Assembly: GCA_050732395.1 (NCBI GenBank)
Contig: JBOHQX010000300.1
Span: forward strand, 6,312 to 70,311
Length of the DNA: 64,000 nt
Reading direction: 5' to 3'
Origin: a bacterium
GTDB lineage: Bacteria > Zhuqueibacterota > Zhuqueibacteria > Zhuqueibacterales > Zhuqueibacteraceae
Shown: positions 1 through 64,000 of the stretch, one piece after another
How positions within the stretch are numbered: the stretch's first letter is position 1
Layout: each line of letters begins with the position of its first letter
Translations under genes and position numbers: made by a program
Notes under the pieces: model-generated
The model's input: the letters and a program-made list of their open reading frames with translations, nothing else
What the model was told of the DNA's origin: nothing
Databases searched by the model: none

Positions 1-1
1 G

Positions 2-139
2 TTCGAGCATAAGATCTTCACCGGCTCGGCGCATGAAGCCAGCACGATCCGGCTGCTGCCGCCTTTGACGCTGGCAAGGCAACACGCCGACCGGTTTCTC
101 GAGTGTTTTGCTGCCGTTATGAAGCACCATCATGAATAG
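2..139 (+). CDS. 3' end of a class-III PLP aminotransferase (acetylornithine aminotransferase-like), 5' end outside window
   Basis: The frame is open from the window edge: FEHKIFTGSAHEASTIRLLPPLTLARQHADRFLECF. The xRLLPPLxL C-terminal motif is typical of ArgD-type enzymes. argB lies 1.3 kb downstream. The stop TAG at 137-139 overlaps the next ATG (ATGAATAG). Confidence 0.5.
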   Translation, partial: FEHKIFTGSAHEASTIRLLPPLTLARQHADRFLECFAAVMKHHHE

Positions 140-1019
140 CCAAATCAATCTGCCCATCGCGATCATCGGCGACACCCAGCGCACGTCGCGGCTGGAAAGA
201 TCACTCTTGCTGCGCGAGCAAAACGACGCGGAACGCGAGCGGCTCTTGCGGAGCTTGTTTGACACTGAGCTCGGACTGCTGGTGCATCTGGGAGATATGG
301 TCGTGAACGGCTCATCCCTACAGGCGTGGCAGGAATTCGATCGCCTCTTCGCGCCCATTTTTGCCAACGGCATACCCATTGTCCCGCTCCTGGGAAACCA
401 CGAATACTGGGGCAATAGGCGGCGAATGCTGTCCCACCTCGCCGCAAGATTTCCAGGATTGGAAGACACGCTTTGGAGCGCGCGCCTCCATGCCGGCGTC
501 GGACTGATCATGATCGATTCCAACATTTCCGCGTTCTCCCGGGCTGACTGGACGAAGCAAATCAATTGGTTCGAAAATACCTTGCGGAACATGGATGAAG
601 ATCCGAGCGTCCGCGCCATTGTGGTGTTCTCCCACCATCCGCCCTTCACCAATAGCGCGACAATCAAAGACGCGCCCTTTTTTCAGGAGAGCTTTTTGCC
701 AGCCTTTTTTTCGTCTCCCAAAACGGCGGCATTTATCAGTGGCCACGTTCATGGTTACGAACGTTTCGAGTCGAATGACAAGACGTTTGTGGTTTCAGGC
801 GGCGGTGGCGGGCCGCGGTTGCGCTTGCATCGGGGCAGGAAGGCGCGGCACAAGGACCAATTCCAGGGCGTTGGGCCCCGGCCGTTCAACTACATGTTGA
901 TTTATCCAGAAGACGACCAGCTGCAGATCGAAGTCATGGGCCTGGACAAGGGGGATCTGCAGATTCACACCATCGACAAACTCACGCTGCGCTATTCAAT
1001 CCCAGCGAACCCATCGTAA
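132..1019 (+). CDS. calcineurin-like metallophosphoesterase
   Basis: Ordered phosphoesterase motifs are present: GDTQ, GDMVVNG, GNHEYW, SHHPPF, GHVHGYE. Confidence 0.8.
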   Translation: MNSQINLPIAIIGDTQRTSRLERSLLLREQNDAERERLLRSLFDTELGLLVHLGDMVVNGSSLQAWQEFDRLFAPIFANGIPIVPLLGNHEYWGNRRRMLSHLAARFPGLEDTLWSARLHAGVGLIMIDSNISAFSRADWTKQINWFENTLRNMDEDPSVRAIVVFSHHPPFTNSATIKDAPFFQESFLPAFFSSPKTAAFISGHVHGYERFESNDKTFVVSGGGGGPRLRLHRGRKARHKDQFQGVGPRPFNYMLIYPEDDQLQIEVMGLDKGDLQIHTIDKLTLRYSIPANPS

Positions 1020-1030
1020 AGGAAATCGCC

Positions 1031-1399
1031 ATGGACCGTGCGCTCAATCAAAGACTTGCCGACGAAGTGTTTGTCGTGCTGCGCGACACCAGCCCGGAGT
1101 CATACCATGATGTGCTTCATATTGTCGCGATGCGGCGTCGCTTTCGGCCGCCGCACATTGGTTTGCAGAACGTCATCGATCAGGTTTTGCACACGGCTTA
1201 CGCCGCGATTGTGTTTTTGCCTGTTCTGTTTTGGCCTTCGTATTGGACGGCGGCCTTGAGCGGTTTCCTGCTCGGTGGCATCCGGGAAGTGGAACAATAC
1301 AAGAATGTCGATCTCATGATTCTCATGCTACGGGACCGGATACAAGATGCTTTCTTCTTCGCACTGGGGGCAGTTATGGTCTACCACCTCTCAAGATAA
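1031..1399 (+). CDS. small hypothetical membrane protein
   Basis: A 122-aa ORF packed between neighbouring genes, with two or three hydrophobic segments (AAIVFLPVLFWPSYWTAALSGFLLGG; FFFALGAVMVY). I recognise no family. Confidence 0.45.
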   Translation: MDRALNQRLADEVFVVLRDTSPESYHDVLHIVAMRRRFRPPHIGLQNVIDQVLHTAYAAIVFLPVLFWPSYWTAALSGFLLGGIREVEQYKNVDLMILMLRDRIQDAFFFALGAVMVYHLSR

Positions 1400-1401
1400 G
1401 C

Positions 1402-2199
1402 ATGGAAAATCTCCTCATTGTAAAGATCGGCGGCAACGTCATTGACCAAGGTGAGGCTCTGGCGTCATTCCTGGATGATTTTGCGCATCTCGCCACCAAA
1501 AAAATTCTCGTGCACGGTGGAGGCAAATTGGCCACTGAAGTTTCTCACGCGCTTGGAATCGAAGCTATCATGGTGGAGGGTCGCCGCATTACCGATCAAG
1601 AAACCTTGAAAGTTGTCACCATGGTGTATGGCGGTTGGATCAACAAAACCCTGGTCAGCGGCCTGCAAGCACGTGGCTGCAACGCCCTGGGCTTGACGGG
1701 CGCCGATGCCGATGTGGTCGTGGCAAAAAAACGGCAACATCCGGATATCGATTTCGGCTTTGTCGGGGACATCGACCGGGTCAATGGAGCGGCAATTGTG
1801 CACTTTTTGCAAGCCGGACTTACGCCTGTGTTTGCGCCTTTGACGCATGACGGTCAGGGTACGATGCTCAACACCAATGCGGATACGATCGCGGCGGCAC
1901 TGGCGCGCGCAATGCTGCCGTATTTTCGCACCACACTGATTTATTGCTTTGATAAAAAAGGCGTATTGGCAGCAGCGGACGAGGATGCAGTAATTGCCAA
2001 CCTGACGTTTGCGCAATATCAGGAATTGAGAAAGAAGGGTGTCATCTCCAAAGGCATGATACCCAAATTGGATGAATCGTTTGCGGCGTTGGCTGCCGGC
2101 GCGGAAGCAATAGTCCTGTGCCATGCTTCGCAATTGCGGCTGGTGGTGCATGGGGATGAATCGGTGGGAACGCGGCTGAGCGTCAAGACTTTCAATTAG
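1402..2199 (+). CDS. argB: acetylglutamate kinase
   Basis: Starts MENLLIVKIGGNVID, followed by ILVHGGG, GWINKTLV, LNTNADT and a C-terminal GMIPKL, which is the amino-acid kinase fold typical of ArgB. The ATG at 1402 is preferred over the long ORF-track start at 1231, which overlaps the previous gene. Confidence 0.85.
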   Translation: MENLLIVKIGGNVIDQGEALASFLDDFAHLATKKILVHGGGKLATEVSHALGIEAIMVEGRRITDQETLKVVTMVYGGWINKTLVSGLQARGCNALGLTGADADVVVAKKRQHPDIDFGFVGDIDRVNGAAIVHFLQAGLTPVFAPLTHDGQGTMLNTNADTIAAALARAMLPYFRTTLIYCFDKKGVLAAADEDAVIANLTFAQYQELRKKGVISKGMIPKLDESFAALAAGAEAIVLCHASQLRLVVHGDESVGTRLSVKTFN

Positions 2200-2349
2200 A
2201 CAATCGGCTAGGGAAAAATTCGAAGCCCCCTGCGTCGGAATCGAAAACTTCCATGAGGGAAATCAACCATTCAATTACCTTGACATTGTCACGTTTTAAA
2301 TTACCCCTAGGCCAAAAGGGAAACACGGAGCCCACGAAGAAGACGAAAT

Positions 2350-3265
2350 AACAGGGTCAAGAGCATCAACACCAATTATCAAGATACCGGCCAAAGCCTG
2401 GTCACCAATTGCAACAATTTCCTCAATCTGACTTGGAAAGAAGGTTTCTCGATTCATCTCAATCAAAATGAACCCATCAACAGCACCTACAAGCTATACG
2501 ATGTGACCGCCAAGCTTCCAGGCGGGGCCACCGCTGCAGAAAGCGATACTTATGTCGAGGTCGGCGTTTTACAGAACGGTTCTACCAACCACTACATGGT
2601 CGTCAACCGCCGCTGCACCGGCACCGAAACCCGTGAAATTACCCTTACTCTTCCGGGCAACTCCAATTATGCCTATCGCATCACTGATGTTTACTCCGGC
2701 AGTACGACGACCTGCTACCTCGGCAGTGGCATCACCACATTTCCCAATACGCTCGTGCTCGGTCCCGGACAGGGAAAACTGCTCAAGTTCGAAAACATAG
2801 GCGCGTGGTCGAGCACGATCAGCTCCAACACTACGTGGACGGGCAATTATAGTATCAATGCCAATGTCACCGTCAACAATAACATAACGCTCACTGTCTC
2901 GCCTGGAGCGAATGTCCAATTTGGCAGCGCCAAGTCGTTCATCATCAACGGCAGGCTCGTGGCCGACAGCAACAATCCCAGCCAACGTATCACTTTCAGC
3001 GACGCCAGCTCCACACCCGGCTTTTGGAGCGGCATCAAGATCAACCCGGGCAGCAGCACCAATGTCAGCACCCTGCGCCGCTGTAACGTGCAATATGCCA
3101 CGACCGGCATCACCATTACTTACACCGGCAACCAAAATTATGTCACTGTCGATAGGTGCCGAGTCAGCAACAACTCTTCGGGCGGCATAACCATGAATGG
3201 CAATGCCTATTCGGGCGCCTTGGTGCATCCGATCATTAGCAATGGTCACATTCACCACAACAATA
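2350..3265 (+). pseudogene. 5'- and 3'-truncated paralogous copy of the beta-helix gene at 5681-9076 (gene remnant)
   Basis: Nt 2350-3265 align colinearly with 6704-7618. The fragment RVKSINTNYQDTGQ...HPIISNGHIHHNN matches NRVKDINTNYQGTGQ...HPLISNSHVHSNS, with about 30 substitutions in about 250 aa by hand alignment. There is an in-frame TAG at 2308-2310 and no start codon before the GTG at 2503. Homology stops near 3265, where the frame runs into AT-rich unrelated sequence. Confidence 0.7.
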
Positions 3266-3848
3266 CCATCAAGTCAAATGGCAAACGAGGTGTCTGCATC
3301 TTTTTCCAAAGCAATCGCATAGCCGATGGCGGAGGTAGCGACACTAAAGCACGGAAAAGCAGCCCGGCTATGATTCTCACAATGATAGTGGAGTTGTTGT
3401 ATGTTCGCAAGTTTGAAACATTTGTAACATCGATGCGACAATTCCGCGATGAATTTATGATGCTTAGATCCCAAAAAATAAATTTTCTTGGTGTGACATT
3501 TTTCAGCAAAAAGCAACTATATTAACAGATGGGCAGTTCGAGTAGGGGTTTTTTTCTCATTTGAATGAGTCGAAATTTTGTTACACTAGTACCCTGAATT
3601 TTCGTACCCGCCGCCAACCCTCCGAATAAAACCTGAAAAAGGTGATCTTTATTTCTTCTGTTCGATTAAACCTTGGAAAAACAAGATAAAAGCTAAAATG
3701 ATTCTCTTCCTCATGTTTACCAGCATGCATTATGCTCACGCGTAATCGCAAAGGCGGCTGAAGCTTATTTTGGAATATTTTGCAATACACAAAAAATCTC
3801 AGTCTTAAAACAAGTTTTGCAGCCCATCCACCCACAAGGAGGTGTGTC

Positions 3849-5648
3849 ATGCGTAAACACTTCTTTTCCCTACTAACAGCATTGTCGCTACCTCTTCTAG
3901 CGTATGCACAGCCTGCATTTATAACTTCTCTCTATCCACCGCAACATGGTCTGAACATTCCGGCTGATGCCGAGCTGCAGATAGGTCTAAGAACCCCTTT
4001 GGATCCGGCCTCGATCTCTGATTCATCGATTTATGTCTGGTCGGACATCACCGGCCTACACAAGTTGACGGTAACGTTGGAAAATGGCAACAAAAACTTG
4101 CGTATCATACCACGCCACTGGCGCTTGATTGACCGCCCGCCATTTAATGTGGGCGAGCGCGTGACCGTAACGCTGACCACGCGATTGCGCTATGCCGACG
4201 GGCGACAGTTTGAGGGACTTACCTGGCATCATACCGTGGCTGTACGACAAAACTTTGGTGGGGATTTCAAACCGGAAGCACTCTTTGGTGGCGGTGGGTC
4301 AACTTATTTTTATGTATCCGATTTTAACGGCGACGGCTGGTGTGATCTCATTGGTCCTGATGACGGGGTACAGCGTAAGATGATTGTATTCTTCAACGAC
4401 AGCGAAGGATTGTTTCAGTTCAGCCATTTAGAGAATATTATCTATCCATACGGTGGTGAAGTAGTGGACTTAGATCGCGATGGTGCTCAGGAAATGACCT
4501 ACAGAAACAATCGATTGATCCTAAACGACGGAACTGGTCATTTTACAGAAAAAAAATTTCATAGTATACCGAATGGAAGTGTGAAGGCGCATGATTTTAA
4601 TAGTGACGCCATTATGGATTTTGTTGTTGGAGACGTGGTATCAGACACACTTTACTTTGGCCTAAGCGCGAATAGAGAGTCCTTTAAAACGTTACAAAAG
4701 GTCATCGCGCCAATTCGTCGGCCGACTTTCTATCTTCAAGGCCTCTCATATGATCTCAATAATGACGGCAGAATTGATTTTCTCTATGTAGGTGGTACAG
4801 GTAGCGGGGTTATCGACGGATTTGTAAGTTTTACAATGACCGCTACTGACAGCTTACAACTTTTGCAAATTAGAGAGCTGTTTTATGAGCAAGGGAGTTT
4901 CTACGGAAACGATTTTGATGGAGATGGTGATATTGATTATACTTTCGTTGCCGGCGGCACCGACAATTATGTTACTTTTTTTAATGATGGCGGTGGTCTG
5001 TTGAATCCAGCAGGTTTACAGCGCGATCCTCATGACACTCGACTGGCCGAAACCGTGGAGGGTGGAGACTTTGATGGTGATGGTGATATTGATTTGGCTT
5101 TTGCAAGCAGTAATCAAGTCTCTGTGATGCCGCAGAGTTTTGCTCCCGATGTTTCTATCTATTTGAACGATGGCAGGGGCAATTTTTTATTAACCAGTCG
5201 TTTTCGTCTGCCCTTTGATAGTCCCATCAGTTTGGTTTTACGTGCGATAGATCTTGATCGTGACGGTGACCTTGATCTGATTGGTGTCGCGAATGGCCTC
5301 GTCTATGTGGTGGCGAATGGCAATTATCCTAACGAGGTGACTGATCAACAATCATCCTTAATCCCAATGAAGTTCTCCATTGATCCCCTCTATCCCAATC
5401 CAGCAACGTCTTCAGCAAACATTCAGTTGAATTTATCCAAAGATGCAAAAGATGCGGTCCACGTCACGATCTTTGACGTCAATGGCAGAGTTGTGCAAGC
5501 TTGGCATTTTGACGGGCATGAAAAAACGATTCGATTCACCTGGTCTTTCCATGATCAAATGTCGCCACCTTTATCCAATGGCGTTTATTTTGTTCGAGCA
5601 CGCATGGGTAAATTGAGTGCAATACAGAAGCTTTTGATCCAAAAATAA
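3849..5648 (+). CDS. secreted FG-GAP/VCBS-repeat protein with T9SS-type C-terminal sorting domain
   Basis: AGGAGG lies 7 nt upstream of the ATG at 3849. Signal peptide MRKHFFSLLTALSLPLLAYAQ. Repeated DFNGDGxxD / DLDRDG / DFDGDGDID Ca-binding FG-GAP-like motifs are present. The C-terminus is YPNPATSSANIQLNL...NGVYFVRARMG...LLIQK. Confidence 0.8.
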   Translation: MRKHFFSLLTALSLPLLAYAQPAFITSLYPPQHGLNIPADAELQIGLRTPLDPASISDSSIYVWSDITGLHKLTVTLENGNKNLRIIPRHWRLIDRPPFNVGERVTVTLTTRLRYADGRQFEGLTWHHTVAVRQNFGGDFKPEALFGGGGSTYFYVSDFNGDGWCDLIGPDDGVQRKMIVFFNDSEGLFQFSHLENIIYPYGGEVVDLDRDGAQEMTYRNNRLILNDGTGHFTEKKFHSIPNGSVKAHDFNSDAIMDFVVGDVVSDTLYFGLSANRESFKTLQKVIAPIRRPTFYLQGLSYDLNNDGRIDFLYVGGTGSGVIDGFVSFTMTATDSLQLLQIRELFYEQGSFYGNDFDGDGDIDYTFVAGGTDNYVTFFNDGGGLLNPAGLQRDPHDTRLAETVEGGDFDGDGDIDLAFASSNQVSVMPQSFAPDVSIYLNDGRGNFLLTSRFRLPFDSPISLVLRAIDLDRDGDLDLIGVANGLVYVVANGNYPNEVTDQQSSLIPMKFSIDPLYPNPATSSANIQLNLSKDAKDAVHVTIFDVNGRVVQAWHFDGHEKTIRFTWSFHDQMSPPLSNGVYFVRARMGKLSAIQKLLIQK

Positions 5649-5680
5649 AAGTTATGAATCAACTCACAAGGAGGTATATC

Positions 5681-8600
5681 ATGTTTAGAAGAATTCTTCC
5701 ATGCTGCCTCGTTGTTTTGGGGTACAGTTCTATTGATGTTGGGAGTGGCTTGGCGCAATCCGTGTTTCGTGTTGGCGCCTGGTGCTTGCATCAACCGCAG
5801 CCAGCACCTCAGGCGGTTTATTTCAACGCTAGCGTTGGCGAATGGCGTGTTCTCACCCCAGAACGGGATAAGCTCCTCAATCTTGGATTAAATTACATGC
5901 TTGCATGCGCCAATCGTCTGGAGGCTGAGGACGCCTTGGTTTTCATGGGCGACTCACTGGCTTCCGCTCCCGCTCCCAAGGACTTTAAATCGACTTTGGA
6001 GTACGTGCCGCCTGGTTCTTCGACGTATTTCCCATCAGGCCAGCCAAATTATTTCTACCAAATGTGGCGCAAGTCGCGCACGGCGCAGTTGTACCTCACC
6101 ACCACCACTTGGGATGACAGTGTTGTCGCGGGCTTTCAAGCCATGAACAATCGCCACTCCGCCAGGATCGATGGGGTGCACAGCTTTCTAGCGCTTGCCG
6201 AAGGTTGTACGAATCAGAACAGCAAGATCACCGGTATCAATTTTATGTGTGATCATACTATCGTTGATTCCTACGTTCAACCGTGGCATGTGCCGACACC
6301 GTTCACACCATATCCCTGCGATAGCGTGCTAACTTATGAAATCGCCAACGGCCTGGTCAGCGCCGATCATTTTATGGGTGGCGGGTATTATTTGCAAACC
6401 GGAACGCCTTCTTCTGGAACACCTTTTCAAGCTGCGCTTCAAGGTTTTGTTTCCTCTCTCAGAGATCCCGCAAGAGGGATTCGAGACGCAACCTCTACCA
6501 CCAAGCTTTGGGTCGTACTGCAAGCGCACGAAGCCGCTCCTCCGATCAGCTTGCGTTTACCAACCAAAGAAGAGATTCTATGCCAGGTCAATCTGGCTTT
6601 GGCTCAAGGTGTGAAAGGGGTTGTGTATTATGTTTACTCCACCGTGGCAAATCCGTATCAATCCGGCCTCTTGAATGCGAGTCGTGATACCACCACGCAA
6701 TACAATCGCGTCAAGGACATCAACACCAATTATCAAGGGACTGGCCAAAACCTGGTCACTATTGGTAACAATTTTCTCAATCTGACCTGGAAAGAGGGCT
6801 ACTCGATTCACCTCAATCAAAACGAACCCATCAACAGCACGTACACGTTGTACGATGTGACCTCCAAAATTCCAGCCGGCGCCACGGATGCAGAAAGCGA
6901 TACTTATGTCGAGGTCGGCGTTTTACAGAACGGTTCTACCAGCCATTATATGGTCGTCAACCGCCGCTGCACCGGTACCGAAACCCGCGAAATTACCCTT
7001 ACTCATCAGGGCAACTCCAATTATGCCTATCGCATCACTGATGTTTACTCCGGCAGTACGACGACCTGTTACCTCGGCAGTGGCATCACCACCTTTCCCT
7101 ACACGCTCGTGCTCGGCCCCGGGCAAGGCAAGCTGCTCAAGCTCGAGGACATAGGCGCGTGGTCGAGCACGATCAGCGCCAACACCACGTGGTCGGGCAA
7201 CTATAGTATCAATGCCAATGTCACTGTCAACAATAATATCACGCTCACGGTCTCACCTGGAGCAATAGTTCAATTCGGCAGCGCGAAATCGCTCACCATT
7301 AACGGCAAGCTCGTCGCCGACAGCAACAATCCCAACCAGCGGATCACTTTCAACGGCGCCAGCTCCACACCCGGCTTTTGGAGCGGCATCAAAATCTACC
7401 CGGGCAGCAGCACCAACGTCAGCACCCTGCGCCGCTGTAACGTGCAGTATGCCACTACCGGCATCACCATTACTTACACCGGCAACCAAAACTACGTTAC
7501 CGTCGATAGATGCCGGGTCAGCAACAACGCTTCGAGTGGTATTACTGTGAATGGCAATGCCTTTTCGGGCGCTTTTGCGCATCCCCTCATCAGCAATAGC
7601 CACGTTCATTCCAACAGCTCCAGCGGCATCTCCATGTCTAACTACGCCAAGCCCGTGGTCAGCGGAAATCGAATTGAGGGCAATACCGGATACGGCATCA
7701 CTGCCAATACCTCTTGCCTTCCTGAAGTGAAGTATAATCTCGTCACCAGTAATAGTTCCAATGGCATGCTATTCACGTACTCCAGCAATGCGGAGGTGCA
7801 CCGCAACACCGTCAAAACCAACTCGAGTGGCGGAGTTTATACCATGTTCACCAGCAATATCACGGCTCATGGCGTGGGTGCTTCAAAAGGCCGCAATGAA
7901 ATCACCAACAATACCGGTTTGGGCATTTATGCCAATGGCAGCTCGCCAGTGTTCGGGATTGCTCCGAATGGCTACAACTGGATTCAAAACAACACGAGTT
8001 ATGAAGCGCAACAGGTCGGCAGCCTCAATCAAATACGCGCAGAAAATTGCTATTGGGGCGGCGGTGCACCGGCGCCCAGTGAAATTTCCGGCGCCGTCGA
8101 TTATTCGCCTTATACCACGACTGTCCCTGATTCGGTAGGTTGGGGCCATGACGGTACGTATGACCCCTCTTATCTCAAAACAGGCAATTCCGGGACGATC
8201 GCAGAACTGTTCGCCCCACAAACACCCAATGACCCCATGGCCTCGGCAGCCATTTTCGCGTCAAATGGCTCTTCAAGCGATTGGACAGAAGAGTTAAGGG
8301 CCGCGATTCACGAGGGACTCAAAACCGGCGATTGGAGCAAGGCCACCGAGGTGATTACCTCATTGCACCGCGAGCTGCAAAATGCACGCATACCCGAGGT
8401 CGATTTCAGCGTGGTCACCGCTTATGCCAACGACCGCGAGGTGGCATCTTTCATCGGCAAAATGCTGGCGCTGGTGTTGATGGAAAAAGACCTGCTTGAA
8501 AACAAAGTATCGGACGCGTTGGCAAAATCAGCCGCCTTCAGGCAGAGCAATGCCGAGCATCAAGCCGAACTTTTGGCTAATGCCGGCTTGATTCATCTGT

Positions 8601-9076
8601 ATCGCCAAAACGATCTGGTGGCGGCCAAAAACGTTTTGAGCCAATTGCAAGCCATGGCGCAGAGCGGCGATGCGACCGCAGCCGAGCATGTGAAGTTTTT
8701 CGGAATGATCATCACAGATTACGAGGGACAGCAGTCAGCAGAGGATGCGGGTTTAGCGAAGGTTGCGCTGGCCGTGGATCAAGCCAGCGCGCCTCCCATG
8801 AGCACGGCATTGGCGCAGAACTATCCGAACCCCTTCAATCCGGAAACGACTATCCGCTTTCGTCTAAACGAGAGTCAAAAGATTCGGCTACTCCTCTTTG
8901 ACCTCACGGGAAAACTCGCGCGGACTCTGGCGGAAGGCGAGTTCTCGGCCGGAGAGCAGATAATCTCCTGGGACGGACGCGATCAGCAAGGGCAATGGGT
9001 TGCCAGCGGAGTTTATTTCTATGAGCTCCGCACCGAGAATAAAGTTGAACGCAGGAAGATGTCGTTAATTCGTTAG
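5681..9076 (+). CDS. large secreted right-handed beta-helix (PbH1) repeat protein with helical region and T9SS C-terminal sorting domain
   Basis: AGGAGG precedes the ATG at 5681, and the signal-like N-terminus is MFRRILPCCLVVLGYSS. The central region has parallel beta-helix repeats (NNNITLTVSPGA, CRVSNNASSGITVNG, SSGISMSN, GYGITAN, SNGMLF). The C-terminus is LAQNYPNPFNPETTIRFRL...SGVYFYELRTE...MSLIR. Confidence 0.85.
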   Translation: MFRRILPCCLVVLGYSSIDVGSGLAQSVFRVGAWCLHQPQPAPQAVYFNASVGEWRVLTPERDKLLNLGLNYMLACANRLEAEDALVFMGDSLASAPAPKDFKSTLEYVPPGSSTYFPSGQPNYFYQMWRKSRTAQLYLTTTTWDDSVVAGFQAMNNRHSARIDGVHSFLALAEGCTNQNSKITGINFMCDHTIVDSYVQPWHVPTPFTPYPCDSVLTYEIANGLVSADHFMGGGYYLQTGTPSSGTPFQAALQGFVSSLRDPARGIRDATSTTKLWVVLQAHEAAPPISLRLPTKEEILCQVNLALAQGVKGVVYYVYSTVANPYQSGLLNASRDTTTQYNRVKDINTNYQGTGQNLVTIGNNFLNLTWKEGYSIHLNQNEPINSTYTLYDVTSKIPAGATDAESDTYVEVGVLQNGSTSHYMVVNRRCTGTETREITLTHQGNSNYAYRITDVYSGSTTTCYLGSGITTFPYTLVLGPGQGKLLKLEDIGAWSSTISANTTWSGNYSINANVTVNNNITLTVSPGAIVQFGSAKSLTINGKLVADSNNPNQRITFNGASSTPGFWSGIKIYPGSSTNVSTLRRCNVQYATTGITITYTGNQNYVTVDRCRVSNNASSGITVNGNAFSGAFAHPLISNSHVHSNSSSGISMSNYAKPVVSGNRIEGNTGYGITANTSCLPEVKYNLVTSNSSNGMLFTYSSNAEVHRNTVKTNSSGGVYTMFTSNITAHGVGASKGRNEITNNTGLGIYANGSSPVFGIAPNGYNWIQNNTSYEAQQVGSLNQIRAENCYWGGGAPAPSEISGAVDYSPYTTTVPDSVGWGHDGTYDPSYLKTGNSGTIAELFAPQTPNDPMASAAIFASNGSSSDWTEELRAAIHEGLKTGDWSKATEVITSLHRELQNARIPEVDFSVVTAYANDREVASFIGKMLALVLMEKDLLENKVSDALAKSAAFRQSNAEHQAELLANAGLIHLYRQNDLVAAKNVLSQLQAMAQSGDATAAEHVKFFGMIITDYEGQQSAEDAGLAKVALAVDQASAPPMSTALAQNYPNPFNPETTIRFRLNESQKIRLLLFDLTGKLARTLAEGEFSAGEQIISWDGRDQQGQWVASGVYFYELRTENKVERRKMSLIR

Positions 9077-9338
9077 CCGCACGAAGTCGCTCGACAAAAT
9101 CGAAGGGTCATTCGGCATACTTCGACTTTACCTGACAAGGGGCATTCACCTCCTCATGGCTCGCAGCAGGAGGCTGCAAAACTTTTGCAATCGTCCAGCT
9201 CAAGATTTTCAAACGAGCCGCTGAAGGGCCCTACGGTCTGAGAATCAAAGCTCCTTTCGGAGCAGCGTTAAATTAAGAACTTGCCAAACGGATTGAAAAA
9301 CGACCAACGGATTCTGTTCTGAAATCGTTGGTCGCTTT

Positions 9339-10313
9339 TCATCCGTAGCCTTTTCTAAACAATCCAATCTTCAAATAATCATCTCCAGAAAAATCTTTGC
9401 TGATAGGAATTTCTTCAATCAAGCTCAATTTCTCCGTTAAGGTTTGCAAAAAATTTCGGCGGGTGAGATCACGAGCATTCGTGCTGGCAAGCAGATAGCC
9501 GCCAGGGCGCAGCACGCGCTCGAAATCTTCCAGCATTTCACGAAAACCTTTTGCAACACTGAAACGAGTACCGGACTTTTGCGATGAGTAAGTCGGCGGA
9601 TCACAGATGATTAAATCAAACGACTCGTTCTTCTGCTTACGCAGAAATTTCACCGCATCTTCGCGACGTTGGCGCACGACCGCCACTTCATTTAGACCTT
9701 GATTTTCCTTCGCCCAATTCAGCCAATGCGCGCTGGTATCAACTTCGATAACGCGCCCCGCGCCGGCCTTGGCGGCAGCAATGGAAAACCCGCCGGTGTA
9801 GGAAAACAAATTCAAAACCTGATCACCGGCTTTCACGAGCTGGTAAACACGCTGCCGCGCATACTTGATATCCAAAAACAATCCCGTGCTGAAGCCGGCA
9901 TGAAACGAAACCGCAAATTGCAAGTCAAATTCATGAATAGTGAAACGCTCCGGAGGCAGTTCACCGAGCAACAATTGCGGTGCCGGTTTTTGTGAAAAGC
10001 CCTCACTGCTGGCGTGTGAAAGATTTTCAGGTCGAAATTTCTTTACGGCACCATGAAAACGCAAACCGAGCTTGCTCAGTACCTCCGCAAATTGAGCGGC
10101 CAGCTCGGCCAAATTCTCGTGGAAGTAGTTTTCATAACAAGTGAAGAGCAGATAGCCGCCGTAATAATCCACTGCAAGCCGAGGATCGATCTCAAAATGA
10201 GAAAGGCGAAAGGCATCACAAGTTGTGAAAAACTTCCGCCGGCTCGCTATCATGGCGGGAAGTGATGATGACATCATGAACAAAAGTTGGGTGAAGTAGT
10301 CATTTTGTAGCAT
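9339..10313 (-). CDS. class I SAM-dependent methyltransferase, RlmI/RlmK-like (no obvious PUA domain)
   Basis: SAM-binding motif VLNLFSYTGGFSIAAAKAGAGRVIEVDTS and catalytic-region motif DLIICDPPTY, as in 23S rRNA m5C/m2G methyltransferases. The start is uncertain; MMSSS lies about 14 codons in. Confidence 0.7.
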   Translation of the reverse strand: MLQNDYFTQLLFMMSSSLPAMIASRRKFFTTCDAFRLSHFEIDPRLAVDYYGGYLLFTCYENYFHENLAELAAQFAEVLSKLGLRFHGAVKKFRPENLSHASSEGFSQKPAPQLLLGELPPERFTIHEFDLQFAVSFHAGFSTGLFLDIKYARQRVYQLVKAGDQVLNLFSYTGGFSIAAAKAGAGRVIEVDTSAHWLNWAKENQGLNEVAVVRQRREDAVKFLRKQKNESFDLIICDPPTYSSQKSGTRFSVAKGFREMLEDFERVLRPGGYLLASTNARDLTRRNFLQTLTEKLSLIEEIPISKDFSGDDYLKIGLFRKGYG

Positions 10314-10367
10314 TCACTACTGTGGTGGATTGTACTGCGACGTGAAGTCGACTAAACTACCTTTGTT

Positions 10368-10467
10368 TGTCATTCAGGAGGAATCTTGGTGAGTATTACC
10401 GAGGCCTTGTGAGTCATACTTCTTTGAAGGCCTCGACGGCGCTCACCGGGATTCCTTCTGAATGACG
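10368..10467. repeat. nested inverted repeat, member of the TGTCAT(T/G)C... MITE/REP-like family
   Basis: The outer arms tgtcattcaggaggaatcttggtgag (10368-10393) and ctcaccgggattccttctgaatgacg (10442-10467) pair with 3 mismatches. The inner arms are gaggcctt / aaggcctc (10401-10434). Confidence 0.75.
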
Positions 10468-10510
10468 GGTCCAAATGTCCGAGAAAAATTCCAATCCGCA
10501 AGTTGGTATA

Positions 10511-11203
10511 TCAAGACTCCCGCTCAATCTTGCGCTGAATCAGGGTGATCAGCAACAACATGAAAAACGAAATGAGCAGTAAAATGAGAGCGTAAAGATG
10601 GGCCGTATCGTAATTGAGCTTTTGCACTTCGTCGTACAGCGCAATGGAAGCCACTCTCGTTTTGCCGGGTATGTTCCCTCCCAGCATGACCACGACGCCA
10701 AATTCGCCCAGCGTGTGTGCAAAACCCAATATCGCCCCGACGCCGATCCCTTTGAGCGAAAGCGGAAGCACAACGTGCCCAAACGTTTGCCACGGCGTCG
10801 CGCCCATGGCGCGAGCAGCATCGAGGTAATCCTGATGGACTGAACGAAAAGAGCTCAAGATTGGTTGGACGGCATAGGGCAGGCTGTAGATGACGGAGCC
10901 AATCACCAGGCCTTTAAAAGTGAATGTCAAGGTTTGGCCGGTGAGCTCCATCCAAAACGCGCCGAAGGGGCGTTGCGGTGAGAAGAGCATGAGCAAATAG
11001 AAGCCGATGACCGTGGGGGGCAACACGATCGGCAGGCTCACCACGGTTTCGAACACGACCGTGCTTCGCCCCCCGCGCCTGCACAGCCAGTACGCCAGCG
11101 GAAGGCTAACCAAAAGTAACAGCAGCGTGACCACGAAAGCCAGGCGCAACGTCAGCGCGAGTGCCTCCCACAGCTCGGGTGGCAATCCAAGAAATGCCGG
11201 CAA
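10511..11203 (-). CDS. modB: molybdate ABC transporter permease
   Basis: A five- to six-TM BPD-type permease with the EAA-loop region DAARAMGATPWQTFGHVVLPL and the ModB-typical tail HTLGEFGVVVMLGGNIPGKT. It sits directly downstream of modA. Confidence 0.85.
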   Translation of the reverse strand: MPAFLGLPPELWEALALTLRLAFVVTLLLLLVSLPLAYWLCRRGGRSTVVFETVVSLPIVLPPTVIGFYLLMLFSPQRPFGAFWMELTGQTLTFTFKGLVIGSVIYSLPYAVQPILSSFRSVHQDYLDAARAMGATPWQTFGHVVLPLSLKGIGVGAILGFAHTLGEFGVVVMLGGNIPGKTRVASIALYDEVQKLNYDTAHLYALILLLISFFMLLLITLIQRKIERES

Positions 11204-11214
11204 GCAGTGTTCCT

Positions 11215-12000
11215 TTATTGGGGCAGGCGAAATCCATAACGGTTGAAAACCGCCCTGGCCTGCTCCGAACGAATGAAATTCAGATATACTTTGGCCGCGG
11301 GCTTGCTTCTCCCCGTTTTGGTCAGCACCGCTCCCTGCTCCAACCGCGGATAGTAGCTTTCGGGAATTTCATAAAACTTGCCGGCGTTGCTGAGCTTGGG
11401 CGCGAGCACCAACGACAACGCGACGATGCCCGCGTCAACGTTCCCGGTTTGAATGAATTGCGCGGTTTGTGCGACGTTTTCGCCCAGCACGATTTTGTTT
11501 TGAATGGTATCCCAGGTTTTACTGTGCACCAGCGCGGCTTTCGCCGCCCGGCCGTACGGCGCATGCTCTGGATTCGCAATGGCAATGCGTTTGATCTTCA
11601 CGTCACGCAAGATTTCCAAACCGTGTTCGACCGCGATTTCGGGATTGAGCGACCAGAGCACGATATGGCCGACCGCATACAACGTCAAGCTACTGGAATC
11701 CGCCAGCCCGGCCTTGATCAATTCTTCGGGATATTTCATATCCGCCGACATGAAAATGTCAAAAGGCGCGCCGTTTTGTATTTGCGCGAATAGATTTCCG
11801 GAGGCACCTGCTGAAACCTGCAGCACGACCTGCGGATGCGTTTTCCGAAATTCCACGTTCAAATCGTCGAGGCAATATACCAAATCTGCGGCAGCGGCAA
11901 TGGTGAGCGTTTCATCATTTTGGGCACGAGCCACCGCCGCCATCGCAAAAAGGCTCATCCCAATGGCAATGAGACATTTAGTTTTCACAAGAGATTTCAT
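11215..12000 (-). CDS. modA: molybdate ABC transporter substrate-binding protein
   Basis: Signal peptide MKSLVKTKCLIAIGMSLFAMAAVARAQ, then TIAAAADL...ASGNLFAQIQNGAPFDIFMSAD...IAIANPEHAPYG, a typical ModA pattern. Confidence 0.85.
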   Translation of the reverse strand: MKSLVKTKCLIAIGMSLFAMAAVARAQNDETLTIAAAADLVYCLDDLNVEFRKTHPQVVLQVSAGASGNLFAQIQNGAPFDIFMSADMKYPEELIKAGLADSSSLTLYAVGHIVLWSLNPEIAVEHGLEILRDVKIKRIAIANPEHAPYGRAAKAALVHSKTWDTIQNKIVLGENVAQTAQFIQTGNVDAGIVALSLVLAPKLSNAGKFYEIPESYYPRLEQGAVLTKTGRSKPAAKVYLNFIRSEQARAVFNRYGFRLPQ

Positions 12001-12056
12001 CTGAAAATCCGGTGTTACATTCTTGCTTTGCGCCTGAAGGCGCTACTACGAACCGC

Positions 12057-14501
12057 TCAGACGGCTTTCAGCACCACCAGCGTCATATCGTCATGCTGCG
12101 GCTGGTCGCCGACAAAGCCTTTGACCGACTCAATGATACGGTGTACCAATTCCTCAGAACTGCCGTTCTTGTTGCGGTGGAGCATATCCAAAAATCGCTC
12201 TTCGCCGAATTCCTGCAAATGGCCATCCATCGCTTCGGTGAAGCCGTCGGTGTAAAGCACAAGGGTGTCACCCGGCGACAGTAGCAATTCGCCTTCCACC
12301 AGGGTTTTGTTGAACAATTCGCCGCCATCCAGCCCCAGCCCGATGCCCGCCGTTTGCAGCAGGCGCGCTTCGCTCTCGCCGGTGCGAAAAACAATGCCGG
12401 GGTTGTGACCCGCCCGTGCAAAGCGCAGCAGGCGCCGTTTGCTGTCGAGCACGGCGTAAAACATGCTCACGTACCAATTGCGCTCAATGGTGCGATACAT
12501 GAGATGGTTCACTTTGCTGAGGACTTTCTTGGGCGAAGTTTCTTCGCCGGCATGTGATTGCAAAATACCTTTGGTGAGCGTCATGTAAATCGCGGCTGGC
12601 ACGCCTTTGCCGGAAACGTCGCCCACGGCAATGCCGAGGTTACCGTCGCGCAGATCAACGAAATCAAAATAATCGCCGCCGACTTCAAGCGCAGGTATGC
12701 ATACGCCGGCGACGTCAAATCCAGCCACGGACGGTTGCGTTTTCGGCAACAACCCCAATTGCACGCGATGCGCGATTTCCAATTCCTTCTGCAGGCGTAC
12801 GCGCTCTTTAATGCGGCGAATATGCGCAGGCTCGTCTTCGGGCGTGAAGTGAAATTCTTCCCCGCGCCATTTGCCGATGGCTCCGATCACCAAAAGCCCG
12901 GCCAGCACTGCCAGCGCCAATAATCCATTGCTCAAAAAGAAGGGCGACGAGCTGGCGATGAACGGGCCAATTTGTGTCAACACCGAAAAAACTCCCATTG
13001 AAATCATGGCAGCAAGCAGACCATAGCGCCAAAAAACGATCCCTTGCATCAAGCCAAGCGCGAAAAATGGCACGAAAGTCAGATAAGCCGGGCGCAAGCT
13101 GTACGTGTCGTTGAAAAAGATCAGAAACAGGCCGTACAAAAAGGCGGAGACGGTGATCGCGGCCGCGGCCGAGTTCAGCTTGCGGCGCAGCGAGGGAATC
13201 AACCACAAGCGAAAGACGACTTCATCGAACAGCCCGCCGAAGATCAGGCTGATGGTGAAAGTCAGCACCGGCAAATAGTGATCAAAATTCGCTCCGCCAA
13301 CCGCGCTGATGCGCGGCTGTGCCCCGAGGGCGTGAATCATCACGTAATAGATAATTTGCACCAGTGCGAAAACGATGGCACCAAAGGCGATGCCGGCGGG
13401 CAGCTCGCGCCCGATATTTTTGGTGAGCAAGCGGCGATTGAAAAGACTATCGACGCCGGCCAGCAAGCGAGGATGATCCGCACGCAGCACTTGCTCGCCG
13501 ACGGTCCAGCCGCCGAGTACCATCAAAGCGATGAAGTTATAGCCGAAGACGGCTGATACGCCGAAATGAATCAATTTGCTGTATACCTGGCTGATGGCGC
13601 CGAAGCCGGTTCCTAAAGCCATACGGTCCCAGCTATTGATCGCACCGACCACCAACATAAAAAACACGATGCCAGCCAGCGACAGCCCGGTGCGCACGCC
13701 GATCTCACCCTCATGATATTTTCGCAAAAAAGCCACCAGAGAGACGAACAACAAAACGATGTAAACGATGACTGAAAGCGTATTGATGAGAATATTCGCA
13801 GAGCCGACGACACCCGAGGCTGCAATAAAGTCTTGAGGATCGCGCAGATAGCGCACGGCGGAAGTGAGCTTCGTGCCGGAGACGTAGAACTCGATGACAT
13901 CTGCGGCTTCTTTTAAAGAGGTATCGCGGCGAACAAAGACGAGCTTGGCATCGGTGCGCCGGAGCTTTTGCGTGCGGCTCGATTGCTCCAGCTTGAAATC
14001 CGCGGGTTGGATTTCAGGCCAATTGTTCAATGTCTGTTGCGCGATTTGCAAGCCTTGCGTCGCCGTCAAGGAATCCCCGGCCACCGAATCGGGTAGCGTA
14101 TGAATAAAGCCGATCAATTTGCCGCTCGGCGATACGCGCACCTGCATGGTCTCGCGTTGCTGATCCTTCGGCACGTTTTGATAAAAATCGAATTGCCAAT
14201 ACGATAAAGGTAAGCGATCTTCCCGGCCCAGTGCGATGATCGGCGCCACGCCGAATGCGCTCATCATGTAATCCAGGCCGGAGGCATCATAAATAAAAAT
14301 CGCATCATAATAAAATTTGCCGGCGTCGAAGCCTTGCTGCCGCAAACAAGCTTCCACGACTTGTTTGGCTTCGCTGCGGGTCACCCGGGGATCGCTGGCA
14401 AAATAGGGGTTGATTTGAGGCATGATCAAAGCCCCCAGTACCAGACTCACAAGCGCAATTCCGGCTAAAATCCAAGAAGAAATTGTCTTTTGTTGCTTCA
14501 T
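12057..14501 (-). CDS. membrane-bound PP2C-type (SpoIIE/RsbU family) serine phosphatase with large polytopic N-terminal domain
   Basis: The C-terminal domain carries GGDYFDFVDL, GDVSGKGVPAAIYMT, LVLYTDGFTEA and DDMTLVVL. The N-terminal region of about 550 aa has one N-terminal TM helix, a periplasmic-like domain and at least 8 TM helices. The ATG at 14501 (MKQQKTISSW) is preferred. Confidence 0.85.
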   Translation of the reverse strand: MKQQKTISSWILAGIALVSLVLGALIMPQINPYFASDPRVTRSEAKQVVEACLRQQGFDAGKFYYDAIFIYDASGLDYMMSAFGVAPIIALGREDRLPLSYWQFDFYQNVPKDQQRETMQVRVSPSGKLIGFIHTLPDSVAGDSLTATQGLQIAQQTLNNWPEIQPADFKLEQSSRTQKLRRTDAKLVFVRRDTSLKEAADVIEFYVSGTKLTSAVRYLRDPQDFIAASGVVGSANILINTLSVIVYIVLLFVSLVAFLRKYHEGEIGVRTGLSLAGIVFFMLVVGAINSWDRMALGTGFGAISQVYSKLIHFGVSAVFGYNFIALMVLGGWTVGEQVLRADHPRLLAGVDSLFNRRLLTKNIGRELPAGIAFGAIVFALVQIIYYVMIHALGAQPRISAVGGANFDHYLPVLTFTISLIFGGLFDEVVFRLWLIPSLRRKLNSAAAAITVSAFLYGLFLIFFNDTYSLRPAYLTFVPFFALGLMQGIVFWRYGLLAAMISMGVFSVLTQIGPFIASSSPFFLSNGLLALAVLAGLLVIGAIGKWRGEEFHFTPEDEPAHIRRIKERVRLQKELEIAHRVQLGLLPKTQPSVAGFDVAGVCIPALEVGGDYFDFVDLRDGNLGIAVGDVSGKGVPAAIYMTLTKGILQSHAGEETSPKKVLSKVNHLMYRTIERNWYVSMFYAVLDSKRRLLRFARAGHNPGIVFRTGESEARLLQTAGIGLGLDGGELFNKTLVEGELLLSPGDTLVLYTDGFTEAMDGHLQEFGEERFLDMLHRNKNGSSEELVHRIIESVKGFVGDQPQHDDMTLVVLKAV

Positions 14502-14617
14502 GTCCGCTCCAGCTCTTCCGATGATCCGTGGGTGACGAGAGACCAACCAGTGATAAAGCTATCGGTTTTTACTTGAAAATCAAACAAATGTTACCACTTT
14601 TTTGCCATATAAGTGGC

Positions 14618-14657
14618 TTGACATGCATGAGATTAGTGGTTAAGTTGATGGTATAAT
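14618..14657 (+). promoter_or_regulatory. possible sigma70-like promoter upstream of or overlapping the DUF192 ORF start
   Basis: A perfect TTGACA (14618-14623) lies 17 nt before TAAGTT (14641-14646). A perfect TATAAT (14652-14657) overlaps the ATG at 14656 but is 28 nt from the -35. This is motif reading only. Confidence 0.25.
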
Positions 14658-15330
14658 GAACAAACGTTTTGTTTCTGACCGCGCTTATTACACTCACAAA
14701 AGGCTTGCAACAAAAATGAAACCGCCAGGGAAGGAAATTTGGGAGAGCGAAGCTCTCGCCAAAGTCGGCAAATGGGTAGATTTGCATTTTGGAACAGGCT
14801 GGAGGAAGTCTGCAATTTTGAAGGGTTCTTCGTTACGGTTCCCATTTCGTAGCGGAATTCAGGCACGAAATATCACAATCGGATTGATCGCCATTCTTCC
14901 CATTTTGACCGGCTGCCAGAGTGCTTCCCAAGAAAAGCACAAGCCCGCTGAAGCGGAAACTCAAGGGCAAAATGCGGAGCATTTGCCTCGCATCATGGTC
15001 GGCAACATCCCCTTGCGCGTCGAGATTGTGCAAACCGATGAAGAACGCATGCGCGGCCTGATGTTTCGCGAGAAGCTGCCGGAGGGGCAAGGCATGTTGT
15101 TCGTGTTCGAGCACTCGAGCACGCAATCCTTTTGGATGCGCAACACGTTTATTGCGCTCGATATTGCTTTCATAGACGCGGACGGGCGCATTGTCGACAT
15201 CCAACGCATGGAGCCTTTGGATGAAACCAGGAGCTACCTTTCGCCCGCGCCCGTACCGTACGTTCTGGAAGTCAACGCCGGCTGGTTCACGCGGCACGGG
15301 CTCAAGGCGGGGGACATTGTGAAGTTTTAG
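14656..15330 (+). CDS. DUF192 family protein (probable lipoprotein); start codon uncertain
   Basis: The core MFREKLPEGQGMLFVF...SFWMRNTFIALDIAFIDADGRIVDI matches DUF192. A lipobox ILTGC sits at residue 87 of the long ORF, but no ATG/GTG lies 15-25 codons upstream of it. The true start may therefore be non-canonical or internal. Confidence 0.7.
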   Translation: MNKRFVSDRAYYTHKRLATKMKPPGKEIWESEALAKVGKWVDLHFGTGWRKSAILKGSSLRFPFRSGIQARNITIGLIAILPILTGCQSASQEKHKPAEAETQGQNAEHLPRIMVGNIPLRVEIVQTDEERMRGLMFREKLPEGQGMLFVFEHSSTQSFWMRNTFIALDIAFIDADGRIVDIQRMEPLDETRSYLSPAPVPYVLEVNAGWFTRHGLKAGDIVKF

Positions 15331-15362
15331 CGCGTTGGGCCAGGCAATCTCGGGACGCCGTT

Positions 15363-15614
15363 TCAAAGCCTCTTGACAAAACCTACGAGATATAACAACA
15401 CGATCGCGCCAACGGTTGCCGTAATGATGAAGCCGATCGTGCCATAGGCCGATAATCCCAGCAAGCTAAATAAAAAGCTGCCCAGCAAGGAGCCAACCAC
15501 TCCAACTATGATATTACCCACCAAACCGAAGCTGCGGCCTTTCATGATTTGTCCCGCCAGCCAGCCGGCTAGCAAACCGATCAACAGGACGTAAATCCAA
15601 TACGACAGGCTCAT
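15363..15614 (-). CDS. GlsB/YeaQ/YmgE family (transglycosylase-associated) small membrane protein
   Basis: An 83-aa protein with GWLAGQIMKGRSFGLVGNIIVGVVGSLLGSFLF, the glycine-zipper pattern typical of the family. Confidence 0.85.
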   Translation of the reverse strand: MSLSYWIYVLLIGLLAGWLAGQIMKGRSFGLVGNIIVGVVGSLLGSFLFSLLGLSAYGTIGFIITATVGAIVLLYLVGFVKRL

Positions 15615-15656
15615 AATCTTTCCTCCTCACTTTGAAATTGAAAGTTACACAAGAGA

Positions 15657-16010
15657 TTATTCCAATTGGCGATGGAGGAAGGCGGCGTTCTTCCGTCCTG
15701 CAATACTATTCTCCATGATGCGCTTCAATCCAGGACCAATTTGGGTTTTGTAAAACCGCATGGCCTCTTCTTCATTGTCATATACCTTATCGCTCCGCCA
15801 TTCTTGCGGCTCACCACTGCACTCAACGTTGTCCCAAACGTGAACAATGACAACAAAACCATTGACCTCAGGAGCGTAACGAATGCCGCCTTTCATGCGC
15901 AGACCGTGAGGCAACCCGGCCAGGATGTTTTGCTCCTTAGGTAAACAGCACTGCTTGTACTTTTTCCCCGAACCACAAGGGCAGAGTGCATTGCGACCGG
16001 TGGTTTCCAT
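15657..16010 (-). CDS. SEC-C motif domain protein
   Basis: N-terminal CPCGSGKKYKQCC metal-binding SEC-C motif. The ATG at 16010 is chosen because the longer ORF (to 16130) would overlap the upstream gene's end by 60 nt. Confidence 0.65.
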   Translation of the reverse strand: METTGRNALCPCGSGKKYKQCCLPKEQNILAGLPHGLRMKGGIRYAPEVNGFVVIVHVWDNVECSGEPQEWRSDKVYDNEEEAMRFYKTQIGPGLKRIMENSIAGRKNAAFLHRQLE

Positions 16011-16069
16011 CGATATGTTCCTTTCTGAATATTGTAGGAACGGTTCGGCGCAGACGGCCTTGCGCTCCT

Positions 16070-17815
16070 CTATTGCTGGGCCAATCCTTCCAGACGATAA
16101 TTGAACTCGTAAGTCAGGCTGTTGCTCCAACTTTCATCGAAAATCGTTTTGTAGCGTGTGCCGTCCGTGGGGCCGACGGGTTTGCCGTAGGAATAAAACC
16201 AATTGATCACGGGAGAGCCGGTGAAGCCGAGCGCGATCCAGTAACGCCCTGGAGCGAGGCGCAAATTTGCTTTTGAAAAATCGAATGGTTGCCAGCGATA
16301 GCCGGGGCGATTGCTGAGGGCATCGACGTTCAGAAATTCGCTTGTCGCCAAACGCGCGCCGGGCAGCCCATTGTCATCTCTTAGAATCTCCAACCACAAC
16401 GTGCCCTCACCGCCGAATTTTTGCAAAGCGAGCGCAATGTTTTTCAAGTCGACGGGGTTTTGCAGAACGAACACTTGCGCGTATTGTGCCGAGCTGGTGA
16501 CGTATTCCGCCGTTTCCACCAGGAAATTCTTGCGCATTTCTTGTGTTCCGGCGCCGGTCGTCGTCACTTCGCGTGCAAATGCAAAATTGACGTTTTCGGG
16601 AAACTCAAGATTCCCGAAAACAAATGATTTGGTGAATCCTCCAGATTGGCCAGGCGTGGGAACGGGTGGCACGGGCCTGCCGGGCTCGGGTGTCGCTGGT
16701 TTCGGCAGCGTTGGTGGCGGAGTCGCGTCGGCCAAAACGGGTTGAAAGGTCGCGTGCACTTCGGGCGTGAGCAATAAACTCTTCGGACCGTAACGCTGAC
16801 GCTTCGCGGTGATTTTGGATTCATCGACGGGAAAGTCCGAATCAATAATCTCTTCAAACTCCGGCTGGCCCGGACTCTCACCGGCCATGGTCCAGCGAAT
16901 CAAACCGTCCTGGGTGGTTTCTTCATTGTCGAGTCCGGCTTCGATGCGGATGTAGCGATTGCTGGTGAACAACTGGCTTTGCTGCGGATCGAACGGCACC
17001 CAGCCGAGATCGGGAAAAAAGACATCGATCCAGGAATGCCGGCCCTGCGCCATGCCCAGGGTCAACGCGCCGGTTTCCATTTTTGCATCATAGGAACGCT
17101 TCAGCGTGACGCCGTTCACGATGCGTACGGGAATGCCCACCGCACGCATCAAGGCCGCGGATAGGTGCGAATAGTTCTGGCAGTTGCCCTTGCCGGAATT
17201 GAAAGAATACATGGCCTCGTAACTTTCCGGCACGAGCACGTAGGTCATGTGATCCACCACCCACGCCAGAATACGTTGCACCGCGTCAAATTCCGTGGTG
17301 ACCTCGCGAGTGAGTTCCTTCGCTTTTGCCACGATGCGGGCATCCGTGGCCGGCACTTGTTTGGTCGACCGCAAATAGCCCTGCTCGGCGGGCGGGATGT
17401 TTTTCGGCGGAAAGGGTGCGGCGGTGTTGAGCGTGCTCAATTGCACCCAATTCGTCGCCGTGAGCAGGACCGAGGTCTTGACGGTTCCGGAGGGGTTCGA
17501 CCAAACTGCAGTTATGACTTTGTTGCCGCGCGTATCCAGCTTTTCTTCCTGCCGCGTGGGTTGCGGTGAAAAATTGAGTTTGAGATTGCTGACTTCTTGA
17601 TTGTAAGTGGGGGAAGTGAAAGACACCGGCACGACCGTGCTGATGATCAAGGACTTTGTGCCGGGCAAAGGCACGAGCCGCTGCGTGAGCGCATAGTTGA
17701 TGCGGGATTTTTGACTGCCCGCCAGGGTATAATTTTCTGCGGAAATGGGTTCGATTCGGCTGGCGAGCATACCCGGAAGCATAAGGCTTATCGCCCAAGC
17801 CAAGCGGCGCATCAT
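16070..17815 (-). CDS. secreted transglutaminase-like (cysteine protease fold) domain protein
   Basis: Signal peptide MMRRLAWAISLMLPGMLAS. The transglutaminase core has GKGNCQNYSHLSAALMRAVGIPVRIVNG (Cys), HSWIDVF (His) and GWVPFDP (Asp). A proline-rich linker is followed by a C-terminal beta-rich domain. Confidence 0.8.
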   Translation of the reverse strand: MMRRLAWAISLMLPGMLASRIEPISAENYTLAGSQKSRINYALTQRLVPLPGTKSLIISTVVPVSFTSPTYNQEVSNLKLNFSPQPTRQEEKLDTRGNKVITAVWSNPSGTVKTSVLLTATNWVQLSTLNTAAPFPPKNIPPAEQGYLRSTKQVPATDARIVAKAKELTREVTTEFDAVQRILAWVVDHMTYVLVPESYEAMYSFNSGKGNCQNYSHLSAALMRAVGIPVRIVNGVTLKRSYDAKMETGALTLGMAQGRHSWIDVFFPDLGWVPFDPQQSQLFTSNRYIRIEAGLDNEETTQDGLIRWTMAGESPGQPEFEEIIDSDFPVDESKITAKRQRYGPKSLLLTPEVHATFQPVLADATPPPTLPKPATPEPGRPVPPVPTPGQSGGFTKSFVFGNLEFPENVNFAFAREVTTTGAGTQEMRKNFLVETAEYVTSSAQYAQVFVLQNPVDLKNIALALQKFGGEGTLWLEILRDDNGLPGARLATSEFLNVDALSNRPGYRWQPFDFSKANLRLAPGRYWIALGFTGSPVINWFYSYGKPVGPTDGTRYKTIFDESWSNSLTYEFNYRLEGLAQQ

Positions 17816-18002
17816 GACAAGCTCCTCTTGATTGAAGAAAAGGCGTGAAGGCTGGGTTGAAACTTAAATAATGGTAACAAAGTCGGGAGAGAAAGTCAAG
17901 CGAGGGAGGTGATGCGAAAAAAGAGATGTGCTCATAATGGATTCCATTGCAACAAAAAGTAGGACGCAAATTTCGCAGATGTACGCAGGTTTGTTGTGCT
18001 TG

Positions 18003-18506
18003 CTACTTATCCCTCTCCTTGGCAAACGCGGCCTGCTCAGTTTGAGTCACGAAATGATGGGGCCCGTAGCTGCCAGGCACGTCGCGGAATGTGATGGCAA
18101 ATCTGTTCCAGGTGTTGATAATCACCACCGCGACCATGAGTTTCACCAAATCCTCTGCGGTGAACTGCTGTCGCGCTTGTTCATATATCTCTTCCGGCAC
18201 GCGCCTGTCCGCTATCAAGGTAACCGCTTCGGTAAAGGCCAGCGCGGCGCGTTCGCGGTCGGTGTAGTAGGGCGCTTCGCGCCAAACGCTGAGGCTATAC
18301 AGCCGCTGTTCCGTTTCGCCCCGCGTTCGTGCGTCCTTGGTGTGCATGTCAACGCAGTAAGCGCAGCCATTGATCTGCGAAGCGCGGAGTTTGATCAATT
18401 CCAACAGCGCAGGCTCCAACCCGCTCTTCTGGCTGTAGCGATCCAGACTATTGATGATTTTCATGCCTTCGGGAAGAACCTTCTGATAATCAAGTCGCGG
18501 ATTCAT
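18003..18506 (-). CDS. carboxymuconolactone decarboxylase family (AhpD-like) protein
   Basis: The motif LIKLRASQINGCAYCVDMH carries the family's CxxC active-site signature. Confidence 0.85.
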   Translation of the reverse strand: MNPRLDYQKVLPEGMKIINSLDRYSQKSGLEPALLELIKLRASQINGCAYCVDMHTKDARTRGETEQRLYSLSVWREAPYYTDRERAALAFTEAVTLIADRRVPEEIYEQARQQFTAEDLVKLMVAVVIINTWNRFAITFRDVPGSYGPHHFVTQTEQAAFAKERDK

Positions 18507-18556
18507 TTTGTGCTCCTGTATGAGAATTCTGACATTACCCTTTTACAGGAGCAAAT

Positions 18557-19624
18557 CTAAAACATAATACAATGAAGACCTGCATCTGGCGCGTGAATTT
18601 TCAGTGCTAGGCCGCTTGCTGTCGAAAGCAGCGCAGCGCGCCGCTCGGTATAGAGGGTTCGCATACGCCGCAGATGGCGTGCAAAGTGACCCTCGACTAT
18701 AAAATCCGTGAGTGCCAATTGTTCCAACATCGGCGTATGAACATCGATGAGACGCCGCACCTGCAAGAACGCTTCGACCAACGGCAGCGGCAAGATCAGA
18801 TAGCCGAGACGCAGAGATGGAAAGAGCACTTTGCTGAAAGTGCCAATGTAAATCACGCGTTCCGCGTCATCAAGCCCCTGCAGAGCAGCCAGTGGACGTT
18901 GGGTAAATCGATATTCGCTGTCGTAGTCATCTTCGAGAATGTAGGCGCCTGTGCGTTACGCCCAATGGAAACTGATGCGAGGGCGTGATGTACACCAGCC
19001 GTGCTTGCGGTGCAAGCGCCATTCCAGCTTCTACCACTAATCCCTCCTCATCGACGGGAACGGGAATGATGTGCGCCCCTGCCCCGAGCAAGGCGCCGCG
19101 GGCGCCAAAATAGCCAGGATCTTCCAGCCAAACAGGATCACCGGTATCGATCAGCATGCGGCAGGCCAGATCGAGCGCCCCTTGCGAGCCGGACACCATA
19201 ACAATCTGTTCCGGCGAACAGCGGACGCGGCGGGAGACGGTCACATGGGCGGCAATCGCTTCACGCTGTGGGCGATAACCCGCGGCGTCCTGGTAGGCAA
19301 GCACACTGCTCGATATTCGCCTCGCTTGCCGGACGACCAGTTTTGACCAGAGCTCGCAAGGAAAGGCTTCCAGCGCTGGCATGCCAAAACGAAAAGGGCG
19401 AGGTGAATGAGCGGACGGCGACTCGGACATTGGAGGCGTCGTTAACTGCGCCCTGGCCTGTTTTGAAAATCTGAGTGCGCGCGACTTTGTTTGTCCGTTA
19501 ACCGTGGGAGTTTCGCGGCGTGGTGTTTTGAGCAAGAGCTACGGAGTGCCGCACCGGACGTATTGCGCTTTAGAACTTCGCAACTATTCACATAGTCTGC
19601 GTTAGGCAAAACCGTTTCGGGCAA
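18557..19624 (-). pseudogene. decayed MocR/PdxR-type (GntR HTH + PLP aminotransferase-fold) regulator gene
   Basis: Two ORFs in different frames carry colinear MocR pieces. The first is FRFGMPALEAFP...YQDAAGYRPQREAIAAHV...LEDPGYFGARGAL...[12 protein letters not shown]; the second is (T)[15 protein letters not shown]...[22 protein letters not shown]. About 15 aa expected between PLGVT and GAYILEDDY are missing, with a frame change near 18950. The HTH region is only a trace (LKRNTSGAAL), and the C-terminus is cut short at the next gene. Confidence 0.7.
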
Positions 19625-19629
19625 AATGA

Positions 19630-20418
19630 TTAACAGACAACATCATACTTGCGCAAATTCTTGACCGTCGCATTGAAGTCTTTTGGGAGCGCGGCATGGA
19701 TGGTGAAAGGCTCTCGCCGCAAGGGATGCGCCAAGCGAAGAGCGACCGCGTGCAAGGCCAATCGCCCCAGGAGAGGCAGCTCTTCGCCTTTCGCACGATA
19801 GTTAGCTTTGAGGGCAGAAAGAAAAAGGGCTTCCGTCCTGGCATACAACGGATCGACCACAAGCGGATGTCCCCAAGCTTGCAAATGCACTCGAATTTGA
19901 TGTTGGCGGCCCGTGAGCGGCCGGGCTTCCACGAGCGAGAAATGTCGAAAGCGTTCGAGCACACGAATCGTCGTCGCTGCAGCCTTGCCGCTCTCGTGCA
20001 CGATCATCATGCCAGGTTTTTTCGGGTGCGGGGCGAGAGGCATTTGGATAATATGCTCTTCGGTCTCGACATTGCCCTGAACGATGGCCCAATATACTTT
20101 TTCGACTCGCCGTTGGGTAAATTGCTCGCACAGAGCATGATGTGCCTCGGCCGTTTTTGCGAACAACACCACGCCGCTCGTGCCGGCATCGAGGCGATGC
20201 ACGACCCAAATGCGCGCCCCGAGCTGTTCCGTCGCAATGCTTTTCAGGCACGGCCAATCCGGATGCCAGCGCTCGGGAATCACCGGCAAGCCCGCAGGCT
20301 TGTTCAGCGCAAGCAGGGCACCATCCTCGTGCAAGATCGCAATGCGCCATTTTTGTTGCCGGCTGCGATCGTAGACGCGCCATTCAGGGTGTGGGTGATC
20401 TTCCTGGTGCACTGTCAT
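19630..20418 (-). CDS. RluA family pseudouridine synthase
   Basis: Carries LNKPAGLPV and the catalytic motif HRLDAGTSGVVLFAKT, then GRQHQIRVHL. Confidence 0.85.
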   Translation of the reverse strand: MTVHQEDHPHPEWRVYDRSRQQKWRIAILHEDGALLALNKPAGLPVIPERWHPDWPCLKSIATEQLGARIWVVHRLDAGTSGVVLFAKTAEAHHALCEQFTQRRVEKVYWAIVQGNVETEEHIIQMPLAPHPKKPGMMIVHESGKAAATTIRVLERFRHFSLVEARPLTGRQHQIRVHLQAWGHPLVVDPLYARTEALFLSALKANYRAKGEELPLLGRLALHAVALRLAHPLRREPFTIHAALPKDFNATVKNLRKYDVVC

Positions 20419-20452
20419 GAAACATCACCGCCGAGCAACAGGGGATACGAAA

Positions 20453-21580
20453 TCACAGCGGCCGGTCGTAAATGCGGTAGCGCTTGTAAATTTCGGCGCC
20501 GAGCAACCGCATGCCGCGGTTGATCAAGTCGTTGTTCTCCAGGGTCCACGAAAACTCGCCGGAGCCGAAGCCGGCCGCGGTGGGCCGGCGGAAAGTTTCC
20601 ATATACAATGCCGCGCCAATGCCGCTGACGGTTTGCAGCTTGCGCACTACCCCAAGTGTGAGCACACGAGCCACGTGAATTTTGCGCGCGTAGTACATGA
20701 CTTTGAAAATACCAATAGGCAACAAGCGACCGTTGATTTTCTTCAAGGCGCGATTCAAATCAGGCAGAGTCAGCGAAAATCCCACCGGTTCTCCGTTCTT
20801 TTCAACAATCATAACCAGGCGCGAATCGACCACGGGCTTTAGGTCTTTGGCCAGAAAGTGAAATTCTTCGTCCGTCATCGGTACGAACCCCCAGTTGTTG
20901 CTCCAGGCATCGTTATAAATGTGCTTGATCAGCTCGACTTCCTCCCAAAAATTTTTCAGATCGATGTTGCGCAACACCATGCCCTGTTCCTGCAGAACTT
21001 TTTCACCCACGCGTACAATTTTGGGATTGAGGCCACCATCCTCCGTCATCCACCAGGCATACAAATCCATCGCTTTTTTGAAGCCCTCGCCTTCGATCAA
21101 GTCGACGTAATAGCGAGGGTTGTAAGCCATCAAGATTGCCGGGCTGGAATCGAAGCCCTCCACCAGCAGGCCACAGGTTTCATTGGTGGAATAGCTCGTC
21201 GGGCCGCGCAAAACGTTCATGCCTTGCGCCCGCGCCCAATCGGCGGCGGTCTCCAGGAGCGTATGCGCGACTTCGGGATCATTCACGCATTCAAAAAATC
21301 CGAAGAACGCCGTTTTTTCATTGTGAAATTTGTTATGATTGTTATTGAGAATGGCCGCGATACGGCCGACGTTTTCGCCATTGCGCCGGGCGAGGAAAAA
21401 ATCGGCGGTGGAGTGCAGAAAGAAGGGATGCTTTTTCTTGTTCAGCAGCTTTTTTTGATCGATGATGAGAGGCGGAACCCAGTATTGGTCCCGCAGAGCA
21501 GGATAAATTTTCCAAGGCAGCCTGATGAACTCGCGCAACTGCCCACCGCCGGTCACTGGAATGATTTCAACTTTTGACAA
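20453..21580 (-). CDS. GNAT-fold N-acyltransferase-like protein (about 375 aa family, function unproven)
   Basis: Two-lobed architecture with FFGFFECVND...AADWARAQGMNVLRGP and a C-terminal GVVRKLQTVSGIGAALY acyl-CoA-binding-like segment. It sits immediately downstream of the alpha-oxoamine synthase. Confidence 0.55.
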   Translation of the reverse strand: MSKVEIIPVTGGGQLREFIRLPWKIYPALRDQYWVPPLIIDQKKLLNKKKHPFFLHSTADFFLARRNGENVGRIAAILNNNHNKFHNEKTAFFGFFECVNDPEVAHTLLETAADWARAQGMNVLRGPTSYSTNETCGLLVEGFDSSPAILMAYNPRYYVDLIEGEGFKKAMDLYAWWMTEDGGLNPKIVRVGEKVLQEQGMVLRNIDLKNFWEEVELIKHIYNDAWSNNWGFVPMTDEEFHFLAKDLKPVVDSRLVMIVEKNGEPVGFSLTLPDLNRALKKINGRLLPIGIFKVMYYARKIHVARVLTLGVVRKLQTVSGIGAALYMETFRRPTAAGFGSGEFSWTLENNDLINRGMRLLGAEIYKRYRIYDRPL

Positions 21581-21607
21581 AGAATTTCCTTATGGCAGGA
21601 GTGGATC

Positions 21608-21656
21608 GTTACACTTTACACGTTACACCTTACACGTGTAACGTGTAACGTGTAAG
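21608..21656. repeat. self-complementary heptamer array (4x NTTACAC followed by 3x GTGTAAN)
   Basis: cgttacac tttacac gttacac cttacac | gtgtaac gtgtaac gtgtaag forms a loop-less hairpin or cruciform. It lies 12 nt 3' of the stop of the upstream minus-strand gene. Confidence 0.9.
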
Positions 21657-21667
21657 CAATAATCGGC

Positions 21668-22864
21668 TTATACTAATCCAAATTGCTTTCCAATGCGCGC
21701 AAACGCCTCGATAATCTGGTCCAAAATTTCATTCGTATGCGTGGCCATGTAACTGGTACGGATCAGGCCGTGGCCCTGCGGTACTGCGGGTGAAATCACC
21801 GGATTGGTGAAAATGCCGCTTTCAAAAAGCATGCGCCAAAATTCGAAAGTTTGCATGTCTTCGCCGATATGAAGTGGAATGATGGGCGATTGCGTGCCGC
21901 CGGTGTTGAAGCCAAGGTCGTCGAACGCCTTCTTCATTTTATGCACGTTGCGCCACAACCACTCGATACGCTCCGGCTCCTTCTCGAGAATGTCGACGGC
22001 GGCAATGACCGCCGCCGTTGAGGCGGGCGGCATGCTGGCCGAAAAAATCAACGAGCGCGCATGATGCTTGATATAATCGATTACGTAGTGGTCTCCCACA
22101 ACGAAACCGCCGATGGAAGCAAAGGATTTACTGAAGGTTCCGATCACCAGATCGACTTTATCTTCCATACCATAGTGCTCGCCCGTGCCGCGGCCATGCT
22201 GGCCCAGTACGCCGATGGAATGGGCGTCGTCGATGATGATGCGCGCGCCGTATTTCTCTGCCAGCAACGCCATCTCGGGCAACTTGACAATGTCGCCCTC
22301 CATGCTGAAAACGCCGTCGGCGATGATCACCTTTCCGGGTGCGTCTTTGTGCTTCGCCAGCAAGCGCTCGAGATGGTTCATGTCGTTGTGGCGGTAACGC
22401 ACGGTTTCGCCGAAAGCCAGGCGGCTGCCGTCCACGATGCTGGCGTGGTTGGCGCGGTCGGTGAATATCATCTCGTCTTTGCCGACCAGCGTTGCGATCA
22501 CTCCCAAATTGGTTTGAAAGCCGGTGGAAAATACCAGCGCGGCTTCGCGCTTCATGAAGCCGGCGAGGCGATGCTCCAGCTCTTCGTGCAGCTCCAGCGT
22601 GCCGTTGAGAAAACGCGAGCCGGTACAACCCGAGCCGAATTTTTCAATGGCATCGATCGCCGCTCGTTTGACGCGCGGATCTTGTGTCAAACCGAGATAG
22701 TTGTTCGAGCCGGCCATGATCATTTTGTGACCCTTGATCATGACTTCGATATCGGCGCCGGATTGGATGGCTTTGAAGTAGGGGTACCAGCCCTCTTCAA
22801 TCGCCTGCTGTGCCCGGGTAAAACTACGGCACTTTTGGAAGAGATCCAAATTGACCTCCCTCAC
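21668..22864 (-). CDS. alpha-oxoamine synthase family PLP enzyme (serine palmitoyltransferase / 8-amino-7-oxononanoate synthase-like)
   Basis: Contains GSNNYLGL, GSGCTGSRFLNG, IIDDAHSIGVLG and the PLP-lysine motif GTFSKSFASIGG. The N-terminal YPYFKAIQS...IKGHKMIM resembles bacterial SPT-type members. Confidence 0.85.
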   Translation of the reverse strand: MREVNLDLFQKCRSFTRAQQAIEEGWYPYFKAIQSGADIEVMIKGHKMIMAGSNNYLGLTQDPRVKRAAIDAIEKFGSGCTGSRFLNGTLELHEELEHRLAGFMKREAALVFSTGFQTNLGVIATLVGKDEMIFTDRANHASIVDGSRLAFGETVRYRHNDMNHLERLLAKHKDAPGKVIIADGVFSMEGDIVKLPEMALLAEKYGARIIIDDAHSIGVLGQHGRGTGEHYGMEDKVDLVIGTFSKSFASIGGFVVGDHYVIDYIKHHARSLIFSASMPPASTAAVIAAVDILEKEPERIEWLWRNVHKMKKAFDDLGFNTGGTQSPIIPLHIGEDMQTFEFWRMLFESGIFTNPVISPAVPQGHGLIRTSYMATHTNEILDQIIEAFARIGKQFGLV

Positions 22865-23129
22865 CTGAGTATTCGTTCAATGCGCGATTGTTAACTTTTT
22901 GAAATAGTCCTTTGTTCAGATTGGAGGAAAATATAATGTTCCACCATAAGCAAATCAACTGAAATAGCAGATCAACTGAAAAATGGCACTTGCGCCTGTA
23001 TGGCGGCGAAGTGCTTGGTTTTAAAAGGATTCGTGCTATCTTATGCGCGCTTGGCAGAATATTTTAAACCTTTTGGCTGCAAGTCGGTACATATAAGTAG
23101 AAAGCAATCAGCGACGAGGAAGGAGTTTC

Positions 23130-23708
23130 GTGCACGCACCCCGAAGGGTCCTCGAAGGGCCGGCCGACAATGAAATCATGATGAGGGTCCGCGACGGAGA
23201 GGTGTCGCAGCTTGGGCTTTTATTCGAACGGCATCAAACGATGTTGTATAATTTTTTCCTGCGGCAGAGCGGAAATCGCGAGGCCAGCCAGGATATGGTG
23301 CAGGAAGTGTTCTTGCGCATCTTACGCTATCGCCAGACTTTTCGAGGAGAAAGCAAGTTCACCGTCTGGATGTACAGTATTGCACGCAATGCCTACGCGG
23401 ATCATTTTCGTAAACGAAAAAAAGAAACGCCCGTGGATACCGGCGGGCTCGAAGCCTCCAGTGACGATCCCCTGCCGCATGAGACCATGGAGCAGGATCA
23501 AGAAGTGGCGTTGCTGCGGCGTGCGTTGGATCGGTTGTCTTCCGAAAAACGAGAGGTGTTGATGCTGAGTCGTTTTCAAAATCTCAAATATGAAGAGATC
23601 TCCCAGATTCTGAACTGCCCGGTCGGCACAATCAAAGCGCGCGTGCATTGGGCGATCAAAGACTTAAGAAAAATTTTCGAGCAATTATCCGGTGCGGCCA
23701 CGTCATGA
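23130..23708 (+). CDS. ECF-type RNA polymerase sigma-70 family factor
   Basis: GGAAGGAG lies 5 nt upstream of the GTG at 23130. Region 2 is QEVFLRILRYRQTFRGESKFTVWMYSIARN. Region 4 is REVLMLSRFQNLKYEEISQILNCPVGTIKARVHWA. Confidence 0.85.
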   Translation: MHAPRRVLEGPADNEIMMRVRDGEVSQLGLLFERHQTMLYNFFLRQSGNREASQDMVQEVFLRILRYRQTFRGESKFTVWMYSIARNAYADHFRKRKKETPVDTGGLEASSDDPLPHETMEQDQEVALLRRALDRLSSEKREVLMLSRFQNLKYEEISQILNCPVGTIKARVHWAIKDLRKIFEQLSGAATS

Positions 23709-24529
23709 CTTGCGAACAAGCCAACCAACATTTTCCGGATTATCTCAACGGTGATCTGGAGGAAACCACCAAACGCATCATGCAGATGCACGTGGAGCAA
23801 TGTGCGCATTGCCGGACCGAGCTGGCCGAGGCCGAAGCAATCTGGGCACGCTTGGGCCGCCTGCCGGAAGAGCCGCCGCCGGCGGCGCTGCAGGCGAGAT
23901 TCTATGCCATGCTCGCCGCCTATGAGCAGGGATTGCAGCACGCTCGGCCGCGCATGCGTTTGAGTGAGCACGTCAACGCCTGGCTCGAACGCTGGTGGCC
24001 GAAACAACCGGCCTGGCAATTCGCCGTGGCGGTCTTGTGTTTGGGTTTGGGTTTGCTCGCCGGCCGCGGCTGGCAATCCTCCCCCTCGCTCCCCCAAGAA
24101 GGTTTGCAAGTGGCACAACTACGCTCAGAAGTGCAGACGATGCAGCAAATGGTGGCGCTTTCGTTGTTGCAACAACCTTCACCCAGTGAGCGCCTGCGCG
24201 GCGTGAGTTGGAGTTATCAAGTGGCACACCCGGACCAGCAAATGCTCGCGGCGTTGATGCAAACCTTGAATTATGACGCCAACGTCAACGTGCGGCTGTC
24301 GGCGCTGGAAGCTTTGCATACATTCGCAGATCAGGACACCGTGCGGCAGGCGCTGGCCGCCTCTTTACCGCGCCAGAATTCGCCGCTGGTGCAAATTCGA
24401 TTGATCAATCTGATCGTAGAATTGCGCACTCGGCAAGCCAACGAGACTTTGCGGCAGCTTTTACAAGACGAGCAGCTCAGCCAGGAAGTGCGGCAGCGCG
24501 CGGAGTGGGGGTTGCGGCAATTGTTATAG
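23705..24529 (+). CDS. anti-sigma factor (zf-HC2, one TM helix, C-terminal HEAT-like repeats)
   Basis: The ATG overlaps the sigma gene stop (ATGA). The zf-HC2 motif is HVEQCAHCRTEL. The TM segment is WQFAVAVLCLGLGLLAG. The C-terminus has NVNVRLSALEAL / SPLVQIRLINLI HEAT-like repeats. Confidence 0.75.
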   Translation: MTCEQANQHFPDYLNGDLEETTKRIMQMHVEQCAHCRTELAEAEAIWARLGRLPEEPPPAALQARFYAMLAAYEQGLQHARPRMRLSEHVNAWLERWWPKQPAWQFAVAVLCLGLGLLAGRGWQSSPSLPQEGLQVAQLRSEVQTMQQMVALSLLQQPSPSERLRGVSWSYQVAHPDQQMLAALMQTLNYDANVNVRLSALEALHTFADQDTVRQALAASLPRQNSPLVQIRLINLIVELRTRQANETLRQLLQDEQLSQEVRQRAEWGLRQLL

Positions 24530-24550
24530 AATTGGTGTGTTCATCGCATT

Positions 24551-24689
24551 CCTACTCATACTCATACTCCTACTCCCACTCTTACTCGCTTTGAAATCTT
24601 GAAAGGCGAGTAAGAGTAAGAGTAAGAGTAAGAGTAAGAGTAAGAGTAAGAGCAAGAGTAAGAGTAAGAGTAGGAGTAAGAGAAGGAAG
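24551..24689. repeat. hexanucleotide microsatellite hairpin: (TACTCN)n arm, 16-nt loop, (AAGAGT)~13 arm
   Basis: The left arm (24551-24589, cctactcatactcatactcctactcccactcttactcgc) is the imperfect reverse complement of the first half of the right arm (24606-24689, gcgagt + aagagt repeats). The right arm runs into the AAGGAAG RBS of the gene starting at 24699. Confidence 0.9.
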
Positions 24690-24698
24690 AAAACCCTC

Positions 24699-25553
24699 AT
24701 GGCCTATCCAGTAATAACTCTGCTCTCAGCATTCTCCCTTCTGCTTGCCGCCTCCGATTGGCGTGTGCAGGAGAAGGAGGAGATCAAGCAAACGCTGCGG
24801 TTTTCCGATCCTGCCAAAACACGGCAAGTGATCGTCGACAATATCAACGGTGCGATCACGGTGGCGGGATACGCCGGCAGCGAGGTGCAGCTCGTTGCGA
24901 TCAAGACGCTGCGGGCACGCTCCCCGGAAAGGCTGGCCGAGGCCAGAGAAAAGATCCGCCTGGAAATTTCCGAGCGTGACAACGTGATCGAGTTGTACGT
25001 CGACAGCCCGTGTCGCCGGCGAGATGATGACAGGAATTATCGCGGCTCGGACTACTACGGCTTTGAAGTCCAATTCGATTTCACGCTTAAAGTGCCGTGG
25101 CAAACCGATCTCAGGCTGAAGACGATCAACGACGGCGACATCGACGTTGAAAACGTCGCGGGCGAGTTCGACATCGACAACATCAATGGCTCCGTCGAGA
25201 TGCTCGAAGTCGCCGGTGGCGGGCGGGCGTATGCGCTCAACGGCGAGCTCGCCGTGCGCTTCAAGAAAAACCCGGAAATCGATTCCTATTTCGGCTCACT
25301 CAACGGCGACGTCAAAGTCGAGCTTCTCGAAAACCTTTCCGCGGACGTGCGCCTGAAAACTTTCAATGGCGAAGTCTACACCGATTTTCGCGTCACCTCC
25401 CTGCCGGCGCGCGCGAGGGCGCAAGAAAAAAGCGGCGGGAGATACGTCTACCGCAGCGACAGCGCCTTCGGTGTGCGCATCGGCAGCGGGGGGCCAGAAT
25501 TGGAATTTGATGCTTTCAATGGGGATATTCATATTGTCAAGCGTCCGAATTAA
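24699..25553 (+). CDS. DUF4097 (putative adhesin / toastrack beta-repeat) protein
   Basis: Signal-like N-terminus, then repeated NINGAITV, NDGDIDVENVAGEFDIDNINGSVEM, SLNGDVKVEL and FNGDIHIVKR strands. Confidence 0.8.
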   Translation: MAYPVITLLSAFSLLLAASDWRVQEKEEIKQTLRFSDPAKTRQVIVDNINGAITVAGYAGSEVQLVAIKTLRARSPERLAEAREKIRLEISERDNVIELYVDSPCRRRDDDRNYRGSDYYGFEVQFDFTLKVPWQTDLRLKTINDGDIDVENVAGEFDIDNINGSVEMLEVAGGGRAYALNGELAVRFKKNPEIDSYFGSLNGDVKVELLENLSADVRLKTFNGEVYTDFRVTSLPARARAQEKSGGRYVYRSDSAFGVRIGSGGPELEFDAFNGDIHIVKRPN

Positions 25554-25717
25554 TGGTTCATCCTAAATCACTTCTCTTGCACGCAAAATGTCACTCTGAA
25601 AGAATCCTGGTTGAATGGAACACTACGCTAGTGCTTCCCCAGATTCCTCGAATGAATGACAGGAGAAAAAGTCCGGGCGTAGTACCTGTAGACAAATCAA
25701 GTTTCGAGGCCATTCTC

Positions 25718-26578
25718 ATGACTATCAGGAAATCTGAAAAGCTCTTTCTTCTCTGTCTTCTGTTACTTGGCAATCTTGTTTTTGCCCAATCCCCCGGCAT
25801 GGATCGTTTGACCATCCCGCTTAGCGATCCTGCCCGCCCGGTAACCCTGAAAGCGGGGCTGATGAACGGCGGCATCACGGTGACGGGTTACGCCGGCAAG
25901 GAAGTGCTCGTAGAAGCACGCGTGCGCACGGAAGCAGATGAGGAGGAACGCCAAAGGCACAATCAAAAAAACAAGGAGAAGGACAAAGCCCTGGGTATGC
26001 GCCGGTTGGAAATCACCGCCACTGGGTTGACCGTGGAAGAAGAGAACAATGTGGTCGAAATCTCCACTTCATCCATGAACCGCACGGTCGACTTGAACAT
26101 TCAGGTGCCGCAGCGCGCGTCGTTGGAGCTGAGCTGCTTGAACGATGGCGACATCAAGGTCGATAACCTCACCGGCGAGTTCGAAATCAACAACACCAAC
26201 GGCGGCGTCACGCTCACCAACATTTCAGGTGCGGTGGTGGCGCATGCGCTCAATGAGAACGTGGTCGTCACCTTCACGAAAGTCGAGCCGGACAAGTCCA
26301 TGTCCTTCACTTCGCTCAACGGCGACATCGACGTGACCTTTCCGCCGGACGTGCGTGCGAAAGTGAAATTGAAATCAGATAACGGTGAGATCTACAGCGA
26401 TTTCGATGTTCGGCTCGAGCCCTCGACCGTTAAAACCGAGGAAGACGGGCGCAAAAAAGGCGGGAAATATCGAATTCAGTTGGAAAAAACCATGATCGGC
26501 ATGATCAACGGCGGCGGGCCGGAAATGCAATTCGCGACGTTTAATGGGGATATTTATATTCGGAAGAGGAAGCCGTAG
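25718..26578 (+). CDS. DUF4097 (toastrack beta-repeat) protein, second paralog
   Basis: The ATG at 25718 gives the signal peptide MTIRKSEKLFLLCLLLLGNLVFAQ. It shows the same repeat logic as its neighbour (MNGGITVTGYAG, NDGDIKVDNLTGEFEINNTNGGVTL, SLNGDIDVTF, FNGDIYIRKR). Confidence 0.8.
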   Translation: MTIRKSEKLFLLCLLLLGNLVFAQSPGMDRLTIPLSDPARPVTLKAGLMNGGITVTGYAGKEVLVEARVRTEADEEERQRHNQKNKEKDKALGMRRLEITATGLTVEEENNVVEISTSSMNRTVDLNIQVPQRASLELSCLNDGDIKVDNLTGEFEINNTNGGVTLTNISGAVVAHALNENVVVTFTKVEPDKSMSFTSLNGDIDVTFPPDVRAKVKLKSDNGEIYSDFDVRLEPSTVKTEEDGRKKGGKYRIQLEKTMIGMINGGGPEMQFATFNGDIYIRKRKP

Positions 26579-26681
26579 ATAGAAGATAGTAGATCGTGGT
26601 TCGTAGATTGTGGAGCGTAATGCTGAAATGAATGGTTGGGTTACTGGATTGATGGATTTTTGGATTACTGGATTACTGGAG
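26576..26681. repeat. two degenerate periodic arrays starting at the stop codon (TAGAT/GATCGTGG type, then TGGATNNN octamers)
   Basis: The first array is tagatagaagatagtagatcgtggttcgtagattgtgg (26576-26617). The second is ggttactg gattgatg gatttttg gattactg gattactg (about 26633-26681), which is the reverse complement of the array at 26871-26921. Confidence 0.8.
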
Positions 26682-26870
26682 AACTTGAGCTGTGAGGAGA
26701 TTCGCAATACAGTATTTCACCGCGACCTTCGGGCCTTTGGACTGTCATTCTGCAAGAATCTTCCCTAGCACTGGCTACAGGCCCGGATTGGATAGCTACC
26801 CGGTGCTAGAGTCAAATGCCAGCATAGCCACAGAGTGCTGAATTGCTTGAGCGTAGGACTTGAAATTCCA

Positions 26871-26921
26871 ATGATCCATCAATCCAGTAATCCATCAATC
26901 CAATAATTCACCACTCCAATG
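26871..26921. repeat. octamer array (ATCCANNA)n, inverted partner of 26633-26681
   Basis: atgatcc atcaatcc agtaatcc atcaatcc aataattc accactcc. It lies 16 nt 3' of the PorV/PorQ-like stop codon. The same word family recurs at 49341-49396. Confidence 0.8.
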
Positions 26922-26936
26922 CCCTACAATCCCATC

Positions 26937-27848
26937 TCAGAAAGTCATCGACAAGCTCAACCGGTTCAAGCTTCCAACTTCGCCAAAAGAAGAAATACCG
27001 TAATCGAATTTATACTGGCGATATTCCAACCCCAAACCCAGTGACACCCCGGCGAAGCGGTCGCCACTGGTTCCAACCTTTTGATCGCTGCCAATCGAAT
27101 CATAACCGAGTCGCAAAAACAATCCGGTTGACAGCATAAACTCGCCCCCCACCCGAAAGCGCAAGTCTTCCTCGGAATAACCGACGAGCGCGAGGCTGTA
27201 GCGCAGCGGCAAATGTTCGAGGCGCTTGGAAACGCCGACTTGATAGTTGAAGGGCAGGCGTTCTTTGGTCTGATCGAAAGCCGAGATCACGCCGCCGAGG
27301 TTGAAGAGCCCGCCGCCGAAGTCCATGTTGCCAAGGACCGAGGAATGATAGATCACACCAATGTCGACGGCGTAAGCATCAGAAGAAAAATTGGCCAACT
27401 CGGAACGAATGTACTTTAAATTCGCACCGATTTGCACGCGCTTGGCGCGCGTCTGCGCGTAGCTCAAATAGAACACGGCGCTGCTGGCGCCGAAGGTGCC
27501 CTGCTCGAGCCCCAGCTCGTTCGTGCGCTCAAACTCGCCGTAGCTGGTGTATTGCACGGCTGCGCCCAGGGTGCCGTTTCGCATCGGCATGACGTAAGCC
27601 CCGGCGAAGTTTTGAATGTCGAGAATGTGATTCAAATATCCGAACGCCGCCGTGCGCTTTTGTATATCGCCGATACCGGCCGGATTATAAAAAATACAGT
27701 GCGGATCGTTCGTCATGGCGACGAAGCTCGAGGCCATGCCCGAAGGCCGCGCGCCAACAGACGTGCGCAGAAAGGCGTAACCGATAGGATTTGATTGTGC
27801 GGACAAGATTGATGGAACAGCAACGGCGAGAAGAAAAATTTTTATCAT
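26937..27848 (-). CDS. PorV/PorQ family outer-membrane beta-barrel (T9SS-associated)
   Basis: The ATG at 27848 gives the signal peptide MIKIFLLAVAVPSILSAQ. The motif FLRTSVGARPSGMASSFVAMTNDPHCIFYNPAGIG resembles the PorV/PorQ N-terminal signature. Alternating beta-strand pattern ending in ...LSLSMTF. The longer track ORF runs through the two tRNA genes and is rejected. Confidence 0.65.
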   Translation of the reverse strand: MIKIFLLAVAVPSILSAQSNPIGYAFLRTSVGARPSGMASSFVAMTNDPHCIFYNPAGIGDIQKRTAAFGYLNHILDIQNFAGAYVMPMRNGTLGAAVQYTSYGEFERTNELGLEQGTFGASSAVFYLSYAQTRAKRVQIGANLKYIRSELANFSSDAYAVDIGVIYHSSVLGNMDFGGGLFNLGGVISAFDQTKERLPFNYQVGVSKRLEHLPLRYSLALVGYSEEDLRFRVGGEFMLSTGLFLRLGYDSIGSDQKVGTSGDRFAGVSLGLGLEYRQYKFDYGISSFGEVGSLNRLSLSMTF

Positions 27849-27922
27849 GAAATGACTTCGCAAGAAGTGAAAGGAACGAGCTAACCCAATCATCGCAAGA
27901 ATGCAAGAGCTTTTCAACATAG

Positions 27923-27995
<73 letters not shown>

Positions 27996-28082
27996 TTGGA
28001 AAGGCAAAGAGAAAACGTCAAACAGAAAAAAGCAAACGGCGAAAAGAAAAAAGCAAAACCGAGCGGCTTTGCTGTGAGGTCG

Positions 28083-28155
<73 letters not shown>

Positions 28156-28173
28156 CCACTTAAAAAACAAATC

Positions 28174-28203
28174 AAAGTAAATCTCTAAGCACAAAAAGTC
28201 AAG
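28174..28203 (-). promoter_or_regulatory. possible sigma70-like promoter for the tRNA-Phe/tRNA-Thr unit
   Basis: On the minus strand, TTGACT (28203-28198) is followed after an 18-nt spacer by TACTTT (28179-28174), about 20 nt upstream of the tRNA-Phe 5' end. This is motif reading only. Confidence 0.25.
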
Positions 28204-28303
28204 ATTAAATTTGACCTGCGCCTGATCGAATACGACCGCGTAACGGTCTACGCCAATTTTCAGTCACGCTGAAAAGTGAAGCTCTTTGCTAGGCAAAGCA
28301 TGC

Positions 28304-28368
28304 GCCCACGGAAGAGGAAATCCCACGGAAGTAAAATTTTTTTTCGTGGGATTTCCTTTTCCGTGGGC
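28304..28368. repeat. 24-bp-stem inverted repeat (hairpin) with T-rich loop
   Basis: The arms gcccacggaagaggaaatcccacg (28304-27) and cgtgggatttccttttccgtgggc (28345-68) pair with 1 mismatch. The loop is gaagtaaaatttttttt. Confidence 0.85.
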
Positions 28369-28395
28369 GTAATTTTTACAATTTTGTTCTATCTT

Positions 28396-28533
28396 GACAA
28401 TGTTAAGTTAAATCCACGTCATCTCAATCTGTCATGCTGTAAGCATCTTCCCTAGGTCTTGGTGCAGCCCTCTTGGGAAGATGCTTACAGCATGACAGAG
28501 AACAGCGGCTTTGAGGGCTAACTTAACATTGTC
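28396..28533. repeat. 138-bp nested-palindrome MITE/REP-like element (archetype copy)
   Basis: The outer inverted repeat is gacaatgttaagtta (28396-28410) / taacttaacattgtc (28519-28533). The inner inverted repeat is a perfect 24 bp: ctgtcatgctgtaagcatcttccc (28429-52) / gggaagatgcttacagcatgacag (28475-98). A second full copy lies at 46876-47012. Confidence 0.85.
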
Positions 28534-28558
28534 GACCTATCTTTGCTCTTTTAACCGC

Positions 28559-29080
28559 CTAGGGAAACGTGAGCGTCCCAGAAACTCTATTTTTGTGCAG
28601 CAACAAACTCTTACGCTTGCTATCAGCCTTGACGTGGACAATATTCACCTGCTCATCGTGGCGCTCGAGCAACAGCCGGTTGACGACCTCGATCTTGCTG
28701 ATCGCAGCCACATTTTTGGCTTCGACGTAACACCAGGTTATCTCCGCCTCCACTTCTTTGCCGATATAGGTGAAAGTGGCGCTGTCGCCCTCGACGAGAA
28801 AAGCCACTTTCTTTTTCAAGTACGAAAAGATATAGCGGCCGGCGTTCTTATCCTCCTCTGCGGTTCCGAGGTGCATCTTGCCGGCACCCTGCGCTGCGAG
28901 GGCTTCCTCCAAATCGTCGGTGAATATTTTGAACGTGATCTCGAGCGTTTGGGCCTGCGCAATATGATCAACCTCGCAAATGCTAATATAATAAGGATGG
29001 CGCAAGCTCCCCCAAAAAACTGCGACACAGGCAGCGATCCCAAGCCCGAGAGGTTGTTTGCGTAACGTCCATCTTTGCAA
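28559..29080 (-). CDS. DUF6702-like protein (start uncertain, TTG at 29080)
   Basis: After a signal-like N-terminus comes HPYYISICEVDHIAQAQTLEITFKIFTDDLEEAL, the pattern I associate with DUF6702. It is divergently paired with an M1 peptidase, as often seen in FCB genomes. Confidence 0.6.
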   Translation of the reverse strand: MQRWTLRKQPLGLGIAACVAVFWGSLRHPYYISICEVDHIAQAQTLEITFKIFTDDLEEALAAQGAGKMHLGTAEEDKNAGRYIFSYLKKKVAFLVEGDSATFTYIGKEVEAEITWCYVEAKNVAAISKIEVVNRLLLERHDEQVNIVHVKADSKRKSLLLHKNRVSGTLTFP

Positions 29081-29268
29081 GAGGCTACTCCCGCTCTGAA
29101 AATTTCTGACTTAATTTTGAATTGTGACTTGACTCCAATCTATTTCAATATTAATATACTGTAACAGAATCTGCTTTCACAAGCAAGATTTTGAAGCCTT
29201 TCCTGTGAATGATCCCAAGTCGTCATTGTTTTATCTGCATTTATACGTACTAAAACGGCGAGGGTAAA

Positions 29269-31614
29269 ATGAACCTCAAACTTTTACGACGCTGTTTGTG
29301 CAGTTTATTTTTTCTTGGCTTGATCGACACACTCGTTCATGCACAGGAATTCTCGGCCCATGGCAAATTTGAACAACTCTACCTGGAATTGCAGACCCCA
29401 GGAGTATACCGCACCGCCTCCGGCGCGCCGGGGCATTTGTACTGGCAGCAGCGGGCCGACTATGACATGCAAATCGAGCTGGATGACGAGGCGCAAAAAC
29501 TCTCGGGCACCGAGACCATTATGTATCACAACAACTCACCGGATGCGCTCACCTATCTCTGGGTACAGCTCGATCAAAATCTTTTCGAGAAGGAATCCGA
29601 TTATTACACCACCCGCACCACCAGCATTTCCGAGCAAATGAGCTTCAGCGATCTCAAGCGCATGCATCACGACTTTGACGGGGGCTTCAAAATTGAAGAC
29701 GTGAAAGATCGCGCCGGCCGCGACCTGCCTCGCGTCATCAACAAAACCATGATGCGCGTCGACCTGCCGCAACCGCTGTTGCCGAAATCAGCTTTCGTAT
29801 TCAAGATCAAGTGGTGGCACAACATCAACGATCGCCAAAAGCTCGGCGGGCGATCGGGTCTCGAATATTTTCCGGAAGACGGCAACTATCTGTATGTAAT
29901 CGCGCAGTTTTTTCCCTGCATGGCGGTGTACAGCGAAAATCAAGGCTGGCAAAACAAGCAATTCCTGGGCAGCGGCGAGTTCACTCTGCCCTTTGGCAAT
30001 TATTCCGTGAGTCTCACCGTGCCGGCTGATCATGTTTTAGGCGCGACCGGCGTTTTGCAAAATCCGAATCAGGTTTTGAGCGCCAAACAACAGGAGCGTC
30101 TGCAGGAAGCGCGCGCCGCCGGCGCGCCGGTGGCCATCGTCACTGAATCCGAGGCGCGCGCCGCCGAACAAGGGCACAGCCGCGGCAAGAAGACGTGGAT
30201 CTTCAAAGCGGAAAACGTGCGAGATTTCGCCTTTGCCACTTCACGTAAGTTCATTTGGGACGCCATGGGAGTGAAAGTTGGCGACCGTACGGTGATGGCG
30301 ATGTCGTATTATCCCAAAGAAGGCAATCCCTTATGGGAGCGGTATTCCACCAAAGTCGTGGCGCACACACTGAAGGTTTATTCAAAGCACACTTTCGATT
30401 ATCCCTATCCGGTCGCGATTTCGGTGCACACCGATCGCATTGGCATGGAATATCCCATGATCTGCTTCAACGGCGGCCGTCCGGAAAAAGACGGCACCTA
30501 TTCCGAGCGGACAAAACACGGCATGATCAGCGTCATCATCCACGAAGTCGGCCATAACTATTTTCCCATGATTGTCAATTCCGACGAGCGCCAATGGACC
30601 TGGATGGACGAGGGCCTGAACTCATTTTTGCAATACCTGGCCGAACAGGAATGGGATCGCCACTACCCCTCCAAGCGCGGACCGGCCAGCAATATCGTCG
30701 AATATATGAAAGGTGATCGCAGTGCGCTGTCGCCGATCATGACCAATTCCGAATCCATCATTCAGTTCGGCAATAATGCCTACGGCAAGCCGGCGACGGC
30801 ACTCAACATTTTGCGTGAAACGATCATGGGCCGGGAGCTCTTCGATTTCGCTTTCAAACAATACGCGCAACGTTGGATGTTCAAGCACCCGACGCCGGAG
30901 GATCTTTTTCGCACTCTGGAGGATGCTTCAGGCGTAGACTTGGATTGGTTCTGGCGCGGATGGTTCTACGGCGTCGATCCCGTCGACGTCGCGATCGAGG
31001 AGGTCAAATGGTTCAAGGTAGACACGCAAGATCCGGACCTGGAAAAGCCCCTAACGCGCGCGGCGGTGAATCAGAGTCCGCAATTCATCGGCGACCTGCG
31101 CAATCGTACGGCCATAGCGCAGCCAATGATTGAAAAGGATCCTTCGTTGCAGGATTTTTACAACAAATACGATTCGCTGGAAGTGTCCGTGCTCGATCAG
31201 CGCGAGTTTGAAAGATATTACGCGAGCTTGAACGAAAGTGAAAAGGCCTTACTGCGCCAGGAGACGAATTATTATGAGATTCAGTTCTCCAATATCGGCG
31301 GCCTAGTCACGCCACTCATTCTGGAATTCGAATTGGAAGACGGCGCAAAAGTCGAAAAACGCATTCCCGCCGAAATCTGGCGCTATAACGACAAAAAGAT
31401 CAGTAAGGTATTCGTGCTGCCCAAGCCGGTGAAAAGCATCACGCTCGATCCTTTTCTGGAAACAGCCGATGTCGACATCAGCAACAATTACTGGCCGCCC
31501 CGCGCCGTGCCCACGCGCTTCCAGCTATTCAAGCAGCGCGAGCAGGAGCGGGAAAACCCCATGCAACGCGACCGGCGTGCGAAAGAGTTGGAGAAAAGAG
31601 AGAAAACAGAGTGA
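29269..31614 (+). CDS. M1 family zinc metallopeptidase (secreted)
   Basis: Signal peptide MNLKLLRRCLCSLFFLGLIDTLVHAQ. GMEYPMICF exopeptidase-like motif. Gluzincin site HEVGHNYFPMIVNSDERQWTWMDEGLNSF (HExxH + E). Confidence 0.9.
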   Translation: MNLKLLRRCLCSLFFLGLIDTLVHAQEFSAHGKFEQLYLELQTPGVYRTASGAPGHLYWQQRADYDMQIELDDEAQKLSGTETIMYHNNSPDALTYLWVQLDQNLFEKESDYYTTRTTSISEQMSFSDLKRMHHDFDGGFKIEDVKDRAGRDLPRVINKTMMRVDLPQPLLPKSAFVFKIKWWHNINDRQKLGGRSGLEYFPEDGNYLYVIAQFFPCMAVYSENQGWQNKQFLGSGEFTLPFGNYSVSLTVPADHVLGATGVLQNPNQVLSAKQQERLQEARAAGAPVAIVTESEARAAEQGHSRGKKTWIFKAENVRDFAFATSRKFIWDAMGVKVGDRTVMAMSYYPKEGNPLWERYSTKVVAHTLKVYSKHTFDYPYPVAISVHTDRIGMEYPMICFNGGRPEKDGTYSERTKHGMISVIIHEVGHNYFPMIVNSDERQWTWMDEGLNSFLQYLAEQEWDRHYPSKRGPASNIVEYMKGDRSALSPIMTNSESIIQFGNNAYGKPATALNILRETIMGRELFDFAFKQYAQRWMFKHPTPEDLFRTLEDASGVDLDWFWRGWFYGVDPVDVAIEEVKWFKVDTQDPDLEKPLTRAAVNQSPQFIGDLRNRTAIAQPMIEKDPSLQDFYNKYDSLEVSVLDQREFERYYASLNESEKALLRQETNYYEIQFSNIGGLVTPLILEFELEDGAKVEKRIPAEIWRYNDKKISKVFVLPKPVKSITLDPFLETADVDISNNYWPPRAVPTRFQLFKQREQERENPMQRDRRAKELEKREKTE

Positions 31615-31617
31615 ATC

Positions 31618-32127
31618 GTGCCGGCCATCCGAATTCGATTTGCAACCCAGCAAGACGTTCCCCTGATTCTGCAATTCATTCGTGATTTGGCAGAGTACGA
31701 ACGCCTGGCGCATGAGCTCATTGCGACCGAAGATCGCCTGCGCACTTCCCTGTTTGGGCCGCACTCCGGCCCCGAAGTCATTTTTGCCGAAGTAGATGGC
31801 ACCCCCGCCGGCTTCGCCTTATTTTATCACAACTATTCCACCTTTCTCGCGCAGCGTGGACTGTATCTCGAGGATCTTTTCGTGCGTCCCGAATTCCGCG
31901 GCCACGGCATTGGCCGGCGATTGCTGGTTTATTTAGCTCACCTTGCAGTCACCCGCGGCTGTGGCCGGTTTGAATGGTGGGTGCTGGATTGGAATGAACC
32001 GTCGATCAAATTCTACAAAAAACTAGGCGCGATTCCGATGTCCGACTGGACCGTGTTTCGAGTGACCGGAGAAGCATTGTCACGTTTGGCATCGGAGTAC
32101 GGAAGTGGTGATGATGAGACAACCTGA
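31618..32127 (+). CDS. GNAT family N-acetyltransferase (diamine/SSAT-like)
   Basis: IRFATQQDVPLILQFIRDLAEYE...LEDLFVRPEFRGHGIGRRLL (motif A Q/RxxGxG/A)...FEWWVLDWNEPSIKFYKKLGA. GTG start 3 nt after the peptidase stop. Confidence 0.85.
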   Translation: MPAIRIRFATQQDVPLILQFIRDLAEYERLAHELIATEDRLRTSLFGPHSGPEVIFAEVDGTPAGFALFYHNYSTFLAQRGLYLEDLFVRPEFRGHGIGRRLLVYLAHLAVTRGCGRFEWWVLDWNEPSIKFYKKLGAIPMSDWTVFRVTGEALSRLASEYGSGDDETT

Positions 32128-32138
32128 AAAGAGGAACC

Positions 32139-35100
32139 ATGCTAGCCGCAATCAGACCAAGAAGCCTTTCGTTGCATGCGGCGGTACACACGTCGGTGGC
32201 TTTGCTGCTCAACTTGACCATGCCATCCACGGCCTCCGCGCAAAAATCTGCATCCGCTTACCTGAGGCGGGTGCGGGAGATCGCTACGCGCGATTTCGGC
32301 ATTCCCAATCCTCAGGGCCTGACTTTCTCGCCTTCAGCAGATGCCCTCTTCGTGCTCGCGGCCGCGAATACAACTTCGGCTGCGGCGGGCGCTCCCAAAC
32401 TGGCTATGATCGACGCATTGGAAGATCTGGCCGGTTCTTTGGATCTGGCGTCCGTTCCTGCCTCACCCATTACAATGGTTTTTGACAACAAGCTCAAGCG
32501 CTTGTTGTTCTATGATGTTCCCTCCAAACATTTGATTGCGATTCAGACAAACGCCAAGGGCCAGCCTGACCCAGCTTTGATGACCCGTTTCGAGGCCAAC
32601 GAGCTAGATTTGCAAAACCCGGTCGGGATGGCGCTCGATCCAAACGGCGGAAGCCTCTTCATCCTGGACCAGGCCCCCTCACAACTGGTCCGCATCGACC
32701 CCGGCCCTCAGAGCAGCATGGACGGCGCCGACGCCCTTAAAAAAACCCGGGTCTCGCAAATCGATCTCCAGCATACCGGTGTGCTTGATCTCCGTGGTCT
32801 TGCGTTCAATCCAGCGGACGGCCATCTTTATCTCGTGAGCCCGGAGCATCAGACGGTCTATGAGCTTACCACGGCCGGTCAGATCGTGGCGACCCGTGAC
32901 CTTGGTGCTGCCAACGTTCAGTTGGTCAAGCCTGAAGCCATGGTCTTCGCGCCCAGCGGAGATCTGACGGACGACCCGGAGGATATGAGCCTTTATATTG
33001 TTGACAACAAACCGGATCACGAAGGGTTCGGAGGTAGCCAGATCGTTGAATTGTCGTTCATATCACCCCTCGAAACGGATTACTCCGCGGCTGCAATGCT
33101 CTCAGCCCGCTTGGTGAAAATGACGCAAACCAGCAAGTGGTCCCCGCCCAGTCCAGATCCGATGGGGGCTGCTTATATTCCCTCCTCCAAGCGGCTGATG
33201 ATCAGCGATTCCGAAGTCGATGAAATGTCCATTTTTAAACGAGTCAATGTTTATGAAACGACGCTGTCAGGTAGCGTGCTGAGCACTGCCCAAACGACCT
33301 CTTTCTCCAAGGAGCCGACCGGAGTCGCTTTTAATCCAAGCAATGGCCATATCTTCATTTCCGACGATGATCTCGCCAAAGTATTTGAAATTGATCCAGG
33401 AGCCGATGGAAAATACTTCAGCAAAGATGACGTCCGTACTTCATTTAATACCAAAGGCTCGAAAAGTATAGACGCCGAAGGCATCACTTTTGGAAATGGC
33501 TATCTTTATATTGCAGACGGTGTGAATTCAGAAATTTACGAGTTCAGGCCGGGTGCCAATGGCCGATTCGATGGCCAGAAACCGGCGGGCGATGATCAAG
33601 TGAGCCATTTTGATACGAAAGCTCTGGGTATTCCGGATCCTGAAACCGTTGAATTTAATTCAACCTCGGGCACGCTATACATTACCGGTTATGGGTCCAG
33701 GAAGGTGATCGAAACCACGACTTCCGGAGAATTGCTCGATGTGATTGATATTGCTTTTTTGAAAGCAACGAATCCGTCAGGCATGGCTTATGCGCCAAGC
33801 AGTCTGAACCCGGCGGTAATGAATCTCTACATTGTGGCCCGAGGAGTGGATAATAATTCCAACCGGAAGGAAAATGACGGCAAGCTGTTTGAAATTTCCA
33901 TTCAATACCCGCTGCCGACCACAAGCATTTCCATTGATGATTTTTCCATAAGCGAAGGCGACACCGGCACGGTGAGTGCGATTTTCACCTTGCGCCTGTC
34001 CGAGTCGAGCAAGCGCATCGTCTCCGTGGACTATGCCACTGCAGATAGTACTGCCGCTGCCGGAAGTGATTATGTGTCCGGCTCCGGAACGGTGAGCTTC
34101 CCAGCCGGTACAACCTCGCAGACGATTACCTTGATCGTCAAAGGCGACACGGTCCCCGAGCCGAACGAGATTTTTTTGGTTCATCTTAGCAACCCGACCA
34201 ACGCGACCATTGGGGACGGCCAGGGTTTAGGTACAATCATTAACGATGAAATTGCGCCTGCAAGCGCCATCTCCATCAATGATGTCACGGTGACGGAAGG
34301 CGATTCCGGTACGACCGACGCCGTTTTCAATGTAACCCTGGATGTGCCAAGCGAGCAGACCGTCACCGTGGACTACGCCACGGCCGATAGTACAGCCACC
34401 GCCGGCAGTGATTATGTGTCCGGCTCCGGAACGCTCATTTTTCCAGCCGCAACAACTTCCCGGACGATTGCCGTGGCCGTCAATGGCGACGTGCTCGCAG
34501 GGTCAAACGAGACTTTTACGGTTCGGCTCATCAATCCGGCCAACGCGACCATTGCGGACAGCCAAGGAGTAGGGACAATCATGAACGATGATGACGCGTC
34601 CGCAGTCTCCATCTCGATTGATGATGTCTCTATCACTGAAGGCGACGCCGGCACGTCCAATGCAATTTTCAATGTGAAACTGTCTGCCCAATGCGAGCAG
34701 ACTGTCACCGTGGACTACGCCACGGCCGATAGTACTGCCACCGCCGGAAGTGATTATGTGTCTCGCTCCGGTACTGTAAGCTTTCCAGCCGAAACCACCT
34801 CTCAGACAATTGCCGTGGTCGTCAATGGCGACGTGCTCGTCGAGGCGAACGAGATTTTTTTGGTTCATCTCAGCAACCCGACCAACGCGACCATTGGGGA
34901 TGGTCATGCTTTGGGGACGATCATTGAAGAAGCCGCTGCTCAAATTGCACACGAAGAAACCAAGACCGGCGGAACTTCAAATTCCACCATGGTAATGACT
35001 TCTGCGAGCGTGACTGCTGTTAGCGGTCACCTTTACCTCGTAGCGATTTCGACCAGACCGACTGTTACCGTAAATGGTGTTTCCGGACTGGGCTTGAGCT

Positions 35101-35939
35101 GGAGCCGGGTGAAGGCGCAATGTGCCGGCAGGAATCGAACTGGAATAGAAGTATGGATGGCGCGCGGGAACCCGGGCGCTAGCAGCGCTGTGACGGCGAC
35201 ACTCGCCGCGGCCCCTTCGAGTGCGGCCATCACGGTATCGAGGTATTCGGGAGCAGCGGTAGCAAACCCGATAGGAAATATGGTTTCCGGCAATACGAAT
35301 GGAATAAACGGAGCCTGCTCAGGCGGAACCGATAATAATTCCTACTCATTCAATTTAACGACCACGGTAAATGAAGCAGTCGTGTATGGTGCAATTACCA
35401 TGCGGAATAGAACCCACACGCCAGGTGCCGGCTATACCGAGCGTGCAAAGATCCGGCAGGATAGCGGCTCAAACATGGCTTCCGTCGCCGTGCAGGATAA
35501 GAGCGTCGCTGCCATTTCAACAGTCGCAGTAAACGGCTCGTTCAGTGGCACTATTGATTGGGCGATGGTGGCTGTGGAGATCAAGCCACAGGCCGGGAGG
35601 ACTGGTGCACTCACACTTTCAAAAGAAGAACAAGAGCCGGCAGCCATTACGCCTCCACCAATGGCTTTTCAGCTTGATCAGAACCATCCGAATCCTTTCA
35701 ACCCAAGCACGCGCATCCGCTACAGCATGCCTGCGGACAGCCAGGTACGCTTGACGATCTACGATTTAGAGGGGCGCACGATAGCAGTTTTGGTGGACGG
35801 ATTTCAGAGCGCCGGAATTTATACCCAGATTTGGGGCGCCTCGGATTTCAAAGGCCGGCAACTTCCCAATGGCGTATATTTCTACCGCCTTCAGGCCGGC
35901 ACTCATGTTGCGACACGAAAAATGACGTTGCTGCGATAA
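32139..35939 (+). CDS. giant secreted beta-propeller (SdiA-regulated/NHL-like blades) + 3x Calx-beta protein with T9SS C-terminal sorting domain
   Basis: Signal-like N-terminus. Repeated blade motifs are present (GLAFNPADGHLYLVS, PTGVAFNPSNGHIFISD, AEGITFGNGYLYIAD, TVEFNSTSGTLYITG). Three Calx-beta units follow (I(S/N)DxxxxEGDxG...VDYATADSTAxAGSDYVSxSGT...). The C-terminus is LDQNHPNPFNPSTRIRY...NGVYFYRLQAG...MTLLR. Confidence 0.85.
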   Translation: MLAAIRPRSLSLHAAVHTSVALLLNLTMPSTASAQKSASAYLRRVREIATRDFGIPNPQGLTFSPSADALFVLAAANTTSAAAGAPKLAMIDALEDLAGSLDLASVPASPITMVFDNKLKRLLFYDVPSKHLIAIQTNAKGQPDPALMTRFEANELDLQNPVGMALDPNGGSLFILDQAPSQLVRIDPGPQSSMDGADALKKTRVSQIDLQHTGVLDLRGLAFNPADGHLYLVSPEHQTVYELTTAGQIVATRDLGAANVQLVKPEAMVFAPSGDLTDDPEDMSLYIVDNKPDHEGFGGSQIVELSFISPLETDYSAAAMLSARLVKMTQTSKWSPPSPDPMGAAYIPSSKRLMISDSEVDEMSIFKRVNVYETTLSGSVLSTAQTTSFSKEPTGVAFNPSNGHIFISDDDLAKVFEIDPGADGKYFSKDDVRTSFNTKGSKSIDAEGITFGNGYLYIADGVNSEIYEFRPGANGRFDGQKPAGDDQVSHFDTKALGIPDPETVEFNSTSGTLYITGYGSRKVIETTTSGELLDVIDIAFLKATNPSGMAYAPSSLNPAVMNLYIVARGVDNNSNRKENDGKLFEISIQYPLPTTSISIDDFSISEGDTGTVSAIFTLRLSESSKRIVSVDYATADSTAAAGSDYVSGSGTVSFPAGTTSQTITLIVKGDTVPEPNEIFLVHLSNPTNATIGDGQGLGTIINDEIAPASAISINDVTVTEGDSGTTDAVFNVTLDVPSEQTVTVDYATADSTATAGSDYVSGSGTLIFPAATTSRTIAVAVNGDVLAGSNETFTVRLINPANATIADSQGVGTIMNDDDASAVSISIDDVSITEGDAGTSNAIFNVKLSAQCEQTVTVDYATADSTATAGSDYVSRSGTVSFPAETTSQTIAVVVNGDVLVEANEIFLVHLSNPTNATIGDGHALGTIIEEAAAQIAHEETKTGGTSNSTMVMTSASVTAVSGHLYLVAISTRPTVTVNGVSGLGLSWSRVKAQCAGRNRTGIEVWMARGNPGASSAVTATLAAAPSSAAITVSRYSGAAVANPIGNMVSGNTNGINGACSGGTDNNSYSFNLTTTVNEAVVYGAITMRNRTHTPGAGYTERAKIRQDSGSNMASVAVQDKSVAAISTVAVNGSFSGTIDWAMVAVEIKPQAGRTGALTLSKEEQEPAAITPPPMAFQLDQNHPNPFNPSTRIRYSMPADSQVRLTIYDLEGRTIAVLVDGFQSAGIYTQIWGASDFKGRQLPNGVYFYRLQAGTHVATRKMTLLR
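33921..34930 (+). repeat. three tandem ~335-340-nt coding repeats (Calx-beta units)
   Basis: Units at about 33921-34260, 34261-34595 and 34596-34930 share long identical stretches, for example gtggactacgccacggccgatagtac(a/t)gccaccgccgg(c/a)agtgattatgtgtc. Confidence 0.85.
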
Positions 35940-35955
35940 CGAAAGCACTGCTACC

Positions 35956-36335
35956 TTAGTTTTTGTAGGCGGCAATATCTCGGATGTGCGACTTCTTTCG
36001 CGCCCGGGTTGTGATGAAGTGCCAATTCACGGTTGAATATACCCGATTTTGTATCTGCGCGCAGGACTTGATGAGGTCTGTACCTGAGCGCCTTGAGGCA
36101 CCATCATACAAAATGCGGAAGGCCGTGGCATGGCCGCAAGGTGCGGCAGCAGCATCGGTCCAATTGGGGGCAGCAAAATTGCCGGTCATGACATCGGCCG
36201 CATAAACGAAATCATTTTGTGATTGCGCTTTGCGCAAGCCCCAATTGCCGTGACAATAGCTACTACTGCAGGAGTTGGTGTTGAGGTCATAGACCACCTG
36301 CGGTGCGCGGTCGCCACCTTCCGTCGCGGCATGTG
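35956..36335 (-). pseudogene. 3' remnant of a CxxxxCH/CxxCH cytochrome gene (paralog of 39723-40784)
   Basis: The translation TEGGDRAPQVVYDLNTNSCSSSYCHGNWGLRKAQSQNDFVYAADVMTGNFAAPNWT matches TEGGNRAPQVVYDFNANTCSNSYCHGNWGLRKAQAGDNEFMYAADVMTGNSAVPNWT of the full gene. There is no N-terminal part. The downstream CGSCH and CTNCH haem motifs are destroyed (PCGHATAF, SCAQIQ). Confidence 0.6.
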
Positions 36336-36864
36336 AACGTTTAGTCGTCTGGCTCAGATAACTCCCAAGACTGATCTGATTGCAGAGCCATACGACTCAA
36401 TTCCTCTTCACCAAAACCGTTTCTGCCCTGTCATTCAAGCCTTACAAAATCATCTTCTGAATTACTTCCTTCCTTATAGCCTCTCTCCTGAAGCGCACCA
36501 AATCTTTTCTGGATTTTTCGCAAATCAAGCAAAGTCAAGTATAATAGTGAGCGTAAAGACCTCTCCAGCACGACTGCAAGCATGAAGGGGAAGGATTCCC
36601 TACCGAGAACGGACTCTCCATTTTTCGATTTTGCAGGTCACCTAAATGATAAATTAATTCGTAGCTGTTCGGCTCTACCCTGTCGTCCCCAAAAACATGG
36701 CGACTTCCGATTTACGATCGCAGACCGACAATCGAAAATCGAAAATCGTCAATCCGCTGAACAGTCACATTAGTTCATAATCCGCCCAGCGAGGAAGGGC
36801 GCACGGCAAACAGCGTTCAAACTGCATTTTGGTTGACTTAAATGGACCCGTTTATCTTCTTGCC

Positions 36865-39555
36865 ATGGAGCAGCGTATGCGATACTCTAGCAATTCTGCA
36901 TTGGCTTGGTGTGGGAGACTGGTGTTGTGGTGTGCCGGCTGGGCCAGGCTGAGCCCGCTGATCTGCCTGTTCTTCACCTCAAGGCTGTATGCACAAGCCG
37001 CGCCGAGCAATTTAACGGCGACGACGGCGAGCAACAGCCAGATTAATCTCATCTGGGTCGACAACTCAAACAATGAAATCGCGTTCGTCATATTTCGCGG
37101 AACTGTTAATGGCGGCCCCTATGCTCGCATCGACTCCGTCGATGTAAACACAACGACTTATTCCAACCTCGGTTTGACCGGCAATAGCACGTATTACTAC
37201 GTCGTTTGGGCCAAAAAAAATAACAGCCATTCGGGCTTTTCCAATCAAGCCAGCGCGACGACAAATCCGGATTTGCCCGCAACCCCGACCGGCTTGCTGG
37301 CGAATGCGACAAGCGCCAGCCAGATCAATCTGTCTTGGACGGATGCCTCGGGCACAAACAATCCCACCGCTCGTTTTCGCATTGAACGCAAGACCGGCCC
37401 AGGCGGAACGTACGCGCAAATTGACTCGGTTAACGCGCCGACCACCGTCTATTCGGACAATGGTCTGGGTGGAGGCACCCAATATTACTATCGCGTGCGT
37501 TCGGTCAACGTGACCGGATCTTCAAATTATTCCAGCGAAGCCAACGCGACGACGCAGCCTGCTTTACCAGCTCCCACTGGTTTTGTTGCCTCGGCCGTGA
37601 GTAATACTCAAATCAATCTGTCGTGGACGGACAACTCCAACAACGAAACCGATTTCAAGATCGAGCGCAAGAAAACAGGCGAAACCTCCTTCACGGAGAT
37701 TGCGACGGTTGGTGCGAATGTGACGAGTTACTCGAACACCGGCTTGCTCGGTAATCTCGTCTATTTCTATCGCGTGCGCGCCCATCGCGACGCCGGCTTT
37801 TCAGCCTATTCCAATGAGGACAGCGCAATAACCTTGATGAAAGCACCTGCGAATTTGGTTGCCACGGCCGTCGGCAACAGCCAAATTAATCTGGCGTGGA
37901 GCGATCAAACGGCCAGCGAAACCGGTTTCTCCATCGAGCGCAAGACCGGTGCTGCCGGCAGCTATGCGCAGGTGGGGACTGCAGGCGCGAACGCGACGAG
38001 TTTCTCGGATAATGGCCTGACGGTGAGCACGCAGTATTACTATCGCGTGCGCGCGACCAGTGCGATGAATGTTTCCGTATATTCGAACGAAGCCAACGCC
38101 ACGACGTTCAGTGGCCAGCCCGCAACGCCGGACAGCCTGAGCGCGACGGCGGTGAGCAACACGCAGATTAATCTGGCGTGGAAGGACAAGTCTTCCAACG
38201 AGGATGGTTTTAAGATCGAGCGCAAGCAAGGCGCCTTGGGCACGTATGCTGAAATTGCGACGGTAGGGCCGAACGTGAAGAACTATGCGAACTTCAGCGG
38301 TTTAAGCGTGAATGCCAAATACTTCTATCGCGTGCGTGCTTATAACGCGGCGGGCAATTCGGCCTATAGCAACGAAGCCAGCGCGACCACCTTGCTCAAA
38401 GCCCCGACCAATTTGACAGCCACTCCTGTCAGCAGCAGTCAAATCGATCTCGCCTGGACGGATCAAACCGCAAATGAAATCGGCTTTAAGATCGAGCGCA
38501 AGACCGGGTTTGGAGGCAACTATGCGGAAATTGCGACGGTCGGCGTGAATGTGACAAATTACTCGAACACCGGGCTGGCGAATGGTACGCAATATTTCTA
38601 CCGCGTACGCGCATTTAGCACCACCAATGTGTCGGCCTATTCGAACCAGGCCAACGCCACGACGTTCAGCGACCAGCCCGCGACGCCGGACAGCTTGAGC
38701 GCGACGGCGGTGAGCAACACGCAGATCGATCTCGCCTGGAAGGACAAATCATCAAACGAAGAGGGTTTCAAGATTGAGCGCAAGCAGGGCGCTTTAGGCA
38801 CGTATGCTCAGATAGCGACGGTGGGGCCGAACGTGACGAGCTATGCGAACCTCAGCGGTTTGAGCGCGAATACCAAATACTTCTATCGCGTGCGTGCTTA
38901 TAACGCAGCGGGCAACTCGGCCTATAGCAACGAAGCCAGCGCGACCAGCTTGCTCAAAGCCCCGACCAATGCGGTGGCCATCACCATCAGCAGCAGTCAA
39001 ATCGATATCGCATGGACGGATCAAACCACGAATGAAAGCGGCTTTAAAATCGAGCGCAAGACCGGGGCCGCGGGCACCTATGCGGAAATTGTGACGGTTG
39101 GTGCGAATGTGTCACTCTATTCGAACATCGGGCTGGCGGCGGGCACGCAGTATTTTTATCGCATACGCGCATATAGCTCCACCAATGTGTCGGCCTATTC
39201 AAAGGAAGTGAACGCCACGACTTCCGGACCCGCCAAGCCCGGCAGCCCGGACAACAGCAAAGCGGAGGGCGAGGAGAATGCTGCGATTCCCGAGGGCATT
39301 ACGCTGGCGCCGAACTATCCCAACCCGTTCAACCCGTCGACGACGATAGGGTATACATTGTCGGAAGGCACGCAAGTAAAGCTCATCGTGGTCAATATCA
39401 GCGGCCAGGTCGTTGCGGTCCTGGTCAACGGCTATCAGGGTGCGGGCAGGTATGACAAGATTTTTAAAGGCGGGGATTTACCTTCCGGTGTGTACTACGC
39501 CGTGCTGAAGGCGGGTGCGATTACGAGGACACAGCGGATGTTACTCACGAAATAA
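36865..39555 (+). CDS. secreted 8x fibronectin type III repeat protein with T9SS C-terminal sorting domain
   Basis: Signal-like N-terminus ending LYAQAAP. Eight units of about 95 aa carry (S/T)QI(N/D)L(S/A)W(T/K)D...F(K/R)IERK...Y(F/Y)YRVRA...YSNEA(S/N)ATT. The C-terminus is LAPNYPNPFNPSTTIGY...SGVYYAVLKAG...MLLTK. The start could be the ATG at 36865 or 36877, or the TTG at 36829. Confidence 0.85.
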   Translation: MEQRMRYSSNSALAWCGRLVLWCAGWARLSPLICLFFTSRLYAQAAPSNLTATTASNSQINLIWVDNSNNEIAFVIFRGTVNGGPYARIDSVDVNTTTYSNLGLTGNSTYYYVVWAKKNNSHSGFSNQASATTNPDLPATPTGLLANATSASQINLSWTDASGTNNPTARFRIERKTGPGGTYAQIDSVNAPTTVYSDNGLGGGTQYYYRVRSVNVTGSSNYSSEANATTQPALPAPTGFVASAVSNTQINLSWTDNSNNETDFKIERKKTGETSFTEIATVGANVTSYSNTGLLGNLVYFYRVRAHRDAGFSAYSNEDSAITLMKAPANLVATAVGNSQINLAWSDQTASETGFSIERKTGAAGSYAQVGTAGANATSFSDNGLTVSTQYYYRVRATSAMNVSVYSNEANATTFSGQPATPDSLSATAVSNTQINLAWKDKSSNEDGFKIERKQGALGTYAEIATVGPNVKNYANFSGLSVNAKYFYRVRAYNAAGNSAYSNEASATTLLKAPTNLTATPVSSSQIDLAWTDQTANEIGFKIERKTGFGGNYAEIATVGVNVTNYSNTGLANGTQYFYRVRAFSTTNVSAYSNQANATTFSDQPATPDSLSATAVSNTQIDLAWKDKSSNEEGFKIERKQGALGTYAQIATVGPNVTSYANLSGLSANTKYFYRVRAYNAAGNSAYSNEASATSLLKAPTNAVAITISSSQIDIAWTDQTTNESGFKIERKTGAAGTYAEIVTVGANVSLYSNIGLAAGTQYFYRIRAYSSTNVSAYSKEVNATTSGPAKPGSPDNSKAEGEENAAIPEGITLAPNYPNPFNPSTTIGYTLSEGTQVKLIVVNISGQVVAVLVNGYQGAGRYDKIFKGGDLPSGVYYAVLKAGAITRTQRMLLTK
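38104..39222 (+). repeat. tandem duplication of a two-FN3-domain unit (~560 nt x2)
   Basis: Domains 5+6 (38104-38661) and 7+8 (38662-39222) are much closer to each other than to domains 1-4. For example, TFSGQPATPDSLSATAVSNTQINLAWKDKSSNEDGFKIERKQGALGTYAEIATVGPNV matches TFSDQPATPDSLSATAVSNTQIDLAWKDKSSNEEGFKIERKQGALGTYAQIATVGPNV. Confidence 0.85.
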
Positions 39556-39597
39556 GGTCCGAGCAATCGCTCGTTGCAAGCGATGTAACAGTCGACG

Positions 39598-39640
39598 AAA
39601 GGCCGGTCGTGCCCCATGGGTATGGCCGGCCTTTTGTTTT
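39598..39640. terminator. bidirectional intrinsic-terminator-like hairpin between convergent genes
   Basis: aaaggccgg (39598-39606) pairs with ccggccttt (39626-39634), followed by tgtttt. A-run on the left and T-run on the right. It lies between the FN3 gene stop (39555) and the cytochrome gene stop (39723). Confidence 0.6.
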
Positions 39641-39722
39641 CTAATCAACATGCATGAATTGCCAACAACTTCGTTCGGTTTTGTGCTGGAAAAAGGCGAT
39701 GCTCGCCACTATAAACCATTGC

Positions 39723-40784
39723 TCAAAACATCGGATACTCACTCATAAACACATTTATCTTCCCGTTCATATGCTTGGTGCTGTCAGTGATCACCCCAAA
39801 GCCATCGACGACACCGAAATGACAATTCGTGCATGCCGTAATCGGAAAGGGGTTGTGCCCGGTGGGCGGAAGCCCGTGGCAGGAGCCACAAGAGGCCGTG
39901 GCCGGATTCGTCCAATTTGGCACAGCCGAGTTGCCGGTCATGACGTCAGCGGCGTACATGAATTCGTTATCCCCGGCTTGGGCTTTGCGCAGGCCCCAAT
40001 TGCCATGACAATAGCTGTTGCTGCACGTATTGGCGTTGAAATCATAAACAACTTGCGGCGCGCGATTGCCGCCTTCGGTTTTCAAATTGCTCAGCGGACC
40101 GTTGAATACCAGCTCGGCGCGGTTGTTGTCATCAATATGGCTCGCATCGGAAAAGTTGGTGGGCACAACGTGGCATTCCTGACAAATCTCGCGCGCGGGC
40201 AAGTGCTTGAAATAGCCGAGATGCGTTTGGTGCGCGCCCACGGCGGGTGTGGTGGAGCCGGTTTCTCCATCCAATCCTTCGGGCGGCGCGGCGTTGCGCA
40301 GATCCGCGGCATCACGGCCCGAATTACCGTGGCAATTATTGCAAGCCTCCGGACCGCCTTCCTGCGAGTGGCAAGTAACGCAGGAATTGTTCACTTTCAC
40401 TAGACTATAATCCTGGCCATGGCACGGTTGGCAAGAGGCCAAATCGTAATTATTGTTCTTCAAATAGACGTAATGCGAGCTCGAGCCCGACACCCAACCG
40501 GAAGCGGGGTGCGGGAAACTTGCATGGCAGGTGTAGCACGCGACTCCCGCCGTGCCACCGTCATATTGGCTGCCATGGCACGGGCGGCAATTTTCGGTAT
40601 TGTAGTTTTGCTTCGCCAGCACCGCGCCATGGAAGTTCGGCGAAGACGGGTCGAGCCAGCCTTCGCCGTGCACACTCACTTCGTTTTGCACGCCCGTAGG
40701 GGCATCTTGTGGCTCACTGCAAGCGTGGAACATGAGGGCGGCTAACGAGAGCAACACCACCAAAATTATTTGCATTCTTTTCAT
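39723..40784 (-). CDS. multihaem c-type cytochrome of the CxxxxCH/CxxCH (Geobacter-type motif) family, possible lipoprotein; 9 haem sites
   Basis: The ATG at 40784 gives MKRMQIILVVLLSLAALMFHAC (Cys after the signal-like segment). My count is 8 CxxCH (CRPCH, CYTCH, CQPCH, CVTCH, CNNCH, CQECH, CGSCH, CTNCH) plus 1 CxxxxCH (CSNSYCH), the latter followed by GNWG as in the named family. Confidence 0.85.
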   Translation of the reverse strand: MKRMQIILVVLLSLAALMFHACSEPQDAPTGVQNEVSVHGEGWLDPSSPNFHGAVLAKQNYNTENCRPCHGSQYDGGTAGVACYTCHASFPHPASGWVSGSSSHYVYLKNNNYDLASCQPCHGQDYSLVKVNNSCVTCHSQEGGPEACNNCHGNSGRDAADLRNAAPPEGLDGETGSTTPAVGAHQTHLGYFKHLPAREICQECHVVPTNFSDASHIDDNNRAELVFNGPLSNLKTEGGNRAPQVVYDFNANTCSNSYCHGNWGLRKAQAGDNEFMYAADVMTGNSAVPNWTNPATASCGSCHGLPPTGHNPFPITACTNCHFGVVDGFGVITDSTKHMNGKINVFMSEYPMF

Positions 40785-40826
40785 TTTATTCCCTTTGCGG
40801 GTAATGCCAACAAGTAAACCTTCTTT

Positions 40827-41166
40827 CAACACAGAGACCCAGAGTGCACGGAGTGTCACAGCGCGGCGTTGCCGCAACAAGAAAAACTCACGCAGAGCCT
40901 CGCAAAGATTCGCAGAGATTTCCGGCTGGCAAAGTCGCAACCAAAATCTTTGCTAAAATGCAAAGCTTTACAAGTTTGTATTACAGAGGAAGTACGCTCG
41001 CTCCGTTACTCTCTGTAATACAAAATTGTTGAACTTTGCTTTTTTAGCAAAGTTTTTGATTACGACTCTGCTGCCCTGTAAATCTCTGCGAGTCTTTGCG
41101 AAGCTCTGCGTGCGTCATTTTTTTTTGCGGCTACGCCGCGCTGTGCGCTCCGTGTCTCTGTGTTGG
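40827..41166. repeat. 340-bp imperfect palindrome (two ~160-bp arms, 22-nt centre)
   Basis: The left arm starts caacacagagac (40827) and the right arm ends gtctctgtgttg (41166). The centre is gtattacagag (40978-88) / ctctgtaatac (41011-21). Colinear blocks include cacgcagagcctcgcaaagattcgcagagattt vs the reverse complement cacgcagagcttcgcaaagactcgcagagattt. The arms match at roughly four in five positions by eye. Confidence 0.85.
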
Positions 41167-41348
41167 AAGGCTTTTGCGTTTTTATGCTGTACGAAGTACT
41201 TCAGCTTTCGGCTTGTTTGAAAGAATGATATAGTTCTTTTCCGAGCTATTTCGTGCGGTTCTGTGGCCGAGTCAACCAAGATCCCTACGGGATGACATAT
41301 CAAGGACTTCGTTGAAGACAGATTGCTCAGCGGGACATTGCGCTGCTA

Positions 41349-42569
41349 TCACTTGCCGCCCGGCGCGAGATTCGTATGGCAGATGACGCAAACGGGATCG
41401 CGGCCCTCCACGTCGTGGCAAGAGGCGCAGGATTCCATGTCCCGGCGTGCCAGCCTGGCATGCTGGCCGCCTTCGCTGCCCAAGCCGAGGAGCACGAAAT
41501 CGGGCGTGCGATGGCTGAGCGGAAATGGCGTCGCAAAACCGGCTTCTTGATTGCGCGCGTGGCATTCGGCGCAGAAGGTTTGCACGTTGTGGCACGAGTA
41601 ACAATCCGACTGCCTGGCGCGCAGATCGAGACTGTGTACGAACACATAGTTCAATTCGTGCACGTTTTCTATAACCAAGGGATTTTTGCCGGAAGGTTCC
41701 GGGCGATTTTCCGGCACACTGCGCACCGGAGCGCCACTGGTGAATTGTAATGTAGGCTCCGCGTGGCACTGCTGGCAAAAATTCTCGGTGTGGCAGGAAG
41801 CGCAGTCGTTGGAGGTATGCTCGGCACGCACCAAGCGCTTGTGCTCTTTAGCCCAATCCGGCAGGCGGTGCGAGAGCGGCAGCATGGTCTCTATTCTGGG
41901 ATGGCAAGATTCGCAGGCGTTGGTGGCTTTCGCATCGTTATGGCAGGAATAACACGTGGCCATGCTGGGCAGAAAGGCCACGCTGGGCTTTACCGATTTC
42001 TCAATGCCTTTATGGCAAACGGCGCAGTCGAGATCTTGGCTTTCGATATGCTGTTTGTGGCTGAAGACAATATCCTCGCGAGCAGGAGCTGCAAAGGCTT
42101 CGAGCTGATCAATATCCGTGTGACAATATTTGCAATCCTCCATATTCTCACTCTCGACCTCGGCATGGCAGGTCGAGCATTCGGCATGCTTCGGAAACAA
42201 CAGATCGCCGGCCTTTTCGCTGGTTTGCGCAGCGGCATGGCAAGCGTTGCATTCCGCGCCGACTTCTTCGAGGTGTTGTTTGTGTGAGAATTTAATTTTA
42301 GCCCACTGCGCCACGGGGTCGCCCCATGACGAGGGCCGGTCGTCACCCGCTCGCAAGATGGTCGCTATTGCCAATAGGCCCAATACGAAAACATGCGAGC
42401 AGGCGTTCTTGCCTCTCCGGACAAAAAGGCAAAAGCATACACGCAAAGATGCAGAGACGCAAAGGTCCGCAAAGAAAGCGCTTTGCACAATCTTTGCATC
42501 TCTGTCCCGCAGTCTCGGGATGCGCTTTTCTGTTTTGGGGATGCAGTTCGAAGGCCTAGTGCTGGACAT
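41349..42569 (-). CDS. dodecahaem c-type cytochrome (c7/c3-type domain polymer-like), periplasmic candidate; start uncertain
   Basis: I count 12 CxxCH: CNACH, CSTCH, CKYCH, CAVCH, CYSCH, CESCH, CASCH, CQQCH, CYSCH, CAECH, CASCH, CVICH. Recurring F(S)HKQH motifs are typical of c7-type units. The first ~50 codons of the track ORF translate a repeat-like sequence (ADLCVSASLRVCFCLF), so the true start is probably internal (hydrophobic HVFVLGLLAIATILRA). Confidence 0.85.
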   Translation of the reverse strand: MSSTRPSNCIPKTEKRIPRLRDRDAKIVQSAFFADLCVSASLRVCFCLFVRRGKNACSHVFVLGLLAIATILRAGDDRPSSWGDPVAQWAKIKFSHKQHLEEVGAECNACHAAAQTSEKAGDLLFPKHAECSTCHAEVESENMEDCKYCHTDIDQLEAFAAPAREDIVFSHKQHIESQDLDCAVCHKGIEKSVKPSVAFLPSMATCYSCHNDAKATNACESCHPRIETMLPLSHRLPDWAKEHKRLVRAEHTSNDCASCHTENFCQQCHAEPTLQFTSGAPVRSVPENRPEPSGKNPLVIENVHELNYVFVHSLDLRARQSDCYSCHNVQTFCAECHARNQEAGFATPFPLSHRTPDFVLLGLGSEGGQHARLARRDMESCASCHDVEGRDPVCVICHTNLAPGGK

Positions 42570-42582
42570 TTTTTCTCCCTCC

Positions 42583-43878
42583 TCATGATGCTGCGCTCAG
42601 TTTGGTGAAGAACCAATACTGTAGTCGAAACATGAAACGGACATCATTCTTATAGTAGCGATTGTGCAAGAGTTGGAACTGCCCGTCGAGCGTCAGTTTT
42701 TTCATGGGCCGCACAAGCAGGCCGGCAGCGCCGGAGAACAGGGATTCGCGCTCCGGAGCATCCCCATCTAGTTTGTACGTGGCCCAGGAGAGTTGCACAC
42801 TGGGCATGAACTGGTTGCGGCGCGTGGGATAATAAAACGAGGCGTTGAGGCCGTCCAGATTGCCGGCATAGCCGCCGCGATGCACGTAGCTGACACCGCC
42901 GTACTTCAGCTCCGTTCCCACCGTGAGGCGCAAGGATTCGTCGCCGGAGTAGAAAATTGCGGCAGCATTGCCATAAAGACGCAACGACGGTCGGTACTGG
43001 TAATAAAACCCGCCTTCGACCTCGTGGTTGTCTTCGACATTGAAAGCAGAAAAAATCGAATTCCAGGGCAGGCGGGGAGAGCGGTAGATATAATTGCCGG
43101 TCAAAATCATTTCGGGCGAGATTTCCGCGCGCACGGAAAGATCGCCACGCGCCAGCTCTTCGGCGTGAAAATCATAATCGCTGCGAGCATACAGAGAAGT
43201 TTTGGCATTTACGAACCAGGAGGCGTCGAGCGAGCCCAATCGAGACGCGCGATCCGTGGGCTCGACGTAGAGCGTAAACACGTTGCCCACGGAATCTGCC
43301 CGCTGTGCATCGTAGCCGGGACGCAATTGCCGTTTATCAAAAAAGCTAAGGCTCAGATTCAAATCTGTCTTCGGGGTCCATACCGCTTGTCCGCCGGCCA
43401 TGTAATTTTGGTCGAAATCGTCGATCACTTTGACGCGCTGATCGGCCGGCAGCAAGCCGCCTCCGAATGCTTTCAGGCGTAACCAGGGCGCGGCCCGCAC
43501 CTTGATTTGCGCGCCGTCAATCGTACCCACCGCCACACCGCCGAAAACCGGTTGGCGGCCAAACTGTACATCGACGCGCTGCGCAATGTTCTTCCACTCC
43601 AAATACAAATTGTACATGCGCGCCTTGCCGTCGCCGGCGAGCGGGGTGCTGAAATCGGTGTCAAACTGACCATAGCTGCGCACCAGAATGTTTTTCGTGG
43701 AGAAATCGATTTGATAGGCCTGGTAACCGCGCGCAGAACTGGATTCGATGTTGATCGAGTCGCTGCGCTGGAAGGCATACAACGAGCTGGTGAGCCGGCC
43801 GGAGAGTGTTTGCGCGTTCGACATCGAAGGCAAGGCAAGGCTGAGCAACAGCAGGCAAATATTTCGCAATCGCGTCAT
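42583..43878 (-). CDS. outer-membrane beta-barrel (porin-like) protein
   Basis: Signal peptide MTRLRNICLLLLSLALPSMSNAQ. It shows alternating aromatic/hydrophilic strand patterns throughout (YAFQRS, YQAYQIDFS, VRSYGQFDTDFS, LYLEW, YARSDYDF, FYYQYRPSLRLYGNAA, RFMFRLQYWF). The stop is 13 nt from the maximal start of the 12-haem gene. Confidence 0.7.
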   Translation of the reverse strand: MTRLRNICLLLLSLALPSMSNAQTLSGRLTSSLYAFQRSDSINIESSSARGYQAYQIDFSTKNILVRSYGQFDTDFSTPLAGDGKARMYNLYLEWKNIAQRVDVQFGRQPVFGGVAVGTIDGAQIKVRAAPWLRLKAFGGGLLPADQRVKVIDDFDQNYMAGGQAVWTPKTDLNLSLSFFDKRQLRPGYDAQRADSVGNVFTLYVEPTDRASRLGSLDASWFVNAKTSLYARSDYDFHAEELARGDLSVRAEISPEMILTGNYIYRSPRLPWNSIFSAFNVEDNHEVEGGFYYQYRPSLRLYGNAAAIFYSGDESLRLTVGTELKYGGVSYVHRGGYAGNLDGLNASFYYPTRRNQFMPSVQLSWATYKLDGDAPERESLFSGAAGLLVRPMKKLTLDGQFQLLHNRYYKNDVRFMFRLQYWFFTKLSAAS

Positions 43879-43933
43879 TGTGCGCCGCCTCGGGGCATGT
43901 GTACAATTCTTGCCGTTTAATCCCCACGTGTTA

Positions 43934-44005
43934 TGTCATGCTGGAAGCATCTTTTTCAGTACGGCCGTGGGGCTCGATGCTTGAAAAGATCCTTCCAGGA
44001 TGACA
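43934..44005. repeat. inverted repeat, inner-core member of the TGTCATGCTG... family
   Basis: tgtcatgctggaagcatctttttc (43934-57) pairs with gaaaagatccttccaggatgaca (43983-44005). It lies between the T9SS cytochrome stop and the barrel gene start. Confidence 0.75.
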
Positions 44006-44025
44006 TTGAGACGAACCGGATAGCC

Positions 44026-46836
44026 TTATTTCATCATGACCATCTTCTTCATCATTGAGAACTTCTCGCTTTCGAGCCGATAGAGGTATAGGCCGGAGGG
44101 CACGATGTTCCCGGCCCGGTCGCGACCGTCCCAAACGATGAGATGATAGGCCGCTGCCTGATCGCTATCCACCAGCTGCCGCACCTGATGGCCGAGCGCA
44201 TCGAAGATGGTGATACGCACATGGCCCGGCTGCGGCAATTGATATTTGATCGTGGTTTCAGGATTGAATGGGTTCGGGTAATTCTGCTCGAGCGCATATT
44301 CGGTGGGCGTGCCGCCGCCACGTTCTTCCACCCGCGTGATCACCCCGACCTCGGAAGAGTACGGGCTTTCATTGCCCGAGTAGTCAAAGGTGGACAAACG
44401 ATAATAATATGTGCGTCCGCTCGATACTTGATTGTCGGTGTATTCCGTCTGGATGAGCGTGGCCAGCGGCGTTGTTCCTTTGGGATCAAACCCGGGCGTC
44501 GTGCCGCGATAGATTGCGAAATATTTGAAATCTTCATCAATGGGACCATCCCATCTCAAGTTGACGGTGCCGGCAACATAGCTGGCTGCGATATTAGTTG
44601 GCGGCGCCGGCGCGAGGTTGTCGACCGAATATCCGCTGTCTGGCGCGGTCTCGTAAACCACGCCGTTCGCCTGGCCGGAAATGAAGAACACTGACCAATG
44701 CAGGCCCGCAGCGGTGCTGTCATAAAGCGTGGGCGCGACCGTACTATAGGCCTCGTAAGCGGAAGCCGGTAACCAGCCAACAAAATCCCAAGTTTCGGCC
44801 TGATTGACCGTATAGCGCTTGCCAACGTTGCTCAAGAGGCCATTCGCAATCAGCTCTTCTTTGGAACCGAGCTGAATGCCGACACTGGTGGCAACATCAT
44901 CGACGCGCCTCCAGATCGAATAGCTCGTCACTGGATTGGTTGACGCTGGACCGTCGGCGGCAAATTTCGACCACATGAGGCGTACTTGCTTGCCTTGATC
45001 GCCGCCCACGTCCTCGATTGAGACGATTTCGCCCGCGCCTACATCGCCGGTGGTCAGCGTGGCGATGGAGCGGCGCAGCAAGGCAATTGCGTAGCCGGCA
45101 TTGTGCACACCGCGACTTCCGTCCTCCTCGACAAACAACAAATTGTACCACGCATTGGTGTAGGCGTGACGCCGTTCGATTTCCGCCTGCGACAAGCCCG
45201 GTAGTGTCCAATCATAGTTTGCTTTAATCACCGCATCCGAGGTGCGCGGCGGCAGCAACTGGTCGAGACGGTGCTCCAAGCCTTCGATTTCAAGGCGCGT
45301 GCCCTCAATGGTGCCGTCTTCGTCGAAATCCGCCTTGGCCGCAATATCGTCGAAAGACGTAATCGGGCCGTGGCACGTCTGGCAAACGGCGACGTTTTGC
45401 ACGTCATCGCCATGATCGTCGGGTGTGCCGTTATCCGTGCTTACAGCGAAGGTGTGTTGTCCAACTTTGTCATGTCCGGGCTGGCCCTCTGCCGGCGTGG
45501 CGCCCATATGGCAAGTCACACAGGCATCTGCGACAGCGAACTTGTGGCCGGAGCTCCCGATCGGCACGCCATATTCGATGGCATTGGAACCGTCAATCAT
45601 GTCGGCCTGATTGCTATGATGCGGGCCGAAGCGCGTGGAAAGATTGGCGGGATTGCTGACATAGTCCACCGCATCGCGGCGGCTGATGTGGCATTGCATA
45701 CAGATTTTGCCCATGCCGCCGTAATTGACTACGGTCACACTATCGCCCAGGGTGACATCGTTCAAGGTCCGCACTTGCGCCGGCAACAATTCCGACCGGT
45801 GCGGATCGTGGCAAACCGCGCAACTAATCTGCTCAAAGCCGCTGGACGGCCGGGTATCCGGATTCTTGGGATCGACAACTCGAATAAAGCCCCAGCCGGA
45901 ATGGCAACGAGTGCAACTGGGATTGGTCGAAGGCGAAAGCACACCCACTGCATGCCTGGATGCTTTCCACTGCGTACTGATGCGATGATACGGCGCTTCT
46001 TCATGACAGTAGCCGCACGAGGCCTCGTCCAGGCTCATCGCGATGCTGGTCTTGTCGCCCCGATGCTGCGTTGCCGGCCCATGGCAGTTTTCGCATTGGA
46101 TATTTGCTCTCGCCGCCAGCTTGGGATACTGCGAGACCAGCGCGGCGTAGTTGCCGGGCTGCAACGTCGGCGGAAAAGTCCAGCCGACTTCTCTTGCCAC
46201 GTCATCAAAACCTTCATTGACGGCCGCGGGGCTGTCGTCAAATCCAACATTGTGGCATTCGATGCAAGATTCGTTGTAAGAACCAAGCTGGCCGTCAATC
46301 GCGCGTTTGAAAAATGTTGCATGGCCAGTTTTACCCCAGGCGGTGAAATTGGCGCTGTGGCACAAGCTGCATTGCCCTTCCGAAGGCTCCGAAGGCAAGC
46401 CGTCTGTGCCACCCACCCCGGCGAACTTCGCCGAGGTGATCGTAGTCGTCTTCGGCGCGCTGGTTCCGCCCGCCGTGGTGATCTGCAATTGCACGGTGAA
46501 TTTGCCTTCAATGTCCGGTTTGAAGGTGGTTTGTCTCTTGTTCGTACTATCCAACACCGCAGTGGAGCCTGCAGGCCTTGCCGTCAACGACCAGGCATAA
46601 CTGGTCACGGCGGCATTGAGCGAGTCACGGCCGAGGAGATAGACCACCTGGCCCACGCCGACAACAGACAAACCAGTTGAGCGAGGCGAAGTCCAGCCCA
46701 AGTCATGAATCTCTTGAGGGCTGTAACCTTCGATCTTGATGATCGCATTTGGAACTTGCGCATGCGTGGGAGGAACCAAGAAAGTCGTAGCTATCATCGT
46801 TGCGGCCAGCACACGCCATAGTATCGAGCACATCAT
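44026..46836 (-). CDS. extracellular-type 9-haem c-type cytochrome with N-terminal PKD/Ig-like domain, FN3 domain and T9SS C-terminal sorting domain
   Basis: GGAGG lies 5 nt upstream of the ATG at 46836. Signal peptide MMCSILWRVLAATMIATTFLVPPTHAQ. I count 9 CxxCH: CSLCH, CIECH, CENCH, CGYCH, CTRCH, CAVCH, CMQCH, CVTCH, CQTCH. The FN3-like unit is APAPPTNIAASYVAGTVNLRWDGP...YYYRLSTFDYSGNESPYS. The C-terminus is LEQNYPNPFNPETTIKYQL...SGLYLYRLESE...MVMMK. Confidence 0.85.
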   Translation of the reverse strand: MMCSILWRVLAATMIATTFLVPPTHAQVPNAIIKIEGYSPQEIHDLGWTSPRSTGLSVVGVGQVVYLLGRDSLNAAVTSYAWSLTARPAGSTAVLDSTNKRQTTFKPDIEGKFTVQLQITTAGGTSAPKTTTITSAKFAGVGGTDGLPSEPSEGQCSLCHSANFTAWGKTGHATFFKRAIDGQLGSYNESCIECHNVGFDDSPAAVNEGFDDVAREVGWTFPPTLQPGNYAALVSQYPKLAARANIQCENCHGPATQHRGDKTSIAMSLDEASCGYCHEEAPYHRISTQWKASRHAVGVLSPSTNPSCTRCHSGWGFIRVVDPKNPDTRPSSGFEQISCAVCHDPHRSELLPAQVRTLNDVTLGDSVTVVNYGGMGKICMQCHISRRDAVDYVSNPANLSTRFGPHHSNQADMIDGSNAIEYGVPIGSSGHKFAVADACVTCHMGATPAEGQPGHDKVGQHTFAVSTDNGTPDDHGDDVQNVAVCQTCHGPITSFDDIAAKADFDEDGTIEGTRLEIEGLEHRLDQLLPPRTSDAVIKANYDWTLPGLSQAEIERRHAYTNAWYNLLFVEEDGSRGVHNAGYAIALLRRSIATLTTGDVGAGEIVSIEDVGGDQGKQVRLMWSKFAADGPASTNPVTSYSIWRRVDDVATSVGIQLGSKEELIANGLLSNVGKRYTVNQAETWDFVGWLPASAYEAYSTVAPTLYDSTAAGLHWSVFFISGQANGVVYETAPDSGYSVDNLAPAPPTNIAASYVAGTVNLRWDGPIDEDFKYFAIYRGTTPGFDPKGTTPLATLIQTEYTDNQVSSGRTYYYRLSTFDYSGNESPYSSEVGVITRVEERGGGTPTEYALEQNYPNPFNPETTIKYQLPQPGHVRITIFDALGHQVRQLVDSDQAAAYHLIVWDGRDRAGNIVPSGLYLYRLESEKFSMMKKMVMMK

Positions 46837-46875
46837 AAACACCTCCGTATGAGGTTTTCGCGTAGACTCCAAATT

Positions 46876-47012
46876 GACATAGTTAAGTTAAGATTGCACC
46901 CCTCAAATTGTCATGCTGTAAGCATCCTCCCTAGTTCTTATGCAGGATTTGGGGAAGATTCCTAAAGGAATGACAATCAATATTATCATTCTCGAAGCAA
47001 CTTAACATTGTC
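46876..47012. repeat. 137-bp nested-palindrome MITE/REP-like element (second full copy)
   Basis: The outer inverted repeat is gacatagttaagtta (46876-90) / caacttaacattgtc (46998-47012). The inner core is ttgtcatgctgtaagcatcctccc (46908-31), with a degenerate right partner ggggaagattcctaaaggaatgacaa (46951-76). It sits 40 nt upstream of the T9SS cytochrome start. Confidence 0.8.
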
Positions 47013-47360
47013 GGGCTAAGATCTACCTCTGCTTTTCAGACAGACTGAAAACAGAAGCCCTACGGGCAGCACACGCGGATCAACAACGCACACGGAAAAG
47101 CTTTCAATCCGCGTGAGTTTTTGATCCGTGTGTAAACTTTCAGAATTTTATTCCATGTTTGTTTCCTTAAGCGCCTATGAGGGGTATAGAAGCAACAGTT
47201 ATACCCGGGAATCTTGATATATTTCATTTTAACATATTGATACTTCGATGGGGTTTCTATTTCCATCTGACCGTCTCTATCGGATTTGAGAAACTGCGAA
47301 AAGTTTTTCTCAAATTTCGGAAATTATTCACAATACATTACGGCATTGTGCACAGCGCTT

Positions 47361-47413
47361 GGGAAGATGCTTGCAGCATGACCTCCCTGGTAGTGGCATT
47401 GACTTAACGTTGC
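47361..47413. repeat. solo right half of the MITE/REP-like element
   Basis: gggaagatgcttgcagcatgac (47361-82) followed by gacttaacgttgc (47401-13). No left half is present. Confidence 0.65.
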
Positions 47414-47451
47414 AGTGATAGGTAAGCCACGTCAACAGTCATATCCGACGC

Positions 47452-48969
47452 TTACATACCCGCTGCAATGCCGTGGCATTCATGACAGCTCGTCTCCTTC
47501 CAGGCGTCGCCGATGTCGATCGGATGTGCGAATTCCAATCCTTTCAGGTCCATCTGCTGCACCTCATTGCCGTTGCCTTGTTCAATGATCAAATGGCAGG
47601 CGTTGCAATCGCGGGTAATAGTTTTGCCCTCCGCACTTTGGTGCAAGCCGTCGTGGCAGCGATAACAGCCCGGGCTGAGATAGTGCCCGATGTGATTGGG
47701 ATACGCGCGCCAGCTCGATTTCATGTAGGGAAAATTGTTGCGAGCATAGACTTCCTGCACGCGCTGAATGGCATTGTCTACGGCCTGCCGCTTTTGCGGC
47801 ACCAGGTCGGGATAGTTGGCGTCATAAAACGCGCGAATCGTGGAATCAATCGCAGCCAGCGCCGCTTCTTTGGTTGGATATTCCGGCGTGAGCGCCTCTA
47901 CGGCGGTGGCTTTGATCGAAGGCAGGCTCATGTCGATCAAGCCGTTGCTCATGATAGTGTTCAAAGCAATATTGGGCGCTTGGAAAATGTGCGCAGGTCT
48001 GTTGTGGCAATCGATGCAGTCCATGACCCGAATTTTCTTGGCGTCGATTTGGCCATTTGACATGAGGGCTGGATCAGAGGAATAAACCGTGACTTCGCCT
48101 TTGGCATTGGTGGCACGCACCCAGGGAATGACCTCGCGCGATTCGTCCGTGGCATAGTACTCGATTTTGTTGCTGATGTTCATGTGCCAATGAATCCCCG
48201 AAGTGTGCCCCTCTTCCTGACTGCCGCCGCCGATCTTTATCAGCAGGTTGTAGGCCCAGCGCGTGTTGTGCTCGTCCTTCATGAAGTGCACGCGCATATC
48301 CTGCTTGTTGCCGAAAAACGCCTGCGGCCAGTGGCAATGCTCGCACGTTTCACGCGCCGGGCGCAGATTTTCGATCGGCGTGGGAATCGGCCGGGAATAC
48401 TTCTTGAACAACACCGAATAGACCTGATAAGCGCCGGAGAGCTTCGATTGCACGTACCACCCGGCGCCCGGGCCGACGTGGCAACCGGCGCAGGTCACGC
48501 GCGCATGCGGCGAGTTCTGATAGGCGGTGTATTCCGGCTCCATGACCGTGTGACAGGTTTTGCCGCAAAAGGTCGTGGATTCGCTGAACTCATAGGCTTT
48601 GTAACTGCCCACGGCGGTGAAGAGCAAAAAGAGCGTGGTGACGATTCCCACGATTGCGGCCATGCGGCGATGGCGCGGCAGATTGAAATCGATGTGCAGC
48701 AAGGCGGGCTCGGTCGCGGAGCGGCTGCGGCGGCGATGCTCGCGCCACATGCCGATGGGAACGAGCACCAACCCCAAAACCAAAAACGCAGGAAAGACGA
48801 GATAGGTGAGAATACCGAGATAAGGCATCGTGGTCTCGGCAAAAAAATCCACTAAAAAGAAAAACAATATACAGGCAAAGCTCACGGCCGCAATCCCGGC
48901 GCCCATCATGCTGACGGTGTTGTAGAATGACCCGGGGAGCTTGCCGCTTTTTTCTAGCGATTCTGCCAT
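47452..48969 (-). CDS. inner-membrane multihaem cytochrome, ImcH-like architecture (3 TM + NapC/NirT-like region, 7 haem sites)
   Basis: AAGGAAG lies upstream of the ATG at 48969. Three hydrophobic helices are present (GAGIAAVSFACILFFFLVDFF; YLGILTYLVFPAFLVLGLVLVPIG; MAAIVGIVTTLFLLFTAVG). The haem sites are one CX3CH (CGKTCH) and six CxxCH (CAGCH, CEHCH, CIDCH, CYRCH, CNACH, CHECH). Confidence 0.75.
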   Translation of the reverse strand: MAESLEKSGKLPGSFYNTVSMMGAGIAAVSFACILFFFLVDFFAETTMPYLGILTYLVFPAFLVLGLVLVPIGMWREHRRRSRSATEPALLHIDFNLPRHRRMAAIVGIVTTLFLLFTAVGSYKAYEFSESTTFCGKTCHTVMEPEYTAYQNSPHARVTCAGCHVGPGAGWYVQSKLSGAYQVYSVLFKKYSRPIPTPIENLRPARETCEHCHWPQAFFGNKQDMRVHFMKDEHNTRWAYNLLIKIGGGSQEEGHTSGIHWHMNISNKIEYYATDESREVIPWVRATNAKGEVTVYSSDPALMSNGQIDAKKIRVMDCIDCHNRPAHIFQAPNIALNTIMSNGLIDMSLPSIKATAVEALTPEYPTKEAALAAIDSTIRAFYDANYPDLVPQKRQAVDNAIQRVQEVYARNNFPYMKSSWRAYPNHIGHYLSPGCYRCHDGLHQSAEGKTITRDCNACHLIIEQGNGNEVQQMDLKGLEFAHPIDIGDAWKETSCHECHGIAAGM

Positions 48970-49340
48970 ACTTATCTTCCTTGTTGAATTCTTTGCGGGC
49001 AATGGTGAAACGCTTGCGGTTGTCTCCGTGCCGGCTGCTCTTCTTCGCGCCACAACAAGCAAAGACATTCTTCACGCCCGCCAACTAGCGGCAGCGTAGT
49101 CCATGAACCGATCACATGGAACTGTTCGAAGCGAGCACCTTGTGACAGCCGTGGCAGTGACCGCATATTGGAACGTCGAAAGACAGTTGGGTAACAGCAG
49201 GTCGGGCTAGCAAAACAATTGGAGTGGTGGAGTTACAGCGTATTGGAACATTAAATTGTTGGATGAGTGAAAAAGTTATGCACTTCCTGTGCAGGTAATA
49301 TTGATCTTGCTTTTAAACAAAACCTCACCATTCTCCCTTC

Positions 49341-49396
49341 CTACCTCCACTCCACTACTCCATCAATCCACCAATCCAGTAATCCATCAATCCACA
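49341..49396. repeat. octamer array (ATCCANNA family) directly 3' of the tetrahaem gene stop
   Basis: ctacctcc actccact actccatc aatccacc aatccagt aatccatc aatccaca. It uses the same words as 26871-26921. Confidence 0.8.
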
Positions 49397-49400
49397 GTTT

Positions 49401-49955
49401 TTACTGCTTGGGCGTCGTGTGCGCAATCTTCTTACTGTATTCTGCAAAATTGAACCCCTTGAAATTTGGGCTTTCGGAATTGTGGCAGGTCAAACAGAGT
49501 TTTTCGTCGCCTTTGACCAGGCCGACAGTCTCGCCCTTGATCTTGCCGGTATCGATATCCTTCATGACTTGCATGCCTTTATATTCTGAACCGGCGCCAT
49601 GGCAAGATTCACAGCCTACGCCCTGGCCCGGCTTGAAAGTGGACGCCAGTTGGGCCGCGGCCACTCCCGCTGCGGTATCATGGCATTTCAGACAAGCGGC
49701 ATCTTTTTGCGGATCGGCGATGCCTTTTTGCTTGGCGATCTCCAACGCTGCAGGCGTGGCGAGCGTGGCAAACGCTTTGGCATGCAGACTCTTCTGCCAA
49801 ATCGTGAATGCCGCGCCGGTCTTGGGCGCCAGATGACAAGGCTTGCAGGTATTAGCGCCGACATATTTGGCTTTGCTTTGCGCCAAGAGCGCGCAGGGTA
49901 CGATCGTGCAAATCGCAATGGTCGTAGCAGCCATGCTTTTCAAACGCGCCATCAT
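49401..49955 (-). CDS. periplasmic tetrahaem cytochrome c (cytochrome c554-like family)
   Basis: AAAGGAA lies upstream of the ATG at 49955. Signal peptide MMARLKSMAATTIAICTIVPCALLAQS. There are 4 CxxCH (CKPCH, CLKCH, CESCH, CLTCH). The N-terminal YVGANTCKPCH...WQKSLHAKAF is typical of c554-type proteins. Confidence 0.8.
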   Translation of the reverse strand: MMARLKSMAATTIAICTIVPCALLAQSKAKYVGANTCKPCHLAPKTGAAFTIWQKSLHAKAFATLATPAALEIAKQKGIADPQKDAACLKCHDTAAGVAAAQLASTFKPGQGVGCESCHGAGSEYKGMQVMKDIDTGKIKGETVGLVKGDEKLCLTCHNSESPNFKGFNFAEYSKKIAHTTPKQ

Positions 49956-50207
49956 CTTGGGATTCCTTTCTGAGCGGTGCATGAAGCGTGCACTATGCTT
50001 TGCTTTGTGACTCTGTAATCGCCTACCGCCCGGGCGCTGTAAATCTTCCAGGAGATGAGATCACTTTTTCAGTTCATTCTTCCAACCCCAGAAAAAGCAA
50101 AAGCGCCAGAGCGATGGGGTGAATAGTTACAAAAATGATACAAAAAGTCAAGGCAAAAAAGCCGGGGGCAAAATGAGGCATGTTTATCACTGGCAAATCA
50201 AATTACC

Positions 50208-50950
50208 TTACAACTGGGCCTTCTCAGCGTCCCGCCAAAGCGCAGTAACATTCGAAGAACTCGGCTTGTAACTCGGCAATGCTTTCATGTATTGCGCCCG
50301 CTCGAAAGCAGAAGGATCGGCACAATTCTTCTGGCTCATACTACCGCGCATTTGCCGGACGGATTCGTATTCGTGTTCTGCCATCCATTGCCGCAAGCTC
50401 TGCTCAATGCTGCGAAGATGATCAATGCCCTGACGCAACAGCGTCGCGGCCATCATCGTGATATTCGCTCCCACCATCAACATCTTGATCACGTCCGGCG
50501 CCTCGTGAATGCCGCTGGTCGCGGCGAGGTCGGCGCGGATGCGGCCATGAAGAATGCCGATCCACGTCAAGGGCAGCCGTAAGGCTTGCGGCGTGCTGAG
50601 CAGCACGTTCGGGCGAACTTCCAGGGTTTCCAGGTCGAGGTCCGGTTGATAAAAGCGCGTTTGGCGCGGCGGATGTGCTCGAGATACGCATCCGGTCCGA
50701 GATGAAATGCTTCCGGCTGGGGAAAGTATGTGAGCGCTTCCGGAAAACTCTCGGTACCATTGGTCAGGTGATGATTGAGCTCATAAGTTTCGAGCCGCAA
50801 TTGTTCTTCGAACAAAGAATGCAGCACCACCGCCGCCGCGCCCGCATCTTCCATGCGTTTGATGTTGCCGATCTCTTCTGAAAGCGGCGACGCCGAAGGC
50901 ACCAGCGGCGTACGGAGCTTCAGGCCGAGGTAGGTGGTTGTGAGGTCCAT
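50208..50950 (-). pseudogene. dihydroorotate dehydrogenase-like (class 1 DHOD fold) gene with large internal deletion and frameshift
   Basis: The N-terminal piece is [50 protein letters not shown]...EHIRRAKRA. In another frame it is joined directly to [38 protein letters not shown]...ERAQYMKAL. The ~120-aa FMN-barrel core normally between these segments is absent. Confidence 0.7.
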
Positions 50951-50972
50951 TCGGTGCTCTCCAGTTTTTATT

Positions 50973-51120
50973 GTCGATCGTAGATAGATGATCGTGGGTC
51001 GTAAAGGCTAAACCCAGGCGCAAAACAGCATCAATCGAAGCACTTACGGACGAACCAATGTCCACTATCTACCATCCACTACCCACGATCCACCATCCTC
51101 CATCTTCGATCCTCGACTCC
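50973..51120. repeat. inverted pair of degenerate periodic arrays overlapping the PFOR stop codon
   Basis: The left array is gtcgatcgtagatagatgatcgtgggtcgtaaagg (50973-51007). The right array is tccactatctaccatccactacccacgatccaccatcctccatcttcgatcctcgactcc (51061-51120). They share the complementary words gatcgtggg/cccacgatc and tagata/tatcta. The left array resembles 26576-26617. Confidence 0.7.
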
Positions 51121-54100
51121 CACCCCCCGTGCCGCCAAATATTCATAAAACCTCCATCGCATATTCACGTCCTCCTGCGCCGCCTTGAGCAGTTGCTTGG
51201 CCTCCTCCGGCTTGCTCTTGGTGAGCATTTCGAAGCGATTCTCCATGTACAAATATTTTTCCACCGGCATTTTCGGAGGCTGGGAATCGAGCTGCAGCGG
51301 ATTTTCGCCCTTATTCGCCCGATCGGGGTGATAGCGATATAGCAGCCATTGTCCGGTATCGACCGCAGCTTTTTGATTTTGCATAGCGGTCGCCATGTTG
51401 ATGCCATGCGCGATGCAATGACTATACGCGATAATCAGCGACGGCCCTTCATATGCTTCGGCCTCGAGAAAGGCCTTGAGCGTATGCTCATCCTTCGCGC
51501 CCATGGCCACGCGGGCAACGTAGACGTTGCCGTAAGTCATGGCAATCAAGCCGAGGTCCTTTTTCGGTGCGGACTTGCCACCGGCGGCGAATTTCGCCAC
51601 CGCGCCGCGCGGCGTGGCTTTGGACATTTGCCCGCCGGTGTTGGAATACACTTCGGTGTCGAGTACAAGCACGTTCACATTACGCCCACTTGCGAGCACG
51701 TGATCCAGGCCGCCGAATCCGATGTCATAGGCCCAGCCATCTCCGCCGATGATCCATACGCTCTTTTTGACCAGCATATCTGCGAGCGGCAGCAATCTTT
51801 GTGCGGCGGGGGTATTGAATCTTTCCAGCTTTCTTTTGAGCAGTTCGACTCGCATGCGCTGTTCATAAATATCGGCTTCATCCTTTTGTTCTGCAGCAAG
51901 GATCGCATTGACCAGATCATCACCCATCGCGCCGGATAATTCTTGCAGGTCCTGCGCCGCCATTTCTTTTTGTTTGTCGAGGGCGAGGCGAAATCCCAAA
52001 CCAAATTCCGCATTATCTTCAAAGAGGGAGTTTGACCAGGCCGGCCCGCGGCCGTGGGCATTCGTAGTCCAGGGCGTGGTCGGCAGGTTGCCGCCGTAAA
52101 TCGAGGAGCAGCCGGTGGCATTCGCAATCATCGCTCGTTCGCCGAACAATTGGGTGAGCAGCTTGATATAGGGCGTTTCACCGCAACCCGCGCACGCGCC
52201 GGAAAATTCAAACAATGGTTCTTGCACTTGCTGCTGGCGAATACTCGTGTTTTTGATCCGGCGGCGGTCCATCTCGGGGATGGCCAAAAAGAAATCCCAG
52301 TTCTCGCGTTCCGCTGCGCGCAACGGCGGCTGCGGCCGCATATTGATGGCCTTGATGCGCGTCTCAGACTTTTTCCGGGCAGGGCAGACATCCACACAGA
52401 GTGCGCAGCCGGTGCAGTCTTCGGGCGCGACCTGGATCGTGTATTTCAATCCTTGCCATTCGCGGTCGCGAGCGTCACACTCTTTAAAGGTGTCCGGCGC
52501 GCCGGCAAGATGTTTTTCGTCGTAAGCCTTGATGCGAATCACGGCGTGCGGACAAACCATCGCGCATTTGCCGCATTGAATGCAAATATCCGGCTCCCAT
52601 ACCGGAATCTCCAAGGCCAAATTGCGTTTCTCCCATTTGGCCGTGCCCGTGGGAAACGTGCCGTCGACCGGCAGGGCGCTCACCGGCAGCTCGTCACCCT
52701 TGCCCGCGATGATTTTGCCCAGCACTTCACGCACGAAGGGCGCGGCCTGCGCGGTGGGTGGAGGCGGCAAAACCAGATAACCATTCGAATGATCCGGAGT
52801 TTTCACTTCGAACAAGTGCGCGAGCGTGCGATCGACCGCAGCGAGATTGATGCGAACGATCTCCTCGCCTTTTTTGCCGTAAGTTTCTTTCAATGAGCGC
52901 TTGATCGCCGCAATCGCTTCATCCTTCGGCAGCACGCCAGACAGCGCAAAAAAGCAAACTTGCATGACGGTGTTGATACGTCCGCCCATGCCGCTTTCCC
53001 GTGCGACTTTGTTGGCGTCGATCACATAGAACTTCAGTTTTCTCTGCAGAATTTGTTTTTGCACCTCCGCCGGCAGATGCTGCCAAATCTCCTGCGGTCC
53101 ATGGGCGCTATTCAGCAAAAACTTGCCCCCGGCAACGATGCCATCCAGCATCTCGTACCGTTCGAGAAAGATCTGTTGATGGCAGGCAACGAAATTGGGC
53201 CGTGTCACCAGGTAAGTCGAATGAATCGGTTCCGGACCAAAACGCAGATGCGAGACCGTGATCGCGCCCGCTTTTTTTGAATCATAAACGAAATAGCCTT
53301 GCGCATAATTGCCGGTGTTCTCGCCAATGATTTTGATGGAGTTTTTGTTCGCACCGACGGTGCCATCGGAACCGAGACCGTAAAACAATGCACGGATCAC
53401 GCTATCCGCCTCCGTGGAAAAGGCCGAATCATAAGGCAGGCTGGTGTGCGTCACGTCATCCTCAATGCCAATGGTGAAATGATTCTTGAGGGTGCTGCCG
53501 GATAAATGATCGAAGATTGCTTTCACCATCGCCGGCGTGAATTCCTTCGAGGATAGGCCATAGCGCCCGCCAATGATTTTCGGAGATTTTTCTATCCAGC
53601 CGTTGCTTGTGCCTTCATGAATGGCATTGACGCAATCAAGATAAAGCGGCTCGCCGGCACTGCCCGGTTCCTTTGTGCGATCGAGCACGGCGATAGCTTT
53701 TGTAGTTGCCGGCAGAGCTTCAAGAAAACGCCTCACGTCAAACGGGCGATACAACCGCACCTTGAGTATGCCAGTTTTTTCACCGCGTTTATTGAGATAA
53801 TCGATGGTCTCCTGGACCGTTTCGCAACCAGAACCCATCAATACCAGCACGCGCATGGCCTCCGGATCGCCATAATATTCGAATAAACGATATTGCCGCC
53901 CTGCGACTCGTGCAAATTTGTCCATGACCTGTTGTACGATGTCGGGGCAGGCGAGATAGTGAGGATTGACCGTTTCGCGCGCCTGGAAATACACGTCCGG
54001 GTTCTGTGCCGTGCCGCGCAGTACCGGATGATCCGGCGAAAGCGCGCGGCTGCGATGAGCCCTCACCCGCTCCTCCTCGATCATGGCACGCATGTGATCA

Positions 54101-54669
54101 TCGGACAACATTTCAATTTTTGACACTTCGTGTGATGTGCGGAAACCGTCGAAGAAATGCAGAAATGGAATGCGCGTCTCCAGCGTGGCGGCATGTGCGA
54201 TCAAGGCAAAATCCATGGCCTCTTGCACCGAAGCGGAGGAGAGCAGGGCAAAGCCTGTTGCGCGCGTGGCCATGACGTCGCTATGATCGCCGAATATCGA
54301 AAGTCCTTGCGCAGCCAATGCGCGCGCCGCGACATGAAATACGGTTGCAGTGAGCTCCCCGGCGATTTTGTACATGTTGGGAATCATCAACAGGAACCCC
54401 TGCGAGGAGGTGAAGGTTGTGGTCAATGCTCCGGCTTGCAAAGCGCCGTGCACCGCGCCCGCGGCGCCAGCCTCACTTTGCATTTCCACCACGGTTGGCA
54501 CAATGCCCCACAAATTCGGATTTCGTTCCGCCGCCCAGGCATCAGCCCACTCGCCCATGGGAGAGGAGGGCGTGATGGGATAAATGGCAATCACTTCGTT
54601 CAAACGGAACGCCACGTGCGCTACGGCTTCGTTGCCGTCGAGGGTTACAAAGTTTTTTGTCTTCATCAT
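51079..54669 (-). CDS. nifJ: pyruvate:ferredoxin (flavodoxin) oxidoreductase, single-polypeptide type
   Basis: GGGAG lies upstream of the ATG at 54669. N-terminus MMKTKNFVTLDGNEAVAHVAFRLNEVIAIYPITPSSPMGEW. Two 4Fe-4S motifs are present (CIQCGKCAMVCP and CTGCALCVDVCP), plus the TPP motif GGDGWAYDIGFGGLDH. The ~1196-aa length fits the family. Confidence 0.92.
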   Translation of the reverse strand: MMKTKNFVTLDGNEAVAHVAFRLNEVIAIYPITPSSPMGEWADAWAAERNPNLWGIVPTVVEMQSEAGAAGAVHGALQAGALTTTFTSSQGFLLMIPNMYKIAGELTATVFHVAARALAAQGLSIFGDHSDVMATRATGFALLSSASVQEAMDFALIAHAATLETRIPFLHFFDGFRTSHEVSKIEMLSDDHMRAMIEEERVRAHRSRALSPDHPVLRGTAQNPDVYFQARETVNPHYLACPDIVQQVMDKFARVAGRQYRLFEYYGDPEAMRVLVLMGSGCETVQETIDYLNKRGEKTGILKVRLYRPFDVRRFLEALPATTKAIAVLDRTKEPGSAGEPLYLDCVNAIHEGTSNGWIEKSPKIIGGRYGLSSKEFTPAMVKAIFDHLSGSTLKNHFTIGIEDDVTHTSLPYDSAFSTEADSVIRALFYGLGSDGTVGANKNSIKIIGENTGNYAQGYFVYDSKKAGAITVSHLRFGPEPIHSTYLVTRPNFVACHQQIFLERYEMLDGIVAGGKFLLNSAHGPQEIWQHLPAEVQKQILQRKLKFYVIDANKVARESGMGGRINTVMQVCFFALSGVLPKDEAIAAIKRSLKETYGKKGEEIVRINLAAVDRTLAHLFEVKTPDHSNGYLVLPPPPTAQAAPFVREVLGKIIAGKGDELPVSALPVDGTFPTGTAKWEKRNLALEIPVWEPDICIQCGKCAMVCPHAVIRIKAYDEKHLAGAPDTFKECDARDREWQGLKYTIQVAPEDCTGCALCVDVCPARKKSETRIKAINMRPQPPLRAAERENWDFFLAIPEMDRRRIKNTSIRQQQVQEPLFEFSGACAGCGETPYIKLLTQLFGERAMIANATGCSSIYGGNLPTTPWTTNAHGRGPAWSNSLFEDNAEFGLGFRLALDKQKEMAAQDLQELSGAMGDDLVNAILAAEQKDEADIYEQRMRVELLKRKLERFNTPAAQRLLPLADMLVKKSVWIIGGDGWAYDIGFGGLDHVLASGRNVNVLVLDTEVYSNTGGQMSKATPRGAVAKFAAGGKSAPKKDLGLIAMTYGNVYVARVAMGAKDEHTLKAFLEAEAYEGPSLIIAYSHCIAHGINMATAMQNQKAAVDTGQWLLYRYHPDRANKGENPLQLDSQPPKMPVEKYLYMENRFEMLTKSKPEEAKQLLKAAQEDVNMRWRFYEYLAARGVGVEDRRWRMVDRG

Positions 54670-55032
54670 GAGACTCCCAACATCTGCATGGCCATGTTCA
54701 AGCGTGAAAATGAGCGCCATCGAATCGCGCACCAATGCCGGCATGGCCGGTGAGATTAGTTTAAGAGCACAACCTGCGTGCAACCGACTTCGCTGCAAAT
54801 GCTAAAGCTTTACACTTCAAACAATATGCCTTTATCCTCCGAAAAAAAAGAAAGCCGTTCGTACGTACACAAACGGCCATAAAACAGCTGATTATCGTGC
54901 ACTTGCTGTTTAAGGAATTATTGCATCATCTCGCATTTTTCTTAGTCTTAATAAAACGAATGGCTGCAGTTCTTATCTTTGAGAAGACTTGCACAAATGA
55001 TCGCCAAACCAACAGGTCCAGATCTCTTCGAG

Positions 55033-56007
55033 TTATTGTCTCTGCGCCGGGTTATTCGGCCGACCATGTGTGTCATTTTCCAAAAACTTCTCGTGGATCT
55101 CGTCATGGCTTTCTATCGGCTCCAAGTGGGTGGTGATTTCTATGGTCATGGGAAAAGCATGGTGAATTTCCTGCTCAATGAGGGTAGCCAGCTCATGCGC
55201 TTGCACAATCGAGGTCGCTTCCGGAAAGAGCATGTGGCATTCAACCAGCAGTTTATTACCGGAATTGCGATGGCGCAGGCTGTGAAATTGCAAGCGGTAT
55301 TTCCGCGTTTCGCGTTGCAAAATCTCACGAAGTTTGGCATCGATCTCCGGATCCATCTCATCCATCAAGCCGCCAATCGCGCGCCGGATCAACTTCGAGC
55401 CCGTCCAAAGAATATTGAGTGCGACGAGTATGGCGATGAGTGGATCGAAGGGCAGCCAACCGGTCCAAAGCGTCAACAGCAGCGCTAAGATCACGCCCAA
55501 GCTCGTCCAGCTATCCGTGAGCACATGTTTGCCGTTCGCCTCAAGCACGAGGGAATAGTGCTTGCGGCCTTGCCGAACGAGATACCAGCCCAATGCACCA
55601 TTGATGAGTGTGGCGAACGCAATAAAGCCTGCGCCGGCGGCGATATTTTGCAATTGCAATCCCGCGAGCCATTTTTGCACGGCTTCATGAATGATGAACA
55701 CGGCGGCAACAACAATCATGGCGCCCTCGAAACCCGCAGAGAAAAAACTGATGCGGTCGTGGCCGTAGAGATGCGACCCGTCCGCCGGCTTCATACTGAG
55801 CCACAGGCTATAAGCCGCGAAACCAACGGCGAAGAGGTGAACGACGGACTCCGCGGCATCAGCCATGATGGCTGCCGAATGCGTCATCACATAAGCGATT
55901 ACTTTGGTGAAGAACATCAAAACGCCGGCTGCCAGCGAAAGGCTCATCGCAAATTTCGATTGCCGTATCGGATCGTTCGTTCTATTCACGCGGGCAAGTG
56001 CTTTCAT
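55033..56007 (-). CDS. cation diffusion facilitator (CDF) family metal efflux transporter
   Basis: Six TM segments with SAAIMADAAESVVH (TM2 metal site) and HVLTDSWTS (TM5 HxxxD), plus a C-terminal cytoplasmic domain (LQFHSLRHRNSGNKLLVECHMLF). Confidence 0.85.
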   Translation of the reverse strand: MKALARVNRTNDPIRQSKFAMSLSLAAGVLMFFTKVIAYVMTHSAAIMADAAESVVHLFAVGFAAYSLWLSMKPADGSHLYGHDRISFFSAGFEGAMIVVAAVFIIHEAVQKWLAGLQLQNIAAGAGFIAFATLINGALGWYLVRQGRKHYSLVLEANGKHVLTDSWTSLGVILALLLTLWTGWLPFDPLIAILVALNILWTGSKLIRRAIGGLMDEMDPEIDAKLREILQRETRKYRLQFHSLRHRNSGNKLLVECHMLFPEATSIVQAHELATLIEQEIHHAFPMTIEITTHLEPIESHDEIHEKFLENDTHGRPNNPAQRQ

Positions 56008-56094
56008 AGTTTTATAAGAAGGAAAGCAGATCATCGTTGCGTGTCAAAAAGGTTATACGGAAGATTCTCACTACGAGCCGCACCCAAACAGGCT

Positions 56095-57507
56095 CTAAAC
56101 CGTCTTCATCAAATTGACGGTCAAGCACAAAACCGCCGTCATCGCGACCATACCAGAGATCGCAAAGAGGGTTTGGGATACTACAATGATTGCAGGAAAT
56201 GCCTCAAACACGACCACCGGCAAAAGTAATGGCATGATGCGAAAAATAGCCGCGGCATTGCCCAACCAAAACGTAGCCTCCACCAGCTTCGCGCTCCAAA
56301 TTCTTTTCTTCTGCATGAATCCCGGAATCATGCGCACCGACATGCCAAAGATGAGGAGACAGATGAATCCTAAAAGATAAACGTGGCGGCCGGCGTCGCT
56401 GCTGTGTGTGAGTGTAAAACCGAAAATCGTACTGGCGCCGGAAAGCATTTCCAAGGTGGCGCCGAGCGCGAGCCAGCAATAAGAAGCATAAACCAAGCGC
56501 TCGAATCGCCCAAACTCGCCATAGTCCGGCAGGCCTGGCCGCGTTCGTAGCCGCTCCGGCCCAGGATGAAATACGCGATTGACCGTCCAAGGCTGGCGCC
56601 GGCGCGTGAGCAAATCCAGCTTCCATATGAAAATTAGAATCACGCTACCTTTGAAGATCATCCCAATGCTCGAGAGCAACAGCGGCCATTTGGAAGGAAT
56701 ACTTGCGATCGGCGGCAGATTCGGCAAGACTTGCAAGCAGAACATACAACCATAGACATATGCCAGCCTTCGCACCGGCCACTCCGGCGCGCGCAGCCGG
56801 AGATAAAGCGGAAACATGCGCACGGAAAAGGCAAATGCCACTGGCATGAGCACCAAACCCATGAAGGCCTGAATCGCAAATTCATTCCACGCCTGCATCA
56901 CCACCAAGGATTCGCTCACCGCCATTTGCACAAGCAAAGCGAGATTGATGGCGGCGTATAGATTCCAACCTACCAGCATCATCAGAAAGAATGGCGCTAC
57001 TTGAGATAAAGCGGGGCGCTTGCTGAGGTCTTCGCTGCGGCGAAAAGCGCTGAGGAGCAGGCCCGCATACAAGAGGATGCCGATCCATTCCAACAAGCCC
57101 GAGGCCACGACCATCCATGCCACCGGGACGAAAAACGCACCATTGACAACATAAGGCATCACGCATTGGCCGAAGCTTCTTAAAATGAGGCCGGAGGCGA
57201 TTAGCCACAAAATCCATACAATCCACTCGGGATGAGTAATGGGAACGCCGGCAAGGCGCGGAATGAAATGCAGGCTGATGCTGATGATGAACAATCCCAC
57301 CCACGCCACGAGCTGCACGTGGCCATGAACTTGGACGAGACTGTAGAACGCCGGCCCCAATGGAAAATCGAATCCGATGACGGCAGCGACGTGCGCGCCG
57401 ATTGCAAAGCCGATAAAGAGCGCTGCTGCTAAAGCGACCCAGATGTAGTCGAGCTGAAATTCAGCTTGCTTTATTTGGGTTGGAGATTGAGTTTGAATGG
57501 CGTCCAT
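56095..57507 (-). CDS. polytopic (about 12 TM) membrane protein, possibly NnrS-like
   Basis: Hydrophobic throughout. The His-rich segment VQVHGHVQLVAWVGLFIISISLHFIPRLAG loosely resembles the NnrS H-x-H...G...P...G pattern. The family assignment is unverified. Confidence 0.4.
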   Translation of the reverse strand: MDAIQTQSPTQIKQAEFQLDYIWVALAAALFIGFAIGAHVAAVIGFDFPLGPAFYSLVQVHGHVQLVAWVGLFIISISLHFIPRLAGVPITHPEWIVWILWLIASGLILRSFGQCVMPYVVNGAFFVPVAWMVVASGLLEWIGILLYAGLLLSAFRRSEDLSKRPALSQVAPFFLMMLVGWNLYAAINLALLVQMAVSESLVVMQAWNEFAIQAFMGLVLMPVAFAFSVRMFPLYLRLRAPEWPVRRLAYVYGCMFCLQVLPNLPPIASIPSKWPLLLSSIGMIFKGSVILIFIWKLDLLTRRRQPWTVNRVFHPGPERLRTRPGLPDYGEFGRFERLVYASYCWLALGATLEMLSGASTIFGFTLTHSSDAGRHVYLLGFICLLIFGMSVRMIPGFMQKKRIWSAKLVEATFWLGNAAAIFRIMPLLLPVVVFEAFPAIIVVSQTLFAISGMVAMTAVLCLTVNLMKTV

Positions 57508-57604
57508 GCGCAATGATATCTGAATCAACACCCTTCAACTACCGTGGGCAATTTTATTTCCCCCTGAAAGAATAAAAAAGAGAAGTGAAATATGCCATCT
57601 CAAA

Positions 57605-58072
57605 TCATCGCGCTTTGAAGACCGGCTCCACGAGAACCTTGGTGCGTATCGAATTCGCAATCAAACAAGCATGATGGGCATCGTGCAACGCTTTCTCCGC
57701 CGGTGCTAACGATTCGTGCCCGGCAACGACGATAGCGGGGCGCAACACCACTCTGGTGAAGCGATAGCCTCCGTCACTGAATTCCAGCACGCCCTCGGCA
57801 TGGCTGTGATAAGAAACAACGGACAAATTGAGCTTTTGTGCAAAAGCAATGAAAGTCGTCATCGTGCAAGCTTCAACGGCAGCGACGAACAAATCTTCTG
57901 GCGTCCACACTCCGGCTTCACCTTTGAATTCCGGTGGGCTGGAAACGCGCAACTCGGGCTTGCCCTCCGCGCGCAACCAGCCTGCGCGATTGTCGGTCCA
58001 CCGCAGCGCAGTGCGATACACAAATGATTTGTGCCTCGCTTTGGACGGTGCGGTCGTTTCCTGTTTTATCAT
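57605..58072 (-). CDS. OsmC/Ohr family peroxiredoxin-like protein
   Basis: GAGGAAA lies upstream of the ATG at 58072. PPEFKGEAGVWTPEDLFVAAVEACTMTTF...HHACLIANSIRTKV, with the two conserved Cys regions of OsmC-type proteins. Confidence 0.8.
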   Translation of the reverse strand: MIKQETTAPSKARHKSFVYRTALRWTDNRAGWLRAEGKPELRVSSPPEFKGEAGVWTPEDLFVAAVEACTMTTFIAFAQKLNLSVVSYHSHAEGVLEFSDGGYRFTRVVLRPAIVVAGHESLAPAEKALHDAHHACLIANSIRTKVLVEPVFKAR

Positions 58073-58128
58073 TGAATTTCCTCGGGCAGTGGGTTGTTTT
58101 ATAAAAGGCAAATTCCATAACGGCCTTA

Positions 58129-58629
58129 TCACAACAATGCCGCCTTTTGCAAAACCTTGAGATCAACCTCGCGAATCTCTGCCAGGCTGAAACGGTTGAC
58201 TTTCGCCATTTGCAGCTCGTCCATGACATCGACCATTTGATGATATTTGCTCTTGCGGTCAACCTTGATCAGCGTCACGAGTTTGGGGTTATTCTCGTTG
58301 TGCATGATCAAAAACCTGCGCAACTGCTTGAATTCGAGGCGTTGCGGCGTTTCAATGCCGAAATTCCAAAAGATGCGGCCGTCCGATATCACGCGCAGGG
58401 TGAGCAGATTGGATTCGGCCACCTCTACCTCCGTTTCCTGCGGCGGCAGATTGATCTCCATGGTTTGCGGCCGGAGGAACACGCTGGTCAACATGAAAAA
58501 CGTCAACAGCAGGAAAGCGATATCTACCATCGGCGTCATGTCGATGCGAATGCCGAGACGCCGCGTTTTATGGGTTTTCCTGCCCTTGCGGTTCTCCGGG
58601 CGCGGAGCGCCACTACCAACGTCTGCCAT
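58129..58629 (-). CDS. exbD: ExbD/TolR family biopolymer transport protein (second copy)
   Basis: IRIDMTPMVDIAFLLLTFFML followed by a periplasmic domain ...LIKVDRKSKYHQMVDVMDEL. Lies in an operon with ExbB and TonB. Confidence 0.85.
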   Translation of the reverse strand: MADVGSGAPRPENRKGRKTHKTRRLGIRIDMTPMVDIAFLLLTFFMLTSVFLRPQTMEINLPPQETEVEVAESNLLTLRVISDGRIFWNFGIETPQRLEFKQLRRFLIMHNENNPKLVTLIKVDRKSKYHQMVDVMDELQMAKVNRFSLAEIREVDLKVLQKAALL

Positions 58630-59120
58630 GATTGATCACCTCGATACTCGCCTTGTTCCAGATTCGTTACCAGATTAAAACGTGACAGATTGACTTTTTG
58701 CAGAACATCCATGACGTCCAAAACCGGGCCGTATTCGGCATTGCGGTCACTCTTGATCACAGCACGCAGCTTGGGGTTGGCGACACGCGCTTCCAACAAC
58801 TTGCGCGACAACTCGCTCAATTGAATCGGAACATCGGCCTTGAGCATGTTCTCCTGACCAAAAAGCTTGGCGCGCAAAAATTGAGAATCCACACCCATGT
58901 ACAACGCGCCGTCTTTGGCAATGGTGATGGTCATCACGTCGGTTTCCGGCAGTTTGATCTGCGCATGCGAATCCGGCAAAACAACATCCACTTCTGCCGG
59001 CGGCCGGAATTGCGTTGTGAGCATGAAAAATGTCAACAAGAGGAAAGCGACGTCCACCATTGGCGTCATGTCGATGCGAATACCCATGCGGGCTGTCTTA
59101 ATTTTGGGCATAGGGGCCAC
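58536..59120 (-). CDS. exbD: ExbD/TolR family biopolymer transport protein (first copy; 3' end overlaps next gene by 94 nt)
   Basis: IRIDMTPMVDVAFLLLTFFMLTTQF...VIKSDRNAEYGPVLDVMDVL. The frame stays open about 45 codons beyond the usual family end, into the next exbD. Confidence 0.8.
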   Translation of the reverse strand: MAPMPKIKTARMGIRIDMTPMVDVAFLLLTFFMLTTQFRPPAEVDVVLPDSHAQIKLPETDVMTITIAKDGALYMGVDSQFLRAKLFGQENMLKADVPIQLSELSRKLLEARVANPKLRAVIKSDRNAEYGPVLDVMDVLQKVNLSRFNLVTNLEQGEYRGDQSWQTLVVALRARRTARAGKPIKRGVSAFAST

Positions 59121-59143
59121 CTGTCTCTCGGTTTGCTGTTTCG

Positions 59144-59249
59144 TTGATGCTCGATCCTTGATCTTCGATGCTCATTAATTATGGCTGGATGTACAGCAGT
59201 GAAGATGATCGTGCATCGAGCATCCAGTATCGAGAATCCAGCATCCAAC
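59144..59249. repeat. inverted pair of degenerate ~8-nt periodic arrays between exbB and exbD
   Basis: The left array is gttgatgctcgatccttgatcttcgatgctc (59144-73). The right array is gatcgtgcatcgagcatccagtatcgagaatccagcatccaac (59206-49). The reverse complement of the left array (gagcatcgaagatcaaggatcgagcatcaac) parallels the right array. Confidence 0.7.
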
Positions 59250-59251
59250 CC

Positions 59252-60043
59252 TCAAGCCGCTGCGACCTTCTCTTCGCTCTTACCCGTCAGGATCTCGACG
59301 ACCGTATAGCTGGCTTCGTCGATCATATAGGTGAAATTATCCACCTTGGTGACGAAATAGTTGTAAAACACGATACCAATAATTGCGGCGGCCAAGCCTC
59401 CGGCGGTGTTGATCAACGCTTCGGAAATGCCGATGGACAACTGTACGGCGTCCGGCGCGCCGGCATGCGCTAAAGCGCGAAACGCTCGAATCATGCCGAT
59501 GGTCGTGCCCAGCAATCCTACCATGGTCGCAATCGAAGCAATGGTGGAGAGCGCGACGAGATTCTTCTCCAATAACGGCACTTCAAGCATGGTGGCTTGA
59601 TCTATGGCGCGCTGTGTTTCGCTCGCGACTTTTTCCTGGTCGTTGTTGGTGCGTTGATGCACGATCTTGTAGCGCTCCAGTCCCGCGCGAATGATGTTCG
59701 CCAGCGAGCCGCGTTGTTCATTGCAGGCCGCGAGCGCGGTCTCTACTTTGCCGTCCATCAAGTCGCGTTGCACGTCGTGGAGAAAATTGGCCAGCGCGTT
59801 GCGGCCGCGCGCCTTCGTGAGCGACAACCACCGCTCAACGATGAAAGTGATGTCCATCATCAACAGCGCCAACAGCACGATCACCAACGGACCGCCTTTG
59901 TAAATGAATTCCAGGCCGTATCTGTCCTGGGGCGCGCCGAAGATCGCGAAGAAGATATAAGCCGCAATCGCGAACTCGATCAATACCACGATAGCCAAAA
60001 AAAATTCTCTGCGCATACTCTGTCTCCTTTCAAGTTGAATCAC
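59252..60043 (-). CDS. exbB: MotA/TolQ/ExbB proton-channel family protein
   Basis: Three TM segments with the signature IASIATMVGLLGTTIGMIRAF and AGGLAAAIIGIVFYNYF. Confidence 0.88.
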   Translation of the reverse strand: MIQLERRQSMRREFFLAIVVLIEFAIAAYIFFAIFGAPQDRYGLEFIYKGGPLVIVLLALLMMDITFIVERWLSLTKARGRNALANFLHDVQRDLMDGKVETALAACNEQRGSLANIIRAGLERYKIVHQRTNNDQEKVASETQRAIDQATMLEVPLLEKNLVALSTIASIATMVGLLGTTIGMIRAFRALAHAGAPDAVQLSIGISEALINTAGGLAAAIIGIVFYNYFVTKVDNFTYMIDEASYTVVEILTGKSEEKVAAA

Positions 60044-60306
60044 CTGTTACTATATAACAAGTGCAATCGTTGCTTTTTAAGCAAAACCCATTGCAAAACT
60101 TCTTTAGGCAATATGATTAAAGAATTATTTTGCCCGCAATCGTTTTGCTTTTATGGGTGCAAGCTTGTTTATGTTAGCTCATTCAGGAAAAATCTTTTTC
60201 AGCATTTCGAGTGCGCCAGATTTTAACAAGATTCTTACAGAATGACATGCAAAGAGCATAGGAGATTCCTCTCTGCGTGGGAATGACGTCCTGGTTTTAT
60301 GAAAAA

Positions 60307-60348
60307 ACTGAACACTGATCACTGAATACTGAACACTGACTACTGAAA
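60307..60348. repeat. heptamer array 6x (ACTGANN) overlapping the TPR gene stop codon
   Basis: actgaac actgatc actgaat actgaac actgact actgaaa. The stop codon (cta on the plus strand, 60340-42) lies inside the array. Confidence 0.85.
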
Positions 60349-61983
60349 CTGCTCCAACATCTCCAACCCTCGCTGCGCCTCCGCATTCCGTGGATTGATT
60401 TGCAAAACTTTTTGATATGATGTTTTCGCTTCCGCAAACTGCCGATTCAACGCCAAGCCCTGCGCCAGCCACAGCCAGCCATATTCACTTCTCGGATCCA
60501 ATGTGACGTGTTTGCGCAAAGACTGCACGGCCTTGGTATAGCTTTTCTTAATGAGATGGTAATAGCCAATCTGTTTGTATGCTTCCGAATGCTTGGGGCC
60601 GAGCTTGAGCACTTCTTCATATTCGGCCTCGGCTTGCGCGAAGGAATCGACTTGCGCGTACGTGCGCGCCAGAGACAGCCGGCCGTCGAGATGGTCGGGC
60701 TTGTAGCGCAGGCCTTCCTTCAAGACCGGAATCGCCGCCTGCCAATCCGACAACCCGATATAAGCGATGCCTTTGTTGAAGTAGGCGCCAGCGGCGGTAG
60801 TATCGGCGTGGATTTTTTTGTCGAAACAGGGAATCGCCTCGGCATAGCGCTTTTGAATCACCAATAAAGTGCCGAGTTCGAAATACACTTCCGACAGTGT
60901 GGAGTCCAACACCACGGCGTGCTGATATTGCGTGATCGCTTCGTCGTTTTCTTTGAGCTTGGTCTGGCTGCGCCCCCACCGCACGTAATCCTCGGCTTGG
61001 AGCTCCGCTTTGTTTGCTGGCTGCGCCAGTTTTTCAAACGCTTGCACTGCGTTTTCATAATCACGATTCTCGTAATAAAGATTCGCCAACAAACGCTGTG
61101 CTTCCGCGGTGGGATTCAGTGCCACGGCTCTCTGCGCATGCGGCAAGGCGCTCTCCACCTGGCGGCTGGCATATAATGACTTCGCCAGTAAGAAATAAGC
61201 AGGATAAAAATCCGTTTTGATCTCAACGAAGCTTGCCAGCGTGGAGGCCGCTTCGGTGTAGCGCTTGCCGGCATAGTACAGGTTTCCCAGATCGAAATAA
61301 GCTTCGACATAATCCGGATCGAGCCGCACCACTTCCTTGAACTCGGCAAGGGCCTCGTTGAACAGCTTTTCCTTCTGCAATAGTTTGCCGAGCGTGTAGC
61401 GGGCCTCGGTCCACTCCTGGTCGCGTCGCACGGCTTCGCGATAATTGTCAATAGCCAAGGCCATTATCCTTTGTTTAGTATAGGCATCAGCGATCGCGCG
61501 ATATACTTTGGGATTCTCCGGGTTCGCCTCGCGCGCTTGCAACAATGCGAGGAGGGCCTGCTCGAGCGAATCGCGCGCCATGAAAAGCAGGCCCCGGCCG
61601 TAAAGGAATGGTGAAGGATTTTCTTTCAGTCTCAGTCCGTCATTGAAAGCGGCGTGAGCTTCCTCAAACTTTTTCAATTCCACGCACAGCACGCCAAAGG
61701 CATAAAGATACTCTCCGTTTTTGCTACTGAGTTCACGCGCTTTCTTCAGTTCAGAATAAGCCTCTTCAGGGCTGCCGGCCTCCCACAAAGATAACCCCAG
61801 ATAATAACGTGCATGATCTGAGCTTGGGTTGCGTTCCAACTCGCTGCGCAGCAACGTGATCGCTTCGCCATATTTCCGGTTGTGATATGCGTCTTGTGCG
61901 AGCACCAAAAGCGACTGTTGGGCGGAAGCGGTGACGGCGCAGCACACAATGGCAGCCAAGAGGATGAACCTTGATGATTTCAT
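60340..61983 (-). CDS. secreted tetratricopeptide (TPR) repeat protein
   Basis: Signal peptide MKSSRFILLAAIVCCAVTASAQ, followed by at least 12 34-residue A/Y/L-patterned TPR units (for example YYLGLSLWEAGSPEEAYSELKKA). Confidence 0.85.
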   Translation of the reverse strand: MKSSRFILLAAIVCCAVTASAQQSLLVLAQDAYHNRKYGEAITLLRSELERNPSSDHARYYLGLSLWEAGSPEEAYSELKKARELSSKNGEYLYAFGVLCVELKKFEEAHAAFNDGLRLKENPSPFLYGRGLLFMARDSLEQALLALLQAREANPENPKVYRAIADAYTKQRIMALAIDNYREAVRRDQEWTEARYTLGKLLQKEKLFNEALAEFKEVVRLDPDYVEAYFDLGNLYYAGKRYTEAASTLASFVEIKTDFYPAYFLLAKSLYASRQVESALPHAQRAVALNPTAEAQRLLANLYYENRDYENAVQAFEKLAQPANKAELQAEDYVRWGRSQTKLKENDEAITQYQHAVVLDSTLSEVYFELGTLLVIQKRYAEAIPCFDKKIHADTTAAGAYFNKGIAYIGLSDWQAAIPVLKEGLRYKPDHLDGRLSLARTYAQVDSFAQAEAEYEEVLKLGPKHSEAYKQIGYYHLIKKSYTKAVQSLRKHVTLDPRSEYGWLWLAQGLALNRQFAEAKTSYQKVLQINPRNAEAQRGLEMLEQFQ

Positions 61984-61994
61984 TTTTTCTCCGC

Positions 61995-62903
61995 TTAGCT
62001 ACGGAACTTTACCAACTTCACCGGCATCGTCGCCGGTACCAGGCCGGCATTGAGAATCACCTTTTGACCGGCGGCGCTGGTCACAAAAGCAATAAATCCC
62101 ACTGCCACTCCTAACCGACGATCCCGCGACAACAAGTAAAGCGGCCGGCACAAGGGATAATCGCCGCGATACACCGCAGCTTGATACAATGCCACACAAT
62201 TAGCGGTCGTGTCCTTCGCCAGTTTCAACACTTTGATCTTGTCGGCGATTGCAGCGATTGACGAAGTAGAGTCACTTAACCAGGCCGAGCTCACGAAGCC
62301 AATGCTATTGTCGCGTTGCGCAATCGCTTCCAACAATTTTCGGCTGGAGGCACAGATGTATGTTGAAAGAGAGAATGAAGTATCGTGCACAGCGCGCGCC
62401 AGCATGAATTCCGCCGTGCCCGTGTTACGCGACAGAGCAATCGGTAAAATCGGCCGTGAATTGCCGCCGACGGCATGCCAATTCTGGATTTCACCCCGAT
62501 AGATGGCGCCGACTTGCGCAATACTCAAATTCTGCACCGGATTCTGCGGATGCACAATAACAGCCACACCTTCAATGGCAATGCGGAAAGAATCGATCGA
62601 AATAGCATTCTCGCGTGCAATTTGTTTCTCGTCCGCGCTCAATTGTCTATCCAGGAAAATGGTTTGCACGTCCCCGCGCAAAAATTGCAAAACGGTCTCG
62701 CGTGAGCTTGCCAGCTTCATAGTGATGCTCGTTTTTTCATACAAGCGCTGGAACTCCTCAATCTGCTTTTCCGCAACAGGCGCAAGAGATTCTGCCGACA
62801 TGATCACCAGACTGCCGCTGGTCGGCGAGTCGCCCTCGGGTCGTGAGCCGCCCAGCCACAAAACGGCGAGCATAGGCCATAGTTTTACACCGCCGATTTT
62901 CAT
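61995..62903 (-). CDS. PstS-family (phosphate-binding-protein-like) periplasmic substrate-binding domain protein
   Basis: The ATG at 62903 is 2 nt after the tonB stop. The sequence is GSLVIMSAESLAPV...GVAVIVHPQNPVQNLSIAQVGAIYRGEIQNWHAVGG...SRNTGTAEFM, a type-2 PBP pattern. This PBP is commonly embedded in FCB tonB-exbBD clusters. Confidence 0.7.
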   Translation of the reverse strand: MKIGGVKLWPMLAVLWLGGSRPEGDSPTSGSLVIMSAESLAPVAEKQIEEFQRLYEKTSITMKLASSRETVLQFLRGDVQTIFLDRQLSADEKQIARENAISIDSFRIAIEGVAVIVHPQNPVQNLSIAQVGAIYRGEIQNWHAVGGNSRPILPIALSRNTGTAEFMLARAVHDTSFSLSTYICASSRKLLEAIAQRDNSIGFVSSAWLSDSTSSIAAIADKIKVLKLAKDTTANCVALYQAAVYRGDYPLCRPLYLLSRDRRLGVAVGFIAFVTSAAGQKVILNAGLVPATMPVKLVKFRS

Positions 62904-62904
62904 T

Positions 62905-63660
62905 TTACTCCCGCAGTTGAAAAAGGACAGGAATGACCATCCACACTGCAATTGGACGATCATGCTGGATCGCCGGTTTGAAGACCCACTGCACGACCGC
63001 AGAGACCGCGGCTTCATGGAGAATCTCCGGGCCCTGTATGACCACAGCACGTTTTACTTTACCTTCCTTATCTATCAATATCTTGACGAAAACCCTGCCT
63101 TGCATGCCGGCTTTGCGCGCTAATTCGGGGTATACGGGCTCCACGCGCTTGACGATGGCAGGCGGTGTTTGATAGGGAATGAAGGCATCGATTGGTGGTT
63201 CTTCGTCTCCAAAGAGGAGCCCTTCATCCGAGACTATCAATGAATCTCCCCCGCCAGCAGTCCCTTCCCCGGCAAACAGCGCTTGCATTTGTGCCAATTC
63301 ATCTTGCGTAGCTATAGTCGCCTCTTCGGTAATCTGCGCATCGGGAACCGGAACCGGCACTCCGATGCTGGGACGTACCGCCGGTCCGCTGACCGCTATC
63401 GCGGGTGCCGCGGGCGCTGCGATCGAAGGCGGCGGTCCCAATTCCGCAACATCTTTGATCACTCGTATTCTAACCATGGGCGCTTCCGGTTCTTCACTCA
63501 AAATGCGCGCGCCAATCCACGTGCCCAGGCCAAGAGCTTGGAAAAGAATCGCCGACGTCATCGCCCATGCCAGATGCTTGTGGTACACTTCCAGCATCTC
63601 CGGAGCGCCGTAAGGGAAAAGATATCGAATGGTTTTGGCTTGCACGTTCATAAGGACCAT
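62905..63660 (-). CDS. tonB: TonB family energy transducer
   Basis: N-terminal TM helix (AMTSAILFQALGLGTWIGA), a Pro/Ala-rich spacer (GPPPSIAAPAAPAIAVSGPAVRPSIGVPVPVPD), and the C-terminal TonB domain PPAIVKRVEPVYPELARKAGMQGRVFVKILIDKEGKV. Confidence 0.88.
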   Translation of the reverse strand: MVLMNVQAKTIRYLFPYGAPEMLEVYHKHLAWAMTSAILFQALGLGTWIGARILSEEPEAPMVRIRVIKDVAELGPPPSIAAPAAPAIAVSGPAVRPSIGVPVPVPDAQITEEATIATQDELAQMQALFAGEGTAGGGDSLIVSDEGLLFGDEEPPIDAFIPYQTPPAIVKRVEPVYPELARKAGMQGRVFVKILIDKEGKVKRAVVIQGPEILHEAAVSAVVQWVFKPAIQHDRPIAVWMVIPVLFQLRE

Positions 63661-63701
63661 ACCGTTTTTCCATTGTTATTCAAACCCACAAAGGCCCGGA
63701 G

Positions 63702-64000
63702 TCAGTGGCCTCTCACGTACCCGCTTTGCACATGCCACTTCGGATCTCGCAAAAAAACCGCCTTGCAATCCGGGCACTCGAAATAGTAAAACTTGCCTCT
63801 ATATGAGGCTTCCAGAGAATTGATCACCGCTTTCGCGCTTTCCACCTCTGCACCGCATACCGGACAGCGTGTATCCGGGTTTTGCAGATTTGCCGGTGTG
63901 TTCTTTTGTGCATGCAAAGAGGCGAGGTATTGCGTCACTGCGCTGATCTCGTGCGGTTTCAGGGGAATGGGCGGCATGCTGCTCACTTCAGTAAATTGTA
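63702..64000 (-). CDS. C-terminal part of a cytochrome c domain fused to a YHS/TRASH-like metal-binding domain (5' end outside window)
   Basis: The frame is open to the window edge (..QFTEVSSMPPIPLKPHEISAVTQYLASL, a typical class-I cytochrome c C-terminal helix with the Met ligand region). It is followed by CPVCGAEV...GKFYYFECPDCKAVFLRDP (YHS-like). Confidence 0.55.
   Translation of the reverse strand, partial: QFTEVSSMPPIPLKPHEISAVTQYLASLHAQKNTPANLQNPDTRCPVCGAEVESAKAVINSLEASYRGKFYYFECPDCKAVFLRDPKWHVQSGYVRGH

What the first reader, a model, noticed from the sequence alone, without database searches (positions are those of the whole stretch)
21608..60348. Recurrent 6-8-nt periodic degenerate arrays placed at or directly 3' of stop codons, usually as inverted pairs
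Eight loci show the same design: a short word repeated 4-13 times with drift, beginning within 0-20 nt of (or overlapping) a stop codon. Most are accompanied by the complementary array, so that a long imperfect hairpin can form.
- 21608-21656: heptamers, after the alpha-oxoamine synthase.
- 24551-24689: hexamers, after the anti-sigma gene.
- 26576-26681: after the second DUF4097 gene.
- 26871-26921: octamers, after the PorV/PorQ-like gene.
- 49341-49396: octamers, after the tetrahaem gene.
- 50973-51120: overlapping the PFOR stop.
- 59144-59249: after exbB.
- 60307-60348: heptamers overlapping the TPR gene stop.

The words differ between loci, but some are shared: the ATCCANNA family at 26.9 and 49.3 kb, and the GATCGTGG/TAGAT family at 26.6 and 51.0 kb. 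This looks like a genome-specific solution for transcript 3'-end formation or stabilisation. Replication slippage may continually regenerate it. I am not aware of a description of it.
Basis: seen in the sequence. Interest (0 to 1): 0.6.

Follow-up and report, generated by a model that had tools for sequence, protein, structure and literature searches.

The report
Heptamer-repeat hairpins linked to IVS genes
The 6-8-base tandem repeats after stop codons are real and occur at about 750 places in this genome, mostly as long hairpins; they look like gene-less copies of hairpin elements whose full versions carry a small four-helix-bundle ("23S rRNA intervening-sequence") protein gene, not like a special kind of terminator.

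Summary
All eight loci are real period-6/7/8 degenerate arrays that start 0-21 nt from a stop codon or overlap it. Two of them (26.64 and 26.87 kb) are the two arms of one hairpin.

The pattern is genome-wide: 976 arrays in 746 loci, against about none in a simulated genome. 73% are inverted pairs that fold into hairpins averaging -43 kcal/mol. About 90% are non-coding. They sit 1.5-1.8 times more often just after stops than just before starts.

They are not canonical terminators. They lack a U tract and show no sense-strand G.U signature. Some lie inside operons (exbB-exbD). Only about 10% of genes have one, and ordinary terminators exist in the window.

The vocabulary is about a dozen core-plus-wobble words, shared across genera. 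Each main word family has one copy whose loop holds a PF05635/TIGR02436 four-helix-bundle gene: 8 of 9 such genes are so flanked, against 9 of 546 control genes. The protein tree matches the flanking word perfectly. Arrays of a word are abundant mostly where the matching gene clade is intact.

Best reading: these are IVS-type hairpin elements and their gene-less derivatives, related to cyanobacterial STRR and other heptamer repeats. RNase III processing of the transcribed stems is inferred. No RNA data could be obtained.

The parts
21608..21656 (.). TTACACN / NGTGTAA heptamer hairpin. It lies 11 nt after the aminotransferase stop (21668, - strand) and 27 nt before the next gene's start.
   Evidence: RNA fold -28.4 kcal/mol, z -4.9. 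It belongs to a family with 157 pattern hits in the genome. The cognate four-helix-bundle gene is at C299:14305-14655.
24550..24689 (.). Hexamer hairpin. The left arm (CYTACT)n is at 24550-24587 and the right arm (GAGTAA)n at 24608-24689. It fills the gap between the anti-sigma stop (24529) and the DUF4097 gene start (24699).
   Evidence: -54 kcal/mol, z -8.3. The orthologous gap in the sister species lacks it.
26576..26619 (+). Solo GTAGATCGTGG-type array that contains the TAG stop of the second DUF4097 gene.
   Evidence: The same word family occurs at the same position in the sister species (L084:3265-3333).
26636..26921 (.). One octamer hairpin. The left arm (TGGATTNN)n is at 26636-26680 and the right arm (ATCCANNA)n at 26867-26921. 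The arms are separated by a 186-nt insert (26681-26866). It lies in a convergent gap between the DUF4097 and PorV-like genes.
   Evidence: arms 45 nt, 76-83% complementary. Part of the insert is another repeat with >=20 copies in the genome.
49341..49396 (-). Solo octamer array. It reads (TGGATTNN)n on the sense strand and lies 4 nt after the tetrahaem cytochrome stop.
50973..51120 (.). Hairpin with arms at 50973-51003 (GATCGTRG/TAGAT words) and 51061-51120 (CCACNATC words) and a loop of about 55 nt. The right arm encodes the last codons and the stop of the PFOR gene (51079).
   Evidence: -51 kcal/mol. PFOR homologues align only up to residue about 1224-1238 of 1239.
59144..59249 (.). Heptamer hairpin with GATGCTC / GAGCATC words. 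It fills the exbB (stop 59252) to exbD (start 59120) intercistronic gap.
   Evidence: -40.4 kcal/mol, z -3.8
60305..60351 (.). Solo NNACTGA heptamer array that contains the stop of the TPR gene (60340).
   Evidence: It belongs to a family with 261 pattern hits in the genome. The cognate gene is at C274:60954-61418.

Best explanation
The arrays are the arms of a lineage-specific population of hairpin elements of the 'intervening sequence' (IVS) type.

In its full form an element has five parts in order:
- a left array;
- a short leader;
- a small four-helix-bundle gene (Pfam 23S_rRNA_IVP, NCBIfam TIGR02436);
- a short trailer;
- a right array that is the reverse complement of the left one.

This genome has about ten full elements, each with its own 6-8-nt word made of a constant core and 1-2 variable positions. 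The eight window loci, and about 740 others, are gene-less hairpins or half-hairpins with the same words.

Shown here:
- the genome-wide population and its hairpin design;
- the intergenic, stop-proximal placement;
- the bracketing of the four-helix-bundle genes by cognate arrays;
- the match between protein clade and word;
- the co-occurrence of abundant arrays with an intact cognate gene;
- persistence at orthologous sites, with changes in unit number.

Inferred:
- (a) The protein acts in trans on its own word to maintain or spread the hairpins, as a RAYT does for REPINs.
- (b) Arms grow and shrink by slippage. They are kept complementary by a strand-symmetric DNA-level process such as template switching, rather than by selection on RNA.
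- (c) Copies survive mainly just after stop codons because they are tolerated there. Many words also supply stop codons in every frame.
- (d) When transcribed, the 25-70-bp stems are cut by RNase III, as 23S rRNA IVS stems are. This would give processed ends between cistrons rather than termination.
For: Population: 976 arrays in 746 loci. 547 loci are hairpins, with median arm 35 nt, median span 77 nt and mean dG -43 kcal/mol.

Vocabulary: limited, with a constant core and a variable position; pairing is restored when one unit forms the loop.

Flanking of the genes:
- 8 of 9 well-scoring PF05635 genes of this genome are flanked left and right by complementary period-7/8 arrays, against 9 of 546 random small genes (p=1e-12).
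- The left arm starts at the upstream stop codon.
- The same bracketing holds for nearly all of 40 further loci from 14 related genomes.

Tree of 44 proteins: the 10 word groups need 9 label changes, which is the minimum. Shuffled labels need 19.3 on average, and 0 of 200 shuffles were as low. Clade supports are 96-100.

Co-occurrence in 29 genomes, comparing genomes with abundant (>=20 pattern hits) and scarce arrays; each pair gives genomes with and without the intact gene:
- TTACACN: 4/0 when abundant, 1/24 when not.
- ATCCANNA: 7/1 and 1/20.
- NNACTGA: 5/3 and 1/20.
- Pooled: p=3e-11.
- Within the genus, the sister species has a truncated ACTGA-clade gene and 11 hits, against 261 here.

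Protein identity: TIGR02436 above cut-off; PDB relatives 2RLD and 2GSC, each with five chains in the entry.

Published precedent: the Coxiella IVS has an S23p ORF, a 28-bp terminal inverted-repeat stem and tandem heptamers whose number varies between strains. RNase III cuts in the stem (PMC4990558).

Other points: one RNase III gene is present. In orthologous gaps of the sister species, 6 of 10 keep the same word with different unit numbers, 1 has another word and 3 are empty.
Against:
- The co-occurrence has exceptions. G007 has 306 octamer hits and no cognate gene. G016 has 85 ACTGA hits and no cognate gene. G017 and G005 have genes but few arrays.
- The Fisher tests ignore phylogenetic non-independence, and the assemblies are incomplete.
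- The tree-to-word congruence could be plain linked inheritance of gene and arms.
- Loops of gene-less hairpins share nothing with the leaders or trailers of the full elements.
- The TTACAC gene-less hairpins have the opposite arm order (TTACAC then GTGTAA) to the gene-bearing copy (GTGTAA, gene, TTACAC). So they are not simple deletion derivatives.
- No transposition mechanism, target duplication or catalytic protein is identified.
- One window family (GATGCT words, 59.2 kb) has no cognate gene in this assembly.
- Gene calls are my own crude ones.
Confidence: 0.6

Rival explanations
1. The arrays are neutral simple-sequence repeats. Polymerase slippage creates and resizes 6-8-nt arrays wherever intergenic DNA tolerates them. 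The hairpins and the link to any gene are incidental. This is the classical STRR / long-SSR view.
For: - Heptamer excess in many bacteria has been attributed to slippage (Mrazek 2007, as cited in PMC4692102).
- Unit numbers differ between sister species at the same site.
- There is no strand asymmetry in stability.
- Arrays are also present in divergent gaps.
Against: - Slippage alone does not explain a vocabulary of about a dozen words shared by up to about 100 unrelated loci and by several genera.
- It does not explain the 73% inverted pairing.
- It does not explain the bracketing of PF05635 genes by cognate words.
- It does not explain the gene-array co-occurrence.
Confidence: 0.13
2. The hairpins exist because they form or protect transcript 3' ends, either as U-tract-less terminators or as barriers to 3'-5' exonucleases, as E. 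coli REP elements are.
For: - Coverage jumps from about 1 to 54-67 per thousand genes in the first 60 nt after stops.
- Hairpins are closer to the stop than to the start in 66-74% of cases.
- The stems are very stable.
- 7 of 10 orthologous gaps keep an array, and one of these has a different word.
Against: - Only about 10% of genes have one.
- There is no U tract.
- There is no excess of G:U over A:C mismatches on the sense strand.
- They occur inside operons such as exbB-exbD and anti-sigma-DUF4097.
- They are no more frequent per convergent gap than per tandem gap (0.103 against 0.10-0.12).
- Canonical terminators are in use.
- This view does not explain the word families or the gene link.
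Confidence: 0.12
3. The four-helix-bundle gene is a passenger, not a driver. It is a small mobile cassette that lands in, or is kept only within, the loops of pre-existing array hairpins. More hairpins of one word then simply mean more homes for the matching gene lineage.
For: - The same association data apply.
- Arrays are abundant without the gene in G007 and G016.
- The protein has no known catalytic activity.
- In Coxiella the S23p protein is apparently not made (PMC4990558).
Against: - There is usually one gene per word family per genome, despite tens to hundreds of available hairpins.
- Pseudogenised or truncated genes go with few or no arrays (G002, G016 for TTACAC; G001 for ACTGA).
- The deep, long-branch protein clades match words across genera.
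Confidence: 0.12
4. The arrays are REP/REPIN-like elements mobilised by a RAYT (Y1 HUH transposase).
For: They are intergenic palindromic repeats in hundreds of copies, and 13 PF01797 matches exist in the genome.
Against: - Only 3 of 13 Y1 transposase loci have any array within 1 kb. The background for random windows is 19%, and none of the loci is bracketed.
- Y1 genes are equally common in relatives without arrays.
Confidence: 0.03

Closest known systems
23S rRNA intervening sequences (IVS) carrying an S23p / 23S_rRNA_IVP ORF (Coxiella burnetii, Leptospira, Xanthomonas; PMC4990558)
   Same: - A small PF05635/TIGR02436 four-helix-bundle gene lies in the loop of a long stem made by terminal inverted repeats.
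- The arms contain tandem heptamers whose number varies between strains.
- The published element is regarded as selfish and is removed from RNA by RNase III.
   Different: - Here the elements sit between protein-coding genes, not in helix 25 or 45 of 23S rRNA.
- There are about ten gene-bearing elements with different words in one genome.
- They are accompanied by hundreds of gene-less hairpins.
- RNase III cleavage is not shown here.
Heptameric simple-sequence repeats of bacteria: cyanobacterial STRR (Mazel 1990), GGGAATC of Xanthomonas and GGGGAYT of Nostoc (Rehm 2015, PMC4692102), TAACTGA repeats of Beggiatoaceae, Cyanobacteria and Bacteroidetes (MacGregor 2015, PMC4679880)
   Same: - They are tandem 7-nt units with drift.
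- They are intergenic and lineage-specific.
- There are tens to hundreds of sets per genome, and some form inverted pairs.
- Indels come in 7-nt steps between strains.
- One family here has the ACTGA core of TAACTGA.
   Different: - Here 73% of loci are inverted pairs; BOGUAY had 169 direct sets and 1 inverted set.
- About a dozen word families coexist, including 6- and 8-mers.
- Placement is stop-proximal rather than just upstream of start codons.
- The published work names no associated protein gene.
REP / REPIN elements with their RAYT transposase (E. coli, Pseudomonas; PMC3116915, PMC3333891)
   Same: - The logic is the same: a single-copy gene flanked by its own cognate palindromic repeat, plus a large population of gene-less copies in intergenic, mostly 3' positions.
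- Repeat populations go with the presence of the gene.
   Different: - The associated protein is a four-helix bundle without known nuclease activity, not a Y1 HUH transposase.
- Stems are tandem arrays that can pair in several registers.
- Y1 transposases of this genome are not associated with the arrays.
Rho-independent (intrinsic) terminators
   Same: Both are stable hairpins shortly after stop codons.
   Different: - These hairpins have no U tract.
- The stems are long and AT-rich.
- They are symmetric on both strands and are found inside operons.
- True GC-stem plus U-tract terminators are present elsewhere in the window.

Membership tests
Bacterial heptamer (6-8 nt) tandem repeat arrays (STRR / long SSR class) | Head-to-tail copies of a 6-8-nt unit, far more frequent than chance | tested here: met
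   84/547/146 arrays of period 6/7/8 at score >=40, against 0/0/1 in the simulated genome; for the window
Bacterial heptamer (6-8 nt) tandem repeat arrays (STRR / long SSR class) | Predominantly intergenic, dispersed over the genome, with lineage-specific words | tested here: met
   - about 90% of loci are non-coding.
- the arrays are present in family f1, patchy elsewhere, and absent from most of f2.
IVS elements with S23p/IVP ORF | Long stem formed by terminal inverted repeats that contain tandem heptamers | tested here: met
   published for Coxiella
IVS elements with S23p/IVP ORF | PF05635 / TIGR02436 four-helix-bundle ORF in the loop | tested here: not met
   - Not met for the eight window loci, which have loops of 0-186 nt without such an ORF.
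- Met for 8 of 9 gene-bearing master copies elsewhere in the genome.
- The window loci are therefore filed as gene-less relatives, not as full IVS elements.
IVS elements with S23p/IVP ORF | Inserted in helix 25 or 45 of the 23S rRNA gene | tested here: not met
   - All copies seen lie between protein-coding genes.
- The 23S gene of the assembly is incomplete (positions 1-1153 and 2515-2925 only), so an rRNA copy can be neither seen nor excluded.
IVS elements with S23p/IVP ORF | Excised from the transcript by RNase III | not testable with these tools
One RNase III gene is present.
REP/REPIN-RAYT systems | Y1 (HUH) transposase gene flanked by the cognate repeats | tested here: not met
   3 of 13 loci have any array within 1 kb (background 19%), and none is bracketed
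Intrinsic terminators | G+C-rich stem followed by a U tract on the transcribed strand | tested here: not met
   9% have >=5 T in the 8 nt after the hairpin, the same as for A. The words are AT-rich.
TAACTGA direct repeats (MacGregor 2015) | Direct repeats of TAACTGA, mostly within a few nt upstream of start codons, in forward orientation | tested here: inconclusive
   - An NNACTGA family is abundant here (261 hits).
- However, it occurs mostly as inverted pairs.
- Its solo arrays tend to the reverse orientation (4 forward, 12 reverse).
- Arrays avoid the last 30 nt before starts.
MITEs | Terminal inverted repeats with target-site duplication and conserved ends | tested here: inconclusive
   Flanks of 30 TTACAC copies show no conserved ends or obvious duplications beyond T-runs and A-runs that extend the stem. 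This was not examined systematically.

The most novel reading that the evidence does not exclude
The four-helix-bundle 'IVS proteins' and the 6-8-nt tandem arrays form one self-propagating system. Each protein lineage would recognise its own word. Possibly one protomer of the pentameric ring binds one repeat unit, which would explain a constant core plus spacer positions and arrays of 3-13 units. The protein would maintain or spread the cognate hairpins through the genome. This would be a REPIN/RAYT-like relationship run by a non-HUH protein related to the Avd protein of diversity-generating retroelements. It would give a cause for the long-unexplained heptamer repeats (STRR, TAACTGA, GGGAATC) of many phyla, and would make 23S rRNA intervening sequences one special landing site of a much wider element class.
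Probability: 0.3. Interest if true: 0.85.

Novelty: new variant of a known kind. Interest (0 to 1): 0.6.

Why it matters
Heptamer repeat arrays have been known since 1990 in cyanobacteria, and later in Xanthomonas, Beggiatoaceae and Bacteroidetes. The papers I could read name no cause or function for them. 23S rRNA intervening sequences with their S23p ORF are equally unexplained.

This genome shows the two together, on a large scale and outside rRNA:
- about ten word-specific four-helix-bundle genes, each bracketed by its own array;
- hundreds of gene-less hairpins of the same words;
- protein-word co-phylogeny;
- gene-array co-occurrence.

That turns an old descriptive puzzle into testable questions. 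Does the protein bind its word? Do arrays decay when the gene is lost? Does RNase III cut the stems in mRNAs?

There are practical consequences too. The hairpins occupy about a tenth of intergenic gaps, some of them inside operons. They break short-read assemblies. They also supply or replace the last codons and the stop of genes such as PFOR and the TPR protein.

Tried and rejected
- **Strain polymorphism.**
  - Exact-protein look-ups found only identical DNA from other assemblies of the same organism, whose contigs end inside arrays. Two further look-ups found nothing.
  - The metagenome scan found no relative closer than 78%.
- **Taxonomy.** The PFOR scan of genome contigs returned only distant hits from cyanobacteria and Acidobacteria.
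- **RAYT hypothesis.** Rejected.
- **Known RNA family.** Rfam finds only two tRNAs in the window.
- **RNA-level selection.** There is no sense/antisense difference in folding energy and no G:U excess.
- **Orientation bias of solo arrays.** Weak: 60% are G-rich on the sense strand, p=0.004, and no family is individually significant.
- **Gene-less hairpins as deletion derivatives of the full elements.** Their loops share nothing with the leaders or trailers, and both arm orders are common (212 G-rich arm first, 160 C-rich arm first).
- **IVS in this organism's own 23S rRNA.** The gene is split and its middle is missing from the assembly. The break lies in conserved sequence, not in an array.
- **'Coding' arrays.** Most of the 134 loci first classed as coding lie in the first decile of my longest-ORF gene calls, so they are upstream of the true starts.

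Full report
**1.

Tandem Repeats Finder reports period-6, -7 or -8 arrays (and their doubles) at each of the eight places. The sequences show short words repeated with drift:
- TTACACN / NGTGTAA at 21.6 kb
- CYTACT / GAGTAA at 24.6 kb
- GTAGATCGTGG and TGGATTNN at 26.6 kb
- ATCCANNA at 26.9 and 49.4 kb
- GATCGTRG / CCACNATC at 51.0 kb
- GATGCTC / GAGCATC at 59.2 kb
- NNACTGA at 60.3 kb

Against the ORFs, each array begins 0-21 nt from a stop codon or contains it. In three cases the array itself supplies the stop: 26576, 51079 and 60340.

Four loci fold locally into long hairpins, at -28 to -54 kcal/mol. The arrays at 26636-26680 and 26875-26919 are the two arms of a single hairpin that was split by a 186-nt insert. 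Three arrays are solo.

**2. It is a genome-wide system.**

The window lies in an 8.2-Mb, 417-contig, 53.6% G+C assembly.
- At TRF score >=40 there are 84, 547 and 146 arrays of period 6, 7 and 8. A third-order Markov simulation gives 0, 0 and 1.
- Merging gives 976 arrays in 746 loci. 574-622 arrays have a reverse-complementary partner within 200 nt. A reversed control gives 2-7 and a complemented control 60-100.
- 547 loci (73%) are hairpins, with median arm 35 nt and median span 77 nt.
- In hairpins lying in tandem gaps, mean dG is -43 kcal/mol and arm complementarity is 84%.

The vocabulary is small:
- heptamers TTACACN, NNACTGA, GTGAAYN, CGATTTN, ATCTTCN and GGATGCT;
- hexamers CTTACT and relatives;
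- octamers ATCCANNA and GCGTCTTT.

Each word has a constant core and one or two variable positions. The variable positions pair once one unit is allowed to form the loop. The flanks of different copies are unrelated.

**3. Placement.**

I used my own crude gene calls (5,715 genes; starts refined).
- About 90% of loci are non-coding. Most of the 'coding' ones lie in over-extended 5' ends of my ORFs.
- Density is 0.45-0.50 loci per kb in tandem gaps, 0.36 in convergent gaps and 0.17-0.19 in divergent gaps.
- Anchored on gene ends, array coverage rises from about 1 per thousand genes inside coding sequence to 54-67 in the first 60 nt after the stop. Upstream of starts it peaks at 38-45 and falls in the last 30 nt.
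- 10.0% of confident genes have an array within 60 nt after the stop, against 5.5-6.9% within 60 nt before the start.
- In tandem gaps the hairpin is nearer the stop in 66-74% of cases.

The enrichment is 1.5-2.6-fold, though, not exclusive.

**4. Not terminators.**

- Hairpins are not followed by a U tract: 9% have >=5 T in 8 nt, the same as for A.
- They fold equally well on either strand. The sense strand is more stable in 159 and the antisense in 172 (p=0.84).
- Mismatches that would be G.U on the sense strand are not favoured (483 against 571).
- They sit between genes that are normally co-transcribed, such as exbB-exbD and anti-sigma-DUF4097.
- Convergent gaps have no more of them per gap than tandem gaps.
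- The window contains ordinary GC-stem plus U-tract terminators at 39595-39637 (+) and 54878-54853 (-).

The pairing therefore looks like a strand-symmetric DNA-level property, not the product of selection on an mRNA structure. This last point is an inference.

**5. Relatives.**

- Samples of 120-170 kb from eight related genomes give 90, 114, 35, 29 and 7 arrays per Mb in five genomes of the same family, against 95 here. Two genomes of the neighbouring family and one genome of the same class give none.
- Whole-genome pattern counts show each word with its own patchy distribution.
- Of ten array-bearing gaps in the sister species (about 78% nucleotide identity in genes), six have the same word family here with different unit numbers. 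One has a hairpin of a different word, and three are empty.

Arrays thus persist for long times, change length, and turn over.

**6. What is published.**

- Heptamer arrays are known as STRR in Calothrix and Nostoc.
- They are over-represented long SSRs in many bacteria.
- They occur as GGGAATC in Xanthomonas and GGGGAYT in Nostoc, some of them as inverted pairs (PMC4692102).
- They occur as TAACTGA direct repeats in Beggiatoaceae, Cyanobacteria and Bacteroidetes, mostly just upstream of start codons (PMC4679880).
- A Nostoc preprint suggests regulatory effects.

None of these papers names an associated gene.

**7. The link to four-helix-bundle genes.**

Notes of earlier agents in this scan, on other genomes, proposed that such hairpins are gene-less versions of IVS-type elements that carry a 23S_rRNA_IVP gene. 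I treated this as a lead and tested it here.
- The genome has 13 PF05635 matches, about 10 of them good.
- 8 of 9 complete ones are flanked on both sides by complementary period-7/8 arrays, each of a different word family:
  - C299 with GTGTAA / TTACAC;
  - C274 with CAGTNAT / ACTGATC;
  - C26 with TGGATTGG / AATCCA;
  - C307 and C191 with GCGCATGG / CCATGCGC;
  - C336 with GTAGATAGTGGAT words;
  - C180 with GTGAAYG words;
  - C398 with weaker GATTGSGG / CCSCAATC arms.
- A partial gene at the contig end C66 is followed by the hexamer words.
- As in the window loci, the left arm starts at or within 15 nt of the upstream stop codon.
- Only 9 of 546 random small genes are so flanked (p=1e-12). 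Those inspected are ordinary genes with a hairpin in each neighbouring gap.
- The proteins are TIGR02436 four-helix-bundle proteins. They are related to PDB 2RLD and 2GSC and, below cut-off, to the DGR protein Avd.
- The same bracketing holds for nearly all of 40 further loci from 14 genomes of the order, including the neighbouring family.

**8. Protein and word go together.**

- In a maximum-likelihood tree of 44 of these proteins, the ten word groups need nine label changes, which is the minimum possible. Shuffled labels need 19.3 on average, and none of 200 shuffles was as low. Word clades have 96-100% support and long stems.
- Across the 29 genomes of the order, arrays of a word are abundant almost only where the matching protein clade is intact. 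Each pair gives genomes with and without the intact gene:
  - TTACACN: 4/0 when abundant, 1/24 when not.
  - ATCCANNA: 7/1 and 1/20.
  - NNACTGA: 5/3 and 1/20.
  - Pooled: p=3e-11.
- Telling cases:
  - Two genomes have a TTACAC-clade pseudogene and no TTACAC arrays.
  - The sister species has a truncated ACTGA-clade gene and 11 hits, against 261 here.
  - The ATCCANNA gene and its arrays appear together in one genome of the neighbouring family and in two of eight genomes of another genus.
- Exceptions: G007 (306 octamer hits, no gene), G016, G017 and G005.

The tests are not corrected for shared ancestry, and the assemblies are incomplete.

**9. How it probably works.**

The closest published object is the S23p-bearing IVS of 23S rRNA. 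In Coxiella it has a 28-bp terminal inverted-repeat stem and tandem GACAGAT heptamers that vary in number between strains. RNase III cuts in the stem at the first heptamer (PMC4990558).

I therefore read the arrays as arms of IVS-type elements that here live in intergenic DNA, together with their gene-less derivatives.

Shown:
- the anatomy;
- the placement;
- the gene association;
- the co-phylogeny;
- the co-occurrence.

Inferred:
- The protein recognises its own word and maintains or spreads the hairpins.
- Slippage changes unit number, and a template-switch-like process keeps the arms matched.
- Copies survive after stop codons because they do little harm there.
- Transcribed stems of 25-70 bp are RNase III substrates (an RNase III gene is present). 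This would give processed ends between cistrons.

Stop-rich words fit the tolerance idea. 71% of heptamer words carry a stop triplet on one strand, against 44% of random heptamers. 52% of hairpins close all three frames, against 28% of matched array-free intergenic DNA.

**10. What does not fit.**

- Loops of gene-less hairpins share nothing with the interior of the full elements.
- Both arm orders are common.
- The TTACAC hairpins have the opposite arm order to their gene-bearing copy.

Gene-less copies are therefore not simple internal deletions. No catalytic activity that could move DNA is known for this protein family. The Y1 transposases of the genome are not associated with the arrays.

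**11. Verdict.**

The arrays are stop-proximal hairpins with slippage dynamics. They are not a genome-specific terminator system, and they are not without precedent.
- The class is known (heptamer repeats; IVS elements).
- What I did not find in the papers searched is their union outside rRNA, with word-specific four-helix-bundle genes.

Noticed in passing
window 26681-26866: The 186-nt insert that splits the octamer hairpin is unique as a whole. Its positions about 56-100 match a 30-45-nt element present in at least 20 other contigs. This is a second, unrelated small repeat family. A copy also lies next to the four-helix-bundle gene at C404.
   Followed up: partly
window 40827-41166: A palindrome of about 340 nt whose outer arms are built from GCAGAG / GCAAAG-type words. 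It probably belongs to the octamer family AAAGACGC / ACGCAGAG (38 + 4 arrays genome-wide) and has a loop of about 200 nt.
   Followed up: no
window 27923-28155: Two tRNA genes lie on the - strand (27923-27995, 28083-28155), with a degenerate AAAAGCA period-7 array (28000-28058) between them. The long ORF 26937-28112 overlaps them, so the PorV-like gene must start further downstream, at about 27737-27800.
   Followed up: partly
genome contig ends; L082 (SRR27067776 contig): 56 of the 746 array loci lie within 200 nt of a contig end. An independent Logan contig of identical DNA ends inside the arrays at window 24626 and 26902. The repeats break short-read assemblies.
   Followed up: partly
window 39595-39637 (+) and 54878-54853 (-): Two classical intrinsic terminators: a 20-bp and an 11-bp GC-containing stem, each followed by a U tract. 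They lie after the 908-aa gene and after the gene upstream of PFOR, so the organism uses ordinary terminators.
   Followed up: no
window 34019-34900: A 342-nt unit is repeated 2.6 times at 79% identity inside the 1266-aa ORF 32139-35939. This is a coding domain repeat, unrelated to the short arrays.
   Followed up: no
genome C330:21406-22609 and C258:55318-55734: The 23S rRNA gene is split in the assembly. Model positions 1-1153 lie at one contig end and 2515-2925 at another, and the middle is missing. The break lies in conserved sequence near the GTPase-associated region.
   Followed up: partly
G001:C177:32542-32778 compared with G000:C274:60954-61418: The sister species keeps only the first half (residues 3-81, 76% identity) of the ACTGA-clade four-helix-bundle gene. 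It has 11 NNACTGA pattern hits, against 261 in this genome.
   Followed up: partly

What the first reader, a model, noticed from the sequence alone, without database searches (positions are those of the whole stretch)
39723..49955. Six-gene multihaem cytochrome / beta-barrel locus: candidate complete extracellular electron transfer (EET) route in a T9SS-type genome
All six genes are on the minus strand. In transcription order they are:
- a c554-like tetrahaem protein (49955-49401);
- an ImcH-like 3-TM protein with 7 haem sites (48969-47452);
- a 9-haem cytochrome with PKD-like, FN3 and T9SS CTD modules (46836-44026);
- a 431-aa beta-barrel (43878-42583);
- a 12-haem c7-polymer-like protein (42569-41349);
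- a CxxxxCH/CxxCH lipoprotein-like cytochrome with 9 haem sites (40784-39723).

My motif count is 4+7+9+12+9 = 41 haem sites. The parts list mirrors the Geobacter logic of an inner-membrane quinol oxidase (ImcH/CbcL), periplasmic carriers, and a porin-cytochrome conduit (OmaB/OmbB/OmcB). Here it is assembled from different families, in a genome whose surface proteins use T9SS-type sorting. I do not know of a characterised EET conduit of this composition.
Basis: partly seen in the sequence, partly recalled or inferred. Interest (0 to 1): 0.85.

Follow-up and report, generated by a model that had tools for sequence, protein, structure and literature searches.

The report
Outer-membrane electron conduit gene cluster
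This stretch of an uncultured KSB1-type bacterium encodes a chain of haem proteins plus an outer-membrane barrel that most likely carries respiratory electrons out of the cell; most of it is a known kind, but one member looks like a Gram-positive surface iron reductase fitted with a type IX secretion tag, a link I found no paper describing.

Summary
All six minus-strand genes exist at the stated coordinates, and the haem-motif count (4+7+9+12+9 = 41) is exact.

- **Core of the locus.** The barrel, the 12-haem cytochrome and the CxxxxCH lipoprotein cytochrome form a porin-cytochrome (Pcc) trio. The trio is strictly syntenic across KSB1, Calditrichaeota and Ignavibacteria genomes. It matches the published description of the Ignavibacterium album pcc cluster (Shi et al. 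2014).
- **Gene 2** is an ImcH-family member, not merely "ImcH-like". It has three transmembrane helices, a CX3CH motif followed by six CXXCH motifs, and the published ImcH signature residues at identical spacing.
- **Gene 3** is the unusual part. Its nine-haem domain is homologous to OcwA, the cell-surface terminal reductase of the Gram-positive Thermincola. Here that domain is fused to PKD-like and FN3 modules and a type A T9SS sorting domain.
- **Not a fixed unit.** The six genes are not conserved as one set. ImcH and the c554-like gene are only loosely linked to the barrel. Distant gene-3 homologues stand alone. The intergenic gaps hold palindromic repeat insertions, one of which lies in the 5' end of gene 5.

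No member of this cluster type has been tested experimentally here, and the direction and substrate of electron flow are inferred.

Verdict: a real, probably functional extracellular electron transfer locus. It is a new variant of a known kind and moderately interesting.

The parts
49401..49955 (-). Gene 1: tetrahaem c554-like cytochrome of 184 aa with a cleavable signal peptide. It is the predicted soluble periplasmic electron carrier.
   Evidence: PF13435 E 2.5e-17. Four CxxCH motifs. One N-terminal hydrophobic segment ending ALLA/QS. Orthologues sit 48-300 nt upstream of the barrel in most Ignavibacteria-type loci (12 of 15), in the position of IALB_1840.
47452..48969 (-). Gene 2: ImcH-family inner-membrane heptahaem quinol oxidase. 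It is 505 aa with three transmembrane helices, a CX3CH motif and six CXXCH motifs.
   Evidence: Three hydrophobic segments before residue 124. CGKTCH at residues 135-140, then six CxxCH. NapC/NirT/NrfH homology over residues 136-247 of the 538-aa ORF, which is 103-214 in 505-aa numbering. E130, K176, Q182 and Y191 lie at the same offsets from the haem-1 His as E127, K173, Q179 and Y188 of G. sulfurreducens ImcH.
44026..46836 (-). Gene 3: 936-aa secreted nonahaem cytochrome. Domain order: signal peptide, PKD-like beta domain (residues ~31-136), OcwA-like haem domain (~150-596), beta domain (~604-735), FN3 (~745-833), flexible linker, T9SS type A C-terminal sorting domain (~853-934).
   Evidence: Nine CxxCH. 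AlphaFold2 pLDDT 83.9 with the secondary-structure layout described. Profile match to PDB 6I5B (OcwA) E 5.3e-18 and 6QVM (OmhA) E 7.6e-11. TIGR04183 at 34.4 bits against a cut-off of 23. At least 466 homologues, several named 'T9SS type A sorting domain-containing protein'.
45049..46389 (-). OcwA-like nonahaem domain within gene 3 (residues ~150-596), including three long C-terminal helices.
   Evidence: The HMM alignment to OcwA covers profile positions 148-596 against chain residues 17-501. Eight of nine haem motifs align in order. Helices 513-527, 550-571 and 577-595 appear in the model. OcwA is described as a globular haem domain plus a C-terminal three-helix bundle.
44035..44280 (-). T9SS type A C-terminal sorting domain of gene 3.
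   Evidence: TIGR04183 and PF18962 hits at ORF residues 865-945. Beta-sandwich at residues 861-934 after a low-confidence linker at 836-858. The NYPNPFNP motif is shared with four other sorting-domain proteins in the window.
42583..43878 (-). Gene 4: 431-aa outer-membrane beta-barrel with a signal peptide (SNA/QT). It is the predicted sheath of the trans-outer-membrane conduit.
   Evidence: AlphaFold2 pLDDT 87.9, pTM 0.76, 24 strand elements, two of them short, so 22-24 barrel strands. Foldseek finds only generic outer-membrane barrels with TM below 0.5. No Pfam or NCBIfam family. The family has 786 cluster representatives at E<=1e-3.
41349..42569 (-). Gene 5: dodecahaem c7-repeat cytochrome of 406 aa as called. 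It is the predicted periplasm-facing haem wire inserted in the barrel.
   Evidence: Twelve CxxCH. Best PDB match is 3OV0, E 2.9e-13; I know 3OV0 as GSU1996, the output names it only 'cytochrome c family protein'. It lies directly downstream of the barrel in 32 of 32 informative loci. Orthologues in distant KSB1, Calditrichaeota and Ignavibacteria are ~400 aa with 14 haems, matching the description of IALB_1838.
42385..42558 (-). Insertion of about 174 nt, plus a 1-nt deletion, in the 5' end of gene 5 relative to the closest relative L001. It puts the ancestral ATG out of frame. The ORF now starts at a new ATG (42569) behind an AGGAGG sequence and carries about 58 extra N-terminal residues before the signal-peptide core.
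   Evidence: Pairwise DNA alignment. Start-codon survey. The insertion contains a CTTTGCGnnnCTTTGCG-type motif like those of the 40823-41169 palindrome. The same 406-aa ORF is called in two other assemblies.
39723..40784 (-). Gene 6: lipoprotein cytochrome of 353 aa with 8 CxxCH and 1 CxxxxCH. It is the predicted outer-face partner of the conduit.
   Evidence: TIGR01904 E 1.4e-11. The Cys of the lipobox-like ...A/G/S-C-S-D/E motif is invariant in 15 aligned orthologues, as are the CxxxxCH motif and six CxxCH motifs. The gene follows gene 5 in 25 of 26 informative loci.
40823..41169 (.). Nested palindromic element of about 350 nt between genes 5 and 6, resembling a miniature transposable element (MITE-like).
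   Evidence: Five nested inverted-repeat pairs. RNA fold -224 kcal/mol, z = -22.5. In the relative L001 the gene 5 and gene 6 matches lie about 26 nt apart.
46910..47382 (.). Element in the 580-nt gap between genes 2 and 3, bounded by 25-nt inverted repeats (GTCATGCTGTAAGCATC...). Short hairpin copies of the same repeat lie at 43933-44006 (between genes 3 and 4) and at 28428-28499.
39595..39637 (.). Strong GC-rich hairpin between the convergent ends of gene 6 and the FN3/T9SS gene. It is a candidate bidirectional terminator marking the end of the cluster.
   Evidence: 20-bp stem with 11 GC pairs. This is a pattern match only.

Best explanation
The locus encodes an extracellular electron transfer pathway of the porin-cytochrome (Pcc) type in a bacterium of candidate division KSB1 (Zhuqueibacterota). 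The proposed route is as follows.

1. The ImcH-family heptahaem protein (gene 2) oxidises menaquinol at the inner membrane. It releases electrons and protons to the periplasm.
2. The small c554-like tetrahaem protein (gene 1) shuttles electrons across the periplasm.
3. The 12-haem c7-repeat cytochrome (gene 5) sits inside the 22-24-stranded barrel (gene 4). It carries electrons through the outer membrane, as MtrA does in MtrB and as is proposed for OmaB in OmbB.
4. The lipoprotein cytochrome (gene 6) receives electrons on the outer face.
5. The OcwA-like nonahaem protein (gene 3) acquires its haems in the periplasm. It is exported by the type IX secretion system through its type A sorting domain and is probably tethered to the cell surface. 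There it acts as terminal reductase toward insoluble or extracellular acceptors such as Fe(III)/Mn(IV) oxides, humics or electrodes.

**Shown here:** the gene anatomy, haem motifs, family memberships, barrel fold, sorting signals and synteny.

**Inferred:** complex formation, topology of gene 6, actual T9SS export of a holo-cytochrome, the direction of electron flow and the acceptor.
For: - **Anatomy and motifs:**
- **ImcH membership of gene 2.** It is 505 aa with three transmembrane segments, CX3CH next to the third segment and six CXXCH motifs. These are the family features listed by Zhong & Shi 2018. The four residues conserved around haem 1 of G. sulfurreducens ImcH lie at identical spacing. 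K and Q are invariant in 119 of 119 homologues.
- **ImcH function.** Geobacter ImcH is experimentally an inner-membrane cytochrome required for reduction of high-potential extracellular acceptors. The purified protein transfers electrons to PpcA and releases quinol protons to the periplasm.
- **Barrel.** A confident AlphaFold2 barrel with a signal peptide.
- **Gene 5.** It is related to the entry 3OV0, which I recognise as the Geobacter dodecahaem GSU1996.
- **Gene 6.** Invariant lipobox Cys and CxxxxCH motif.
- **Synteny.** The barrel -> multihaem -> lipoprotein cytochrome order is conserved in 32/32 and 25/26 informative loci across KSB1, Calditrichaeota and Ignavibacteria.
- **Match to the published I. 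album pcc cluster.** The Ignavibacteria versions have the c554-like gene directly upstream, a ~400-aa 14-haem protein, and an outer cytochrome with an atypical motif. This matches the published description.
- **Gene 3.** Its haem domain is homologous to OcwA and OmhA, which are cell-surface iron reductases. It carries a type A T9SS domain, and a PorV/PorQ-family gene lies in the window.
- **Recurrence.** Multihaem ORFs ending in the NYPNPFN sorting-domain motif lie near the conduit in 15 of 38 related loci.
Against: - No experiment exists for any member of this barrel family or for T9SS export of a cytochrome. No paper in the searchable library links T9SS and multihaem cytochromes.
- The six genes are not one conserved unit. 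ImcH lies within 10 kb in 4 of 20 loci and the c554-like gene in 14 of 26. Three distant gene-3 homologues have no conduit genes nearby.
- The intergenic gaps are long (about 150-600 nt) and filled with palindromic repeats, so co-transcription is doubtful.
- Gene 5 carries a 174-nt insertion in its 5' end that lengthens the pre-sequence and could impair export.
- The barrel has no detectable sequence or close fold relationship to a solved porin-cytochrome barrel. MtrB is not among the top 50 Foldseek hits, and there is no MtrB_PioB Pfam hit.
- OcwA also reduces nitrite and hydroxylamine in vitro, so a catalytic role for gene 3 is not excluded.
- The identity with IALB_1839-1837 rests on matching descriptions, not on a direct alignment.
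Confidence: 0.68

Rival explanations
1. The hardware is the same but runs in the opposite direction. The conduit would take up electrons from Fe(II), reduced minerals, a cathode or a syntrophic partner, and feed them to the quinone pool or periplasmic reductases.
For: Porin-cytochrome systems of the Mtr/Mto/Pio type work in both directions. Some Zhuqueibacterota are described as mixotrophs with hydrogenases and a carbon-fixation cluster. KSB1 genomes from a hydrothermal site were reported with Cyc2-type iron oxidase homologues.
Against: ImcH homologues were found only in Fe(III) reducers in the 2018 survey and were interpreted as quinol oxidases only. OcwA and OmhA are reductases of iron oxides. 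The neighbouring pyruvate:ferredoxin oxidoreductase fits a heterotrophic, electron-disposing lifestyle. None of this is decisive.
Confidence: 0.12
2. Gene 3 is a catalytic multihaem enzyme of the NrfA/c554/MccA superfamily that acts on a soluble substrate at the cell surface or in the medium, such as nitrite, hydroxylamine, NO or a sulfur oxyanion. The other cytochromes would merely supply it with electrons.
For: The profile also touches NrfA (E 0.003) and c554. OcwA has two penta-coordinated haems with distal His-His motifs and reduces nitrite and hydroxylamine in vitro. Gene 3 keeps a nearly invariant His at the position aligned to OcwA's first HH motif, and an invariant H406 within a PHH sequence in the region of the second. 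Distant homologues stand alone, as an enzyme gene might.
Against: There is no CxxCK and no Cx15CH motif. The best matches are the two surface iron reductases, not NrfA or MccA. OcwA's nitrite turnover is very slow, about 1 per minute. Export to the cell surface separates the protein from periplasmic N and S chemistry. No accessory genes of nitrite or sulfite reductase systems lie nearby.
Confidence: 0.1
3. The locus is a chance juxtaposition of independent modules rather than one route. The Pcc trio is one unit. ImcH is monocistronic as in Geobacter, and the c554-like and gene-3 genes each serve other pathways.
For: Linkage of genes 1, 2 and 3 to the barrel is loose. imcH is monocistronic in G. 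sulfurreducens. The gaps between genes are long and occupied by repeat elements. The sigma-70-type promoter scan found no more sites than in shuffled sequence: 10 found, 6.6 +/- 2.3 expected.
Against: Five multihaem cytochrome genes and a barrel, all on one strand within 10.2 kb, with no unrelated gene between them. Close relatives keep ImcH, gene 3, barrel, gene 5 and gene 6 in the same order (L003, L009). In Ignavibacteria the order is sorting-domain cytochrome, c554-like gene, barrel. Independent transcription would not exclude a shared pathway.
Confidence: 0.1

Closest known systems
Ignavibacterium album pcc cluster IALB_1840-1837 (Shi, Fredrickson & Zachara 2014, PMC4245776) and the 'Geobacter-like pcc' clusters reported in Melioribacter roseus and Ignavibacteriales genomes from metagenomes (PMC6137239, PMC7399161)
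   Same: Same gene order and parts: a periplasmic small cytochrome, a porin-like barrel, a large periplasmic multihaem cytochrome (400 aa with 14 haems in I. album) and an outer-membrane cytochrome with an atypical CX>2CH motif. The Ignavibacteria loci recovered here with the window's barrel show exactly this layout.
   Different: The window is from KSB1/Zhuqueibacterota, whose phylum description does not mention cytochromes of this kind. Gene 5 has 12 rather than 14 haems, and gene 6 has 9 rather than 7 motifs. An ImcH gene and a 936-aa OcwA-like T9SS cargo are part of the same string. The link to the I. album proteins is by matching description; no direct alignment was possible.
Geobacter sulfurreducens porin-cytochrome complexes (OmaB/OmbB/OmcB, Ext clusters)
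   Same: The logic is the same: a barrel, a periplasm-side multihaem cytochrome and an outer lipoprotein cytochrome, encoded side by side. Published Pcc barrels have 18-22 predicted strands and 5-14 haems on the periplasmic partner.
   Different: No detectable sequence relationship of this barrel to characterised barrels was obtained. Shi et al. themselves place the I. album proteins as distant outliers. The surface component here includes a T9SS-sorted protein, which Geobacter lacks.
ImcH (GSU3259), the inner-membrane cytochrome of G. sulfurreducens
   Same: [quoted passage not shown]
   Different: In Geobacter imcH is monocistronic and not next to a conduit. Here, and in a few relatives, it sits in the cluster. 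No direct pairwise alignment with GSU3259 was possible.
OcwA (Thermincola potens, PDB 6I5B) and OmhA (Carboxydothermus ferrireducens, PDB 6QVM), cell-surface terminal reductases of Gram-positive bacteria
   Same: Nine CxxCH haems in the same order, a c554-like N-terminal module and an NrfA-like C-terminal module with long terminal helices. Both are extracytoplasmic surface proteins.
   Different: The host has two membranes. The haem domain is embedded between a PKD-like domain and beta, FN3 and T9SS sorting domains. OcwA's first His-His motif is Tyr-His here. A 2022 study found this family 'very poorly represented', whereas at least 466 T9SS-tagged relatives were found here.
GSU1996-type dodecahaem 'c7 polymer' (PDB 3OV0, identified from memory)
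   Same: Twelve haems built from c7-type units; best PDB hit of gene 5 (E 2.9e-13).
   Different: To my knowledge GSU1996 is a soluble periplasmic protein, not encoded next to a barrel. Gene 5's conserved position suggests an MtrA/OmaB-like role.
Shewanella MtrCAB
   Same: Conceptually the same: a barrel-sheathed decahaem wire plus a surface lipoprotein cytochrome.
   Different: No MtrB_PioB family signal, and MtrB is not among the top fold matches. From my own knowledge, the Shewanella surface cytochromes are exported by a type II secretion system.

Membership tests
ImcH family (inner-membrane quinol-oxidising heptahaem cytochromes) | About 495-519 aa with three N-terminal transmembrane helices | tested here: met
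   505 aa. Hydropathy segments at 17-49, 47-76 and 102-124. Criterion taken from PMC6295460.
ImcH family (inner-membrane quinol-oxidising heptahaem cytochromes) | Atypical CX3CH motif immediately after the membrane domain, followed by six CX2CH motifs | tested here: met
   CGKTCH at 135-140, then CxxCH at 160, 209, 318, 435, 455 and 495. 119 of 120 listed homologues share CX3CH plus six CxxCH.
ImcH family (inner-membrane quinol-oxidising heptahaem cytochromes) | Conserved residues around haem 1: E127, K173, Q179 (distal ligand) and Y188 relative to H137 of GSU3259 | tested here: met
   E130, K176, Q182 and Y191 relative to H140, at identical offsets.
ImcH family (inner-membrane quinol-oxidising heptahaem cytochromes) | Direct sequence similarity to GSU3259 | not testable with these tools
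Only NapC/NirT/NrfH homology was shown.
Porin-cytochrome (Pcc) gene cluster, as defined by Shi et al. 2014 | A porin-like outer-membrane beta-barrel gene (18-22 predicted strands) adjacent to a periplasmic multihaem cytochrome gene (5-14 haems) | tested here: met
   A barrel of 22-24 strand elements is followed 14 nt later by the 12-haem gene. Adjacency holds in 32 of 32 loci.
Porin-cytochrome (Pcc) gene cluster, as defined by Shi et al. 2014 | An outer-membrane (lipoprotein) multihaem cytochrome gene in the same cluster | tested here: met
   Gene 6 has an invariant lipobox Cys and 8+1 haem motifs. It is present in 25 of 26 loci. Its outer-membrane location is predicted only.
Porin-cytochrome (Pcc) gene cluster, as defined by Shi et al. 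2014 | BLAST-level similarity to OmaB/OmbB/OmcB or to IALB_1839-1837 | not testable with these tools
The genome scan did not return I. album itself. Named cluster members were uninformative.
Porin-cytochrome (Pcc) gene cluster, as defined by Shi et al. 2014 | The three proteins form a trans-outer-membrane complex that conducts electrons | not testable with these tools
   This needs biochemistry, or at least a multimer structure prediction.
OcwA/OmhA family of nonahaem/undecahaem surface reductases | Nine CxxCH haems colinear with OcwA, and significant sequence similarity over the whole haem domain | tested here: met
   Profile against 6I5B gives E 5.3e-18. The aligned stretches cover profile positions 148-596 and include 8 of 9 haem motifs in order.
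OcwA/OmhA family of nonahaem/undecahaem surface reductases | C-terminal three-helix bundle of the NrfA type | tested here: met
   Predicted helices at 513-527, 550-571 and 577-595. This region aligns to the end of OcwA, including the GVHN motif.
OcwA/OmhA family of nonahaem/undecahaem surface reductases | Two penta-coordinated haems with distal His-His motifs (H281/H282 and H380/H381) | tested here: inconclusive
   The first site reads Y-H, with the His nearly invariant. The second region has invariant H406 within a PHH sequence, but the register of the alignment is uncertain.
OcwA/OmhA family of nonahaem/undecahaem surface reductases | Close fold match of the haem domain | tested here: inconclusive
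   The whole-protein Foldseek search was dominated by the FN3/Ig domains. The haem domain could not be searched on its own.
T9SS type A cargo | C-terminal type A sorting domain above the curated cut-off, plus an N-terminal Sec signal peptide | tested here: met
   TIGR04183 at 34.4 bits against a cut-off of 23. Signal peptide ...THA/QV.
T9SS type A cargo | T9SS machinery encoded in the genome | tested here: inconclusive
   A PorV/PorQ-family protein scores 151.9 bits against a cut-off of 90, and four other cargo proteins lie in the window. The core genes (SprA, PorKLMN, PorU) are not in this 64-kb window.
MtrB/PioB barrel family | Match to PF11854 or a fold match to MtrB | tested here: not met
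   No hit in any of 48 family members. MtrB is not in the top 50 Foldseek matches.

The most novel reading that the evidence does not exclude
The type IX secretion system is the export and anchoring route for a terminal metal reductase. An OcwA-type nonahaem cytochrome has so far been characterised only on Gram-positive cell walls and was considered rare. Here it is a widespread T9SS cargo in bacteria with two membranes of the Fibrobacterota-Chlorobiota-Bacteroidota (FCB) group: KSB1, Calditrichota, Rhodothermia, and a short form in Ignavibacteria. On the cell surface it would take electrons from a Pcc conduit. That would give T9SS a role in respiration. It would also tie together the Gram-positive and Gram-negative solutions to mineral respiration.
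Probability: 0.4. Interest if true: 0.75.

Novelty: new variant of a known kind. Interest (0 to 1): 0.58.

Why it matters
KSB1/Zhuqueibacterota, Calditrichota and Ignavibacteriota are abundant uncultured sediment, soil and hot-spring lineages. Their role in iron and manganese cycling is poorly defined, and the phylum description of Zhuqueibacterota does not mention this capacity.

The work gives four usable results:

1. A conserved, easily recognised three-gene marker (barrel, 12/14-haem cytochrome, CxxxxCH lipoprotein cytochrome). The barrel is missed by current domain libraries.
2. Residue-level evidence that ImcH-type quinol oxidases operate in these phyla.
3. A testable hypothesis that T9SS exports haem-loaded cytochromes to the cell surface.
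4. A large new reservoir of OcwA relatives, which bears on the proposed evolutionary link between c554, NrfA and the octahaem enzymes.

Cultivable carriers of the Ignavibacteria version of the cluster make the idea experimentally accessible.

Tried and rejected
1. **Known barrel family?** I tried to place the barrel in a known family. Pfam and NCBIfam gave nothing for the window protein. Some relatives gave only weak LptD, OMP_b-brl or Porin_4 hits. Foldseek gave only generic barrels with TM below 0.5. I therefore rejected 'MtrB-like'.
2. **Direct link to I. album or Geobacter barrels.** I ran an exhaustive profile search (786 relatives) and looked up names for ten distant representatives. Only metagenome entries came back, one from Marinimicrobia. 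No link was obtained.
3. **Fold search of gene 3.** The whole model returned FN3/Ig proteins only, which says nothing about the haem domain. The sequence-profile search was informative instead.
4. **Gene 6 and OmcE.** The gene 6 profile matched the OmcE nanowire subunit 7TFS at E 8e-6. The alignment rests mostly on haem motifs, and the best domain has an independent E-value of 0.0015. I kept this only as a weak lead.
5. **Nitrite or sulfite reductase?** Rejected as the primary reading for lack of CxxCK or Cx15CH motifs and accessory genes.
6. **Literature on T9SS plus multihaem cytochromes or EET.** Nothing relevant was found. This is absence in an open-access library, not proof of novelty.
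7. **Promoter and terminator scans.** They found no more sites than in shuffled sequence and were not used, apart from the hairpin at 39595-39637 listed in the parts as a pattern match.
8. **Assembly artefact in gene 5?** I considered whether the odd 5' end of gene 5 is an assembly error. Two other assemblies give the same ORF, so I treat it as real.

Full report

Yes. Six ORFs lie head to tail on the minus strand between 39723 and 49955, with no unrelated gene among them.

| Gene | CxxCH | Atypical motif |
|---|---|---|
| 1 | 4 | none |
| 2 | 6 | 1 CxxxCH |
| 3 | 9 | none |
| 5 | 12 | none |
| 6 | 8 | 1 CxxxxCH |

The total is 41, and no CxxCK motif occurs. Two other public assemblies carry the same locus.

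Domain searches confirm each label:
- Gene 1: c554 (PF13435).
- Gene 2: NapC/NirT/NrfH N-terminal region.
- Genes 3, 5 and 6: c7/c3 repeats.
- Gene 3: a T9SS type A sorting domain (TIGR04183) above its cut-off.
- Gene 6: the CxxxxCH/CxxCH domain (TIGR01904).

The window comes from a genome whose closest named relatives are candidate division KSB1 (Zhuqueibacterota) genomes assembled from metagenomes. It holds a PorV/PorQ-family gene and five proteins with T9SS type A sorting domains.

**2. The barrel and the conserved core**

Gene 4 has a signal peptide and no match in Pfam or NCBIfam. With an alignment of 48 homologues, AlphaFold2 gives a confident closed beta-barrel (pLDDT 87.9, pTM 0.76). 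The model has 24 strand elements, two of them very short, so 22-24 barrel strands. Foldseek finds only generic outer-membrane barrels (Occ porins, ushers, AlgE) with TM-scores below 0.5. MtrB is not among the top 50 matches. No family member hits the MtrB_PioB model. An exhaustive profile search finds 786 cluster representatives, nearly all 400-450 aa. It is therefore a sizeable, uncatalogued barrel family.

A scan of one genome per species returned 38 loci from KSB1, Calditrichaeota, Ignavibacteria/"Bacteroidota" genomes and one Gemmatimonadetes genome. Linkage to the barrel in informative loci:

| Gene | Position relative to the barrel | Loci |
|---|---|---|
| Gene 5 homologue | immediately downstream | 32 of 32 |
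| Gene 6 homologue | follows gene 5 | 25 of 26 |
| Gene-3-like haem domain | within 10 kb | 16 of 26 |
| c554-like gene | within 10 kb | 14 of 26 |
| ImcH | within 10 kb | 4 of 20 |

In most Ignavibacteria-type loci (12 of 15) the c554-like gene sits 48-300 nt upstream of the barrel. The core is therefore a three-gene module, and the other three genes are frequent but facultative neighbours.

**3. Relation to what is published**

Shi, Fredrickson and Zachara (2014) catalogued porin-cytochrome (pcc) clusters and included one from Ignavibacterium album. They describe four parts:
- IALB_1840, a periplasmic cytochrome.
- IALB_1839, a porin-like protein.
- IALB_1837, an outer-membrane cytochrome with an atypical haem motif.

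They note that these proteins are only distantly related to the Geobacter ones. The Ignavibacteria loci I recovered with the window's barrel have this layout, in this order:
- a tetrahaem c554-like gene;
- the barrel;
- a 400-412-aa protein with 14 CxxCH motifs;
- a CxxxxCH cytochrome.

Later metagenomic papers also report "Geobacter-like pcc" clusters in Ignavibacteriales and in the Fe(III) reducer Melioribacter roseus. I could not align the window proteins with the I. album sequences directly, so this identification rests on matching descriptions. It is nevertheless hard to explain otherwise.

In the window and its nearest relatives gene 5 has 12 haems and gene 6 has 9 motifs. More distant relatives have 14, and typically 7.

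**4. Gene 2 is an ImcH**

Zhong and Shi (2018) describe ImcH homologues as about 495-519 aa, with three transmembrane motifs, an atypical CX3CH next to the membrane domain and six CX2CH motifs. They report homologues in Calditrichaeota, Ignavibacteriae, Bacteroidetes and Gemmatimonadetes. Gene 2 fits this description:
- It is 505 aa.
- It has three hydrophobic segments before residue 124.
- It carries CGKTCH at 135-140.
- Six CxxCH motifs follow.

A 2023 preprint on purified G. sulfurreducens ImcH names the haem-1 histidine (H137), its unusual distal glutamine (Q179) and the conserved residues E127, K173 and Y188. In gene 2 the residues at the same offsets from the haem-1 His (H140) are E130, K176, Q182 and Y191. 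Among 119 homologues K and Q are invariant, Y is present in 106, and E or D in 117. This is a residue-level membership test, and it is met.

Functionally, ImcH is required in Geobacter for reduction of high-potential extracellular acceptors. The purified protein transfers electrons to the periplasmic trihaem cytochrome PpcA and releases quinol protons to the periplasm.

**5. Gene 3 is an OcwA-type cytochrome with a T9SS tag**

A search returned at least 466 homologues of 900-945 aa. They come from KSB1, Calditrichaeota and Rhodothermia, and where named they are annotated only as T9SS sorting-domain proteins.

A profile of 46 of them matches PDB 6I5B at E 5.3e-18 and 6QVM at E 7.6e-11. These entries are OcwA of Thermincola potens and OmhA of Carboxydothermus ferrireducens, cell-surface terminal iron reductases of Gram-positive bacteria. 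The alignment covers the whole haem domain, with eight of nine haem motifs in order. It also covers the C-terminal helices, including a shared GVHN motif.

The AlphaFold2 model (pLDDT 83.9) shows, in order:
- an N-terminal beta-sandwich (PKD-like);
- a helical haem domain ending in three long helices;
- two further beta domains (one FN3);
- a disordered linker;
- the sorting-domain sandwich.

OcwA's two distal His-His pockets are only partly recognisable. The first reads Tyr-His. The second region has invariant H406 within a PHH sequence.

In Ignavibacteria a short form of about 520 aa (nine haems plus sorting domain) sits just upstream of the c554-barrel genes. Related loci also carry other multihaem proteins that end in the same sorting-domain motif, with 8 or 16 haem motifs.

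Three distant homologues from other lineages stand alone among unrelated genes. The family is therefore not obligately linked to the conduit.

Three full-text searches found no paper connecting T9SS with multihaem cytochromes or extracellular electron transfer. The paper describing Zhuqueibacterota mentions neither haem proteins of this kind nor iron. A 2022 evolutionary study found OcwA/OmhA "very poorly represented" in databases.

**6. The remaining parts**

- **Gene 5.** Its best match among solved structures is entry 3OV0 (E 2.9e-13), which I recognise as the Geobacter dodecahaem GSU1996. This supports the "c7 polymer" label.
- **Gene 6.** It has a signal peptide ending in a Cys that is invariant in all 15 aligned orthologues and is followed by Ser-Asp/Glu. 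The CxxxxCH motif is also invariant. A lipoprotein is the natural reading. Surface exposure is an inference.
- **Weak lead.** The gene 6 profile weakly matches the OmcE nanowire subunit 7TFS. That alignment rests largely on haem motifs, so I treat it as a lead only.

**7. How it most likely works**

The proposed route is:
1. ImcH oxidises menaquinol at the inner membrane.
2. The c554-like carrier crosses the periplasm.
3. The 12-haem wire threads the barrel.
4. The lipoprotein cytochrome receives electrons on the outer face.
5. The T9SS-exported OcwA-like protein passes them to the external acceptor.

The shown steps are the anatomy, family memberships, sorting signals and synteny. The inferred steps are complex formation, topology, actual export of a haem-loaded protein by T9SS, the direction of flow and the acceptor. 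Rivals are electron uptake, a catalytic role for gene 3, and independent modules that merely sit together. None is excluded, and each is less well supported.

**8. Weak points**

- The intergenic gaps are long. They contain a palindrome of about 350 nt (-224 kcal/mol, z = -22.5) that is absent from the closest relative. They also contain copies of a second inverted-repeat family.
- Gene 5 has a 174-nt insertion and a 1-nt deletion at its 5' end. Together these shift the ancestral start codon out of frame and create a longer pre-sequence. Other assemblies show the same sequence, but its effect on export is unknown.
- No experiment supports any step in this lineage.

**9. Verdict**

The locus belongs to a kind already recognised by comparative genomics: the Pcc cluster of the I. 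album type plus ImcH. The new elements are the host phylum, the residue-level ImcH assignment, the definition of a large unannotated barrel family, and above all the OcwA-like nonahaem cytochrome carried as T9SS cargo. I rate it a new variant of a known kind, with interest 0.58.

Noticed in passing
window 40823-41169: A nested, near-perfect palindrome of about 350 nt lies between genes 5 and 6 (RNA fold -224 kcal/mol, z = -22.5). In the closest relative L001 the two gene matches lie about 26 nt apart. It looks like a MITE-like insertion and carries CTCTGCGnnnCTTTGCG motifs.
   Followed up: partly
window 42385-42558: A 174-nt insertion plus a 1-nt deletion lies in the 5' end of gene 5 relative to L001. 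The ancestral ATG is now out of frame. A new ATG behind an AGGAGG sequence opens the ORF, adding about 58 residues before the signal-peptide core. The same ORF appears in two other assemblies.
   Followed up: partly
window 28428-28499, 43933-44006, 46910-47382: A family of inverted repeats shares the arm GTCATGCTG(T/G)AAGCATC. Two copies are hairpins of about 72 nt, one of them between genes 3 and 4. One pair brackets 423 nt between genes 2 and 3. The motif gives 8 matches against 0.8 expected by chance.
   Followed up: partly
window 36133-36336 (-): A 69-residue fragment is 72% identical to residues 232-300 of gene 6, including the CxxxxCH motif. It lies between two T9SS cargo genes and is probably the remnant of a paralogue.
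   Followed up: partly
window 50208-50950 (-): Two overlapping ORFs match positions 2-100 and 218-331 of the dihydroorotate dehydrogenase-like protein model PRK07565. The gene between the pyruvate:ferredoxin oxidoreductase gene and gene 1 therefore appears frameshifted or decayed.
   Followed up: partly
L013, L014, L016, L017, L020, L029, L030, L033, L034 versus window, L003, L009, L010: Haem number varies within the conserved module. Gene 5 orthologues have 14 CxxCH in distant KSB1, Calditrichaeota and Ignavibacteria, but 12 in the window's close relatives. Gene 6 has 7 motifs in many orthologues (Calditrichaeota and several Ignavibacteria) and 9 in the window.
   Followed up: partly
L014 12495-14663: A 722-aa ORF with 23 haem motifs (22 CxxCH + 1 CxxxxCH) has a C-terminal part that matches gene 6. 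It is an enlarged or fused outer cytochrome in a marine KSB1 genome.
   Followed up: no
L003 7875-9725, L006 2635-4566, L016 17-1975, L014 17690-19084, L009 2403-5285 and 17563-19950: Further multihaem ORFs lie near the conduit genes and end in the NYPNPFN sorting-domain motif. They have 8, 9 or 16 haem motifs and span 464-960 aa. This suggests that T9SS-sorted cytochromes form several families in these phyla.
   Followed up: partly
L041, L042, L043: Distant gene-3 homologues (43-48% identity; one from Rhodothermia, two from genomes without a source name) are stand-alone genes with no barrel or cytochrome neighbours. In L042 a histidine kinase and a sigma-54 activator lie just upstream.
   Followed up: partly
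window 3780-9076, 26937-28112, 32139-39555: The window holds four more T9SS type A cargo genes, carrying among others peptidase-like, Calx-beta/NHL and seven-FN3 domains. It also holds a PorV/PorQ-family outer-membrane protein.
   Followed up: partly
L036 (Gemmatimonadetes genome): The most distant barrel homologue (26% identity) is followed by a gene-5-like tblastn match. The next ORF has only one CxxxCH and one CxxxxCH motif, and there is no gene 6. The module may be degenerate or divergent outside the FCB group.
   Followed up: no

What the first reader, a model, noticed from the sequence alone, without database searches (positions are those of the whole stretch)
41349..43878. Beta-barrel gene tightly coupled to a 12-haem cytochrome gene: porin-cytochrome pair
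The barrel gene's stop (42583) lies at most 13 nt from the open frame of the dodecahaem gene. The barrel is the same size class (431 aa) as Geobacter OmbB-type porin-like proteins that sheath multihaem proteins. The 12-haem protein is built from F-x-H-x-x-H + CxxCH units, like c7-type polymer cytochromes (GSU1996-type dodecahaems). An insertion-into-barrel topology is therefore plausible.

One oddity remains. The 5' ~150 nt of the cytochrome ORF translate a repeat-like DNA motif (tttgcgtctctgcatctttgcg), so the real start codon and signal peptide are unclear.
Basis: partly seen in the sequence, partly recalled or inferred. Interest (0 to 1): 0.6.

Follow-up and report, generated by a model that had tools for sequence, protein, structure and literature searches.

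The report
Porin-cytochrome electron conduit, repeat-disrupted leader
A wide plugless outer-membrane barrel gene and the 12-haem cytochrome gene 13 nt behind it form the core of a known kind of porin-cytochrome electron conduit (the Ignavibacterium type), here in a KSB1/Zhuqueibacterota-like genome, and the odd 5' end of the cytochrome gene is a dispersed palindromic repeat inserted into its signal-peptide region.

Summary
On the minus strand, a 431-aa barrel gene (42583-43878) ends 13 nt before a 406-codon ORF with 12 CxxCH sites (41349-42569).

The porin-cytochrome reading is supported:
- AlphaFold2 gives a confident barrel (pLDDT 85.7) with 22-24 strands, no plug and no loop over 17 residues. 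It has no Pfam or NCBIfam hit.
- In every one of 36 related loci, from KSB1/Zhuqueibacterota, Calditrichota, Ignavibacteriota and one Gemmatimonadota genome, the barrel gene is directly followed by a multihaem gene. This has 12 or 14 sites in most loci. In nearly all untruncated loci (not the Gemmatimonadota one) a lipoprotein cytochrome with one CX4CH site comes next.
- This layout matches the Ignavibacterium album pcc cluster IALB_1837-1840 described by Shi et al. 2014. I therefore class it as a new member of a known kind.

Two corrections:
- Only the first six haems are c7/GSU1996-like. The other six form three di-haem units.
- The 5' oddity is a 174-nt in-frame insertion carrying a roughly 120-nt palindromic repeat that is dispersed through this genome. 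The closest orthologue lacks it, and two other assemblies contain it. It separates the start codon from the conserved signal peptide, so export and function in this strain are uncertain.

Insertion of the cytochrome into the barrel could not be modelled.

The parts
42583..43878 (-). Barrel gene, 431 aa. It has a signal peptide (MTRLRNICLLLLSLALPSMSNA/QT) and then a plugless beta-barrel of 22-24 strands with short loops. This is the porin-like sheath.
   Evidence: ORF. AlphaFold2 model. Foldseek results. No family hits. Homologues at 45-86% identity in KSB1/Calditrichota and 26-36% in Ignavibacteriota/Gemmatimonadota. 784 clusters at 50% identity in the representative library.
42570..42582 (-). 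13-nt junction between the barrel stop and the cytochrome ATG. It contains the Shine-Dalgarno-like GGAGGGAG (42575-42582). In several KSB1 orthologues and some others, an ATG overlapping the barrel stop (ATGA) opens the cytochrome frame (MRRKE...). In the window that ATG is out of frame by 1 nt.
   Evidence: Sequence. DNA alignment with L005 and L001. Start-codon survey.
41349..42569 (-). 12-haem c-type cytochrome ORF (406 codons from ATG 42569; mature part about 332 aa from GDDRPSSW). It has two c7-type tri-haem units followed by three di-haem units. Proposed periplasmic or barrel-inserted wire.
   Evidence: Haem counts. Pfam Cytochrome_C7, 1.7e-14. PDB profile hit to GSU1996 (3ov0), 3.9e-30. 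Alignment of 29 orthologues with all 12 CxxCH invariant or nearly invariant.
42386..42559 (-). 174-nt (58-codon) in-frame insertion after codon 3, absent from the closest orthologue. Its core (about 42420-42538) is a palindromic repeat of about 120 nt that is dispersed through this genome.
   Evidence: Protein and DNA alignments. 55 BLAST segments on about 35 contigs. Copy alignment. Hairpin fold. Present unchanged in two other assemblies.
42348..42410 (-). Conserved signal-peptide core of the cytochrome (residues 54-74, KNACSHVFVLGLLAIATILRA) and the proposed cleavage region RA/GDD. The candidate internal starts TTG 42446 and GTG 42488 lie upstream, inside the insertion.
   Evidence: Alignments with orthologue N-termini. 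Hydropathy scan.
39723..40784 (-). Lipoprotein-type cytochrome, 353 aa from ATG 40784, with 8 CxxCH plus 1 CxxxxCH. Signal peptide MKRMQIILVVLLSLAALMFHA/CSEPQD. Proposed outer-face partner.
   Evidence: GSu_C4xC__C2xCH domain hits (TIGR01904, 1.4e-11; PF09698). All 26 orthologues have a signal peptide ending in Cys, followed by S/T and then mostly acidic residues.
40785..41348 (-). 564-nt spacer between the two cytochrome genes. The same spacer is 22 nt in the closest orthologue. It is filled by a MITE-like palindrome of about 360 nt (40823-41183) from a family with hundreds of BLAST segments in the genome.
   Evidence: Inverted repeats I1, I2, I4 and I6. 397 BLAST segments. L005 gene spacing.
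44026..46872 (-). 948-aa nine-haem cytochrome with a T9SS type-A C-terminal sorting domain, immediately upstream of the barrel gene. Likely the cell-surface end of the chain.
   Evidence: Homologous T9SS-tagged cytochromes lie upstream of the barrel in 7 of 10 tested loci, and in two more Ignavibacteriota loci.
47452..49068 (-). Membrane-bound NrfH/NapC-like cytochrome (6 CxxCH plus CGKTCH). Candidate quinol dehydrogenase feeding the chain.
49401..49982 (-). Tetrahaem c554-like cytochrome, 193 aa. Candidate periplasmic shuttle. A 4-haem gene also sits directly upstream of the barrel in Ignavibacteriota loci.

Best explanation
The barrel gene and the 12-haem gene encode the trans-outer-membrane core of a porin-cytochrome (Pcc) electron conduit of the Ignavibacterium/FCB type.

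Proposed mechanism:
- The 431-aa protein forms a wide, plugless outer-membrane barrel of 22-24 strands.
- The 12-haem cytochrome is exported by Sec, matured in the periplasm, and threads into the barrel lumen as an insulated haem wire.
- At the outer face it meets the lipoprotein cytochrome encoded by the third gene (8 CxxCH plus 1 CX4CH).
- That cytochrome in turn can pass electrons to the T9SS-sorted nine-haem surface cytochrome encoded just upstream.
- Electrons would come from the quinol pool through the NrfH-like membrane cytochrome and the c554-like tetrahaem.
- The direction (reduction of Fe/Mn oxides, humics or partner cells, or electron uptake) is not determined.

Shown here:
- the gene anatomy and haem counts;
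- the barrel fold prediction;
- the strict synteny across four phyla;
- the lipoprotein signal of the third protein;
- homology of haems 1-6 to GSU1996.

Inferred, not shown:
- physical insertion of the cytochrome into the barrel;
- complex formation;
- electron flow.

In this particular strain, a dispersed palindromic repeat has inserted in frame between the start codon and the signal peptide of the 12-haem gene. Translation then either starts at ATG 42569 (strong Shine-Dalgarno-like site, 74-residue leader) or at an internal TTG or GTG.
For: - Tight coupling: 13 nt between the barrel stop and the cytochrome ATG, with GGAGGGAG in between. In several orthologues the start overlaps the barrel stop as ATGA.
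- Barrel model: pLDDT 85.7, 24 DSSP strand elements, all connections 17 residues or shorter, no plug domain. Best query TM-scores are to the 24-strand ushers. No porin, FadL, OmpA or MtrB family hit.
- Synteny: all 36 related loci have a multihaem gene (12 or 14 sites in most) directly downstream of the barrel. Nearly all untruncated loci then have a cytochrome with an atypical CX3-4CH site. A distant member (E = 1e-33) is still followed 5 nt later by a c7-family cytochrome.
- Third protein: 26 of 26 orthologues have a lipoprotein-type signal ending in Cys.
- All 12 haem sites are invariant or nearly invariant across 29 orthologues, and ten further His are invariant or nearly so.
- Literature: the I. 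album pcc cluster has a porin-like protein (IALB_1839), a 400-aa 14-haem periplasmic cytochrome (IALB_1838), an outer-membrane cytochrome with an atypical haem site (IALB_1837) and an associated periplasmic cytochrome (IALB_1840). Pcc barrels are predicted to have 18-22 strands (PMC4245776). OmbB-like PCCs have been reported in Ignavibacteria (PMC7399161).
- The barrel and the 12-haem gene are single-copy in the 8.2-Mb genome.
Against: - No complex model could be made. The cytochrome model alone is poor (pLDDT 58.8), and its structural matches cover only the N-terminal c7/ActA-like part. Rod shape and fit to the lumen are therefore untested.
- MtrB did not appear among the 50 listed structural matches of the barrel. 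There is no sequence similarity to any PDB chain.
- Direct similarity to Geobacter OmbB/OmaB was not tested. I. album's own genes were not retrieved; only Ignavibacteriaceae MAG orthologues were.
- I. album does not grow on Fe(III) or Mn(IV) oxides (PMC4245776), so the physiological acceptor of this type of cluster is unknown.
- In this strain the signal peptide is displaced by 58 inserted codons, and the ancestral ATGA start is out of frame. Export may be impaired.
Confidence: 0.8

Rival explanations
1. The module is of the Pcc type, but in this strain it is disabled or decaying. The repeat insertion separates the start codon from the signal peptide, so the 12-haem protein is not exported or matured and the conduit does not work.
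For: - The 174-nt insertion is absent from the closest orthologue.
- The ancestral ATGA start is out of frame by 1 nt.
- No ATG lies between the insertion and the hydrophobic core. The TTG and GTG candidates inside the insertion have no evident Shine-Dalgarno site, and the TTG lies within the repeat hairpin.
- The inserted sequence is almost stop-free in all six frames, so its open frame says little about selection.
- A second MITE-like element splits the two cytochrome genes.
- A decayed fragment of a paralogous CX4CH cytochrome lies nearby.
Against: - The rest of the gene is intact, with all 12 haem sites and the conserved His.
- The insertion is a multiple of three and in frame with an ATG that has the strongest Shine-Dalgarno-like site in the window.
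- Two other KSB1 genomes carry different insertions at the same junction, also in frame.
- The same allele is found in three assemblies.
- Long N-terminal extensions of Sec signal peptides are known elsewhere; this last point rests on my own knowledge.
Confidence: 0.2
2. The barrel is an ordinary diffusion or substrate channel, or an envelope-biogenesis barrel, that merely sits among cytochrome genes. The 12-haem protein is a soluble periplasmic electron store like GSU1996.
For: - The barrel's structural matches are to ushers and to Occ/AlgE-type channels.
- One family member carries a precomputed LptD-type Pfam hit (PF04453).
- The N-terminal half of the cytochrome is homologous to the soluble GSU1996.
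Against: - The barrel-cytochrome adjacency holds in all 36 loci across four phyla, often with overlapping or nearly abutting stop and start codons.
- The window protein and three orthologues have no hit to any channel family.
- A plugless barrel of 22-24 strands with loops of 17 residues or fewer would be an open hole unless a partner fills it (inference).
Confidence: 0.05
3. The barrel is a T9SS-associated outer-membrane anchor or shuttle (PorP/SprF- or PorV-like) for the T9SS-tagged nine-haem cytochrome upstream, not a sheath for the 12-haem protein.
For: A T9SS-tagged cytochrome is encoded near the barrel in KSB1, Calditrichota and Ignavibacteriota loci.
Against: - No PorP_SprF or FadL/PorV family hit.
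- 22-24 strands is more than I recall for those barrels (about 14-16; my own knowledge).
- In Ignavibacteriota loci a tetrahaem gene lies between the T9SS cytochrome gene and the barrel, whereas the 12/14-haem gene always abuts the barrel.
- Three of ten tested loci have no T9SS tag on the upstream cytochrome yet keep the trio. The Gemmatimonadota locus shows no upstream cytochrome and keeps the barrel plus 14-haem pair.
Confidence: 0.05

Closest known systems
Ignavibacterium album pcc cluster IALB_1837-1840 (Shi et al. 2014, PMC4245776)
   Same: - Same gene order and content: porin-like barrel, then a periplasmic multihaem cytochrome of about 400 aa, then an outer-membrane cytochrome with an atypical CXnCH site, plus an associated periplasmic cytochrome.
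- Ignavibacteriaceae MAG orthologues of the window barrel (30-36% identity over the full length) show exactly this layout, with 14-haem partners.
   Different: - The window and its KSB1 subclade have 12 haems; they lack the C-terminal di-haem unit.
- The host phylum is KSB1/Zhuqueibacterota.
- The upstream T9SS-tagged nine-haem cytochrome is twice as long.
- I. album's own sequences were not retrieved, so the link rests on MAG orthologues and on matching published descriptions.
Geobacter sulfurreducens OmbB-OmaB-OmcB and Ext porin-cytochrome complexes
   Same: - Three-part logic: porin-like barrel, periplasmic multihaem cytochrome and lipoprotein multihaem cytochrome.
- The barrel is much smaller than MtrB.
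- The GSu_C4xC__C2xCH atypical haem domain is present in the outer cytochrome.
   Different: - The haem numbers differ (OmaB 8 and OmcB 12, against 12 and 9 here).
- Sequence similarity to OmbB/OmaB was not tested here. Shi et al. call the Ignavibacterium proteins only distantly related to the Geobacter groups.
- A T9SS-delivered extra cytochrome is encoded here.
Shewanella MtrCAB (PDB 6R2Q)
   Same: The working model is the same: a cytochrome wire sheathed by a barrel, contacting a lipoprotein cytochrome outside.
   Different: - No MtrB_PioB Pfam hit.
- 22-24 strands in 431 aa.
- The MtrA/DmsE model TIGR03508 scores 18 bits against a cut-off of 192.
- The profile hit to chain 6r2q_A, which I take to be MtrA, is only E = 0.0027.
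GSU1996 dodecahaem c7-polymer cytochrome (PDB 3ov0)
   Same: Twelve haems. Haems 1-6 of the window protein are homologous to its c7-type units (profile E = 3.9e-30).
   Different: - Only two c7-type units are present, against the four of GSU1996 as I recall them.
- Haems 7-12 sit in three repeated di-haem units of the form PLSHRxPD(W/F)...CxxCH-x(4-8)-CxxCH.
- GSU1996 is soluble and, as far as I know, is not encoded next to a barrel.

Membership tests
Porin-cytochrome (Pcc) gene cluster, as defined by Shi et al. 2014 | A gene for a porin-like outer-membrane barrel lies adjacent to a gene for a periplasmic multihaem c-type cytochrome. | tested here: met
   13-nt spacing in the window. The adjacency holds in all 36 related loci.
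Porin-cytochrome (Pcc) gene cluster, as defined by Shi et al. 2014 | An outer-membrane (lipoprotein) multihaem cytochrome is encoded in the cluster, often with an atypical CXnCH site. | tested here: met
   8 CxxCH plus CSNSYCH. TIGR01904 hit, 1.4e-11. Lipoprotein-type signal with conserved Cys in 26 of 26 orthologues.
Porin-cytochrome (Pcc) gene cluster, as defined by Shi et al. 2014 | The barrel is smaller than MtrB, with about 18-22 predicted trans-membrane strands. | tested here: inconclusive
   431 aa. The AlphaFold2 model has 24 DSSP strand elements, two of which are only 6 residues long, so 22 or 24. This is at or just above the published range.
Porin-cytochrome (Pcc) gene cluster, as defined by Shi et al. 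2014 | Sequence similarity to OmbB/OmaB-type proteins (BLAST E < 0.01). | not tested
   No Geobacter sequence was at hand. Orthology to Ignavibacteriaceae MAG clusters was shown instead. The published I. album cluster has the same layout.
Porin-cytochrome (Pcc) gene cluster, as defined by Shi et al. 2014 | The proteins form a complex that transfers electrons across a membrane. | not testable with these tools
   This needs purification and proteoliposome assays, or a multimer model with haems.
MtrAB/PioAB/MtoAB | The barrel belongs to the MtrB_PioB family, and the partner is an MtrA/DmsE-type decahaem. | tested here: not met
   No MtrB_PioB hit at E <= 0.01. TIGR03508 scores 18 bits against a cut-off of 192.2. 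No PDB sequence hit for the barrel.
GSU1996-type c7 polymer cytochrome | The whole protein is built of tandem c7-type tri-haem domains. | tested here: not met
   Homology covers profile positions 37-172 only. FSHKQH occurs twice. Haems 7-12 are in di-haem units.
Nutrient porin, FadL, OmpA, TonB-dependent receptor, usher, PorP/SprF | A match to the family profile and its typical strand number or plug. | tested here: not met
   No Pfam or NCBIfam family for the window barrel or three orthologues. No plug or extra domain in the model.

The most novel reading that the evidence does not exclude
The barrel/12-14-haem/lipoprotein trio is the core of an extracellular electron-transfer system specific to the FCB superphylum. 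Its barrel would be a plugless sheath of about 24 strands, a fold class not yet solved for any Pcc. Its outermost cytochrome would be delivered and anchored by the type IX secretion system rather than by the routes known from Shewanella and Geobacter. The junction between the barrel and cytochrome genes would be a recurrent landing site for palindromic repeats that alter the cytochrome's leader, and possibly the barrel-to-cytochrome stoichiometry.
Probability: 0.4. Interest if true: 0.6.

Novelty: new member of a known kind. Interest (0 to 1): 0.35.

Why it matters
- It extends a published but biochemically untested type of outer-membrane electron conduit (the Ignavibacterium-type Pcc) to KSB1/Zhuqueibacterota and Calditrichota. 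The 2024 Zhuqueibacterota genome survey (PMC11683472) contains no mention of iron or extracellular electron transfer.
- The barrel family has 784 clusters at 50% identity but matched no Pfam or NCBIfam model in any member tested here, apart from one precomputed LptD-type hit, so it is mostly annotated as hypothetical. A profile for it, combined with the conserved neighbours, would improve the prediction of electroactive bacteria in metagenomes.
- The predicted wide, plugless barrel is a good target for the first structure of a non-Mtr porin-cytochrome complex.
- The repeat insertion is a small natural experiment on how much a Sec leader can be lengthened.

Tried and rejected
- Cytochrome fold. 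The AlphaFold2 model built with 29 orthologues was poor (pLDDT 58.8). Its Foldseek matches covered only the ActA-like N-terminal part, so it says nothing about rod shape.
- Barrel against PDB sequences. The profile search gave only chance hits, E >= 0.097.
- Sequencing runs. No RNA-seq 5' mapping or read-level check of the insertion was possible. As a substitute, two other assemblies were shown to carry the identical insertion.
- Promoter and terminator scan. Counts were at shuffle level.
- Rfam scan of 39400-50400. Only a spurious miRNA-hairpin match, far below threshold.
- C-terminal truncation by the downstream MITE. I considered whether the 12-haem form is a truncation artefact. I rejected this because nine other KSB1 orthologues end at the same place, without the last di-haem unit.
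- Open frame of the insertion as evidence of selection. I rejected this as weak, because the element is nearly stop-free in all six frames.
Full report
**Observation.** On the minus strand of the window lies a run of cytochrome genes:
- a c554-like tetrahaem (49401-49982);
- an NrfH/NapC-like membrane cytochrome with 6 CxxCH plus CGKTCH (47452-49068);
- a 948-aa nine-haem protein with a T9SS sorting domain (44026-46872);
- a 431-aa protein without haem sites (42583-43878);
- a 406-codon ORF with exactly 12 CxxCH (41349-42569);
- an ORF with 8 CxxCH plus one CSNSYCH (39723-40940).

The stop of the 431-aa gene (TGA, 42585-42583) is followed by GGAGGGAG, five A's and the ATG at 42569. That is 13 nt between the genes. 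The coordinates and counts of the finding are correct. FSHKQH occurs only twice, at residues 94 and 169.

**The barrel.**
- The protein has no Pfam or NCBIfam hit at E <= 0.01, and its profile finds nothing real among PDB sequences.
- With an alignment of 49 homologues, AlphaFold2 gives a confident model: mean pLDDT 85.7 and pTM 0.75. It consists of an N-terminal signal helix followed by 24 DSSP strand elements up to residue 426.
- Two neighbouring elements (189-194 and 200-205) are only six residues long, so I read the barrel as 22 or 24 strands.
- All connections are 17 residues or shorter, and there is no extra domain.
- Foldseek against the PDB gives the highest query TM-scores for the 24-strand usher pores FimD and PapC (0.55 and 0.53). 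The 18-strand Occ/AlgE channels score 0.37-0.46 and the listed OmpT/Omp38/chitoporin-type porins about 0.3. MtrB is not among the 50 rows shown.
- A barrel this wide, with no plug and no long loop, would be an open hole unless another protein fills it. This is inference, but it fits a sheath role.

**Distribution and neighbours.**
- Close homologues (45-86% identity) are unnamed proteins of KSB1 and Calditrichaeota MAGs.
- A scan of species-representative genomes found 38 loci. Matches run down to 26-36% identity over the full length in Ignavibacteriota, 'Bacteroidota' MAGs and one Gemmatimonadota genome.
- A profile search of 1.84 billion representatives finds 784 clusters at E <= 1e-3 and 158 at E <= 1e-30.
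- In every one of the 36 loci examined, the barrel gene is followed directly, on the same strand, by a multihaem gene of roughly 350-430 codons. It has 12 or 14 CxxCH in most loci. In nearly all loci not cut by a contig end (the Gemmatimonadota locus is the exception), a cytochrome with one or more CX3-4CH sites comes next (gene calls).
- A distant member (E = 1e-33) is still followed 5 nt later by a Cytochrome_C7 protein.
- All 26 third-gene products have a signal peptide ending in Cys followed by S/T and then mostly acidic residues, i.e. a lipoprotein signal. From memory, the acidic residues after the Cys resemble the surface-lipoprotein export signal of Bacteroidota; I did not test this.
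- The barrel and the 12-haem gene are single-copy in the 8.2-Mb genome.

**The cytochrome.**
- An alignment of 29 orthologues shows all 12 haem sites invariant or nearly invariant, and ten more His invariant or nearly so.
- The alignment profile hits GSU1996 (PDB 3ov0) at E = 3.9e-30, but only over profile positions 37-172. It also hits the ActA subunits of alternative complex III. The match to chain 6r2q_A (I take this to be MtrA; the PDB copy names it otherwise) is only E = 0.0027.
- Haems 1-6 therefore lie in two c7-type units, each introduced by FSHKQH.
- Haems 7-12 lie in three di-haem units. Two of them begin with PLSHR(L/T)PD(W/F).
- Most orthologues outside a KSB1 subclade carry a fourth di-haem unit at the C-terminus, giving 14 haems. 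Nine other KSB1 orthologues end where the window protein ends, so the 12-haem form is a natural variant and not a truncation.
- The AlphaFold2 model of the cytochrome is poor (pLDDT 58.8), and its structural matches cover only the N-terminal part. Shape and fit to the lumen could not be tested.

**The odd 5' end.**
- Relative to the closest orthologue (barrel 86% identical, cytochrome 84-86% depending on the start used), the window has a 174-nt, 58-codon insertion directly after ATGTCCAGCA (42386-42559).
- Its core, about 42420-42538, is an imperfect palindrome. BLAST finds it in both orientations on about 35 other contigs of the same genome. It folds into a long hairpin.
- The 564-nt spacer between the 12-haem gene and the lipoprotein gene is 22 nt in the closest orthologue. 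In the window it holds a larger palindromic element, with 397 BLAST segments genome-wide.
- In several KSB1 orthologues and some others, an ATG overlapping the barrel's TGA (ATGA) opens the cytochrome frame and gives MRRKE... followed by the hydrophobic core. In the window a 1-nt difference puts that ATG out of frame, and the ATG at 42569 is in frame instead.
- The conserved hydrophobic core and the RA/GDD site are residues 54-76 of the ORF.
- Possible starts are ATG 42569, GTG 42488 and TTG 42446.
  - ATG 42569 has the strongest Shine-Dalgarno-like site in the window and gives a 74-residue leader.
  - The TTG gives MRVCFCLFVRRGKNACSHVFVLGLLAIATILRA, a plausible Sec signal, but it lies inside the hairpin.
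- The inserted sequence is almost stop-free in all six frames, so the open frame alone is weak evidence for selection.
- Two other KSB1 genomes carry different insertions at the same junction, also in frame with the junction ATG. Three out of three by chance is about 0.04. However, at least seven other loci have stop-containing spacers of 60-160 nt at this junction, so I treat this as a hint only.
- The insertion is not an assembly artefact of this MAG. A contig of another NCBI assembly and an independent Logan assembly of run SRR27067776 are 99.99-100% identical across it.

**Comparison with what is known.** Shi et al. 2014 (PMC4245776) defined pcc clusters and listed one in Ignavibacterium album:
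- IALB_1839, porin-like;
- IALB_1837, an outer-membrane cytochrome with an atypical haem motif;
- IALB_1840, an associated periplasmic cytochrome.

They give 18-22 predicted strands for Pcc barrels. This is the layout found here in Ignavibacteriaceae MAG orthologues: a 4-haem gene, the barrel, a 14-haem gene of about 400 codons, then a gene with 6 CxxCH plus 1 atypical site. Arbour et al. 2020 report OmbB-like PCCs in Ignavibacteria (PMC7399161). A FeGenie-based study reports iron-reductase genes in KSB1 MAGs (PMC10732223). The Zhuqueibacterota survey contains no mention of iron or extracellular electron transfer (PMC11683472). The window's pair is therefore a new member of a known kind. It is not a member of the MtrAB family or of the GSU1996-type polymers (see the membership rows).

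**A companion worth noting.** The nine-haem cytochrome upstream carries a T9SS type-A sorting domain. So do the upstream cytochromes of 7 of 10 tested loci, including Ignavibacteriota ones of about 530 aa, and of two further Ignavibacteriota loci. A full-text search found no paper combining type IX secretion with multihaem cytochromes and extracellular electron transfer. That library is incomplete, so this is not proof of novelty. An earlier follow-up in this scan already treats that gene. Here it supports the view that the barrel trio is the trans-membrane core of a larger chain.

**Verdict.** The system is an Ignavibacterium-type porin-cytochrome conduit in a KSB1-like genome (confidence 0.8 for the partnership and role). 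The insertion topology is inferred. In this strain the cytochrome's leader is disrupted by a mobile palindromic repeat, which leaves about a one-in-five chance that the conduit is impaired. Interest is moderate to low (0.35).

Noticed in passing
window 40785-41348: The spacer between the 12-haem gene and the lipoprotein cytochrome gene is 564 nt, against 22 nt in the closest orthologue. It is filled by a palindromic MITE-like element of about 360 nt, whose family gives 397 BLAST segments across the genome.
   Followed up: partly
window 43929-44006, 46909-47001 and 47358-47384: Copies of a short inverted-repeat element (core GTCATGCTGGAAGCATCTT) flank the T9SS cytochrome gene. One copy lies in the 147-nt spacer in front of the barrel gene, and a related copy lies just downstream of the 12-haem gene (41278-41302).
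   Followed up: no
L009:7290-7500 and L011:1979-2200: Two other KSB1 genomes carry different repeat insertions at the same barrel/cytochrome junction. One is of a G/C-run type. The other shares the CTTTGCGTCTCTGCGTCTTTGCGTG arm with the window. Both are in frame with the junction ATG.
   Followed up: partly
L031, L040, L043 and L044 (Ignavibacteriota), upstream of the barrel: Nine-haem cytochromes of about 530 aa carry a T9SS type-A sorting domain (TIGR04183 or PF18962, above the curated cut-off). The T9SS-tagged cytochrome therefore accompanies this barrel module in three phyla.
   Followed up: partly
barrel family (P0001-P0222): The profile finds 784 clusters at 50% identity, yet the window protein and three orthologues match no Pfam or NCBIfam model. 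The members that carry a source name in the first search are all called 'hypothetical protein'.
   Followed up: partly
genome contig C262:4038-4220: A 61-residue fragment is 77% identical to barrel residues 62-122. It is either a remnant or a piece of a related strain binned into the genome.
   Followed up: no
window 36133-36336 (genome C300:42444-42647): A 69-residue fragment is 72% identical to residues 232-300 of the lipoprotein cytochrome, including the CX4CH region. It is a decayed second copy.
   Followed up: no
whole genome (G000): The C-terminal ~100 residues of the nine-haem protein, which include its T9SS sorting domain, hit a very large number of places in the 8.2-Mb genome by tblastn. 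This indicates very heavy use of type IX secretion.
   Followed up: no
window 47452-49068: The membrane cytochrome has CGKTCH (CX3CH) as its first haem site and NrfH/NapC-like N-terminal similarity. It may be the quinol-oxidising entry point of the chain.
   Followed up: no
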